Positions 1 to 34,873 of a stretch of DNA of 34,873 bases are shown here, piece after piece. The DNA is taken from assembly GCA_964585405.1 (NCBI GenBank), contig CAZPDU010000070.1:1-34873 (forward strand), in the 5' to 3' direction. Every line of letters starts with the position of its first letter. Within the stretch, counting starts at the first letter, position 1. A model generated the notes under the pieces. It saw only the letters and a list, made by a program, of their open reading frames with translations. It did not search any database and was not told the DNA's origin. This stretch comes from an uncultured Thermodesulfobacteriaceae bacterium (GTDB lineage: Bacteria; Desulfobacterota; Dissulfuribacteria; Dissulfuribacterales; UBA3076). Both the position numbers and the translations under genes were made by a program.

Positions 1-2
1 AA

Positions 3-1355
3 AAAATTGCTGTATTTGACTTGGGCGGGGGCACTTTTGACATCTCAATACTGGAGATAGGGGAAGGTGTGTTTGAAGTAAAATCCACTAACGGAGACAC
101 GTTCCTTGGGGGCGAGGACTTTGACCTTCGTATAGTTGATTGGCTGGCAGACGAGTTCAAGAAAGAGCACGGCATTGACCTTAGACAGGACCGCATGGCC
201 CTTCAGCGTCTAAAAGAAGCGGCTGAAAAAGCTAAGTGCGAGCTATCAAGCACTCCTGAGACTGAGATTAACCTGCCATTCATTACGGCTGATGCCAGTG
301 GTCCGAAACACTTGGTTGTCAAGCTCAGCAAGTCTAAGCTTGAGTCCCTGGTGGGAGATCTGATCGATCGCGTTGAAGGTCCGTGTCGGGTAGCTCTTAA
401 AGACGCCGGTCTCACTCCTGCTGATATAAACGAAGTTATACTGGTTGGCGGTATGACCCGCATGCCGAAGGTCCAAGAAAAGGTCTCAAAATTATTTGGA
501 AAAGAGCCTCACAAAGGCGTTAATCCCGATGAAGTTGTGGCAATAGGGGCCGCCATACAGGGAGCGGTCCTGAAAGGCGAAGTCAAGGACGTGCTACTCC
601 TGGATGTGACCCCGCTTTCCCTCGGTATTGAGACACTCGGTCAAGTTATGACTAAGCTGATTGAAAAAAACACTACTATTCCAACTCGAAAGAGCCAAAT
701 TTTTACGACTGCTGGCGATAATCAGAATGCCGTCACCATACACGTACTTCAGGGTGAGCGTGAAATGACAGCTGGCAACAAGACCATTGGGCGATTCGAG
801 CTGGTTGGAATCCCGCCGGCACCCCGTGGAGTGCCTCAGATAGAAGTCACTTTTGATATAGATGCTAATGGCATTCTTAAGGTATCAGCAAAAGACTTGG
901 CAACCGGCAAGGAGCAGTCCATCAGGATACAGGCCTCCAGTGGTCTCAGTGAAGAGGAAATCCAGAAAATGACCAAGGATGCCGAACTCCACGCCGAGGA
1001 AGATAAAAAACAAAGAAAGGCGGCGGAGGTCCGAAATCAGGCTGATACCTTGATTTACAGCACTGAAAAGAGTCTGCAGGAACTTGGAGACAAGGTAGAT
1101 ACTGCTACCAAAGATCAGATAAATGATAGAATCAAAGATCTCAGAAAGGCGATGGAGGGGATAGACATCGAGTCAATTCAAAAGGCACAGGATGAGCTTA
1201 TGCAGGCTTCTCACAAGCTTGCTGAAATGATGTATCAGCAGGCTGCCGGTTCTAAGACGGATGAAGCTAAAGACACATCCGGCAAGGGTGAAAAAGATAA
1301 AAAAGGTGGGGGAGATGACGACGTAGTAGATGCTGACTTTGAAGAGGTGAAATAA
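3..1355 (+). CDS. dnaK: Chaperone DnaK (Hsp70), 5'-truncated by window edge
   Basis: Frame is open from base 3 ([17 protein letters not shown]). Hsp70 motifs [39 protein letters not shown] and C-terminal [11 protein letters not shown]. Confidence 0.99.
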
Positions 1356-1535
1356 GGATTTCTTCTTTTATGTCAAAAAACTGAAAATTCAGCAACTTGG
1401 ATGGAAGCGGGAGAGAGCTCGCTATTAATCAACTAGATCTTTCAATCTAGAATTCAAGAAATTAAATTGGTTGTATGTTGTATATAGAAATACTTATTGT
1501 ATTTCACATAAACTGTCCACGAGATTGGATGAGCT

Positions 1536-2186
1536 CTAATTAAGACAAGCGGCAAAACTCCCGTCATCCTGACTATTGAGTTCTATCCAGCCCTTGTCTT
1601 TTAGCATCCCCGGATTGAGTATAAGGGTACGCCCTATCCGATCTTCTCCTCTGGATTCGTGTATGTGGCCTGTAAAACAAAAATCAGGCTGTTTTTTTTC
1701 GATGAATTCCCTAATGGCTGTGCTGCCGACATGGACTCCACCGCCTATCAAGTCAGTAGCCGTGTTAAAAGGAGGAGTATGGGATATAAGGATCTTAATA
1801 GGTGCGTGGGTAACATATTCGTATGCTCTATTGACAATTTCACCTAGTTCTTCTTCAGAGAACTCGGTTGGAGTGTTAAAGGGAGTAGGATTAGATCCTC
1901 CTACACCGAAGATGCCCAAATCACCCAATAAGAATCCTTTACCATGGATATTGATACCAAGCTCATCCAGATATTTCGCTACTGATGCCTTATCCATATT
2001 ACCTGGAAGAGCACAAATTTTAGGATTAATACGCCGGATGACATCTATTATGGTTGAGGCGTCTTCTTTCTCTCCAAAATTTGTAAAATCCCCTGTAATT
2101 ATAACTAAGTCGGCCTTTGAAAGCCCAAGGATATTCTCTATACCAGCACAATCCAGATGAATATCACCAAAGGCTATAATACGCAC
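1536..2186 (-). CDS. Calcineurin-like metallophosphoesterase (Icc-related)
   Basis: Motifs GDIH, TGDFT, PGNMD, SHTPP, GHIHE. Start moved from the ORF-track 2276 to GTG at 2186 (MRIIAFGDIH), which has GGTGA 7 nt upstream. Confidence 0.9.
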   Translation of the reverse strand: MRIIAFGDIHLDCAGIENILGLSKADLVIITGDFTNFGEKEDASTIIDVIRRINPKICALPGNMDKASVAKYLDELGINIHGKGFLLGDLGIFGVGGSNPTPFNTPTEFSEEELGEIVNRAYEYVTHAPIKILISHTPPFNTATDLIGGGVHVGSTAIREFIEKKQPDFCFTGHIHESRGEDRIGRTLILNPGMLKDKGWIELNSQDDGSFAACLN

Positions 2187-2383
2187 TCGTTTATCACCAT
2201 TAAATGATTCTAAAGAAAGTCCAATCTGCCCATTTGCATCCTGAACTTTTTGCATCGAATCATTAACATTTATCAAAAAACAACCCTGCGAAGGGCTTGC
2301 TATATTTTCTGGCTTTATATTAAGCCTAGAAAACTTTATATTCTTCTCTGTTTTTTGCTATAGAATATTTAAAATTTTTCGTT

Positions 2384-2650
2384 TTAATAGGAACGTCTCT
2401 TCCTTCGGTCGTTTCGCGCCCTCGCCTCGTTTACCTTTAGACTTCGTCCATCGAGGTCCTTACCGTTAAGAGCTTTTATAGCGGCATCAGCATCAGCATT
2501 ATCCATTTCGGCGAAGCAAAAACCACGAGGTCTCCCTGTATCGCGATCCGTAATCCAGTTAAAGGACTCAATAGGCCCATACTGCTCAAGCATTTTGTGA
2601 ACTTCTGCTTCTGTGGTATTAAAAGGTAAATTCCCAATATAAAGTTTCAT
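2384..2650 (-). CDS. RRM-domain RNA-binding protein
   Basis: RNP2 LYIGNL, RNP1 RGFCFAEM, TDRDTGRPRG, LKVNEAR and an Arg-rich tail. ATG at 2650 with GAGGA upstream. Confidence 0.96.
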   Translation of the reverse strand: MKLYIGNLPFNTTEAEVHKMLEQYGPIESFNWITDRDTGRPRGFCFAEMDNADADAAIKALNGKDLDGRSLKVNEARARNDRRKRRSY

Positions 2651-2775
2651 CAATATATTCCTCTAAAAACAACTGCTATTCTCTAGTAGTGTTTTGGTCA
2701 AAATAAAATTTTAGTTTTATCAGTTACTCAGGTTTAAGAACCATTATAATTAAAATTGGTTGGAAAAATAAGACT

Positions 2776-2809
2776 AAAAAAGCGGGTCCTAGAAAATAAA
2801 CCCGCTTTT
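2776..2809 (-). terminator. Intrinsic terminator after the cold-shock gene
   Basis: Minus strand reads AAAAGCGGGT-ttattttctagg-ACCCGCTTTTTT: a 10-bp inverted repeat ending in a U tract, about 30 nt after the csp stop. Confidence 0.8.
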
Positions 2810-2837
2810 CAGTGCTGATTTCCTAGGCCAACCAGCA

Positions 2838-3035
2838 CTAGGAGCGCACGTTTGACGCCTGCGGACCCTTTGGCCCCTCAACCACATCAAACTCCACTTT
2901 CTGCCCTTCTTCTAGAGACTTGAATCCACTGCCCTCAATAGCGCTGAAGTGGACGAAGACATCAGGCCCATTCTCTTGAGAGATGAAACCAAAGCCTTTT
3001 TGATCATTGAACCATTTCACAGTTCCTTGTGCCAT
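2838..3035 (-). CDS. cspA: Cold-shock protein (CspA family)
   Basis: [37 protein letters not shown]. Strong RBS AAGGAGGT. Paralog letter is uncertain. Confidence 0.98.
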
Positions 3036-3185
3036 AAACTTTACCTCCTTTCCTAAAAACTATGGGCTCTTTCGACCCATGTGTTGCACTTGCCATGGTT
3101 TCGAAACGCCCAAACGGAAAGGATCCGTCTTGCAGGTGATTTCTGATCCATACAGAGTGTCATGTTTCTTCAAGGGCTTATCTAT

Positions 3186-3215
3186 AAAAAAAAGAGGCAC
3201 TCCTTGTAGCCTCTT
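3186..3215 (-). terminator. Intrinsic terminator/attenuator-like hairpin within the csp upstream region
   Basis: Minus strand AAGAGGC-tacaaggagt-GCCTCTT followed by 6 more T (8 T in total). Confidence 0.65.
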
Positions 3216-3287
3216 CTTTGACAGACCTGCCACTCGATAGCCTTATCGACCTACCTGTAGCTGATTTTCCAGCTATATAGTTTTATT

Positions 3288-3316
3288 ATATTAAGAAATA
3301 TCTTTTACAGTGTCAA
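3288..3316 (-). promoter_or_regulatory. Sigma70-type promoter pointing toward csp
   Basis: Minus strand TTGACA (3316-3311), 17 nt spacer, TAATAT (3293-3288). An overlapping TATAAT lies at 3290-3285. Confidence 0.65.
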
Positions 3317-3687
3317 TAAAAAAGGCGACTAATAAATAAAAGAATACGGATTATTTGTCAAAAAAACAGATAATTCTAGTTGTGTTTCTCTATCCTGAAA
3401 TATTGGGATAGGCCAAAGATACCTGTTAGAAATTCCATGTTGAGATGCTCCTTCTGACCTTATTTGGATTCTAAGACAGAATTCAAGATTTTATGATGAT
3501 CGTTCATAGTCTTGATCTTTAACAGACTATATATGAAAATATGGCATATGTATGAAATATTAATATAAAGAAGTCATCTCTACGCTTGTCTTATGTAATT
3601 AATAAGCCGGGTCCTATTCAAGGCCTTATAACTTTTTTGAACAGTCAACCTTAACCAGTAAACAGCACAGATATGTGTGCATAAAAG

Positions 3688-4266
3688 ATGAAAATAGAGA
3701 AAAGGAAAAAACTTAAAGAGTTATACCACCAGTACGAAATAGACGTGGCCAAGTTTAAAAAAGCAGCTGTATGTATAAAGGGCTGTGCTAACTGTTGTAT
3801 AGACGTGGGTAATATTGATATCACAACCCTCGAAGGTATTATTATCCATGAGCGGATGGCCACGTTCGAAGAACCATTAAAATCGGAGATAAAGGCTAGG
3901 CTGGCTAAAAACAAGATGGAGAGAGAAAAAAAAGTGCTTTCTCGATGCGCCTTTCTCAAAAAAGATAAGACTTGTATAATTTATGATATACGTCCTTTTA
4001 GTTGCAGGTGGCTATATTCAGTCAAAAATTGTGATGGCTCATCACCTACAGTTCACCGCCAGGCATTAAACTTGGCTAAAAATACAGTGAAAAAGATACA
4101 ACAGCTTGATTCTATTGGATATTCAGGGCATATCAGTTTTATTTTATCTCTGCTGGACAATGAAGAATTCAGGAAGCTTTATCTGAGAGGTAAATTCAAT
4201 CCTCAAAAGATAGCACATTTCGGACGAAGTCATGGGCTATCGATTAATCTAACTGCCTCCAGATAA
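3688..4266 (+). CDS. YkgJ-family cysteine-cluster (CxxCxxCC) Zn/Fe-chelating protein
   Basis: CIKGCANCC and CAFL...CIIYDIRPFSCR motifs. Confidence 0.88.
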   Translation: MKIEKRKKLKELYHQYEIDVAKFKKAAVCIKGCANCCIDVGNIDITTLEGIIIHERMATFEEPLKSEIKARLAKNKMEREKKVLSRCAFLKKDKTCIIYDIRPFSCRWLYSVKNCDGSSPTVHRQALNLAKNTVKKIQQLDSIGYSGHISFILSLLDNEEFRKLYLRGKFNPQKIAHFGRSHGLSINLTASR

Positions 4267-4375
4267 AATTAAGAATTAAGCAAAGAATATCAATCATGTC
4301 GAAACGCCAGGATGCACTGAATTTCATCTTTAATATTTTAATATTGATAAGTTGTTTTTCATAAGGACCTTTTCT

Positions 4376-5515
4376 CTATTCATAGTGCTGATAGGTCAAA
4401 TATCCAGAGGCCCTGCATAAGGCATCTCGCCTTGCATCTAGTATATCCTTTTTCACCATTTCGCGTATCATGTCTCTAAAACTGATTTTGGGCCGCCAGT
4501 CCAATTGCACTGATGCCTTGGATGGATCTCCGATCAACGCATCGACTTCGGTTGGTCGAAAATAACGTGAATCTATGGCTACAACCACATCACCGGGTTT
4601 AGGCATCTTGCGTCGCTGTTCTTCAGACAGGGCAGGGGAATCCTCTATGCTTTTGAGAATACCTTTCTCCAATAGATCCTTTCCTTCCCATTCGATTACC
4701 ATTCCTGCTTCCATAAATGTCAGTTCACAAAATTCTCTTACAGAGTGCTGTTCTCCTGTGGCAATTACATAATCATCCGGTTCATTTTGCTGGAGCATAA
4801 GCCACTGAGCCTCAACAAAGTCCCTGGCATGGCCCCAGTCTCTCCTTGAGTTCAGGTTACCTAGATAAAGCCTATCTTGAAGACCAAGGCCTATGCGGGC
4901 TACCGCGCGAGTGATCTTGCGAGTTACAAAAGTCTCGCCACGAATAGGTGACTCGTGATTGAACAGAATGCCATTGCACGCATAAATGCCATATGCCTCA
5001 CGATAATTGATTGTAATCCAATATGCATAGACCTTTGCCGCAGCATATGGGGAGCGGGGATAAAATGGAGTGGTTTCCTTCTGCGGCACCTCGCGAGCAG
5101 CACCGAACATTTCTGATGACGAGGCCTGATAGAAACGGGTCTTCTGTGTTAGTCCAAGAAGTCGAATTGATTCCAAAAGCCGCAAGGTCCCAAGTGCGTC
5201 TGAATTAGCGGTATATTCAGGGGTCTCGAACGACACCTGGACATGACTCTGTGCTGCCAAATTGTAAATTTCATCCGGCTGAACATCTTGAACAATGCGG
5301 ATCAGGTTAGTTGCGTCAGTGAGATCTCCGTAATGGAGAATCATGCGCCGGTCAGGTTCATGAGGATCCTGGTATAGGTGGTCAATACGGTCTGTATTGA
5401 AAAGGGAGGCCCTTCTCTTTATACCATGAACCTCATAATCTTTTTTTAACAAAAATTCAGCAAGATATGCTCCATCCTGTCCAGTGATGCCTGTTATAAG
5501 TGCCTTTTTCCGCAT
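4376..5515 (-). CDS. gmd: GDP-mannose 4,6-dehydratase
   Basis: [66 protein letters not shown]. Confidence 0.99.
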
Positions 5516-5623
5516 GAGCTTAAGTTACCTTTCTCCCAGAGGTTATGTATTTCGAAGTAACATAGGCATTCCTGTCTTTTTTCTCGCACTTTCCGCAATA
5601 TTTACGATTTGCATGGTCTGGGT

Positions 5624-6580
5624 TCATTTATAGAATCTGCTGGAGCGCAAACTTAGGCCATTTTGATAATATTTATAAGTCATGGCAATTCCATCGCGTA
5701 ATCCGATACGTGCTTTCCAGCCCATGGCCTGCAACTTGGAGACATCTGAGAGCTTCCTTAATGTGCCATCAGGCTTTGTTCTGTCCCACAGGATCTCTCC
5801 TTGATGCCCTGTGATCTCCTGAATAAGTTTGGCCAATCGCTCAATCGAAATATCCTTTCCCGTCCCTACATTCAGGATATTTTCAGGTGCTATTTCCCTT
5901 GACATTGAAAATATGCATGCATCAGCCAAGTCGTCTACATACAGGAATTCCCGCTTAGGCTGGCCCGTCCCCCAGAGCGTAACCGGAGTATGCCCGGAAA
6001 GTTTGGCTTCGTGAAATTTGCGGAGTATGGCAGGGAGGACATGGGAATCTTCAAGGTCAAAATTATCGCCGGGACCATAAAGATTCGTAGGCATTAGAGA
6101 AAAAAAATTACAACCATGCTGTCTTGCATAGGCCTGACACAACTTAAGACCGGCAATCTTGGCAACGGCGTATGGTTCATTCGTTGGTTCCAGAGGGCCG
6201 GTCAGAAGATACTCTTCACGAATGGGCTGGGGACAATCCTTGGGATAAATACATGAACTGCCGAGAAATAACAGTCTACGAACACCAAAACGATAAGCAG
6301 CGTGAATCACATTTGTTGAAATTGCAAGATTGTCATATATGAAGTCAGCAGGATAGCTGCTGTTCGCAAAAATACCACCTACTCTGGCTGCTGCTAAAAA
6401 GACGAATTCCGGACGCACCTCCTCAAAAAAACGCATTACCGCCCCCTGATCCCTGAGGTCCAGTTCCGAGCTAGTTTTGAGTACGAGATTTAAATAACCT
6501 GCTGCCTGAAGTCGTCTTGTGATGGCAGATCCTACCAGACCACGATGGCCCGCAATATAGATTCGACTGTTAGTTTCTAT
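5624..6580 (-). CDS. fcl: GDP-L-fucose synthase; conserved N-terminus begins at an ATA codon
   Basis: LAAARVGGI, LGSSCIYP, LEPTNEPYAVAK, MPTNLYGP, SHVLPA. The frame stays open 48 codons upstream of the ORF-track ATG (6436), giving (I/M)ETNSRIYIAGHRGLVGSA, the NADPH-binding motif. An in-frame TAG lies two codons before the ATA. Confidence 0.95.
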   Translation of the reverse strand: METNSRIYIAGHRGLVGSAITRRLQAAGYLNLVLKTSSELDLRDQGAVMRFFEEVRPEFVFLAAARVGGIFANSSYPADFIYDNLAISTNVIHAAYRFGVRRLLFLGSSCIYPKDCPQPIREEYLLTGPLEPTNEPYAVAKIAGLKLCQAYARQHGCNFFSLMPTNLYGPGDNFDLEDSHVLPAILRKFHEAKLSGHTPVTLWGTGQPKREFLYVDDLADACIFSMSREIAPENILNVGTGKDISIERLAKLIQEITGHQGEILWDRTKPDGTLRKLSDVSKLQAMGWKARIGLRDGIAMTYKYYQNGLSLRSSRFYK

Positions 6581-6706
6581 ATCCTATTTCCTTTTAAAAA
6601 TATGCGATCAAGCCCTCTTAATTAAGCTAATGACTTACTGTCAACTCTATAAACAAAATTATTTTAAAATATATAAAGTATCTTGACAAGTAATGCCGAT
6701 ACATAA

Positions 6707-6729
6707 TATGAGTAAAAATATTACTCATA
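6707..6729. promoter_or_regulatory. Perfect inverted repeat, putative operator
   Basis: TATGAGTAA-aaata-TTACTCATA, located between TTGACA (6683-6688) and the start of the wHTH gene (6742), in the divergent fcl/wHTH intergenic region. Confidence 0.7.
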
Positions 6730-6741
6730 AGGTGTTTATGA

Positions 6742-7290
6742 ATGGAAAATTTGTTTGCAGGGCTCATAGCCTCAAAGACCAGAGTAAAACTGTTGATCCG
6801 TTTCTTTTTTAACCCGAAGGCACGTTCATACCTGAGAGAACTAGCCAAAGAATTCAATGTTTCAACGAATTCGGTTCGGGAAGAACTCAATCAGCTTACA
6901 AGGACAAAACTACTCATATCCAAAAGAGACGGCCGCCAGGTCTATTATTCAGCAGATACCAGTCATCCGCTTTTTCCCGAACTCAAATCAATGGTGAGCA
7001 AGGTAATGGGAATCGATCAGGTCATTGACGGTATCATCAACAGGTTGGGTGATATTGAAGAGGCATATCTGATTGATGACTATGCAGAAGGCAAGGATAC
7101 GGGCATAATTGATCTTCTGTTGGTAGGAGATGTGGATCAATATCATCTGAATGATTTGAGTAGAAAAACAGAACGCTATATTAAGAGAAAAATACGCACA
7201 CTGGTACTAAGCAGGGATGAGTATAAAAACCTGTTGCCAAAATTAAAAAAGCGGCATTGCATACTGATATGGCAGGCAAAGAAAGAATAA
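6742..7290 (+). CDS. ArsR-like winged-HTH protein fused to a degenerate minimal nucleotidyltransferase-like domain
   Basis: N-terminal SKTRVKLL...YLRELAKEFNVSTNSVREELNQL...GRQVYY (wHTH). C-terminal AYLIDDYAEGKDTGIIDLLLVG resembles the Pol-beta-type MNT motif. Confidence 0.8.
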   Translation: MENLFAGLIASKTRVKLLIRFFFNPKARSYLRELAKEFNVSTNSVREELNQLTRTKLLISKRDGRQVYYSADTSHPLFPELKSMVSKVMGIDQVIDGIINRLGDIEEAYLIDDYAEGKDTGIIDLLLVGDVDQYHLNDLSRKTERYIKRKIRTLVLSRDEYKNLLPKLKKRHCILIWQAKKE

Positions 7291-7294
7291 GTCT

Positions 7295-8602
7295 ATGGTT
7301 CCCATAAATTTGGAGGGTTTTAAACGCTATTTTGTCAATACTTCATGGTTGCTGGGCCATCGTGTATTGAGCATGGTTGTTGCCCTTTTTGTAGGAGTTT
7401 ATGTTGCCAGATATCTCGGTCCGGAAAAATTTGGACTTTTAAACTACGCGGCTAGCTTTGTCAGTCTTTTTGCAGCGCTGGCAACTCTTGGCCTTGACGG
7501 TATTATAGTACGGGAACTGATCAAGGCTCCGGAACACGGAAATGAACTGCTTGGCACTGTTTTCTGCTTAAAAGCAGGCGGTGCAGTCTTGATGTGGATT
7601 GCCATCGCAGTCGCGGTTCCTTTTACCCATAATGATACTCAAACCAATATCTTAATTGTTATCATCGCATTTGCCGTTATCCTCCAGGCATTTAACGTCA
7701 TTGATCTTAATTATCAGGCAGAGGTAAAATCAAAATATGTGGTATACGCCCAACTTGTCTCCCTAATCACATCTTCAATAGCTAAACTGGTGTTTGTCTG
7801 GACAGGGGCACCGCTTGTCTGGTTTGCATGTGTCTTTCTGCTTGATGCGTTTGTGCAGGCAATGGGACTGCTTGCTGTATATCTGAAAAATACGGGCAAA
7901 ATTTGGTATTGGAGATGGAAATGGCAGACTGCAAAGACATTGTTGAGTGATAGCTGGCCGTTGATATTGTCAGGAATGGTGATTGCAATTTATATGAAGA
8001 TCGATCAGGTGATGATTAAGGAAATGCTGGATGCCTCGGCAGTTGGGAATTATGCGGCCGCAGTGAGATTGAGCGAGGCATGGTATTTTATACCCATGGC
8101 AATTACGTCATCTGTTTTCCCGGCTATTATCAATGCCAAAAAACAGAGTGAAGAGCTTTACAATCAGAGATTGCAGAAATTATATGATTTGATGGTCTGG
8201 CTATCGCTGTCTATTGCAATACCTACTACGTTTCTGGCTCCCCGGGTAATCAAATTATTGTATGGGCAGGCCTTTTTACCGGCGGCAGGGGTTTTGAGTA
8301 TTCATATCTGGGCTGGGGTGTTTGTGTTTTTGGGATGTGCGAGCGGGAAGTGGTTACTTACAGAAAATTTGCAGATTTTTTCAACGATTAATACAAGTAT
8401 AGGTGCAATACTAAATATAATTTTAAATTATATTCTAATAAAAAAAATAGGAATTAATGGTGCAGCTATATCGACATTGATATCATATTTTATAGCAGCC
8501 TATTTTTGTTTATTTTTCTTTGAAAGAACAAGAATAAACTTTATTAAGTTGACAAAAAGTTTATGTCTAAAAGGAATTTTTAGTGTTAAAGAGAATAGCT
8601 AA
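7295..8602 (+). CDS. wzx: Wzx-type oligosaccharide flippase (MOP/PST family)
   Basis: Hydrophobic multi-pass protein with ARYLGPEKFG, IYMKIDQVMI, VGNYAAAVRLSE, GINGAAISTL. Confidence 0.93.
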   Translation: MVPINLEGFKRYFVNTSWLLGHRVLSMVVALFVGVYVARYLGPEKFGLLNYAASFVSLFAALATLGLDGIIVRELIKAPEHGNELLGTVFCLKAGGAVLMWIAIAVAVPFTHNDTQTNILIVIIAFAVILQAFNVIDLNYQAEVKSKYVVYAQLVSLITSSIAKLVFVWTGAPLVWFACVFLLDAFVQAMGLLAVYLKNTGKIWYWRWKWQTAKTLLSDSWPLILSGMVIAIYMKIDQVMIKEMLDASAVGNYAAAVRLSEAWYFIPMAITSSVFPAIINAKKQSEELYNQRLQKLYDLMVWLSLSIAIPTTFLAPRVIKLLYGQAFLPAAGVLSIHIWAGVFVFLGCASGKWLLTENLQIFSTINTSIGAILNIILNYILIKKIGINGAAISTLISYFIAAYFCLFFFERTRINFIKLTKSLCLKGIFSVKENS

Positions 8603-9335
8603 AATAATCTTACCTAAATATGTAATAAAAAAACTCAATATTATTAATAATAATTATTTTGATGGATATGCTCTTAAATCATATTCTCAAGAAGGTGAAG
8701 ATATGATTTTAAGAAGATTATTCGAAAAACAGAAAAAAGGTTTTTATGTAGATATTGGTGCACATCATCCAAAACGATTTTCTAACACATTCTTTTTTTA
8801 TAAAAATGGATGGCGTGGTATAAATATTGATGCAATGAAAAATAGCATGTATTTATTTAATAAAATAAGACCAAGAGATATTAATATAGAAATTCCGATT
8901 TCGGATAAAAAACAGAAACAAAAATATTATATGTTTAACGAACCAGCATTAAATACCTTCTCAAATGAGATCGCAGCAAAAAGAAATAATAAGGATATTT
9001 ATAATATTATATGTGAAAAAGAGATGGAAACTTCAACTCTCGAAGAGATATTTAACAGATATTTGCCAAGTGGCCAGGAAATCGATTTCATGTCTATTGA
9101 TGTTGAGGGACTTGATTTACAAGTCCTTAAATCAAATGATTGGAGCCGATTTAGACCGAAATTTGTATTGGTAGAGATGCTAAATTGTTCAATCAAAGAT
9201 ATAGCAATATCAAGAACATATAAATATCTTTCTGAGTTTGAATACGACTTCTTTGCAAAGACTTTGAACACAGTTTTTTTCCAAAGAGTGGATATTAAAG
9301 ACCAAAGTTTAGTGGCTAAAACCCAAAAGATTTGA
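8583..9335 (+). CDS. FkbM-family SAM-dependent methyltransferase
   Basis: SYSQEGED, FYVDIGAHHP, WRGINID, IDFMSIDVEG. GTG start overlaps the end of wzx. Confidence 0.92.
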   Translation: MLKRIAKIILPKYVIKKLNIINNNYFDGYALKSYSQEGEDMILRRLFEKQKKGFYVDIGAHHPKRFSNTFFFYKNGWRGINIDAMKNSMYLFNKIRPRDINIEIPISDKKQKQKYYMFNEPALNTFSNEIAAKRNNKDIYNIICEKEMETSTLEEIFNRYLPSGQEIDFMSIDVEGLDLQVLKSNDWSRFRPKFVLVEMLNCSIKDIAISRTYKYLSEFEYDFFAKTLNTVFFQRVDIKDQSLVAKTQKI

Positions 9336-9364
9336 ATACTCAACTATAACATTTCGTATATAAA

Positions 9365-10276
9365 ATGAATTTAGCCCCTATAGTTCTTTTCGTATACAAC
9401 CGCCCGTGGCACACTCAACAAACTGTTAAAGCTCTCCAGAAAAATGAGCTGGCTGATCTGAGTGACCTGTTCATCTATTCAGATGGCCCTAAAGACGATC
9501 AAAGTCAAGAAACGGTTCAAAAGGTCAGAAAGTATATTCATACTATTGATGGATTTAAGACATTAACTGTTCAAAAACGAGAAAAAAATTTGGGTTTAGC
9601 CAATTCCATTATTTCTGGTGTTACAGAAATAGTTAACAAATATGACCGGATTATTGTATTAGAGGATGATATAACCACGTCACCCTATTTTTTGAGATAT
9701 ATGAATGATGCTCTTAATTTTTACCAAGACGAAGAGAGAATAATGCATATCTCCGGCTATATGTTTCCAGTTAATTACATAGGACTTCAGGAAACTTTTT
9801 TCTACCGAGTCACGTCATGCTGGGGATGGGCAACGTGGAGCCGAGCATGGAAGTATTTCAAAAAAGATGTCAAATGGGTATATCAAATTTTTTCGAAGGA
9901 AGAAAGAAGAGCCTTCAACCTCGACGGCAGTCACAATTTTTGGTCTCAAGTAGAAGGCAATAAATTAGGCAAATTAAATAGCTGGGCAATTTTTTGGTAT
10001 GCCTCGGTCTTCAAAAACCAAGGTCTATGCCTGCATCCCTGTCAGTCACTCACTAATAATATCGGACATGACGGTTCCGGAATTCATTGCGGCAATTCCA
10101 AAAAATTTACGGTTTCGCCTATAGATAAACCTATTAGCTATTTTGAGACCTCAATCAAAGAGGACCAGTTAGCTTTAGCAAGAATGAAGTCTTTTTATCG
10201 CCGCCACGATGGAAATATTATTCAACGTTTGGCCGGTTCTTTAAAACAAAAATGTTTCTATAATGCAGTCCATTAA
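9365..10276 (+). CDS. GT-A fold glycosyltransferase (GT2-like)
   Basis: APIVLFVYNRP, IYSDGP, NLGLANSI, IIVLEDD, SCWGWATW, NIGHDGSG. Confidence 0.9.
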   Translation: MNLAPIVLFVYNRPWHTQQTVKALQKNELADLSDLFIYSDGPKDDQSQETVQKVRKYIHTIDGFKTLTVQKREKNLGLANSIISGVTEIVNKYDRIIVLEDDITTSPYFLRYMNDALNFYQDEERIMHISGYMFPVNYIGLQETFFYRVTSCWGWATWSRAWKYFKKDVKWVYQIFSKEERRAFNLDGSHNFWSQVEGNKLGKLNSWAIFWYASVFKNQGLCLHPCQSLTNNIGHDGSGIHCGNSKKFTVSPIDKPISYFETSIKEDQLALARMKSFYRRHDGNIIQRLAGSLKQKCFYNAVH

Positions 10277-11129
10277 TAAGGAACGCGAAATATCATTTAG
10301 AGATATTTGCTTGGCTGAGAGCGATAAAAGGGAAGTTGAAAGACTGTTAAAAATATCACCTCATAATCCACCTCAACTGGAGGATATATGGATGTTGATG
10401 GACAAAGTATGGGATGAGTTTGGATGTGATAATCGGAAACCGGACTGGAAAAACATCAGAAAATTTTATTCTCATCCAATATGGTTATTAAATGGACTTT
10501 TTATTGAACAACATGATTTGTCAATGCAACGCAGGAATGCAATCAGTGATTGGATTGATTATAATCCTTCTATAAGAAAAATATTGGACTACGGCGGCGG
10601 TTTCGGCACGCTGGCCAGATTAATTAATAACAAAAAACCCTCTTTATTAGTGGATATATATGAACCACACCTTTCTTATTATTCAAGACAAAAAATATCC
10701 GATTATCCCCAAATACAATTTATTAGTAAGATTAAAGACAGGTATGATGCCCTTGTAAGCACCGATGTGCTCGAACATGTACCTGATCCTCTGAAAACAT
10801 TTGAGGAAATGATTTTATCTGTCAAGAATAATGGGTATTTGATTATTGCCAACAATTTTTTCCCGATCATAAAATGCCATCTGCCACAAACATTTCATTT
10901 AAGATATACTTTTAATATATTTGCAAAACTTATGGGTCTGGTAATTTGTGGACCATTAGAAGAAAGCCATGCAACGATATTCAAAAAAAATAGTAATAAA
11001 CCTGTTAATTGGCGAATTGTCAGGCCGTTAGAAAAAGTATCTAAAGGTCTCTTTCCTTTCCTTCAGTTTTCCAAACCGGTTTTAAGACCGATTTACAAGT
11101 TTGTGAAACATGAATATTCTTCACGTTAA
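10263..11129 (+). CDS. Class I SAM-dependent methyltransferase
   Basis: ILDYGGGFG motif I, YDALVSTDVLEHVPDP, NGYLII. Confidence 0.9.
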   Translation: MQSINKEREISFRDICLAESDKREVERLLKISPHNPPQLEDIWMLMDKVWDEFGCDNRKPDWKNIRKFYSHPIWLLNGLFIEQHDLSMQRRNAISDWIDYNPSIRKILDYGGGFGTLARLINNKKPSLLVDIYEPHLSYYSRQKISDYPQIQFISKIKDRYDALVSTDVLEHVPDPLKTFEEMILSVKNNGYLIIANNFFPIIKCHLPQTFHLRYTFNIFAKLMGLVICGPLEESHATIFKKNSNKPVNWRIVRPLEKVSKGLFPFLQFSKPVLRPIYKFVKHEYSSR

Positions 11130-12351
11130 TGCCTATGATATCTCAGGCGGCGCAGCGCGTGCCGCTCACCGAATCCATAAAGGTCTGCAAGGAATTGGCG
11201 TAGGCTCAAAAATGCTTGTGCAGACCAAATCAAGCGATGACAAATCCGTCATAGACCCTGGCAATAAACTTAAAAGAGGGCTTGCCCTGCTTCGCCCTAC
11301 TTTTGATTCTGCTTTTAAAAAACTTTCTTCAGGAGGCTCTAAAACAATCTTCTCACCCGCATGGCTCCCTTTTTCAGGCATTCTTTCTCAGATTAATTCT
11401 ATTTCGCCGGATATTATCCATCTCCATTGGATTTGTGACGGCATGCTGCGGATTGAAGAGCTTAAACGAATTAATAAACCAATAATCTGGACTTTGCATG
11501 ATATGTGGTCATTTACCGGCGGGTGTCATTACAATGATGGTTGTGAACGCTTTCAGCAAGCCTGTGGCAGTTGTCCGCAATTGAATAGAAGCGGTAAAAA
11601 TGACCTGAGTCGTTCTGTATTGAGACGTAAAAAAAAGGCATGGAGTAAACTTAATATTACCATTGTAGCACCAAGCACCTGGCTTGCTGAATGCGCAAAA
11701 GAAAGCAGCTTGTTCAGCGGACGCCGCATGGAGGTGATTCATAACGGATTAAATTTAAATTTGTTTAAACCGATTAATAAAACCACTGCTCGCAAGATAT
11801 GGAATTTACCAATCAACAAAAAGTTGATTCTCTTTGGGGGAATGAGTGCAACCGGTGATCTCAGGAAGGGATTTGACCTGCTTTATGAAGGGCTAAAACA
11901 ATTATCTGCCCAATGGTCAAACGGAGCAGAGTTGATAGTTTTTGGTTCAAGTGAACCGGAAAACCCGCCTGATTTTGGCCTGCCGGTGCATTATCTGGGG
12001 TATTTGTATGATGATGTAAGCCTCGCGCTTCTATATGCTGCGGCAGATGTTATGGTTACTCCGTCAAAACAGGATAATCTGCCGAATACGGTTGTGGAAT
12101 CATTGGCCTGTGGCACATCTGCTGTAGCATTTGATGTCGGCGGTATGCCGGATATCATTGAACACAAAATAAACGGTTACCTTGCAAAACCCTTTGATAC
12201 CTTTGACCTTGCTGCCGGAATTGACTGTGTATTGTCTGATGAAAAAAGATATAGAGATCTGTGCATAAAGGCCCGAGAAAAGGCGGTGACCTGTTTTGAC
12301 ATCGAAAAGATAGCAAGGCAGTATGCTGAGTTGTATGAGTCGATTATTTGA
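11110..12351 (+). CDS. GT4 glycosyltransferase (WcaC-like)
   Basis: GGAARAAHR, DIIHLHW, WTLHDMWSFTGGCHY...C...CGSCP, RKG, DNLPNTVVESLACG. Confidence 0.93.
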   Translation: MNILHVNAYDISGGAARAAHRIHKGLQGIGVGSKMLVQTKSSDDKSVIDPGNKLKRGLALLRPTFDSAFKKLSSGGSKTIFSPAWLPFSGILSQINSISPDIIHLHWICDGMLRIEELKRINKPIIWTLHDMWSFTGGCHYNDGCERFQQACGSCPQLNRSGKNDLSRSVLRRKKKAWSKLNITIVAPSTWLAECAKESSLFSGRRMEVIHNGLNLNLFKPINKTTARKIWNLPINKKLILFGGMSATGDLRKGFDLLYEGLKQLSAQWSNGAELIVFGSSEPENPPDFGLPVHYLGYLYDDVSLALLYAAADVMVTPSKQDNLPNTVVESLACGTSAVAFDVGGMPDIIEHKINGYLAKPFDTFDLAAGIDCVLSDEKRYRDLCIKAREKAVTCFDIEKIARQYAELYESII

Positions 12352-12382
12352 TTAATTGTCTATATTAAAAAGACAGGTGAGC

Positions 12383-13306
12383 TTAAATTGACTTATGATT
12401 GGTTTTTGAAAAACTTTCTGCTTGAATCAAGTAGATGCCTCGATGAATTAGATAGCTAATTACATAACGTAAAATATTAAGCCCTAATCCTATAAAATAG
12501 CATCCTGGTATAGGATAATGTTTTTTAAAAAGTGGGGAAAGCTGTTGTATATCCCTATGAGAGCGTCTATTTTTAAAAGTTTCAAGAAATTGGCGAAATG
12601 TGAGGATTCCAGGGCTTTGAGCCAAGGATGTCTTTTCTTGATCAATAAAGACTTTTGTGTCTGTCGCAATAAAGAGCGGTATTCCGGATTTGCGGCATCT
12701 TATGTAAAAGTCATGATCTGCATAATAGTGAGGCAGGCTTTCGTCGTCAAGCAAACCTATGCGTTTAAATATTGAAGCAGGTATCAGAACACCTCGCCCC
12801 CCTGCAATAAGTTTGGTCTCTACAAGGCCATTATGTGCCTTTTTCTTGGCTGCGCTTATATTTCTGGTAGCCAAAAAAGTTGGGAAACCGATTAATAAGG
12901 CTGTTCTTGCTGTTATTACAAGGACTTTACCCGTAGACGCATCGCACTGAACAGGGGCTATAATGGCTTCACCCTTAATCTGTTTAAGACGATTAACCAA
13001 TTTTTCAATTGTGTCTGGTTCAAGAAAACAGTCATTATTCAAAAGCATTACTGCATCAGCGCCTCTTTTTAAGGCCTCTTTTATTCCTAAATTAGTTGCT
13101 CCTGACCACCAAAGTTTTTCGCTTCCTATTACTCGAATTACTTCAGGAAATTCTAGCTGTAATTCAGACTTGGTATTATCCGTAGAGCCGTGATCTACTA
13201 CTATGACTTCAAAATTTGTGTATGTACTTTTTTGCATTGATTCCAGACATAGGCGAGTTTGCCTCCACCCGTTATATGCCGGGATGACTATGAAAACCTT
13301 AATCAT
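12383..13306 (-). CDS. GT2 glycosyltransferase (WbbL/rhamnosyltransferase-like)
   Basis: IVIPAYN, VVDHGSTD, LWWSGATN, LLNND, HYYADHDF. Confidence 0.9.
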   Translation of the reverse strand: MIKVFIVIPAYNGWRQTRLCLESMQKSTYTNFEVIVVDHGSTDNTKSELQLEFPEVIRVIGSEKLWWSGATNLGIKEALKRGADAVMLLNNDCFLEPDTIEKLVNRLKQIKGEAIIAPVQCDASTGKVLVITARTALLIGFPTFLATRNISAAKKKAHNGLVETKLIAGGRGVLIPASIFKRIGLLDDESLPHYYADHDFYIRCRKSGIPLFIATDTKVFIDQEKTSLAQSPGILTFRQFLETFKNRRSHRDIQQLSPLFKKHYPIPGCYFIGLGLNILRYVISYLIHRGIYLIQAESFSKTNHKSI

Positions 13307-13322
13307 GAATATATCTCGTGCT

Positions 13323-14222
13323 TTAAAGCCGTTTAGAATAATAATCTCTCAAAAGACCCTGTACCCCAGCGGGGAGTGAGCTTACAGCCAGAGATAGAAA
13401 AGCGCTCATGCTCGGATACGTTTTGATTGAATGGGCAAGATCCTGACGTGCCTTTGTCATATTACCATAATAGAGGGCATGTTGACCCCAATAACGAAAG
13501 GCCTCCGCCATTATAATTCTTTTTTTTTGCATATAGATATGAGGGGCTCGATTTAATGCCTTATCTATTATCTTAAAATAATCTGTTCTCATCTGTTCAA
13601 AAGGTTGAATAGTTGAATAACTATTTTTTTGCTTGTGAACCCTTACTAAAGGTTCTGGAATTTCAATGACCCGAGAAATCTCGCCCAATCGAATCCAAAG
13701 ATCAAGATCCTCCCTTGTCTTTAACGATTCATCAAAACCACCAACTTTATCCAAAAATTTTTTTCTACATAACGTGGAGGAAGTACATTGCAAAGGATTT
13801 GGCCATAAAATAGTATGCCATTTATTTCGGCTTGGAGAACGGTAATTACGTATTGTTTCTCCCCCCTGTTCATCTCTGCGTATTTGCCAGCTATAGGTTA
13901 ATCCTGCCGAATTATCTTCTTGAATGATGCCAACAGCCTTTTCCAGATATCCGGGAAGCCATTCGTCATCAGCATCCAAAAAAGCTGCAAATTCTCCCTT
14001 GCATTCAGCAATACCGCAATTACGCGCAGCAGAAGGGCCGGCTTGCTTTTGGAAAATATAATGCACTTTACTTCCAAATTGTTTTACTACTTTACTGGTA
14101 TTATCAGTAGAACCATTATCTACGACAATAATTTCATTTTGGACTTTTTGTGTTAAAGCTGAACGGATAGCACGCTCAATAAAAGATTCACTATTATATG
14201 CGGGGATAATGACAGACAACAT
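13323..14222 (-). CDS. GT2 glycosyltransferase
   Basis: SVIIPAYN, VVDNGSTD, GPSAARNCG, FLDADD, GGFDE, EDLDLW. Confidence 0.93.
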   Translation of the reverse strand: MLSVIIPAYNSESFIERAIRSALTQKVQNEIIVVDNGSTDNTSKVVKQFGSKVHYIFQKQAGPSAARNCGIAECKGEFAAFLDADDEWLPGYLEKAVGIIQEDNSAGLTYSWQIRRDEQGGETIRNYRSPSRNKWHTILWPNPLQCTSSTLCRKKFLDKVGGFDESLKTREDLDLWIRLGEISRVIEIPEPLVRVHKQKNSYSTIQPFEQMRTDYFKIIDKALNRAPHIYMQKKRIIMAEAFRYWGQHALYYGNMTKARQDLAHSIKTYPSMSAFLSLAVSSLPAGVQGLLRDYYSKRL

Positions 14223-14293
14223 TTTAATATTTATGTAGTATATGAGTGTTATAATATATTTTTAGATTCTGATTTTTTAACAGGATTATCAAT

Positions 14294-15493
14294 CTATGGC
14301 TTAGTCCTTTTAAAAGATTGTATTGCCTCTTCATACAGCTGATTATATTGTTTTGCTGTATTGTTCCAGGTTAGCTCATGTTCCAGCATCCATTTACGGC
14401 CAGCAAGGCCGGCTGCCTTGAGATCTCTTTTGCCCTTGATTATATCATCAAGGGCAATTGATAACGCATTTTCAGCCCCTGGAGGCACTAACCATCCAGC
14501 TTCACTATTTGTAACCAGTTCACGCGTTCCATCAATATCTGTGGCCAACACAGGCATGGCTGCCGCCATTGCCTCGTGGACTACACTGGGCCTGCCTTCC
14601 AGATAACTAGGGAGAATAAAAAGGTGATGATCTCCCATCAGTTCTGCAATTTGAGCTGGAGACACATTTCCCAAAAAATGCACATTTGCATCAATTCCTA
14701 AAATGGCCGCAAGTGAGCTCAGATAGCCTTTTTCAGGCCCGCTTCCAACCACAGTCAGCATCCATGGGAAATCAGTTTTTGAAATAGCTAACGCTTTTAA
14801 AAGCACGTCTAAACCTTTACGGGGAATCAAGCTTCCAATGAAAAGTAGCTTAAATGGCGACACGGAAACACTTTGACGATTGCGAGGCACGGCATAAAAG
14901 ACATCGTCGGCACCATCTGAGACAAATTTGATCTTTTCAGTCATGTCTGGATTTTGTCTTTTGAGCTCATTCGTAATCGCCTGACTCACTCCGATTGTAA
15001 AACTGGAACCTTTAAGGGATTTATTGTGCAGCCAAGAAAAAGGCCCAAGCTTTTTTGCCTTGTGAATATCTGATCCCCTGAGGGTAGTGACAACTGGTTT
15101 ACGGTGTATAGGTTGGGTTAATATTGCTACGGCCCCGCAGGCAGACCAGTGGGCATGTATAATATCATTCCGTTTGGCCAGCTTAATAAGTGATAAAGCC
15201 ATACTGCTCAGAAAAGGCGGAAGCAGTCCATATAGCAAGGGTTGTTCAGCCAGTGCCGTAGGTATTCCTCCCGGTTGCTGAGCTAAACGTTGCCAGTACC
15301 ATGGCGCATAACGAAAACGGATAACATTATAGTTATTAGGCCAGGTTGCACATTGAATGCCTGAAGGAGTCAATACGGTACACACAAGGTCTAGTTTTAT
15401 TTCCGCCAGTACCAGCCTGTGTACGAAAGGGCCTGAAATATCACTAGGGCTGGATGGATATGACGTTGTAAGGTGTAGTATCCGCAATGTCAT
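14294..15493 (-). CDS. GT4 glycosyltransferase
   Basis: LTTSYP, IIHAHW, FIGSLIPRKG, EGRPSVVHEAMA (ExxxxxxxE). Confidence 0.93.
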   Translation of the reverse strand: MTLRILHLTTSYPSSPSDISGPFVHRLVLAEIKLDLVCTVLTPSGIQCATWPNNYNVIRFRYAPWYWQRLAQQPGGIPTALAEQPLLYGLLPPFLSSMALSLIKLAKRNDIIHAHWSACGAVAILTQPIHRKPVVTTLRGSDIHKAKKLGPFSWLHNKSLKGSSFTIGVSQAITNELKRQNPDMTEKIKFVSDGADDVFYAVPRNRQSVSVSPFKLLFIGSLIPRKGLDVLLKALAISKTDFPWMLTVVGSGPEKGYLSSLAAILGIDANVHFLGNVSPAQIAELMGDHHLFILPSYLEGRPSVVHEAMAAAMPVLATDIDGTRELVTNSEAGWLVPPGAENALSIALDDIIKGKRDLKAAGLAGRKWMLEHELTWNNTAKQYNQLYEEAIQSFKRTKP

Positions 15494-15788
15494 TATTGAA
15501 GGCCTTGATTATAGTCCATGTCAAACCACATGGCGCAAAAAAGAACTGCAGTCCAAAAATATAAGGAAATGCGGAAAAGAGTGTATTGGCTTTGTTTACG
15601 GTACCTTTTCGGTTACGATCAAGTAGCATGATAGATCTCTAAAAGTAAAACACATTTTGTAAGAGTTAGACCTAACAATACACTTTCCAATAATTGAGTT
15701 TCGCCCATAGTTTTTACTAATAAGATATTCTTTTACAATTTTCTGAACGGTTTATTAGTTGTGTTGAGGTATAGAAAATTGACGTGAA

Positions 15789-15822
15789 GTGAAACTCCCC
15801 GCCATAAATGGCCGGGTATTCC
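15789..15822. repeat. Imperfect GC-rich palindrome resembling a REP or IS200/IS605-type end
   Basis: GTGAAACT-CCCCGCCA-TAAA-TGGCCGGG-TATTCC: 8-bp stem with one mismatch in an AT-rich spacer. Family resemblance is from memory, not from a search. Confidence 0.35.
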
Positions 15823-15885
15823 GCATGGATTTTATAAAGATACATACTTAGAAGCAGTAGGATGCAAATGGCAGAAAATTATTTT

Positions 15886-16734
15886 TTATTCCACTCGATC
15901 ATAGCGCATCTGGGTAATCTGTTCAGAAATGAGCCCCATCAGAAAAACCATTATTCCAACACTTAGGAGTAATGCCGACATATTTGTAAAACTGTGGTGT
16001 GTGCAATAACTATATATATAATATACCAGGCCAGTGAGTAAGAAAAAGGCACTAACCGGTAAAAAAATCCTCATCGGTGAAAATAGTGTTGCGATGCGCA
16101 GAATAATAAGGATAAATCTTGAACCATCCTCTAAAAGCTTTATTTTGCTTTCACCTATTCTTCTGTGCTGACAAATTGGAACGTACTTGATTGTATAGCC
16201 GCTTCGAAGATAGGTAAGGGTACTGGTTGTCGGATAAGAAAATGTATTGGGAAAGAGATACAGAAATTTTATTACTTTATCCTTATGTAAGACCCTGAAG
16301 CCGGATGTAAGATCCTTTATTGGGTATTTGGCAACGTAAGAAGCCAGTTTGTTGTAAAACCAATTAGCTATTCTACGCCCTAATGAGGCGTGATTAATAG
16401 AACTGCGGGCACCAACCACCATGTCGTAATGTTCCGACTCCTCAAGAAGCCTTGCGATATCAGCCGGATCATGTTGCCCGTCTCCATCCATCAACACTAT
16501 TAAGTCTCCCGAGGCGTTTCGTATACCTGTCTTAACCGCTGCCCCATTGCCGATGTTATAAGGATGCTGAATGACCTTTGCCCCGGCCTCCCGAGCCTTA
16601 TTTGCAGTGTTGTCCGTGCTGCCGTCATCAATCACGAGAATCTCAAAATCAGGGTAAAGTGAATTGATGTGAGCAACTATTTGGCCGATTACGGTCTCTT
16701 CATTATAGGCAGGTATAACTATCGATATATTCAC
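15886..16734 (-). CDS. DPM1-like GT2 (polyprenol-phosphate glycosyltransferase) with two C-terminal TM helices
   Basis: IPAYNEE, IDDGSTD, NIGNGAAVKTG, MDGDGQHDP, DMVVGAR, DLTSGFR, RRIGESK and a hydrophobic C-terminus. GTG start overlaps the OST stop (GTGA, 16734-16731). Confidence 0.92.
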   Translation of the reverse strand: MNISIVIPAYNEETVIGQIVAHINSLYPDFEILVIDDGSTDNTANKAREAGAKVIQHPYNIGNGAAVKTGIRNASGDLIVLMDGDGQHDPADIARLLEESEHYDMVVGARSSINHASLGRRIANWFYNKLASYVAKYPIKDLTSGFRVLHKDKVIKFLYLFPNTFSYPTTSTLTYLRSGYTIKYVPICQHRRIGESKIKLLEDGSRFILIILRIATLFSPMRIFLPVSAFFLLTGLVYYIYSYCTHHSFTNMSALLLSVGIMVFLMGLISEQITQMRYDRVE

Positions 16735-18965
16735 TGTCCCCTATCTCCTACTACCTCCCAAAGTTGATATGATGGAGTATTTATAACTACAGGCCTGAAA
16801 TATGCGGGATTAAAAGTATATCTTAAAAATAATTTATTAAAAACCGATTCTGAAATATGCATGTCCATCAAGGCCCCAAACCTTGGAGAGATCCACATCT
16901 CGAAGTGTGGTCCGCTATCTCTTTGATAGCTTTTGCTAAGTATTCTCTGCCTCTCACGTTTAACAAGATGCGTAAGACCTATCATCCTATTACTTGTCCG
17001 CAAGATTCCCTTTTCTATATGGATATCCAGACCCTCGCTTCCCTTTATATATCCGTTTTCTTCACGCACATTATAAAAGGCCTTGTATACTGGATGTATT
17101 CCTTCTCTCTTTTCTACATCCCAGGTACCAAGCCAATACCACCAATAGCTGGTGACAGTGAGACGCCAATCCAGAAAGAGATAAACAGGACGAGTATTTT
17201 GCGGATAGAAAAAGCAAAGCCACTTATCCACATCCTGTAAATCTCCGACAGGCTCGAGTTCTGCTGAAGACAACAATTCCCTTGCCTTCGCGGGACCAGC
17301 TGACAGGACACCTTTAATGAGATCTACACCTCGGACAGGATCATTGCCTACCGCCTTATAGACATTACTAATACCATCCATTCCTGAGCTTACATAAAAG
17401 CGCATGAAGTTGGCTGCCAGACGTTCATCGCACGTGGCAAAAGGAAGGCCATTGTAAAAGGATCTGTGTCCGCCGTGAAGCGAACCGTCACCCACAGTCC
17501 CCCTTGCGGCCCAGTAATTCAAAGGATATCCATGGTCCCACCATGCCCAGATCACTGCATCTTTGGGGGTTTCTCTTGATGCCATATCCATGCCGGCGAC
17601 AAGGTGCGGAGGCTCCTTGGGCCAGAATGTTTTATCCATGTCCTTACTCAGAGCCGGCCATACAATAACAATTACCAATATAGGTGCTAATATAGAAAGA
17701 ATGAAAATTTTTCGGCGCCAGTACCAGATCTCGGATATCATATATCCTATTCCAAGGGCTGTAACAGGCGCAAAAAAGATCAGAAAGCGCTTGGCGAAAA
17801 AAAACGACAGCGCAGCCAGTATCAATGGAACGGATATAAACAGACTCTCCTTTGGACGACGATAGAATAAACACATAAGACCTGCGCATGCAAAAATGAA
17901 TGCAGGAAGGCTGTCGGTTGTCTTGGCTACAATCTCGTTGAATGAAGGTATTGCCTGCTCTGAAATTGTGGCCCCAATTGGAGGCCAAATCTCGGCTACT
18001 TCCTTTGTAGATATGTAGTGAAAGGAATTTGCGACATGTCTAAAAATCTTGAGCGGAAGATCCAGACCCATCCACAGTAGTATCACTCCGATTGCCAGCC
18101 CAGCTATTCCTAAAAATATAAATGCCTCTCTTCTTACGGGACGATAAAAAAATACCAGTGCCACAGCTAATGGTAACATCGAGACAACCGTCGTTACCTG
18201 AGGAGTTTGATCCCACCACCATAGAAAAAGCAAAAAAATAGCCATACCGCCGATAAAATAGAGATAACGCTTCCGATCGACTTCAATACCAAACTTAAGG
18301 AAGCAAAAAGCAGCCCCTGTGGCCCATGTGACGTTCATGCAATCTGTGTCAAACCAGCCTAAACTGCTCCTATAAACATAGTAATGTGAGAGCAACCCCA
18401 TTAGCGCGGCAGTGAGGCCCATGGCTGGACCTCCGTAAAAACGTCCCAATGCATATAAAGGCAGAGCCAGTAAAAGACCGAGGAATGCAGGAAGTACTGC
18501 CCCAATCCAGTTCAGAGAAAAAGGCGTAATTTTGGCCAAGCCTGCAGCCATCATCGAAATGAGGGGCGGTGGAATTTTTCTCGATACACCCTTGGGCACA
18601 TCACGATTTTTATCTACCGACGTATATGTGCCTTCAGCAAGATCCTTTGCCATAGTAAGATAGAAATAGCCATCAAAGGTGGTAAGTAAGGGCTCTCCTT
18701 TGTATAGAGCCAGTTCGGGGTGATTTTTCCAGTCCCGGATATCCTCTATGCGCACAAGCAGACCCACTCCAAGGATAAGTAAAAGTGCCAAGGCCTCTAT
18801 CCATAGGTTGTATTGAGCAAGGCGTTTGACATGATCCGTTACAGTATTTTTCCATTTATGAATATACAGCGATCCAATATCTCGAGAGCTTATCGCTGGA
18901 ACGGCAGTGATGGGTGCTGATTTTTTTTTGATCTTGGCCAAAGGCCTTTTACTTTTGCGACTCAA
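16731..18965 (-). CDS. pglB: STT3/PglB/AglB-family oligosaccharyltransferase (protein N-glycosylation)
   Basis: Multi-pass N-terminal half with TTFDGYFY (catalytic Asp), YRSSLGWFDTD (DxD), TISE (TIxE) and KRF. Soluble C-terminal domain with WWDHG (17543-17529) followed by DGSLH. Confidence 0.93.
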   Translation of the reverse strand: MSRKSKRPLAKIKKKSAPITAVPAISSRDIGSLYIHKWKNTVTDHVKRLAQYNLWIEALALLLILGVGLLVRIEDIRDWKNHPELALYKGEPLLTTFDGYFYLTMAKDLAEGTYTSVDKNRDVPKGVSRKIPPPLISMMAAGLAKITPFSLNWIGAVLPAFLGLLLALPLYALGRFYGGPAMGLTAALMGLLSHYYVYRSSLGWFDTDCMNVTWATGAAFCFLKFGIEVDRKRYLYFIGGMAIFLLFLWWWDQTPQVTTVVSMLPLAVALVFFYRPVRREAFIFLGIAGLAIGVILLWMGLDLPLKIFRHVANSFHYISTKEVAEIWPPIGATISEQAIPSFNEIVAKTTDSLPAFIFACAGLMCLFYRRPKESLFISVPLILAALSFFFAKRFLIFFAPVTALGIGYMISEIWYWRRKIFILSILAPILVIVIVWPALSKDMDKTFWPKEPPHLVAGMDMASRETPKDAVIWAWWDHGYPLNYWAARGTVGDGSLHGGHRSFYNGLPFATCDERLAANFMRFYVSSGMDGISNVYKAVGNDPVRGVDLIKGVLSAGPAKARELLSSAELEPVGDLQDVDKWLCFFYPQNTRPVYLFLDWRLTVTSYWWYWLGTWDVEKREGIHPVYKAFYNVREENGYIKGSEGLDIHIEKGILRTSNRMIGLTHLVKRERQRILSKSYQRDSGPHFEMWISPRFGALMDMHISESVFNKLFLRYTFNPAYFRPVVINTPSYQLWEVVGDRGQ

Positions 18966-19087
18966 TGCATCTACCTGATTAGTTTACTTAGATTCAAAAA
19001 CGCGTACTGAAGTAGATCAATCATACTGCAACTCTATCGTATATTAAGTTTCGTTCCTGAAAGCCTTTTTGCTTCAGCTTAACTATT

Positions 19088-21961
19088 TCATTTCATTATC
19101 TTATTCCAGATCTCTATAACTTCTGATCTTAGGCCTTTGAAATCCTCAGCCTCCACATAAGTCGATCTTTCTTGCAGGCTAAGCCTGTTTATTGTTTTTC
19201 TGTACCTCATATTAGCCTTTAAAAGGGTATCTGTGTAACTTTTGGGTATTAGGTTTATCTTTTCAAGTACATCGAGCAATCTAATGCTATTACTCCATTC
19301 AGCCAGGTCAGGATGCCGGAAAGCATTCGCCAATACCATATACTGCATAATAAAATCAATATCAGTCAGCCCGCCAGAATCATATTTAAGGTCAAATTTG
19401 CCTGGCCGTCTGTTCCCATATTTGTTTATTAATCTGTCTCTCATTGAGATGATGGAATGCTTTAAAATATCCGTATCACGGGGCTGGGCAATTATCTTTT
19501 TTCTCAGTTCATGAAACCTTTTGCATATCCTCATATCACCTGAAATCGTTCTCGCTCTCACAAGCGCCTGATGTTCCCAAGCCCAGGCCTGGTCCAATTG
19601 ATATTGGGAAAAGGCCTCCAGACTGCTTACCAAGACTCCTGATACCCCGCTTGGACGAAGGCGCATGTCTACCTCATACAGGACTCCTGCCTTGGTCTGG
19701 ATCGTCAAAATATGAATAATTCTTTGTCCCAGGCGGGTATAAAACATAGTGCTATCAAGTGGCTTTGGGCCGGCGGTCATTTGGCCCACATTCCCGTCAT
19801 GGAGAAAAACGAGATCAAGATCCGAACTATACCCCATTTCTGTTCCTCCAAGTTTGCCATAGGCAACAACTGCAAAGCCACAATTCTCTCTCTTAGCTTG
19901 GCCTGATATATAAATGGGCGCGCCGTGTCGATCTATCAGATGTTCCAGAGCAAGGACAAGGACTCTGTCTATAACTATCTCCGCAATGTCCGTAAGGTGT
20001 TGACTTACCTCCTGTACAGATAGCGCCCCTGATATGTCAGCCGCAGCTACGCGCAGCATATTGGCCTGTCTGAATCTCCTCATTTCATCCATCTGCTCCT
20101 CCAAGTCGGTCGATGGCACTCTGGAGAGCATCTTTTTTATGTCCTTTTTTAGAATTGACCTGTCAGGAGGTGAGTAAAGAGTGACTGGAGAAAGTAGTTC
20201 ATCCAGAAGAACAGGCTGTTTTGATAACAGCGTCGTTATCCATGCCCCTCTTGAACAAAGCCTTATCAGGTGTGTGAGGGCATTTGGATTTTCCAGAAGA
20301 AGAGACAGATAACAAGTCCGCCTCTCAATTGCCTCTATAAGAGCAAGTGTCCGTTTGAGAGCAAGATCTGGATGATCCGTCCTCCCTGCCTCCTCAAGCA
20401 CAAGCGGTATCAGACGGTCTAGCCGGTCTCGCCCCGAGGAACTGAGGCTCAGGCTAGTCCTGGAATTCTTTAGGCTTTTGAGAAAAATCAAGGTCTCATC
20501 GGTTTTTTCAAAACCCAATGACTGAAGGGTTCTTACAGCAAGGTCTTTATCGATTGTCCCAAACCAAATGCCAGATAAAAGCTGTTTTTTTAAATCCTTA
20601 GTTTTATTACTTTCCCTTGAAAAGAGTCCCTTAAAATGATAGTGAACTGTGTCCATATGTCTGAGAAGCACATTCACATACTCTTTCCAGCTCTGAAAAC
20701 CCATAGAAAGTGCGAGGCGGGCCTGAGAAAGGGTATCAGAGGGCAGCTTGTGTGTCTGTTGATCAGCGTATTCCTGCAGACGGTGTTCAGTTTTGCGTAG
20801 GAATATATACGCATCCCTTAATTGCCTGCATACGTCTTTGGGCAAAAAGCTTTGGGCAGCAAGGAGATCCAGTACTCGAAGAATGCTCCTTTCCCTAAGT
20901 TCAGGTATAGTGCCACCTCTTATGAGTTGAAAGGTCTGGCCTATAAACTCGATTTCCCGTATCCCCCCGGCGCCCAGCTTTATGTTATCTTTAATTCCTT
21001 TCTTACGCGTCTCCTGCTCTATAAGTTGTTTCATTTCCCTTAAGGAATCAAAAGCCCCATAGTCCAGATAACGGCGATACACAAAGGGCCTCAATGTTTC
21101 AAGCAGCAAATCTCCATTTTTGCCACCGGCAATGGGGCGGGCCTTGACCATTGCGTATCGTTCCCACTCTCTCCCCTGACTTTGATAATATTCTTCCATT
21201 GCATCGAAGCTCAAAACCACGGGGCCATTTTCACCATATGGTCTGAGCCTAGTATCCATACGAAATACAATACCCTCGGCGGTAGTCGCGCCTATAACAC
21301 TTATTAATTTGCGGCAAAGCCGGGTAAAAAATTCTTCGTTAGTGACGGATTTTGGGCCATCTCTAGTATGTCCGGACCCTGGGTATGTAAATATCAGATC
21401 AATGTCCGAGGAAAAGTTGAGTTCTCTTGCTCCCAGTTTGCCCATACCGAGAACAACCAAAAATTGGGGCCTGCCTTCCTTGTCCACAGGATAGCCGATT
21501 TCCTGGCATTGCCAGAGATGTAAGAGATTGAGAGCAGCTTTCAGACATGCCTCTGCCAGGGCTGAAAGGTCCGCCATAGTCTCTTGAAGTTCTGCCTGCT
21601 GAGCAAGGTCTCTCCACGCTATCCTGACCATCTCTCGCCTTCTAAGACGACGTAAAATTATTGCAAGCTGTTTATTCTCTCTGGCTTCTTTCACTGCATT
21701 GTTGATTATTCGGTCATAATTACCATTAGTATAAGAATTTATGAGATCACCGCTTTTCAAAAGATCTAGGAGCAGCCCTGGTTCCTTAAAACAATTCCTT
21801 GCGACAAATTCACTAAAGGACCAAACTTGTTTCGCAGTATTTATTATGTGTGGATCATCAGGAACAGGAAGACCGAATGAAAGCGCGGCCTGTGCAAAAT
21901 TTTTCCAGTAATTATCGGCCTTTAACAGAAGTTTTTCAGGTAGTTGTATGTGTGGCGACAT
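19088..21961 (-). CDS. glnE: Bifunctional glutamine synthetase adenylyltransferase/deadenylase
   Basis: Two NTase repeats, GMGKLGARELNFSSDIDL and AYGKLGGTEMGYSSDLDL, plus DTRLRPYG/DMRLRPSG, WERYA/WEHQA, KLGAGGIREIEF. Confidence 0.98.
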   Translation of the reverse strand: MSPHIQLPEKLLLKADNYWKNFAQAALSFGLPVPDDPHIINTAKQVWSFSEFVARNCFKEPGLLLDLLKSGDLINSYTNGNYDRIINNAVKEARENKQLAIILRRLRRREMVRIAWRDLAQQAELQETMADLSALAEACLKAALNLLHLWQCQEIGYPVDKEGRPQFLVVLGMGKLGARELNFSSDIDLIFTYPGSGHTRDGPKSVTNEEFFTRLCRKLISVIGATTAEGIVFRMDTRLRPYGENGPVVLSFDAMEEYYQSQGREWERYAMVKARPIAGGKNGDLLLETLRPFVYRRYLDYGAFDSLREMKQLIEQETRKKGIKDNIKLGAGGIREIEFIGQTFQLIRGGTIPELRERSILRVLDLLAAQSFLPKDVCRQLRDAYIFLRKTEHRLQEYADQQTHKLPSDTLSQARLALSMGFQSWKEYVNVLLRHMDTVHYHFKGLFSRESNKTKDLKKQLLSGIWFGTIDKDLAVRTLQSLGFEKTDETLIFLKSLKNSRTSLSLSSSGRDRLDRLIPLVLEEAGRTDHPDLALKRTLALIEAIERRTCYLSLLLENPNALTHLIRLCSRGAWITTLLSKQPVLLDELLSPVTLYSPPDRSILKKDIKKMLSRVPSTDLEEQMDEMRRFRQANMLRVAAADISGALSVQEVSQHLTDIAEIVIDRVLVLALEHLIDRHGAPIYISGQAKRENCGFAVVAYGKLGGTEMGYSSDLDLVFLHDGNVGQMTAGPKPLDSTMFYTRLGQRIIHILTIQTKAGVLYEVDMRLRPSGVSGVLVSSLEAFSQYQLDQAWAWEHQALVRARTISGDMRICKRFHELRKKIIAQPRDTDILKHSIISMRDRLINKYGNRRPGKFDLKYDSGGLTDIDFIMQYMVLANAFRHPDLAEWSNSIRLLDVLEKINLIPKSYTDTLLKANMRYRKTINRLSLQERSTYVEAEDFKGLRSEVIEIWNKIMK

Positions 21962-22235
21962 TTTCTCTAAAATTTTTCATCAAATATATATTGTTTTTAC
22001 CCTCTTTTTGATAGCCTTAACGACAAGTTAGAAACAGTTTACACTTTTCGATATTGATTTCTGAAAATGAAATTTGAAGCCTAAATCACTGAAATTGCAG
22101 ATATAGATGTTTTACCTAATTTCGAATTTCCAATTTCGACATCAGCACTTAAAATAGATAATACATATTATTTTCATAAAAAGTACAAACTGATAAATGA
22201 AGGGTGCCATCTTTTTTATTTTTATACTATAGAGA

Positions 22236-23396
22236 TTGGCATTTAAACAGGTAAAAGGACCGGACTCAGGTACAGTTTTGAAAACTGGAAATAATTTAGG
22301 TGCAAAACCCCGGATTTTGATTAGATCCACAAATTGGATTGGAGATGCCATCATGACTACACCTGCAGTGATGGCAGTTAGAAAAAACTATCCCCATGCC
22401 CACATTTCTATTCTAGGCAGGCAATGGGTAAAATCTGTCTTTTCTGGAAATCCTTCTGTGAATGAAATTATAACGTACAGCAGTAAAGGACGTAATAGCT
22501 CAATAATAGAAAAGATAAAATTTGCCAAATATCTCAAGTATAAAAAATTTGATCTTGCTATCCTGTTTCCAAATTCCTTCGAGTCGGCCATAATCACTTG
22601 GCTTGCCCACATACCCAGGCGCTTGGGTTATGCCACCGAAGCAAGACGCCCGTTTCTCACCGTCCCCGTATCAGTACCTGAAGATCGCAGGACTAAACAC
22701 GAAATATTCTACTACTTAAATCTTATTAATCATATAGATTACTTGTATTCTAATAACCATTCAACAAATGGAAGTGGAGATAAAAAAAGGAACGAACTGT
22801 TTCTTAAAGTCCCGGCCCAAGGGGAATCTGGGGCTAAGCGAATACTTGATCAGATTGGTTTAGATCAAAGGTCGTTTCTAATAGGGTTTAATCCGGGTGC
22901 CGCATATGGTCCAGCAAAATGCTGGCCGGTAAAGAGATTTGCATATTTAGGACAGGCTTTAGTGAAGCGTTTCAAGGATTGTCATATATTGGTCTTTGGG
23001 ACCGACCGGGAAAAGTCCGTGGCAGAGGATATTTGTGGTCCTATTGGTAAAATGGGCCATAATCTGGCTGGAAAGACGAGCCTTGCTGAGGCCATAGGCC
23101 TGATATCAAATCTCGATTTGCTCGTGACGAATGATTCCGGCCTTATGCACGTGGGAGCGGCCTTGGGAGTTCCTTTGGTTGCAATTTTTGGTTCTACAAA
23201 TCCGGTTACCACAGGTCCCTGGTCAGACAATAATATTATAATTCGTCATGAACTTCCATGCAGTCCATGTCTTAAACGCAGTTGTCCCACAGATTTCAGC
23301 TGCATGCTCAGTATCGAAGTTGAGGAAGTTTTGCAGGCATGTCTGCAACAGTTAAACAGGAAGAGTTGGCTTTTGAATGCATACGCAAATAAATAA
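22236..23396 (+). CDS. waaF: LPS heptosyltransferase II (GT9)
   Basis: RSTNWIGDAIM, LFPNSFESA, NPGAAYGPAKCWP, TNDSGLMH. True start may be a few codons downstream. Confidence 0.93.
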   Translation: MAFKQVKGPDSGTVLKTGNNLGAKPRILIRSTNWIGDAIMTTPAVMAVRKNYPHAHISILGRQWVKSVFSGNPSVNEIITYSSKGRNSSIIEKIKFAKYLKYKKFDLAILFPNSFESAIITWLAHIPRRLGYATEARRPFLTVPVSVPEDRRTKHEIFYYLNLINHIDYLYSNNHSTNGSGDKKRNELFLKVPAQGESGAKRILDQIGLDQRSFLIGFNPGAAYGPAKCWPVKRFAYLGQALVKRFKDCHILVFGTDREKSVAEDICGPIGKMGHNLAGKTSLAEAIGLISNLDLLVTNDSGLMHVGAALGVPLVAIFGSTNPVTTGPWSDNNIIIRHELPCSPCLKRSCPTDFSCMLSIEVEEVLQACLQQLNRKSWLLNAYANK

Positions 23397-23964
23397 TAAA
23401 AGAGCCGTGTTTCTTGACAGGGATGGGACAATCAATGAAGAAGTCGGTTATCTTTGCCGATTAGAGGATCTGACCTTAATAGAAAGGGTCGGATCAGCTA
23501 TTCGTCTCCTTAATGATTCCGGTTATAAAGTTGTAGTAATAACCAATCAATCCGGAGTAGCCAGAGGCCTTTTAGACGAAATTTTTGTTCAGAAAGTTCA
23601 TGCAGAAATAGCGAGGCGTCTTTCCAAAAGTAATGCCTATGTTGACAAGTGGTATTACTGTCCGCATCATGCGACTGAAGGTAAAGGGAAATATAGGATA
23701 GAATGCCACTGTCGTAAGCCATCTACAGGAATGGTAGATCTTGCCATAACAGAATTAGGCATAATTCCAGAGGAATCTTTTGTTGTGGGAGATAGTATTC
23801 GAGACCTAGAAACAGCTTGGAATGTGGGGGCTCAACCCGTATTGGTCTTGACTGGTTACGGGAAGAAGACTCTTTCTCGACTTTTACCTGATCAGAAAAA
23901 GAAGTTGCCGCACATTGCTTACGATCTATTTGATGCCTGTACATGGATATGCGAATACTGTTGA
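23377..23964 (+). CDS. gmhB: D-glycero-D-manno-heptose 1,7-bisphosphate phosphatase (HAD IIIA)
   Basis: FLDRDGTIN, TNQSGVARG, CPHH...CHCRKP, VGD. Confidence 0.95.
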   Translation: MHTQINNKRAVFLDRDGTINEEVGYLCRLEDLTLIERVGSAIRLLNDSGYKVVVITNQSGVARGLLDEIFVQKVHAEIARRLSKSNAYVDKWYYCPHHATEGKGKYRIECHCRKPSTGMVDLAITELGIIPEESFVVGDSIRDLETAWNVGAQPVLVLTGYGKKTLSRLLPDQKKKLPHIAYDLFDACTWICEYC

Positions 23965-25001
23965 TAAAGCTCAGCGCTATAGGCGATGTGGTACATACAC
24001 TCCCCTCACTTGCTGCTTTACGCAAGAGATATCCCGATGCACATATAAGCTGGTTGGTAGGTGAGGCGGCATCTGACCTGCTTTGCCATCATCCTATGCT
24101 TCATGAGGTAATAATTTATCCCCAGCGCAGATTTGGACAACTAGGGGGCGATCTCAGACAGTGGCCGAAATTGATTAAAGAGATCAGAAATTTTATTAAT
24201 CTTCTTCGCAGTAAAAGCTACGATGTTGTGATAGATTTTCAGGGTCTGTTAAAAAGTGGTATATTGACGGGCATTTCTCGAGGTAAATGCAAGCTTGGTT
24301 TTGCGAAAAGTAGAGAAGGAAGTTCTATATTTCTCACTGATAAGCTTCCACGCTATGATCCTGATGAACATGCAGTAATCCGCTATCTCAGGCTGACTTC
24401 TTATCTTGATGCAGATGTCGGGGAACCTGAATTCCCCTTAGCCATCGAAAAGGCTGATACAGAAAAGATGTCTCAACTATTACAGGATACAGGTGTAGGA
24501 GAAAGTCGCATACTTTGCCTTAATCCTGGAGCTACATGGGAAACAAAGAGATGGACATCAAGGGGTTTCGCAGAGGTAGCTGACCGTTGTTTCGAGCTTT
24601 GGAATATGACTACCATCATAGTTGGAGGGCCGGGCGATAAAGGCCTTGCCTCTGATATCGCACTGTGCGCAAAGCATCCTGTCATCGATTTCACTGGAAT
24701 AACCAGCCTCAGGACCCTTGCCGCCTTATACCAAAGAACAGAGGTCGTGGTAAGTACTGATACAGGCCCCATGCATCTCGCAGCAGCAGCTGGAGCCCCA
24801 GTGGTTGCTTTGTTCGGGCCTACTGCTCCATGGAGGACAGGGCCTTTTGGTAAAAAACAACAGGTCATCAGATTGGGACTTCAATGCAGTCCCTGTTTCA
24901 AACATCACTGCCCTGAGCCGAAATGCATGGTGGATATTTCTCCCGAACAGGTTATAAAAGCGGTCAAAAAAATTAGAAAAACTGGAAGACCAGGTGATTG
25001 A
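23949..25001 (+). CDS. waaC: LPS heptosyltransferase I-like (GT9)
   Basis: MRILLIKLSAIGDVVHTLP, DFQGLLKSG, TDTGPMHLAAA, LFGPT. Exact acceptor specificity is inferred. Confidence 0.82.
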   Translation: MRILLIKLSAIGDVVHTLPSLAALRKRYPDAHISWLVGEAASDLLCHHPMLHEVIIYPQRRFGQLGGDLRQWPKLIKEIRNFINLLRSKSYDVVIDFQGLLKSGILTGISRGKCKLGFAKSREGSSIFLTDKLPRYDPDEHAVIRYLRLTSYLDADVGEPEFPLAIEKADTEKMSQLLQDTGVGESRILCLNPGATWETKRWTSRGFAEVADRCFELWNMTTIIVGGPGDKGLASDIALCAKHPVIDFTGITSLRTLAALYQRTEVVVSTDTGPMHLAAAAGAPVVALFGPTAPWRTGPFGKKQQVIRLGLQCSPCFKHHCPEPKCMVDISPEQVIKAVKKIRKTGRPGD

Positions 25002-25026
25002 GTGATTTGATGATTGGAGGTAAGTT

Positions 25027-25218
25027 ATGAACAAATCAATTAGTCCAGAGCTATTAAATATTCTTGCATGTCCCAAGTGTAAGGGAGAAGTGAAGCTTAC
25101 TGAAAATGAAGACGGCTTGATATGCGAGAGTTGCGGTCTGCTCTATGAAATAAGGGAAGGTATCCCGGTTATGTTGATAGATGAGGCCAAACCTTATCCG
25201 GTAAAAAGAAATAAATAA
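25027..25218 (+). CDS. Trm112-like (YcaR/UPF0434) protein
   Basis: LLNILACPKCKG...LICESCGLLYEIREGIPVMLIDEA. RBS GGAGGT. Confidence 0.93.
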   Translation: MNKSISPELLNILACPKCKGEVKLTENEDGLICESCGLLYEIREGIPVMLIDEAKPYPVKRNK

Positions 25219-25377
25219 ATCTTATGATGAAACCTGGTAAACAGGACTTCACTGAAAATTCTTCATTTGTAAAGAGAAAGATTTTCTAGAAAAAAACATA
25301 TTTGGCCTACATAGAAATGGCAAGGAAATCAGATCAACGCAGCGAATAGAACATTTTGAGCAAAATCAAAAAATGAA

Positions 25378-26364
25378 ATGGAAAATCATATAAAGATACT
25401 TAAGGAAGCTATTCGTCGATTTGACTCCTCTTGTCTGCTGGTGGCCGGAGATATCATGCTTGACCAGTTTGTCTGGGGTGACGTGTCGAGAATATCCCCT
25501 GAAGCACCGGTCCCTGTTGTAGAAGTTCAGAAGGAGACCGTACTACTTGGCGGTGCGGCAAATGTGGCAAATAATCTCCGGGCACTGGGCAGCCCTGTGA
25601 TCCTTGGGGGTGTGGTCGGGAAAGATGCCATGGGCCAAAACCTTCGGGAACTGGCCGTTTCCAAGGGTATAGATGTGACCTCTGTTATTGATGGCATACG
25701 CCCTACCACTATTAAGACCAGGATAATCGCCAGAGGCCAGCAGGTAGTGAGAGTTGACAGGGAAAACAATAGCTCCTTAAATGATTCATCAATAAAGGAC
25801 CTGACCAAGACCTTTGAAATACTGGCCCCTGGAATCGAAGGAATTATTGTGTCTGACTATGCCAAAGGCGTAGTCTCTGATCTATTCATGGCTGAATTAA
25901 AAAAAATCTCGAGCAAGAGAGGCATTCCGCTTTTAGTAGACCCTAAGCCTGCCCATAGCCATCTCTACCATGGAGTGACTCTGTTGACACCTAATCGGCA
26001 AGAGGCAGAGTTAATGGCGGGTCTTGAAATCAAAGATGCGGAAAACCTAACTAGGGCCGCACAAAAGATTCAGGAAAGAATGGGGACAGAAGCCGTACTT
26101 ATTACGCTGGGATCTCAAGGTATGGCTCTATGGCAAAAAGAAAACGGATTATTTACAGTACCGACTATGGCACGTGAGGTATTTGATGTAACGGGTGCCG
26201 GAGATACGGTCATAGCAACCATGGCTTTAGGAATAGTTAATGGGCTCAGTTTCGTTCAAGCGGCCTATTTAGCAAATATTGCCGCGGGTATAGTGGTTGG
26301 AAAGATCGGAACTGCTACTGTGGCGCCTGAAGAGATCATGGAGATATTGGAAAAAAAGGTATGA
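25378..26364 (+). CDS. rfaE1: D-glycero-beta-D-manno-heptose-7-phosphate kinase (stand-alone RfaE domain I)
   Basis: GDIMLD, RISPEAPVPV, GGAANVA, SDYAKG, TPNRQE, DVTGAGDTV. No fused adenylyltransferase domain. Confidence 0.95.
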   Translation: MENHIKILKEAIRRFDSSCLLVAGDIMLDQFVWGDVSRISPEAPVPVVEVQKETVLLGGAANVANNLRALGSPVILGGVVGKDAMGQNLRELAVSKGIDVTSVIDGIRPTTIKTRIIARGQQVVRVDRENNSSLNDSSIKDLTKTFEILAPGIEGIIVSDYAKGVVSDLFMAELKKISSKRGIPLLVDPKPAHSHLYHGVTLLTPNRQEAELMAGLEIKDAENLTRAAQKIQERMGTEAVLITLGSQGMALWQKENGLFTVPTMAREVFDVTGAGDTVIATMALGIVNGLSFVQAAYLANIAAGIVVGKIGTATVAPEEIMEILEKKV

Positions 26365-26389
26365 ATAGCATCCAGCAAAACCCTGATAA

Positions 26390-26941
26390 ATGAGCAACTT
26401 ACAGACTCCGCCGCCAGCCAAGCTGGTTTGCAGTATATTCTCTCAGCAGAAGGGGCTAATAAATAGAGTGATTGATGCCCTGTGCATTTCATATGGCAAT
26501 ACTGATTTTAAGAGTCCTGTCATTCCGTTCGACATTACTTCCTACTATGAGCAAGAGTTTGGGAGCAATCTCAAGAGGATATTCATCAGTTTTGCAGAAT
26601 TAGTGTCTCAAGACGCTTTAGTGGATATTAAATACGCCACTAATAAGCTGGAGCAGGAATTCAGTCTGGAAGGGAAAAGGCAAGCAAATATTGATCCAGG
26701 CATTTTAACTGCTGAACGTCTTGTGCTTGCCACAGGCAAAAATTTTGCCCACCGGATTTACCTTGGCCGTGGCGTATTTGCAAATCTGACATTAATATAT
26801 CGAAAAGATTCTTTTATGACTTTACCATGGACATACCCTGACTATGCATCAAAAGAGGTGATAGTGTTCTGGAACAATGTAAGAAAACCTTATCTGAAAA
26901 TGATCAGCGAGACAATTGCCCGAAACAGTAAAATATCTTAG
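26390..26941 (+). CDS. DUF4416 family protein
   Basis: TSYYEQEFG, NIDPG, LVLATGKNFAHRIYL, LPWTYPDY. Confidence 0.85.
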   Translation: MSNLQTPPPAKLVCSIFSQQKGLINRVIDALCISYGNTDFKSPVIPFDITSYYEQEFGSNLKRIFISFAELVSQDALVDIKYATNKLEQEFSLEGKRQANIDPGILTAERLVLATGKNFAHRIYLGRGVFANLTLIYRKDSFMTLPWTYPDYASKEVIVFWNNVRKPYLKMISETIARNSKIS

Positions 26942-27139
26942 GGCGTTTCAACCAATCAAACATAGAAATGATTACACTACAAGAAGTTCTGAGACAAGAT
27001 TCCACTCCAGATATTACTAATACAAAAAGCAAGATTTTTGAAGAACGAGAATTGTTTGCCGCACCCTGTGATAATAAGGAAGTCAAAATAAGGCGGTGGC
27101 AGACGAGATATTTTAAACAGAATTAAAAATGGTGATTGA

Positions 27140-28021
27140 ATGTTACGCAGTATGACTACCTATGCACGTATTGAATATGCCGAGGATGAATGGTCTTCGG
27201 TGTTAGAGCTGAAATCCGTGAATGGAAAATTTTGTGATATCCATCTCAGGTTACCCAGGTGGATGAACCCCATTGAAGACCGCATTAAAAAATTAGTACA
27301 TGATAGGATGATACGAGGTCGAGTCGATCTTAGTATACAGCACGAAGGTAGTGATGCAGAAAGCACTGTCTTTACACCTGACCTAGATCTTGGACGTTCA
27401 TATCTCAATACAGTCAGGTCGTTGGCTGAAGGTCTTGGTTTAGAATACACGATGGATCTTCCGACTCTTTTATGTTCGTTAAAAGACGTCATAACTGTCC
27501 AAGAAAAGGGACCAGATACGGAAAAGGCATGGGAAAGAATAAAGGTTCAATTAGAGGAATTGCTCGACAAGGCTGTAGCAATGTCAATCACTGAGGGAAC
27601 CACCCTGGAGAAGGATTTGAAATCAAGGCTTTCCCAGGTTGAACAATGGATTGAAGACATATCAAAGCGGACACGAGAGTATCTAAGTACGGCCCAAGAA
27701 GACCTCAAAGATAGAATTAAGTCGATTTTAAAAGATGTACCAGTAGATGAGGGACGTTTGATTCAAGAATTGGCAATACTTGCTGACAAGTTGGATATTA
27801 CAGAAGAGATAGTTAGATCCCGTAGCCATATAGAGCAATTTAGAAGATTTTTTGCTAAAGAGGGCGCAATTGGCAGAAAAATGGATTTTTTACTACAAGA
27901 GTTATTCAGAGAGGTCAATACTATGGCCTCAAAGTCATCTGACTCCACAATTTCTTATTCAGTCGTTGAGATAAAGGGTGAATTGGAAAAAATGCGCGAA
28001 CAGGTCCAAAATGTAGTATAG
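27140..28021 (+). CDS. yicC: YicC/YloC family endoribonuclease
   Basis: [45 protein letters not shown]. Confidence 0.95.
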
Positions 28022-28044
28022 AAACTTGGAAAGGAGAGCAAAAT

Positions 28045-28329
28045 ATGAGCTGTAGATGTAAACTGCTTAATATTGGTTTTGGAAATACAATAGTGGCTGA
28101 ACGAGTTGTTGCCATAGTCAATCCATCATCTGCTCCCATGAAACGTTTGAGAGAGGAAGCAAAGGTTAACAGCCGCCTTATTGACGCAAGTCAGGGTCGC
28201 AGAACTCGTTCCATAATTATAACAGACAGCAACCATATTATACTCTCTGCTATACAGGCTGAAACAGTTTCTCAAAGACTCGGCGCAGACGTATTGACCA
28301 AATCAGAAGAGAAAGATCCAAAATACTGA
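28045..28329 (+). CDS. remA: RemA/DUF370 family protein
   Basis: [45 protein letters not shown]. Conserved position between yicC and gmk. Confidence 0.92.
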
Positions 28330-28344
28330 TTGCATAACAAATAA

Positions 28345-28959
28345 ATGGAACGGGGAAATTTATTTGTGATTTCTGCCCCATCAGGGACAGGAAAAACTAC
28401 TTTATGTCGCAGATTGATGGAACGGGTTTCAGGAATTTCTTTTTCTGTTTCCTATACTACTCGTAATCCCAGGCAAGGGGAATTTGATGGTGTAGACTAT
28501 TACTTTGTTTCCCATAGGAAATTTCAAGAGATGGTCTCTGCCGATGACTTTCTTGAATGGGCTAGGGTATATGATAATTTTTACGGAACAAGTAAATCAG
28601 AGGTGCTTTCAAGGCTTGAGCAGGGAAAAGATGTTCTGCTGGATATAGATGTACAGGGGGCCAGACAGGTTCACGGACGATTACAAGGAGCCATTCTTAT
28701 CTTTTTGCTGCCTCCGTCGTGGTCGGAATTAGAGAAACGGCTCAAAACTAGAGGGACTGAGGATTACTCAAAGTTGAAATTCCGGATGGCCAGCGCAAAA
28801 TCAGAGCTGGAGGCAGTATATGAATATGACTTTTCTGTGATAAATGACGACATTTCAAGGGCCACTGAGGACCTAAAATCCATCGTGATCGCCCAGAGAT
28901 GCAGAACGCCCAGGACTTTGACAAGGCAGAACCTCGTTCCGCCCCTCAAGTCTTCATAG
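28345..28959 (+). CDS. gmk: Guanylate kinase
   Basis: SAPSGTGKTT P-loop, SYTTRNPR, DGVDYYFV, FYGT, DIDVQG. Confidence 0.98.
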   Translation: MERGNLFVISAPSGTGKTTLCRRLMERVSGISFSVSYTTRNPRQGEFDGVDYYFVSHRKFQEMVSADDFLEWARVYDNFYGTSKSEVLSRLEQGKDVLLDIDVQGARQVHGRLQGAILIFLLPPSWSELEKRLKTRGTEDYSKLKFRMASAKSELEAVYEYDFSVINDDISRATEDLKSIVIAQRCRTPRTLTRQNLVPPLKSS

Positions 28960-29047
28960 CCTTTCACTCATTAAAAGACTCAAGGTATGTCAAAAATTTG
29001 AATCGTTGATTCGTTAACCCTAAATCTTTGGACGCCTATTATTTAGT

Positions 29048-29809
29048 ATGATTTCCAGTTCAAAAGGTAAATCTATAATAATCTGGGGTATACATCCAGT
29101 AAGAGAATTTTTAGAGCTTTATTCCTATGACTGTCAGGAGATCTTTGTCCATCCATCCTTTGGAAAGAAAAAAGCACAGGCGAGCCTGCTAAGTATGGCG
29201 ATGCGACAGGCGGTTGTTGTTAGACGTACGGAACACCTTGAAAGTGCCGGTGTTCCTGCAGGGATTGTACATCAGGGAATTGCTGCCGTGGTAAGACCTG
29301 TTTGGTCTATTGACTTTTTAAGTCTGCCAATGTATTGGAGAAATAAAAGTCCGTTAGTAGTACTATGTGATCAAGTAACGGATCCACAGAATGTGGGGTC
29401 AATTATACGTTCTGCGGTTGCCATGGGTGCTCAGGCGGTTTTGCTGCCCAGTCACAGAACCAGCGGGATTACCGGAGCAGTAGCAAAATCATCTTCCGGT
29501 GCACTATTTCATATAAAGGTATGCCAAGTAGGAAATTTGGTAACCGCCATGAGACAACTTAAGGAATTAGGTCTCTGGATAGCAGGCTTAAGCCCTGACG
29601 GCGAGCATCAGCTCTGGAATGCAAATTTAAATAGTCCTTTAGCCCTGGTAGTTGGTGCTGAAGGAAAGGGACTGCACCGTCTGGTAAAGAAGACGTGTGA
29701 CCTGCTTGTGAGGATTCCTCATTTTGGCCCTGTGGCTTCCATGAACGTTGCCTCTGCCGCCAGCATAGCCTTATATGAGATTGCAAGGCAGCGCAATCTG
29801 ATAGTATAA
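29048..29809 (+). CDS. rlmB: 23S rRNA (Gm2251) 2'-O-methyltransferase, SpoU/TrmH family
   Basis: WGIHPV, HQG, DPQNVGSIIRSA, VGAEGKG, SMNVASA. Confidence 0.9.
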   Translation: MISSSKGKSIIIWGIHPVREFLELYSYDCQEIFVHPSFGKKKAQASLLSMAMRQAVVVRRTEHLESAGVPAGIVHQGIAAVVRPVWSIDFLSLPMYWRNKSPLVVLCDQVTDPQNVGSIIRSAVAMGAQAVLLPSHRTSGITGAVAKSSSGALFHIKVCQVGNLVTAMRQLKELGLWIAGLSPDGEHQLWNANLNSPLALVVGAEGKGLHRLVKKTCDLLVRIPHFGPVASMNVASAASIALYEIARQRNLIV

Positions 29810-29917
29810 TAATATTAAAAGTTATAGTTTACGCTAAAATCCATACCAATAAAATTTTTTAGATTGCCAGAAGGAGCCAGTACTCGCCGGATAGTACTGG
29901 TATAAGGTGGTTATTAT

Positions 29918-31207
29918 ATGATAAGCCTGTATGAGAAGATGACCGGTTGCGCATATGCCATATCCAGGCCTTTTCTGGAATTGTGGTCCAGCCTGGAGGG
30001 AAACAACGGAATGTGGTCGGGTCGGCTGGGACACATACCCAATTATATTGCGGCAGTCGGCCCTCAGGATTTATGGCTCCAGGCAGTTTCAGTGGGGGAA
30101 GTGGCCGTAGCGGAGGCACTGGTCCAAGCCATTGACCGTCAGGCACCGGGATTAAAAATTCTTATATCAGTCACCACCCCGACTGGTTTCGCCAGGGCAT
30201 TATCCTCCTTGGGGACCCGTTGCTCAGTTATTCCCTATCCTCTTGATTTTCCCCAGATAGTCCGCAGAATGGCAACTGAGCTCCATCCTAAAGTATATGC
30301 CTGTCTTGAAACCGAACTTTGGCCCAATCTTATTGGAGCGGTCAGGCAATTCGGAGGTAAAACCGTGCTTTTAAATGGCCGTATCTCGGCCAAGTCTTTT
30401 CCACGGTATTTGAGACTACTCTCGATCACCAGACCCCTGCTCGCAGGTTTTTCAAGGATTTGCGCCATTAGTGATATCCACGCAAACCGGCTGGCTGCAC
30501 TTGGAGCTCCTTTGGACAGAATACAGGTCACAGGAAATGCCAAGTTCGAGGGTCTTCTGTCCAGACCTGATCATGATCGTGCAATAAGCCTTCGCAATCG
30601 CCTTAAAATTAAAGATTCGGTTAAGGTGCTGGTAGCGGGAAGCTTGAGGGGAGACGAGGGAAAAGAATTAATAAAGACCTACAATTTACTTCAGCCACGC
30701 TGGTCTGATATGATTTTCTTTTTAGTGCCGAGACATTTGAAAAAGGTATCTTCTATTATAAACCTGTTAAACAAGAAGGGCATATCATACCAACTATGGA
30801 GCGAACTGGAGGTAAATCAGAAACGGACTGCAAGGCTGGTAATAGTGGATGTAATAGGCCCGCTTTTTGATCTCTATGGTTTGGCTACGGCAGCCTTTGT
30901 AGGGGGGTCTCTGGTACCAAAAGGGGGCCAGAATCTTTTGGAGCCCGCTGCTTGGGGCTGTCCTGTTATTTATGGTCCTTATACGGACAATTTTGAAGAT
31001 GCAAGAATAACCCTTGAATTCCATGGTGGAGGTCAAAAGGTTAACAATGCCGAAGACCTGGCAAAGGCGATAGACTTGTTATTTAGAGAACCCTTAAAAA
31101 GGGAGGAACGGGGCAAAAAGGGCAAAAGGGCCCTTGAAGATCTTGCCAGAGGGGTTGCTACAAAACAAACAGATGTTTTGCTACAGGTGCTTGAATCTCA
31201 AAATTGA
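29918..31207 (+). CDS. waaA: 3-deoxy-D-manno-octulosonic acid (Kdo) transferase
   Basis: AVSVGE, PLD, ETELWPN, NGRIS, TGNAKFE, VPRH, FVGGSLVPKGGQNLLEPA. Confidence 0.95.
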   Translation: MISLYEKMTGCAYAISRPFLELWSSLEGNNGMWSGRLGHIPNYIAAVGPQDLWLQAVSVGEVAVAEALVQAIDRQAPGLKILISVTTPTGFARALSSLGTRCSVIPYPLDFPQIVRRMATELHPKVYACLETELWPNLIGAVRQFGGKTVLLNGRISAKSFPRYLRLLSITRPLLAGFSRICAISDIHANRLAALGAPLDRIQVTGNAKFEGLLSRPDHDRAISLRNRLKIKDSVKVLVAGSLRGDEGKELIKTYNLLQPRWSDMIFFLVPRHLKKVSSIINLLNKKGISYQLWSELEVNQKRTARLVIVDVIGPLFDLYGLATAAFVGGSLVPKGGQNLLEPAAWGCPVIYGPYTDNFEDARITLEFHGGGQKVNNAEDLAKAIDLLFREPLKREERGKKGKRALEDLARGVATKQTDVLLQVLESQN

Positions 31208-31307
31208 GGAGCAGAGCTTAAGGCGCTTCAGTTCGCTTCAGGCACATCAAAATCAAATTGATTTGAAAATGTTCGGCTATGAAGATACGGGATTTAGAAC
31301 CAAGATG

Positions 31308-32114
31308 TCAGTTATCAGAAGACTTGAATCTCTGATAAATTAACAACAAACCCTCCAATACAAGGTGTGGTAGCACTGCCTCTATTAAATTACAATGTGG
31401 GGCTATTATCGGCGCCAGCCCCCCCGTAGCTATGACCTTTGGCTTTAGAGCAAGTTCTGCAAAGAGTCGCCTTATGATTCCGTCTGTAAGACCGGCAAAG
31501 CCATAGATGATACCAGCCTTAATCGCCGAAGCAGTATCCTGTCCCAAAGCAGTTTCAGGTTTGGCAAAAAGTTCTACTCTCGGGAGTCGTGATGTACCCT
31601 TAAAAAGGGCCTCTGCCGCTAGGATTAAACCGGGAGCTATAGAACCTCCCAGGTATTCACCCTTTGATGATACACAGTCGAAGGTGGTTGCTGTCCCATA
31701 ATCGACTATAATTACCGCATTTTTATACCTTGAGTATGCAGCCAGAGAGTTTACGAGTCGATCTGCACCCACTTCATAAGGGCGCTTGTAAAGGATGGGC
31801 ATCCCGACAGTCACATCTTTCTGTACTACAAGGGCCTTTTTTTTCATATAATTGAGGGTCAGTTCCTCCCAGCTATGTATTAAGGGAGGCACGACACAGG
31901 ATATTACTACATCACAGATATCTCTTAGTTCTATTTCAGCAAGTCGGCATAGCTGGTCCAGAGTCACTGCAAGTTCATCAGAAGTGGCTTCTCTATCCGA
32001 ACGTATTCGCCAAGCCTTAAGAAATTGTTCATCCCGGAAAAGACCAATTACGGTATGAGTGTTTCCAACATCTACGGCCATGAAACATTTTCTAAGCTTT
32101 TTTATATATGCCAT
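31308..32114 (-). CDS. coaX: Type III pantothenate kinase
   Basis: DVGNT, SCVVP, VGADR, DYGTATTFD, GGSIAPG, ATGG. Alternative start at ATG 32081. Confidence 0.96.
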   Translation of the reverse strand: MAYIKKLRKCFMAVDVGNTHTVIGLFRDEQFLKAWRIRSDREATSDELAVTLDQLCRLAEIELRDICDVVISCVVPPLIHSWEELTLNYMKKKALVVQKDVTVGMPILYKRPYEVGADRLVNSLAAYSRYKNAVIIVDYGTATTFDCVSSKGEYLGGSIAPGLILAAEALFKGTSRLPRVELFAKPETALGQDTASAIKAGIIYGFAGLTDGIIRRLFAELALKPKVIATGGLAPIIAPHCNLIEAVLPHLVLEGLLLIYQRFKSSDN

Positions 32115-32388
32115 GGGGTATGTAGCTCCTTGATTATCTTCTCGTATTTTTATGATATTGAAATTAAAATAATTTCTATGTTTAATAATAAGAAAATACG
32201 AATTTCCTGATATGGCACAAGAGGGCCTTTTGAACGTTTAATTTAAATCTGTGATTTTTTCTCGAGTTATGGTTATAAATTACTACCATAGAAAATCTAA
32301 AGATCACAATGGTCTAAATTATTGTCAGGGAGTCTCTAACTACCGAATATAAAAAATTGAACTATTACCTCAAAGAAATAGTTGCTTT

Positions 32389-33234
32389 ATGAATAAAAAA
32401 ACCTTTCCTGTAATTCCAGCTGACCGATCGAATGATCTTCATAATCTGGAAATTTCGGATTCACCTGATCTTGTACTTTTTATGGCAGGAAATCAATTCA
32501 TGGCAATGAAAGAGATCATCTCCGCTTTTCAAAAGAAATACCCGTATATTAAGAGAATTTTCTACGAAACCCTCCCCCCGGGACTTGAGCTGAAGCAGAT
32601 CTTATTCCATGGCGCCGTCTTTGCTGATAAAGTGCTGGATATTTATCCGGATATCTACACTTCAGTAAACGAAAAAGCAATGAACATACTGGAAGAGTCC
32701 GGCCATATCAATAAGAAAGACTATCATCTATATCTTCATAACAGATTGACCTTGATGGTTGTGAAGGGAAACCCGGCAGGGATAAGTTCTGTGAAAGATC
32801 TGGCGAGGGATGATATACGCATCTCTCAGCCTGACCCGGAAAATGAAGATATCGCTCTCTTAATTATGGAAATGTACAGACAGGCCGGCGGAGACAGATT
32901 AGTGCATCGTATAATGGAAGAGAAACGTGCTGAAGGGACGACAATTTTCACAATTGTTCACCACAGAGAGACCCCATTACGTATTTCAAAAAAGACAGTC
33001 GACGTTGGACCTGTATGGGCCACTGAAGTGATACACGCTGAATCATCCGGTCTAGCATTTGATGTTATTGAACCTGGTGAAAAACTCGACCAGAGAGACA
33101 GAACAAACTATTATATATGCAAATTAAAAAATGCCCCAAACCAGGATAACGCTGAAATATTTTTGGATTTCATAACTTCATCATCTGCCCAAAATATCTA
33201 TAAGAAATACGGTTTTATGCCGCACCTTGTTTAG
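32389..33234 (+). CDS. ModA-like (molybdate/oxyanion) substrate-binding-fold protein with no evident signal peptide
   Basis: LVLFMAGNQF, ETLPPG, LMVVKGNPAGISSVKDL, HHRETP, DVGPVWATE, AEIFLDFITSSSAQNIYKKYGF. Confidence 0.78.
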   Translation: MNKKTFPVIPADRSNDLHNLEISDSPDLVLFMAGNQFMAMKEIISAFQKKYPYIKRIFYETLPPGLELKQILFHGAVFADKVLDIYPDIYTSVNEKAMNILEESGHINKKDYHLYLHNRLTLMVVKGNPAGISSVKDLARDDIRISQPDPENEDIALLIMEMYRQAGGDRLVHRIMEEKRAEGTTIFTIVHHRETPLRISKKTVDVGPVWATEVIHAESSGLAFDVIEPGEKLDQRDRTNYYICKLKNAPNQDNAEIFLDFITSSSAQNIYKKYGFMPHLV

Positions 33235-33306
33235 AATTACAAAAACACGGAAATGCACTTTAAAGGGTGCCAATTTACTATATATACACATTAATTTTGT
33301 GACATT

Positions 33307-34026
33307 ATGATACCTATTCGAGATACCAGCCGGTCGGGAACCTATCCAATCGTCAACTATCTCCTTATTATGCTCAATATTCTGGTTTTTTTAATAGAGC
33401 AATCACAGGGACATAATATTAACGAATTTGTTTTTACCCATGGACTTGTGCCTGCTCGTTATTCCGAACCCCAAATCTCGGCTCACTTCACAAATTTTCA
33501 GCAAGCAATCGCCTTTCTTACCTTCATGTTTTTACACGGCGGTTTTTTCCACCTTTTTGGTAATATGTGGTTTCTGTATATCTTTGGTGACAACGTAGAA
33601 GATCGTCTGGGGCATTTACGCTACCTCGCTTTCTATTTGCTGTGTGGATTAACTTCAGGGATCTCACATCTGTTTCTCAACTGGACGTCTCAAATACCAA
33701 CTATAGGAGCAAGCGGCGCCATTGCCGGTGTTATGGGGGCATATTTTCTGCTCTACCCCAGGGCTAAAGTCCTGACTCTGGTACCTATCTTTTTCTTTTT
33801 GCACTTCATAGAAATCCCCGCCTTCCTGTTCCTTGGGTTCTGGATTTTTTTCCAGTTTTTCAACGCAGCTTTTTCACCTCAGCTTGGTGGTATTGCCTGG
33901 TGGGCACACATTGGTGGATTTTTTTTCGGTATCATTTTTTTGAAGCTTTTTCAGTTGTTTCCAGAGGTATCTGCAGAGAGGAAGTTAAGAAATTTGACTA
34001 AAAAACGCACACCACGAGGCATATAA
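33307..34026 (+). CDS. Rhomboid intramembrane serine protease
   Basis: MFLHGG..HLFGNMWFL, FGDNVEDRLG, GASGA (catalytic Ser), AWWAHIGG (catalytic His). Confidence 0.95.
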   Translation: MIPIRDTSRSGTYPIVNYLLIMLNILVFLIEQSQGHNINEFVFTHGLVPARYSEPQISAHFTNFQQAIAFLTFMFLHGGFFHLFGNMWFLYIFGDNVEDRLGHLRYLAFYLLCGLTSGISHLFLNWTSQIPTIGASGAIAGVMGAYFLLYPRAKVLTLVPIFFFLHFIEIPAFLFLGFWIFFQFFNAAFSPQLGGIAWWAHIGGFFFGIIFLKLFQLFPEVSAERKLRNLTKKRTPRGI

Positions 34027-34054
34027 AGAATTTACCTGCAACCTTCTGTATAAT

Positions 34055-34873
34055 TCAAAGTAGAATATTCGGCTTACGGCTTTTGGTGGAATGATGTTTG
34101 GATGTCAATTCAAGGAATTCTTTCTCACTCAAGGTGGATATTCCCAGTTCAACGGCCCTCTGCAGTTTGGACCCGGAATCCTTTCCAACAACCACATAAT
34201 CTGTATTGGCCCCCACTGTAGAAGCGATTTGGCCGCCTAAATCACGAACAAGTTCCTTGGCCTCCTCACGAGTAAGAGAAGAAAGTCCACCGGTGAAGAC
34301 AAAAGTCTTGTCTTTCAGAGGCAGGATCTTTTTCTCTTCTAAATCCCTGAATCTGGTACCAGCGTCAATAATAGCACTCACAAGTTCTATATTATCATTA
34401 TCGCTAAACCATGATCGGATGCTGGAAGCTACTTCAGGACCTATTCCTTCTACTTTCTTGAGTTCTTCTTCGCTGGCATCCATGAGGGCCTTTATTGATC
34501 CGAAATGGTCCGCAAGGAGCTGTGCAGTTACATCTCCAACATGTCTGATGCCCAGGGCGTAGAAAAATCGGGCAAGTGTTGTATGCCTGCTGGCTTTTAT
34601 GGCAGACAACAGGTTTTTAGCTGATTTTTCAGCAAAGCGATCAAGCGACAGGAGATCGCTCAAATTAATGGAATAAAGGTCTGCGATACTCCGGATCATG
34701 CCCGCACTGATAAGTTGTTCAGCTACCTTTGGACCAAGGCCGTCTATGTCCATGGCCCCTTTTCCGGCAAAGTGGGTGAGTTGTTTAACAAGCCGTGGGA
34801 AACATTCGGGATTCGGGCACCGCCACGCAGCCTCTCCTGATTTGCGGCGCAGTTCAGAACCGCATACCGGGCA
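34055..34873 (-). CDS. ligA: NAD-dependent DNA ligase, C-terminal part (truncated at window edge)
   Basis: Frame is open to the window end: CPVCGS...WRCPNPEC zinc finger, MDIDGLG, HhH repeats (LGIRHVG, GIGPEVA), BRCT domain (FVFTG...GSKL). Confidence 0.98.
   Translation of the reverse strand, partial: CPVCGSELRRKSGEAAWRCPNPECFPRLVKQLTHFAGKGAMDIDGLGPKVAEQLISAGMIRSIADLYSINLSDLLSLDRFAEKSAKNLLSAIKASRHTTLARFFYALGIRHVGDVTAQLLADHFGSIKALMDASEEELKKVEGIGPEVASSIRSWFSDNDNIELVSAIIDAGTRFRDLEEKKILPLKDKTFVFTGGLSSLTREEAKELVRDLGGQIASTVGANTDYVVVGKDSGSKLQRAVELGISTLSEKEFLELTSKHHSTKSRKPNILL

What the first reader, a model, noticed from the sequence alone, without database searches (positions are those of the whole stretch)
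4376..18965. Self-contained Wzx-dependent protein N-glycosylation locus built around an STT3/PglB-type OST
Seen: an OST with all catalytic motifs (D in TFDGYFY, DTD, TISE, WWDHG) heads a run of four glycosyltransferases. That run converges on a second unit with Wzx, two more GTs and two methyltransferases, next to gmd/fcl. No Wzy, Wzz, WaaL, PglK or bacillosamine genes are in the window. Established: the Campylobacter pgl system uses the ABC flippase PglK and PglC/DEF, and deltaproteobacterial PglBs are known but their native glycans and assembly pathways are poorly characterised. Inference: a single non-polymerised oligosaccharide is flipped by Wzx and transferred to Asn of envelope proteins, a bacterial N-glycosylation pathway with a non-Campylobacter architecture.
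Basis: partly seen in the sequence, partly recalled or inferred. Interest (0 to 1): 0.85.

Follow-up and report, generated by a model that had tools for sequence, protein, structure and literature searches.

The report
PglB-type glycosylation operon beside variable sugar island
A sulfate-reducer-type bacterium carries an intact enzyme for attaching sugars to protein asparagines, and its steadiest gene partner is an archaeal-style lipid-sugar synthase rather than the neighbouring Wzx flippase unit, which hints at an unusual way of building the sugar donor.

Summary
The genes are there as described. A PglB-type STT3 oligosaccharyltransferase (16731-18965, -) keeps every catalytic motif and models as C. 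lari PglB (TM 0.69-0.73). Four glycosyltransferase genes follow it. A convergent reg-wzx-MT-GT-MT-GT operon and gmd/fcl lie beside them.

The reading "self-contained, Wzx-dependent" is only partly supported. No initiating phosphoglycosyltransferase is in the window. Wzy_C/WaaL-like, Wzz and Wzt genes lie elsewhere in the genome. The wzx cassette is low-GC, strain-variable and occurs unlinked to the OST in other genomes. It does, however, recur beside the OST operon in several lineages.

The "first GT" is a polyprenyl-phosphate glycosyltransferase of the AglJ/DPMS/ArnC/GtrB type. It overlaps the OST gene by 4 bp and is the conserved partner: adjacent in 40 of 74 OST loci, and present in 20 of 26 OST-bearing against 22 of 375 other genomes. 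Phosphoglycosyltransferase homologues sit beside the OST in 1 of the 80 OST loci. A distant relative has OST-GtrA-GtrB.

Best reading: an N-glycosylation module whose lipid-linked donor is started on undecaprenyl monophosphate, as in Euryarchaeota. It sits at the edge of a variable glycan island next to LPS-core genes. Whether Wzx serves it is open. This is a new variant of a known kind and is untested biochemically.

The parts
16731..18965 (-). PglB-type STT3 oligosaccharyltransferase (744 aa, TTG start)
   Evidence: Pfam STT3 and STT3-PglB core both score over their cut-offs. The catalytic motifs are read and are invariant in 15 homologues. The best PDB sequence match is C. lari PglB at 1.2e-20. 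The AF2 model has pLDDT 80.1. Foldseek gives 5ogl_A at E 4.9e-26 and TM 0.69/0.73, against about 0.5 for STT3 and AglB.
15886..16734 (-). Polyprenyl-phosphate glycosyltransferase (AglJ/DPMS/ArnC/GtrB type, 'type A', 282 aa, two C-terminal TM segments). Its GTG start overlaps the OST stop by 4 nt.
   Evidence: The best NCBIfam model is AglJ TIGR04182 (141 bits, full length, below the cut-off of 325). PDB matches are DPMS 5mlz at 3.3e-17, ArnC 9hwj at 6.5e-17 over residues 2-273, and GtrB 5ekp. TM-like segments start at residues 207 and 248. It is adjacent to the OST in 40 of 74 loci.
15494..15885 (.). 392-bp non-coding gap. Its first ~100 nt (15494-15593) are a remnant of the 3' end of a 'type B' 315-aa AglJ-like GT2 gene.
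   Evidence: No ORF with a family match lies here. blastn gives 76-79% identity to the 3' ends of the 315-aa GT2 genes of L012, L014, L016, L049, L062, L139 and L145.
14294..15493 (-). GT4 glycosyltransferase ('GT4a'), the third most conserved neighbour of the OST
   Evidence: Pfam Glycos_transf_1 at 3.2e-36. It lies within four genes of the OST in 16 loci. It also lies beside the PP-GT in OST-less or unlinked loci L089, L106 and L108.
13323..14222 (-). GT2 glycosyltransferase ('GT2b')
   Evidence: Pfam Glycos_transf_2 at 7.2e-38. A 60%-identical copy sits in the same position in G032.
12383..13306 (-). GT2 glycosyltransferase ('GT2c'), strain-variable
   Evidence: Pfam Glycos_transf_2 at 1e-20. 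No orthologue was found in the related loci.
11110..12351 (+). GT4 glycosyltransferase, last gene of the wzx operon
   Evidence: Pfam. A 46%-identical copy lies in the unlinked G170 cassette. Logan contigs of X1 and X2 break and overlap at 11766-11788 inside this gene.
10263..11129 (+). SAM-dependent methyltransferase
   Evidence: Pfam Methyltransf_23 at 3.4e-11.
9365..10276 (+). GT-A fold glycosyltransferase
   Evidence: Pfam is only weak (GNT-I at 2.4e-4). ESM Atlas features score 0.99 and structure TM 0.92-0.96 to clusters labelled Glycos_transf_2/GNT-I.
8583..9335 (+). FkbM-family methyltransferase
   Evidence: Pfam Methyltransf_21 at 1.7e-19.
7295..8602 (+). Wzx-type MOP flippase (435 aa)
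   Evidence: Pfam Polysacc_synt at 2.7e-30. It has 10 TM-like segments. Its 3' part lies in the strain-variable stretch.
6742..7290 (+). Winged-HTH regulator heading the wzx operon
   Evidence: Weak GntR and ArsR-type HTH matches. It is 98% identical in G412 and 51-76% identical in other families, usually at the head of glycan operons.
5624..6582 (-). GDP-L-fucose synthase (fcl). The ATG ORF is 5624-6436. The Rossmann motif is encoded in frame upstream, with no ATG/GTG/TTG start before it.
   Evidence: NCBIfam Fcl scores 419 bits (cut-off 500) and aligns from model position 47. The upstream frame reads ...RIYIAGHRGLVGSAI... after an in-frame TAG. G412 has ATG and an open frame there.
4376..5515 (-). 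GDP-mannose 4,6-dehydratase (gmd)
   Evidence: Pfam GDP_Man_Dehyd at 8.4e-153.
19088..21961 (-). glnE. This is the conserved upstream neighbour of the OST in the window's order, not part of the system.
   Evidence: Pfam GlnE. It is adjacent to the OST in 20 loci.
22236..26364 (+). LPS inner-core genes bordering the island: waaF, gmhB, a waaC-like heptosyltransferase and an hldE-type kinase. waaA lies further on at 29918-31207.
   Evidence: Pfam. NCBIfam heptosyltransferase II scores 250 bits against a cut-off of 134.6.

Best explanation
The window holds a functional PglB-type N-oligosaccharyltransferase operon. Its conserved core is the OST plus a translationally coupled polyprenyl-phosphate glycosyltransferase (PP-GT, AglJ/DPMS/GtrB type), often with one GT4.

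Proposed mechanism:
1. The PP-GT puts the first sugar on undecaprenyl monophosphate at the cytoplasmic face. No phosphoglycosyltransferase makes an Und-PP-sugar here.
2. GT4a, and in this strain the two GT2s, extend the glycan.
3. The lipid-linked glycan is flipped. The flippase is unknown; the neighbouring Wzx is the only candidate in the window.
4. The OST transfers the glycan to Asn of N-X-S/T sequons in periplasmic or envelope proteins.

The operon sits at one edge of a strain-variable glycan-gene island next to LPS inner-core genes. The other edge is a separable reg-wzx-MT-GT-MT-GT cassette with gmd/fcl. That cassette makes a non-polymerised, probably fucosylated and methylated unit. Its acceptor (protein via the OST, or lipid A-core via a WaaL-like ligase encoded elsewhere) is undecided.

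Shown: gene identities, motif conservation, fold, synteny and co-occurrence. Inferred: every biochemical step, including the monophosphate linkage.
For: The OST is intact and PglB-like.

PP-GT identity. The second type found beside other OSTs ('type B', 315 aa) also matches AglJ best, over its full length.

Coupling of OST and PP-GT:
- The two genes overlap by 4 nt.
- A PP-GT lies within three genes of the OST in 40 of 74 loci with a full-length OST, window included. It is downstream in 26, upstream in 12 and near in 2. It spans most of the OST tree. 32 loci have type A and 8 have type B.
- At least 6 of the 34 loci without one have less than 1.8 kb of flank on the downstream side.
- In a phylum sample of 401 genomes, the type-A orthologue (at least 49% identity) occurs in 20 of the 26 genomes with a close OST, against 22 of the 375 without. 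It is adjacent in 13 of those 20. G032, one of the 6 misses, has type B beside its OST.
- MAGs labelled Thiotrichales carry OST-PP-GT-GT4 as a block (L074, L079).

No rival initiating enzyme: tblastn with five phosphoglycosyltransferase-family proteins of the own genome found a homologue in only one (L077) of the 80 OST loci, and in none of the later-fetched OST loci.

Independent parallel: a distant OST (26% identity, motifs intact) sits in OST-GtrA-GtrB order. Its GT2 matches Synechocystis GtrB at 7e-112.

In OST-less genomes the same PP-GT family sits beside PMT_2 GT-C enzymes and pilin genes. This fits the usual PP-GT/GT-C partnership (the paradigm is described in PMC11127046, passages read).

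In the own genome no PMT_2 protein scores over the cut-off and no GtrA was found.

Precedent: Euryarchaeota build N-glycans on Dol-P, started by AglJ or AglK (PMC8993221, passages read).

Variable island: GC is 0.31-0.35 at 8-11 kb against 0.40-0.46 around it. Contigs from two other studies diverge at 8340 and 15893. The same-genus genome G412 keeps both flanks at 84-98% identity but has other GTs between them.
Against: - No biochemical data exist for this clade.
- The characterised bacterial PglBs, including those of Desulfovibrio, work with Und-PP-linked donors in E. coli (PMC4894442 and PMC12229607, passages read).
- 22 of the 42 genomes with the PP-GT orthologue lack the OST, so the PP-GT has other uses.
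- In 7 of the 20 genomes with both genes they lie on different contigs.
- Initiating WecA-type enzymes are commonly encoded outside glycan clusters (established knowledge). Their absence from the locus therefore does not exclude them, and the genome has four candidates.
- The own genome has a second GtrB-like gene with a DUF2142 membrane protein and a weak PMT_2-like ORF. The OST is therefore not the only possible GT-C.
- Kin are not independent, so the co-occurrence counts overstate the case.
Confidence: 0.45

Rival explanations
1. An unlinked phosphoglycosyltransferase starts an Und-PP-linked oligosaccharide. The window's GTs and methyltransferases build it (with fucose from gmd/fcl), Wzx flips it, and the OST transfers it to Asn. 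The two convergent operons form one pathway.
For: - Wzx is the only flippase candidate in the window, and no GtrA was found in the genome.
- The cassette lacks a Wzy-like ORF.
- The same convergent architecture is kept in another family of the order. In G032 it reads reg, NusG-like, WbpB/D-like, 10-TM MATE/MOP protein, GT, FkbM, GT10 fucosyltransferase, GT2, converging on GT2b, GT4a, GT2 and the OST.
- Co-directional versions exist in G404 and L062/L073. L049 has the reg and WbpB/WbpD-like genes but no flippase in the DNA held.
- Known PglBs use Und-PP donors and are relaxed about the glycan (PMC4894442, passages read).
- The genome has another, ABC-type O-polysaccharide-like cluster that could serve LPS.
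Against: - A MOP flippase was found within the 10 kb or less held in 4 of 74 related OST loci (a lower bound, because G032's lies 12 kb away).
- The wzx orthologue occurs in 5 of 40 relatives, against the OST in 33 of 40.
- The cassette is unlinked from the OST in G170. In four f61 genomes reg lies on another contig than the OST.
- 15 of the 22 genomes with reg lack the close OST.
- The cassette has low GC and varies between strains.
- The model does not explain why an Und-P glycosyltransferase is the OST's most conserved, translationally coupled partner.
- fcl lacks a canonical start in this genome.
Confidence: 0.25
2. Two unrelated systems lie side by side. The wzx cassette with gmd/fcl makes an LPS outer-core/O-unit or another surface glycan, ligated by a WaaL-like enzyme encoded elsewhere. 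The OST uses only the short glycan of its own operon. The adjacency reflects a shared 'glycan island' next to the LPS-core genes.
For: - The island borders waaF-gmhB-waaC-like-hldE and waaA.
- In G412 the variable part includes a GT9 heptosyltransferase-like gene.
- An orphan Wzy_C-family protein (470 aa, 8 TM-like segments) lies on C109, and Wzz-like genes exist.
- The cassette moves independently of the OST.
- The OST with its PP-GT often sits among housekeeping genes with no other glycan genes.
Against: - Pfam Wzy_C also covers O-oligosaccharyltransferases and polymerases (recalled), so the ligase role is not shown. NCBIfam names neither Wzy_C protein over its cut-off: none at all for C109, and a weak exosortase-associated O-glycosylation ligase hit for C57.
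- The recurrent OST/flippase-operon neighbourhood across families is more than one would expect from chance adjacency.
- The genome already has a Wzt-type cluster and a Wzx+Wzy_C cluster for other glycans.
Confidence: 0.2
3. The STT3-like enzyme does not glycosylate protein. It acts as the GT-C of a Gtr/Arn-type three-component system and moves a single sugar from Und-P-sugar onto LPS or another glycan.
For: - The OST-GtrA-GtrB order in L130.
- PP-GT/GT-C pairs normally decorate glycans or lipid A (PMC11127046, passages read).
- LPS-core genes lie next door in the window.
Against: - The peptide-binding WWDxG motif and all catalytic residues of N-OSTs are invariant, including in L130.
- The whole-length fold match is to PglB, with TM 0.69-0.73 against 0.34 (query-normalised; 0.44 target-normalised) for ArnT.
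- The LPS-core adjacency is confined to the window's order.
Confidence: 0.07

Closest known systems
Campylobacter jejuni / C. lari Pgl pathway (PglB; PDB 3RCE, 5OGL)
   Same: It is a single-subunit STT3-family OST with the same catalytic motifs and overall fold. GT genes accompany it. It lies next to LPS/LOS inner-core genes (the Campylobacter arrangement is recalled).
   Different: - Identity is about 18% in the structural alignment, and the NCBIfam PglB equivalog scores 99 bits against a cut-off of 1300.
- The window has no PglC-type phosphoglycosyltransferase, no PglK ABC flippase and no bacillosamine genes.
- The motif is WWDHG rather than WWDYG.
- The conserved partner is an Und-P glycosyltransferase.
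Desulfovibrio PglB homologues (D. gigas, D. alaskensis, D. vulgaris, D. marinus)
   Same: They are PglB-type OSTs of the same phylum. They are active in E. coli with relaxed sequon rules, and D. gigas HmcA carries a HexNAc3 N-glycan (PMC4894442 and PMC12229607, passages read).
   Different: The window's clade is distinct. It is defined here by full-length matches of at least 33% identity and is found in 26 of 401 sampled genomes. The other STT3-family hits in the phylum sample match at only 23-30% identity. No native assembly pathway is described in the passages I read.
Euryarchaeal Agl pathways (Haloferax AglJ/AglG/AglB, AglR; Methanococcus voltae AglK/AglC/AglB)
   Same: A DPM1-like GT2 puts the first sugar on the polyprenol monophosphate, further GTs extend it, and an STT3-family OST transfers it (PMC8993221, passages read). 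The window's GT2 matches the AglJ model best. A Wzx-like protein (AglR) takes part in Haloferax (recalled).
   Different: The OST here is PglB-type, not AglB-type. The carrier would be undecaprenol, not dolichol. The AglJ equivalog cut-off is not reached (141 bits against 325). The monophosphate linkage is inferred, not shown.
Three-component periplasmic glycosylation systems (Shigella/Salmonella GtrA-GtrB-GtrC; ArnC-ArnT)
   Same: A membrane-anchored GT2 that makes an Und-P-sugar is paired with a GT-C enzyme (PMC11127046, passages read). A distant relative has the literal OST-GtrA-GtrB order.
   Different: The GT-C is an N-oligosaccharyltransferase with a peptide-binding motif. No GtrA was found in the window's genome. 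A GT4 is co-conserved, which suggests an oligosaccharide donor rather than a monosaccharide donor.
Wzx-dependent O-antigen / LOS gene clusters
   Same: The wzx cassette has GTs, methyltransferases and gmd/fcl. It has low GC, varies between strains within conserved flanks, and lies beside LPS-core genes.
   Different: The cassette has no Wzy, Wzz or WaaL and no initiating transferase. It converges on an OST operon, and this arrangement is kept in another family.

Membership tests
STT3/PglB/AglB oligosaccharyltransferases (GT66) | STT3 N-terminal membrane domain and STT3-PglB core domain score over the Pfam cut-offs | tested here: met
   PF02516 scores 66.5 bits against 24.5. PF21436 scores 42 bits against 23.
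STT3/PglB/AglB oligosaccharyltransferases (GT66) | Catalytic acidic residues (D in EL1, DxD, E of the TIxE loop), the conserved Arg and the WWDxG motif | tested here: met
   D98, D206/D208, E336, R393 and W475-G479 are read. They align to the PglB positions and are invariant in 15 homologues.
STT3/PglB/AglB oligosaccharyltransferases (GT66) | Whole-length fold of a single-subunit OST, closest to PglB | tested here: met
   The AF2 model has pLDDT 80.1. Foldseek gives 5ogl_A at E 4.9e-26 and TM 0.69/0.73, human and yeast STT3 at about 0.5, and AfAglB at 0.52.
STT3/PglB/AglB oligosaccharyltransferases (GT66) | Transfer of a lipid-linked glycan to Asn of a sequon | not testable with these tools
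   This needs an enzyme assay or glycoproteomics.
Campylobacter PglB equivalog / Pgl pathway | NCBIfam ProtGlycPglB (NF050801) over its cut-off | tested here: not met
   99.1 bits against a cut-off of 1300.
Campylobacter PglB equivalog / Pgl pathway | PglC-type phosphoglycosyltransferase, PglK ABC flippase and bacillosamine genes (pglDEF) in the locus | tested here: not met
   No such family appears among the window ORFs. Bac_transf and family-4 genes lie only on other contigs.
Polyprenyl-phosphate glycosyltransferases (DPMS/GtrB/ArnC/AglJ type) | GT2 GT-A domain followed by C-terminal transmembrane helices, with full-length likeness to solved members | tested here: met
   PF00535 at 8.2e-33. 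Two TM-like segments start at residues 207 and 248. ArnC 9hwj aligns over residues 2-273 of 282, and DPMS 5mlz matches at 3.3e-17.
Polyprenyl-phosphate glycosyltransferases (DPMS/GtrB/ArnC/AglJ type) | Equivalog-level membership of AglJ (TIGR04182) | tested here: not met
   141.1 bits against a cut-off of 325. It is the best-scoring model but is below threshold.
Polyprenyl-phosphate glycosyltransferases (DPMS/GtrB/ArnC/AglJ type) | Formation of Und-P-sugar from a nucleotide sugar | not testable with these tools
   This needs an enzyme assay.
Gtr-type three-component system | PP-GT, a GtrA-family flippase and a GT-C transferase together | tested here: inconclusive
   The PP-GT and a GT-C (the OST) are present. 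No PF04138 match was found in the own genome, which is 90% complete. All three genes are adjacent in the distant locus L130.
Wzx/Wzy-dependent O-antigen cluster | Wzx flippase in the cluster | tested here: met
   PF01943 at 2.7e-30.
Wzx/Wzy-dependent O-antigen cluster | Wzy polymerase and Wzz in the cluster, and a WaaL ligase in the genome | tested here: inconclusive
   The cassette has no multi-TM ORF other than Wzx. Wzy_C-family genes lie on C57 and C109, and Wzz-like genes on C281, C204 and C99. Their link to this cassette is unknown.

The most novel reading that the evidence does not exclude
A clade of bacterial PglB-type oligosaccharyltransferases has an N-glycan donor built on undecaprenyl MONOphosphate. 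The clade is widespread in Thermodesulfobacteriota and is found as a three-gene block in some MAGs labelled Thiotrichales. An AglJ/AglK-like polyprenyl-phosphate glycosyltransferase starts the donor. This is the euryarchaeal 'alternate' route operating in bacteria, and in one lineage it is reduced to a Gtr-like OST-GtrA-GtrB system that may N-link a single sugar.
Probability: 0.35. Interest if true: 0.8.

Novelty: new variant of a known kind. Interest (0 to 1): 0.62.

Why it matters
Bacterial N-glycosylation is understood almost wholly from the Campylobacter Pgl pathway. There, a phosphoglycosyltransferase starts an Und-PP-linked glycan and an ABC transporter flips it. Deltaproteobacterial PglBs are already used as glycoengineering tools. 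In the passages I read (PMC4894442, PMC12229607) they were assayed only with heterologous glycans in E. coli, and no native donor pathway is described there.

Suppose the conserved OST/PP-GT pair means that these enzymes take monophosphate-linked donors. It would then:
1. show that the P-versus-PP donor split is not an archaea-versus-bacteria divide;
2. bear on how the OST family and its donor pathways evolved;
3. offer a minimal two- or three-gene N-glycosylation module for engineering.

The test is direct. Express the OST, PP-GT and GT4 with a sequon-tagged acceptor in a laboratory E. coli strain, and determine the lipid linkage.

If the pair proves unrelated, the locus is an ordinary PglB homologue beside an ordinary variable surface-glycan cluster.

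Tried and rejected
- Promoter and terminator scans of 4000-22400 gave no more sites than shuffles (46 against 47.3; 19 against 16.0). They were not used for operon calls.
- No RNA holder was listed for 12300-19100, so expression and co-transcription could not be examined.
- Contigs of X3 and X5 leave much of 8.8-15.4 kb uncovered. I used only the points where their contigs diverge.
- My first synteny pass suggested that the wzx unit was 'never' beside an OST. Later calls (83-88) showed this was partly an artefact. Flippase alleles are divergent, and the flank limit is 10 kb, while G032's flippase-like gene lies about 12 kb from the OST and G404's about 18 kb. I therefore report the 4-of-74 count only as a lower bound.
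- An iterative HMM for MOP flippases built from four seeds did not grow beyond 8 sequences and may miss divergent members.
- A named phylogeny of the OST against Campylobacter, Desulfovibrio and archaeal enzymes was not possible. Only a tree of the 74 related loci was built, with the quick method and SH-aLRT support only.
- I did not run complex prediction, because I do not claim that the OST and the PP-GT bind each other.
- Literature. Searches found no paper in the held library that describes a PglB-type OST paired with an AglJ/GtrB-type enzyme. Subscription journals are not covered. Supplements are closed, including Supplementary file 4 of PMC8993221 and SI figures of PMC11127046, which may bear on this.
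- Papers read as passages only: PMC12229607, PMC4973528, PMC8993221, PMC4894442, PMC11127046. Kaminski 2010 is known to me only from the reference list of PMC8993221, and Larkin 2013 and Taguchi 2016 only from in-text citations in its passages.
- Rejected: the OST as a decayed relic, because its motifs are invariant across homologues of 42-89% identity.
- Rejected: fcl as cleanly intact.

Full report
WHAT IS THERE

The window is contig C70 of a 2.61-Mb, 333-contig genome that is 90% complete. The nearest OST homologues come from MAGs labelled Deltaproteobacteria or Thermodesulfobacteriota, two of them labelled 'SeepSRB2'.

ORF calling with Pfam and NCBIfam gives this order, left to right:
- a DnaK fragment, a metallophosphoesterase and a CxxCxxCC protein
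- gmd (4376-5515, -) and fcl (5624-6436, -)
- an HTH regulator (6742-7290, +), Wzx (7295-8602), an FkbM methyltransferase (8583-9335), a GT-A glycosyltransferase (9365-10276; only the ESM Atlas names it firmly), a methyltransferase (10263-11129) and a GT4 (11110-12351)
- converging on these: GT2 (12383-13306, -), GT2 (13323-14222, -) and GT4 (14294-15493, -)
- a 392-bp gap
- a 282-aa GT2 (15886-16734, -) whose GTG start overlaps by 4 nt the stop of the OST (16731-18965, -)
- glnE, then waaF, gmhB, a waaC-like heptosyltransferase, an hldE-type kinase and, further on, waaA

THE OST

- It passes both Pfam STT3-family models.
- Its TFDGYFY, DTD, TISE and WWDHG motifs are in the translation. They align with the catalytic positions of C. 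lari PglB.
- They are invariant in 15 homologues of 42-89% identity, as is R393.
- An AlphaFold2 model built on that alignment (pLDDT 80.1, pTM 0.77) matches PglB structures over the whole length. 5ogl_A gives E 4.9e-26 and TM 0.69/0.73. Eukaryotic STT3 and A. fulgidus AglB reach about 0.5.
- It is far below the NCBIfam PglB equivalog cut-off (99 bits against 1300).

So it is a PglB-type enzyme of its own clade, not an orthologue of Campylobacter PglB. It is the only STT3-family gene in the genome.

THE 'FIRST GT' IS SOMETHING SPECIFIC

The 282-aa GT2 matches the AglJ model best, over its full length and below cut-off. Its nearest solved structures are dolichol-phosphate mannose synthase, ArnC (aligned over residues 2-273) and GtrB. 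It has two C-terminal TM-like segments. These are the marks of a polyprenyl-phosphate glycosyltransferase (PP-GT), an enzyme that makes a polyprenol-monophosphate sugar.

WHAT IS CONSERVED WITH THE OST

I fetched 80 related OST loci, with up to 10 kb of flank each, and clustered their ORFs.

- The AglJ-like GT2 cluster lies within three genes of the OST in 40 of the 74 loci that have a full-length OST ORF, window included. It is directly downstream in 26, directly upstream in 12 and near in 2.
- On an OST tree the pairing covers most clades. The loci without a partner concentrate in three clades, plus at least 6 truncated contigs.
- Two sequence types occur. Type A, as in the window, is in 32 loci. 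A 315-aa type B is in 8 loci. Type B also matches AglJ best over its full length.
- The window's 392-bp gap begins with a ~100-nt remnant of the 3' end of a type-B gene. The lineage has therefore swapped one type for the other while keeping the position.
- GT4a is the next most conserved neighbour (16 loci).
- glnE adjacency is confined to near relatives. Elsewhere the OST, with or without the PP-GT, sits among thrS/rplT or yidC/jag/mnmE genes, with no other glycan genes.

In an evenly drawn sample of 401 genomes of the phylum, 26 have a close OST (full-length match, at least 33% identity) and 42 have a type-A orthologue (at least 49% identity over at least 75% of the query). 20 have both. That is 20 of 26 against 22 of 375. 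The two genes are adjacent in 13 of the 20. Relatives are not independent, so these are descriptive counts.

The PP-GT is not exclusive to OST genomes. In OST-less genomes it lies beside PMT_2-type GT-C proteins, membrane-TPR proteins and pilin genes. That is the usual PP-GT/GT-C partnership (PMC11127046, passages).

A distant STT3-family gene of the phylum (26% identity; DxD and WWDIG present) lies in the order OST, GtrA (PF04138, 2.6e-24), GtrB (5ekp, 7e-112). This is a Gtr-type three-gene unit with an OST in the place of the GT-C.

WHAT IS NOT THERE

tblastn with the genome's own two Bac_transf proteins, two family-4 proteins and MraY found a phosphoglycosyltransferase homologue in only one (L077) of the 80 OST loci, and in none of the later-fetched OST loci (E up to 1e-4, so very divergent enzymes could be missed). 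The own genome has no PMT_2 protein over the cut-off and no GtrA. It does have a second GtrB-like gene with a DUF2142 membrane protein, inside a Wzt ABC-transporter cluster on C293.

THE WZX CASSETTE

Evidence that it is separable from the OST:
- GC falls to 0.31-0.35 between 8 and 11 kb, against 0.40-0.46 around it.
- Contigs from two other studies (X3, X5) follow the window at about 93% identity on both flanks. They diverge at 8340, inside wzx, and at 15893, just at the PP-GT stop.
- The same-genus genome G412 keeps DnaK...gmd-fcl-reg-wzx (85-98% identity) at a contig start, and hldE...glnE-OST-PP-GT (84-94% identity) at a contig end. Different GTs lie beyond, one of them heptosyltransferase-like.
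- The stretch between wzx and the PP-GT is thus a strain-variable glycan island.
- The wzx orthologue (at least 43% identity) was found in 5 of 40 relatives. The OST was found in 33 of 40.
- In G170 a reg-wzx-...-GT-MT-GT4 cassette lies on another contig than the OST.
- reg orthologues (at least 44% identity) occur in 22 of 401 genomes. 7 of these have the close OST, and only in the window and in G032 do reg and OST share a contig.
- None of the three cassettes examined has a Wzy-like multi-TM ORF.

Evidence that it is linked to the OST:
- G032, of another family in the order (OST 60% identical), has the same convergent layout. It reads reg, a NusG-like protein, a WbpB/WbpD-like fusion, a 10-TM MATE/MOP protein, a GT, FkbM, an IS, a GT10 fucosyltransferase and a GT2, converging on GT2b (60%), GT4a (45%), a type-B GT2 and the OST.
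- G404 and L062/L073 have co-directional versions with reg and a flippase further downstream. L049 has the reg and WbpB/WbpD-like genes of the cassette, but no flippase was found in the 10 kb held.
- My count of MOP flippases within the DNA held (4 of 74 relatives) is therefore a lower bound.

Elsewhere the genome has a Wzy_C+Wzx+GT4 cluster (C57), an orphan Wzy_C-family protein (C109), three Wzz-like genes and the Wzt cluster.

READING

The evidence separates a conserved core (OST + PP-GT, with or without GT4a) from a variable periphery. I take three things together: the translationally coupled, phylogenetically persistent pairing with an Und-P glycosyltransferase; the near-total absence of phosphoglycosyltransferases from OST neighbourhoods; and the GtrA-GtrB-OST locus. 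The most economical reading of these is that the PP-GT makes, or starts, the OST's donor. Euryarchaeota do exactly this with AglJ/AglK and AglB on dolichol monophosphate (PMC8993221, passages).

This is inference. The characterised Desulfovibrio PglBs accept Und-PP-linked glycans in E. coli (PMC4894442 and PMC12229607, passages). WecA-type initiators are often encoded elsewhere. The PP-GT family clearly has other clients too.

It does not explain the core pairing, and the cassette's independent distribution counts against it as a rule.

My odds:
- monophosphate-initiated OST module, with the Wzx question open: 0.45
- two unrelated systems side by side, with the OST's own donor route left open: 0.2
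- a non-protein acceptor: 0.07

Under any of these the OST itself is very probably an active N-glycosylating enzyme.

NOVELTY

PglB homologues in deltaproteobacteria are known. In the held library I found no description of their conserved pairing with an AglJ/GtrB-type enzyme, or of a monophosphate route in bacteria. Subscription journals and supplements were not visible. I rate this a new variant of a known kind, of moderate to high interest, with a simple decisive experiment.

Noticed in passing
window 6437-6590 (minus strand, upstream of the fcl ATG ORF): fcl has no ATG/GTG/TTG start before its Rossmann motif. The frame reads TAG, then ...IETNSRIYIAGHRGLVGSAI... The same-genus genome G412 has ATG and an open frame at the matching place. 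This could be a non-canonical start, a recent start-codon loss or a consensus error.
   Followed up: partly
window 15494-15593: The gap between the PP-GT and GT4a begins with a ~100-nt remnant (76-79% identity) of the 3' end of the alternative 315-aa AglJ-like GT2 found beside the OST in other lineages. One PP-GT type has replaced the other at this position.
   Followed up: partly
L130 6037-9751 (a genome of the same phylum): An STT3-family OST (678 aa, WWDIG), GtrA (141 aa) and a GtrB homologue (344 aa; 7e-112 to Synechocystis GtrB) lie in a row. This is a gtrABC-like unit with an OST as the GT-C. Multihaem cytochrome genes and a large repeat protein lie nearby.
   Followed up: partly
L095, L097, L099 (OST-less genomes): Orthologues of the window's PP-GT lie beside PMT_2-type GT-C proteins. 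In L095 and L097 they also lie beside type IV pilin-like genes, and in L095 beside a membrane-TPR protein. This suggests an Und-P-sugar-dependent pilin or protein glycosylation system.
   Followed up: no
own genome contig C293 (L138 1169-12317): A Wzt-type ABC-transporter glycan cluster. It holds two methyltransferases, GT2s, a lipid A acyltransferase, a GtrB-like GT2 and a DUF2142 membrane protein. It is a likely O-polysaccharide pathway, separate from the window.
   Followed up: partly
window 11766-11788: Logan contigs of both possible source runs (X1, X2) end and overlap by 23 nt here, inside the GT4 gene at the boundary between its two Rossmann-like domains. The ORF reads through, but the join rests on the MAG assembly.
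   Followed up: no
L144 2189-8137 (G032); also L049 and L073: A recurrent cassette head: the HTH 'reg' protein, a NusG-like protein (absent in the window), a WbpB/WbpD-like oxidoreductase-acetyltransferase fusion, then a MOP/MATE-type membrane protein. It may be a dedicated antitermination and regulation unit for glycan operons in this phylum.
   Followed up: no
window 22236-31207: LPS inner-core genes (waaF, gmhB, a waaC-like gene, an hldE-type kinase, waaA) flank the OST region. From memory, the Campylobacter pgl locus also adjoins the LOS core genes.
   Followed up: no

Follow-up and report, generated by a model that had tools for sequence, protein, structure and literature searches.

In the textbook account, N-glycosylation systems are divided by the lipid that carries the glycan. 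In bacteria, with the oligosaccharyltransferase (OST) PglB, and in eukaryotes, a phosphoglycosyl transferase (PGT) starts a diphosphate-linked glycan; glycans linked to a monophosphate and begun by a DPM1-like family 2 glycosyltransferase (GT2) are confined to the Euryarchaeota. The euryarchaeal pathways run from AglJ to AglB in Haloferax volcanii and through AglK, AglC and AglB in Methanococcus, with AglR a further gene name in this group. The euryarchaeal N-glycan carrier is dolichyl monophosphate (PMC11407970), and PMC12229607 describes PglBs of Desulfovibrio, bearing the motif WWDWG, that act on donors linked to undecaprenyl diphosphate (Und-PP) in E. coli. A bacterial OST family tied to polyprenyl-phosphate GT2s would blur this carrier-based divide, and would have a bearing on how OSTs and their donors passed between domains of life.

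Such a pair is encoded on the minus strand of the window, the whole stretch of 34,873 nucleotides analysed here, where a gene for an STT3/PglB-type OST of 744 aa (16731..18965) runs into one for a polyprenyl-phosphate-type GT2 of 282 aa (15886..16734), the founding member here of family A. As the preliminary description had stated, the two genes overlap in a GTGA (16731..16734, read from 16734 to 16731), the GTG start of the GT2 sharing bases with the TGA stop of the OST. This start is supported by an N-terminus common to 25 aligned orthologues from residue 1, and by the same zero-gap junction in six close relatives (L016, L018, L019, L022, L024 and L053); an AGGAGA can be read about 9 nt 5′ of it. 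A scan of 14200-19300 found no terminator-like site on the minus strand between OST and GT2; across that region terminator-like sites exceed those in shuffled sequence (9 vs a mean of 4.5, sd 2.0), and promoter-like sites stand at the shuffle level (12 vs a mean of 12.4). Neither Rfam families nor tRNA genes were found in the window. A complex prediction for OST residues 46-744 with the GT2, from one alignment each, scored 0.00, which counts neither way. Pfam annotation of the 30 window ORFs agrees with the preliminary description on two absences: that of a PGT from the locus (neither Bac_transf nor Glycos_transf_4) and, for the window only, that of a second GT-C enzyme (the OST aside, no match to PMT, PMT_2 or any further GT-C family). 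An OST with a polyprenyl-phosphate GT2 and no PGT is the gene content expected of a euryarchaeal-type pathway.

The OST combines the two domains of the GT66 family, an STT3 membrane domain (PF02516; 66.5 bits against a cut-off of 24.5, E 4e-18) and an STT3/PglB core periplasmic domain (STT3-PglB_core, PF21436; 42 bits against 23, E 2e-10). PglB chains are the only solved structures that it matches, C. lari PglB being the best (E 1e-20), and by NCBIfam it is closer in sequence to PglB than to archaeal STT3 (99 vs 35 bits), the 99 bits lying below the cut-off of 1300 of the PglB equivalog model (NF050801, Und-PP-oligosaccharide-protein glycotransferase). Five motifs of the GT66 family are present, all on the minus strand. 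The WWDxG element is WWDHG (residues 475-479, 17529..17543), in which W475, W476, D477, H478 and G479 do not vary among 26 members; its counterpart in the PglB alignment is WWDYG. The first-loop aspartate is D98 of TTFDGY (18666..18683), likewise invariant in the 26, which falls in the alignment to 3rce in the region of PglB D56. The DxD of FDTDC (D206, D208; 18339..18353), invariant in the same members, aligns with YDTDM, and the TIXE/SVSE glutamate is E336 in TISEQ of external loop 5 (17955..17969; S335, E336 and Q337 invariant), opposite TIMEV. The conserved arginine, R393 of AKRF (17784..17795), is invariant in the 26 and aligns with GLRF, which holds the lipid-phosphate-binding arginine of PglB. 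Judged by these positions, invariant in 26 family members and aligned to those of PglB, the OST is intact. Its homologues number 220 at E<=1e-10, their sources including Dissulfuribacter thermophilus and Dissulfurirhabdus thermomarina. The Desulfovibrio PglBs are distant relatives only of this enzyme.

The GT2 is a Glycos_transf_2 protein (PF00535, 114 bits, E 8e-33) for which the AglJ equivalog model TIGR04182 is the best of all NCBIfam models (141 bits over the full length), followed by PpgS (102), PgfS (92) and ArnC (73, against a cut-off of 529). Because 141 bits fall far under the AglJ cut-off of 325, the protein is AglJ-like and no AglJ; that cut-off was reached nowhere in G401, the genome of an OST locus (L026) whose record is titled as archaeal, and in 60 genomes of the phylum of G401, the top score being 239 bits (L117). 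Its PDB matches are DPMS (5mlz), ArnC (9hwj) and GtrB (5eke), and its alignments with ArnC 9hwj and the AglJ model span the full length, transmembrane part included. The motifs and C-terminal hydrophobic segments listed in the preliminary description could all be located: the DxD-type metal/nucleotide-sugar motif DGDGQH (residues 83-88, 16471..16488, minus strand), with D83, D85, G86, Q87 and H88 invariant in 25 orthologues; VVGAR (106-110); DLTSGFR (141-147, 16294..16314, minus strand), with D141 to G145 and R147 invariant in the same orthologues; and, by hydropathy scan, two helices (~206-224 and ~247-265) followed by GLISEQITQMRYDR (15940..16119, minus strand). In the ArnC alignment the helix region falls on the transmembrane part and GLLGEYI. 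A GT-A domain with DxD, an interface region and two C-terminal TM helices constitute the architecture of the DPM1/GtrB/ArnC/AglJ class, and by this build the GT2 is a polyprenyl-phosphate sugar synthase in its predicted function.

The GT2 family is very large, and the scores lie far under the cut-offs of all named polyprenyl-phosphate models, as they might if the protein were an ordinary membrane-anchored transferase elongating an Und-PP glycan already started, with a polyprenyl-phosphate likeness of fold only. We consider this highly improbable: the full-length match takes in the two C-terminal helices and the class-typical GLISEQI/GLLGEYI region, and three separate families of the same class occur beside the OST, one with a class-specific DUF2304 partner. 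In a quick maximum-likelihood search with long outgroup branches and archaeal AglJ, AglK and AglD left out, ArnC, P22 GtrB and a paralogue on contig C293 of the same genome grouped together (SH-aLRT 99) with family A outside their clade (91), so that the GT2 did not group with GtrB or ArnC, the outcome that the preliminary description had named as speaking against its proposal. Given this sampling, the affinity to AglJ is drawn from HMM scores only.

The pairing recurs among related loci. A GT2 directly adjoins the OST in 40 of 79, or in 40 of the 67 with enough flank (at least 900 nt on both sides of the OST), and no adjacent GT2 occurs in the other 27 of these 67. Family A lies downstream (17 loci), downstream on the opposite strand (1), upstream (12) or upstream on the opposite strand (1); a second family, B, fills the slot downstream in 8 loci and a third, C, in 1, all three belonging to one enzyme class. 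The family C protein is GacI/PpgS-like and is accompanied by a DUF2304 protein, as GacI/GacJ and PpgS/Rv3632 also are, with GlcNAc-P-Und and polyprenyl-P-GalNAc as their products (10.1101/180810). In a phylum sample of 401 genomes, 20 hold both the OST and a family-A GT2, adjacent in 13 of these 20; of the 26 genomes with an OST in this sample, 17 place a GT2 of family A, B or C next to it and 7 others carry family A at another site. Adjacency in this sample is far beyond chance, the count of separate events being inflated by the kinship of the genomes. Since it is kept in both gene orders, on both strands and with three GT2 families, a functional coupling of the OST with a polyprenyl-phosphate-type GT2 is well supported. 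The preliminary description had gone further and proposed that the GT2 loads the first sugar on undecaprenyl phosphate (Und-P) for use by the OST; of this the coupling stands, through the adjacency and the three families, and the Und-P-linked donor is what we infer.

The genes around the pair bear on what the OST would receive. Downstream of the GT2, after 392 nt in which no ORF of 62 aa or more was found, lies a GT4 glycosyltransferase gene, GT4a (14294..15493, minus strand; Pfam), whose orthologues (46-66% identity) directly follow the OST-adjacent GT2, of family A or B, in eight loci. The OST-GT2-GT4 operon is found with family A in the window and L024, with family B in L020, L021, L023, L029, L030, L087 and L118, and with family C in L123. 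Two further GT2 genes (13323-14222 and 12383-13306, minus strand; Pfam) come next, and a convergent group on the plus strand (6742..12351; Pfam, NCBIfam) encodes a small HTH regulator, a Wzx-type flippase (7295-8602), an FkbM methyltransferase, a GT-A-like protein, a methyltransferase and a GT4; this group may be part of the OST pathway, to which a GDP-mannose 4,6-dehydratase and an epimerase/reductase for deoxyhexose supply (4376..6436, minus strand; Pfam) may also be linked. The Wzx gene is 7 kb from the pair. Small flippases of the GtrA or SMR type are absent from the 30 window ORFs, and among the related loci an SMR-like gene occurs in L059 only.

Other loci are far simpler. In L027, L072 and L073 the pair sits amid housekeeping genes with no further glycan gene by Pfam, and L044, which mirrors L027 by ORF layout, has no other glycosyltransferase near the pair. 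These four loci would suit a two-component system in which the single sugar that the GT2 loads onto Und-P is passed straight on by the STT3-type enzyme, in the manner of GtrC, ArnT, GacL and TfpW, to a protein asparagine, possibly of pilins, or to another periplasmic acceptor; the donor would again be a monophosphate, with no oligosaccharide moved en bloc. The OST-less relatives fit such a system too. In 22 of the 401 genomes a family-A GT2 occurs without an OST (E<=1e-20), and its neighbours are then often pilin genes and GT-C proteins that are PMT_2-type or TPR-bearing. Of 12 OST-less loci, 5 (L100, L101, L102, L103 and L110) have a GT2 of the sister clade of family A next to PMT_2/polytopic-TPR GT-C-like proteins. 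A GT2 beside a GT-C enzyme is the classic layout for a synthase of single-sugar donors, and from these neighbourhoods family A overall appears to behave as one. Genes for pilins or the pilus are found close to the GT2 or OST in seven loci (L068, L097, L098, L100, L103, L129 and L130). Against direct transfer, the GT4, a cytoplasmic elongating enzyme, is kept in an operon with all three GT2 families, the window is fully equipped with additional transferases and also has a Wzx, and we know of no STT3 enzyme naturally dedicated to monosaccharide transfer. Family C with its DUF2304 partner does resemble GacI/GacJ, whose monosaccharide donor serves the GT-C enzyme GacL (10.1101/180810); on balance, transfer of a lone sugar seems improbable to us.

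Our preferred reading is that the OST uses a monophosphate-linked donor, to which, all variants taken together, we assign a probability of roughly 0.55. At the cytoplasmic face the membrane-anchored GT2 would load undecaprenyl monophosphate with one sugar drawn from a nucleotide sugar, and the Und-P-sugar would feed the co-translated STT3-type OST in this lineage. In the window this sugar would most likely be a primer, lengthened by the conserved adjoining GT4 and probably also by products of the remaining GT2, GT4 and methyltransferase genes; a flippase, for which the cluster's Wzx is one possibility, would turn the lipid-linked glycan outward, and the OST would move it from the monophosphate carrier onto asparagine of exported proteins. 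Putative in this scheme are the acceptor lipid, the use of a monophosphate donor, the sequence of steps, the flippase and the proteins that are modified, and the pathway in this complete form, from GT2 primer through GT4 extension and flipping to OST transfer, we hold tentatively, at somewhat less than even odds. The layout is, by analogy, that of the euryarchaeal AglJ/AglK-AglB pathways, and a pairing kept across many relatives suggests an archaeal-style sugar donor in bacteria. The pairs amid housekeeping genes in L027, L072 and L073 also speak for this reading. Against it stand the 27 OST loci with enough flank that lack a GT2 next door, the 22 genomes with a family-A GT2 and no OST, and the closer sequence kinship of the OST with PglB than with archaeal STT3. 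Even odds is what we would give the broader proposition that a large WWDHG OST family across this phylum of sulfate reducers draws its glycan from undecaprenyl monophosphate, with an AglJ-, GacI- or PpgS-like GT2 in place of a PGT as the initiating enzyme.

A PGT encoded away from its cluster is common for bacterial glycan clusters, and a PGT is frequently absent from clusters of the O-antigen type. The genome does encode, outside the window, two PGTs of the WbaP/EpsB type (above NCBIfam cut-offs) and two WecA-like proteins. These four candidates make a conventional Und-PP route possible, in which a PGT from elsewhere starts the glycan, the transferases of the cluster build it for the OST, and the Und-P-sugar of the GT2 serves only periplasmic decoration through another GT-C enzyme, as with GtrB or AglD. 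GT-C-like proteins that could take this role lie on other contigs, C293 encoding a DUF2142 membrane protein, C189 a polytopic TPR protein and C51 a weak PMT_2 match; the distant Desulfovibrio PglBs take Und-PP donors (PMC12229607), and the Haloferax N-glycan receives its final sugar from a separate dolichyl-phosphate carrier (PMC11407970). Yet the adjacency is specifically that of OST and GT2 and outlasts both changes of gene order and replacement of the GT2 family, a PGT is close to the OST in just 1 of 92 loci (within the fetched flanks), and no second GT-C accompanies the pair in the window or in nine annotated related loci. The DUF2142 protein, moreover, already adjoins the genome's other GtrB/PgfS-like GT2, on C293; with that GT2 having a partner of its own, the STT3 protein is the nearest GT-C for the window GT2. 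We regard the conventional route as rather unlikely, if clearly a stronger contender than direct transfer of a single sugar.

We know of no validated residue signature that separates monophosphate from diphosphate donors. GT2 enzymes usually invert the anomer and so give beta-linked Und-P-sugars; an inverting OST requires an alpha-linked donor for the usual beta-N-linkage, which counts against a donor made by the GT2. In the archaeal case described in PMC11407970, the lipid-linked donor is alpha-linked.

If a monophosphate donor is indeed used, archaeal-type N-glycosylation chemistry would be native to bacteria, and OST, GT2 and GT4 would form a self-contained minimal N-glycosylation cassette, possibly for type IV pilins. 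Such a two- or three-gene cassette without a PGT would be of interest for glycoengineering, and the conserved pair is directly testable, given that homologues of this OST family occur in species in culture. No description of a bacterial OST coupled to a polyprenyl-phosphate GT2 was found in full-text searches outside subscription journals, PMC4973528 and PMC12229607 included, and literature matches to WWDHG look unrelated by their titles and the starts of their abstracts.

Set beside the known systems, the window enzyme shares with the PglBs of Campylobacter and Desulfovibrio a single-subunit bacterial form, the same catalytic positions and a Gram-negative host, which belongs to the phylum in which the Desulfovibrio PglBs were characterised; it differs from them in having WWDHG rather than WWDYG or WWDWG (PMC12229607 for the phylum and WWDWG). 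Its locus has no PglC-type PGT and no PglK, and a polyprenyl-phosphate GT2 is translationally coupled instead. A polyprenyl-phosphate GT2 beside a GT-C-fold enzyme recalls GtrA/B/C, ArnC/ArnT, GacI/GacJ/GacL, PpgS/Rv3632 and TfpW, and the DUF2304 partner of family C beside some OSTs recalls GacI/GacJ in particular (10.1101/180810). Unlike in Gtr-type systems, however, the GT-C partner belongs to the STT3-type OSTs and has its WWDxG intact, the window has no GtrA-type flippase, and its GT2 stands apart from GtrB and ArnC in the tree. From the euryarchaeal system the locus differs in its bacterial host, so that undecaprenyl phosphate would take the place of dolichyl phosphate as the lipid, in an OST nearer to PglB than to archaeal STT3, and in a GT2 at 141 bits against the AglJ cut-off of 325. 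As in euryarchaeal N-glycosylation, the locus combines an STT3-type OST with a DPM1-like GT2, for which AglJ is the best model, and the same cluster holds methyltransferases, a Wzx-like protein and another cytoplasmic transferase, and no PGT.

The two genes at the centre of the locus lie on the minus strand of the window, a contig (C70) from a 2.6 Mb genome in 333 contigs that is ~90% complete: an oligosaccharyltransferase (OST) of 744 aa (16731-18965; Pfam STT3 and STT3/PglB core) and a glycosyltransferase (GT2) of 282 aa (15886-16734; Pfam Glycos_transf_2). As the preliminary description had it, bases 16734-16731 read GTGA, the TGA stop of the OST being overlapped by the GTG start of the GT2, and both the GT2 motifs and the two C-terminal hydrophobic segments that it listed are present. 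Its observation that neither a phosphoglycosyl transferase (PGT) nor a second GT-C enzyme accompanies the pair also holds for the window, with none among the 30 ORFs scanned with Pfam.

The OST is the single STT3 protein of the whole genome. Among solved structures, only PglB chains of Campylobacter are related to it by sequence (E 1e-20), and it scores 99 bits against the NCBIfam PglB model (cut-off 1300) and 35 bits against an archaeal STT3 model. With a threshold of E<=1e-10, a word-indexed search retrieved 220 homologues, of which the small named fraction comes from Dissulfuribacter, Dissulfurirhabdus, Thermodesulfobacteriaceae, Desulfurivibrionaceae, Desulfobia and similar taxa. Across 26 aligned members, D98, D206, D208, E336 (in TISEQ), R393 and W475-W476-D477-H478-G479 (WWDHG) are invariant; because these residues fall opposite the PglB catalytic Asp, DxD, TIXE Glu, conserved Arg and WWDYG in the HMMER alignment, the OST looks catalytically competent. 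In place of its WWDHG, Campylobacter PglB has WWDYG and Desulfovibrio PglBs have WWDWG (PMC12229607).

Judged by its sequence, the GT2 is a member of the polyprenyl-phosphate glycosyltransferase class and an equivalog of no named member. The top NCBIfam model is AglJ (TIGR04182; 141 bits, far below the cut-off of 325), with residues 3-279 aligned to model positions 2-288 of 293, and the next are PpgS (102 bits), PgfS (92), a haloarchaeal dolichyl-phosphate hexose transferase (79) and ArnC (73). Solved relatives comprise Pyrococcus Dol-P-Man synthase, ArnC and cyanobacterial GtrB, and the alignment to the ArnC structure spans the full-length protein, membrane part included. In 25 orthologues of 58-91% identity, DDxS, DGDGQH and DLTSGxR are invariant, and the C-terminal GLISEQITQxRYDR is aligned opposite GLLGEYI of ArnC.

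A need of the OST for a polyprenyl-phosphate sugar synthase finds its strongest support in the three GT2 families of one class that fill the same slot among its relatives, in several arrangements. Scanning a single genome for each species gave 79 loci that encode relatives of the OST (39-87% identical); all belong to MAGs of Deltaproteobacteria or Thermodesulfobacteriota, and two among the closest are labelled SeepSRB2. Family A, the window GT2 and its orthologues (58-90% identical to it), lies directly downstream of the OST on the same strand in 17 loci and downstream on the opposite strand in one, directly upstream on the same strand in 12 and upstream on the opposite strand in one. Directly downstream of the OST stand family B, a 315-aa GT2 that is unrelated and ends in two C-terminal helices, in 8 loci and family C, a 240-aa GT2, in one; no GT2 was detected beside the OST in 39. 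An adjacent GT2 is found in 40 of the 79 loci, or 40 of 67 assessable ones, 12 of the 39 negative loci being flanked on one side by <900 nt and so counted as non-assessable. The top models for families B and C are likewise AglJ, PpgS and dolichyl-phosphate hexose transferase, and a DUF2304 protein follows the family C GT2 in the loci L119 and L123; DUF2304 is the known partner in GacI/GacJ (a GlcNAc-P-Und synthase) and PpgS/Rv3632 (10.1101/180810). Even among distant OSTs (23-29% identity), two of ten loci examined (L139, L142) carry a C-like GT2 just upstream.

A phylum sample of 401 genomes, whose counts are descriptive since relatives are non-independent, contained an OST of this family (>=33% identity, E<=1e-100) in 26, a family A GT2 (>=49% identity) in 42 and both in 20, adjacent in 13 of these 20. 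Six OST genomes lack family A: two have family B and two family C plus DUF2304 adjacent, and the remaining two have no adjacent GT2 in the 8-9 kb fetched. An adjacent GT2 of family A, B or C is thus found in 17 of the 26.

The pairing frequently extends to a third gene. In the window, a GT4 (14294-15493, minus strand like the GT2) starts 392 nt past the GT2, and its orthologues (46-66% identity) immediately follow the OST-adjacent GT2 in several loci, whether of family B (L020, L021, L023, L029, L030, L087), of family A (L024) or in L118. A second GT4 orthogroup (37-48% identity) stands beside the pair in L059, L064, L084 and L082, weaker window-GT4 matches in the equivalent position of L065 and L067 point to a like arrangement, and L123 reads GT4-GT2(C)-DUF2304-GT4-OST. 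With GT4 orthologues beside the pair in these loci, an OST-GT2-GT4 core recurs. Queries taken from the genome itself (both Bac_transf PGTs, the two WecA-like proteins and MraY) found a PGT in the flanks of only one (L076) of 92 OST loci (1.2 Mb). The OST-GT2 pair is set among housekeeping genes in L027, L072 and L073, and many OSTs are solitary, between glnE and unrelated genes.

The glutamine synthetase adenylyltransferase gene glnE (window 19088-21961) is a conserved upstream neighbour of the OST, also in L018, L024, L034 and L049, and is kept at 52-84% OST identity with or without a following GT2, which places the OST at a stable chromosomal position followed by variable glycan genes. A UbiA-family prenyltransferase follows the GT2-OST-GT4 group in two loci (L059:12599-13863, L064:11429-12412), joined in L059 by an SMR/EamA-like small transporter; these neighbours recall pathways for polyprenyl-phosphate pentose donors. 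In L027, the gene next after the pair encodes a rhomboid protease (11025-11963), L044 has an ORF alike in size and position at that place, and the window's own rhomboid gene (33307-34026) lies 14 kb from the pair.

Beside the pair, the window carries by Pfam an assembly set of two more GT2 genes, a second GT4, a GT-A-like protein, two methyltransferases, a GDP-mannose dehydratase and Wzx, with no PGT, polymerase or ligase in that set. The epimerase/reductase ORF adjoining the dehydratase (5624-6436, 270 aa) is matched by the Epimerase profile starting only at position 58 and may be N-terminally truncated or have a miscalled start. A stretch of ~1.4 kb with low G+C (2277-3687; 0.36-0.40) has no ORF >=100 aa, Rfam family or tRNA. 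Past glnE lies an LPS inner-core set (22236-31207) of two heptosyltransferases, a GmhB-like phosphatase, a PfkB-type sugar kinase and a Kdo transferase, and with it nearby the variable glycan cluster could alternatively be part of the LPS outer core or O-antigen.

We regard production by the GT2 of an Und-P-sugar that serves the OST pathway as well supported. For the window we prefer the reading in which this Und-P-sugar would be the primer of the glycan that the OST transfers (probability roughly 0.38), given that the OST-GT2-GT4 operon is conserved and that the assembly set is complete, with no PGT, polymerase or ligase in it. That the GT2 product is instead a single-sugar donor for the OST seems improbable, and together the two monophosphate-donor readings have slightly better than even odds. 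The genome search for PGTs that the preliminary description had proposed as a check returned four candidates, on contigs C281 (EPS_sugtrans, 395 bits) and C6 (EpsB_2, 459 bits), both above cut-off, and, as WecA-like proteins, on C99 and C241. These, with two Wzy_C-family proteins and the GT-C-like candidates on C293 (a DUF2142 membrane protein accompanied by a PgfS/ArnC-like GT2 of its own and by a Wzt ABC transporter), C189 (a polytopic TPR protein adjoining a UbiA prenyltransferase) and C51 (a weak PMT_2 match), leave some room for a conventional Und-PP route in which the GT2 serves a decoration or a separate GT-C partner; each of these other candidates, however, has its own context by position, and we consider that route rather unlikely. 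The original proposal has partial support: the OST-GT2 coupling is kept among relatives, the monophosphate linkage of the donor is inferred, and the genome does encode PGT candidates.

Speaking against a strict tie to the OST, family A also occurs in 22 of the 401 genomes that show no OST at E<=1e-20. A PMT_2-type GT-C enzyme adjoins it in L100, L101 and L102, and a protein whose N-terminus has 7-8 hydrophobic segments ahead of TPR repeats in L101, L103 and L110, one or the other being a neighbour in five of 12 OST-less loci examined; L095, L096 and L099 have a GT4 or Wzx nearby, the GT4 of L095 belonging to the second orthogroup. In a quick maximum-likelihood tree of 52 rows, which has long outgroup branches and lacks archaeal references, family A forms a clade (SH-aLRT 91) apart from one (99) that unites the C293 paralogue from this genome with ArnC of E. 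coli and GtrB of P22, and the grouping with GtrB/ArnC named beforehand as counting against the monophosphate-donor reading is not recovered. All OST-adjacent GT2s in the tree fall within one 33-row subclade (87), and the PMT_2/TPR-associated GT2s in a sister group (90). Taken with the OST-less loci, the tree indicates that family A overall supplies GT-C-type enzymes, with one OST-associated branch.

The TPR-bearing membrane proteins beside GT2 or OST (L101:1383-3527, L103:2854-4944, L110:7076-9145, L068:10070-12553, L074:4911-7298), whose membrane part matches no Pfam family, look like an unnamed family of GT-C-like transferases; the homologue adjoining UbiA in the source genome is C189:13440-15191 (L133). 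Pilus or pilin-like genes occur near the OST-less GT2 in L097, L098, L100 and L103, among them pilNOPQ directly before it (L098:1126-6882) and a GspH pseudopilin (L097:10324-10770). Prepilin-type N_methyl genes stand beside OST or GT2 (L068:10070-12998, L100:5980-9190, L103:2401-6882), and PilY1-like giants flank the OST in L129 (889-4746) and L130 (7154-11917). Type IV pilins may be a target of these glycosylation modules.

A chemical caveat attaches to the proposed donor role of the GT2. GT2 enzymes usually yield beta-linked lipid sugars, the GacI product being one (10.1101/180810). An inverting OST needs an alpha-linked donor, such as the archaeal initiating enzyme makes (PMC11407970). An OST coupled to a polyprenyl-phosphate GT2 in bacteria was not described in the papers searched outside subscription journals. 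Among known systems, the euryarchaeal dolichyl-monophosphate pathways come closest to the window locus in layout and PglB comes closest to its OST in sequence, and the gene pair of GT2/GT-C systems resembles its OST-GT2 pair.
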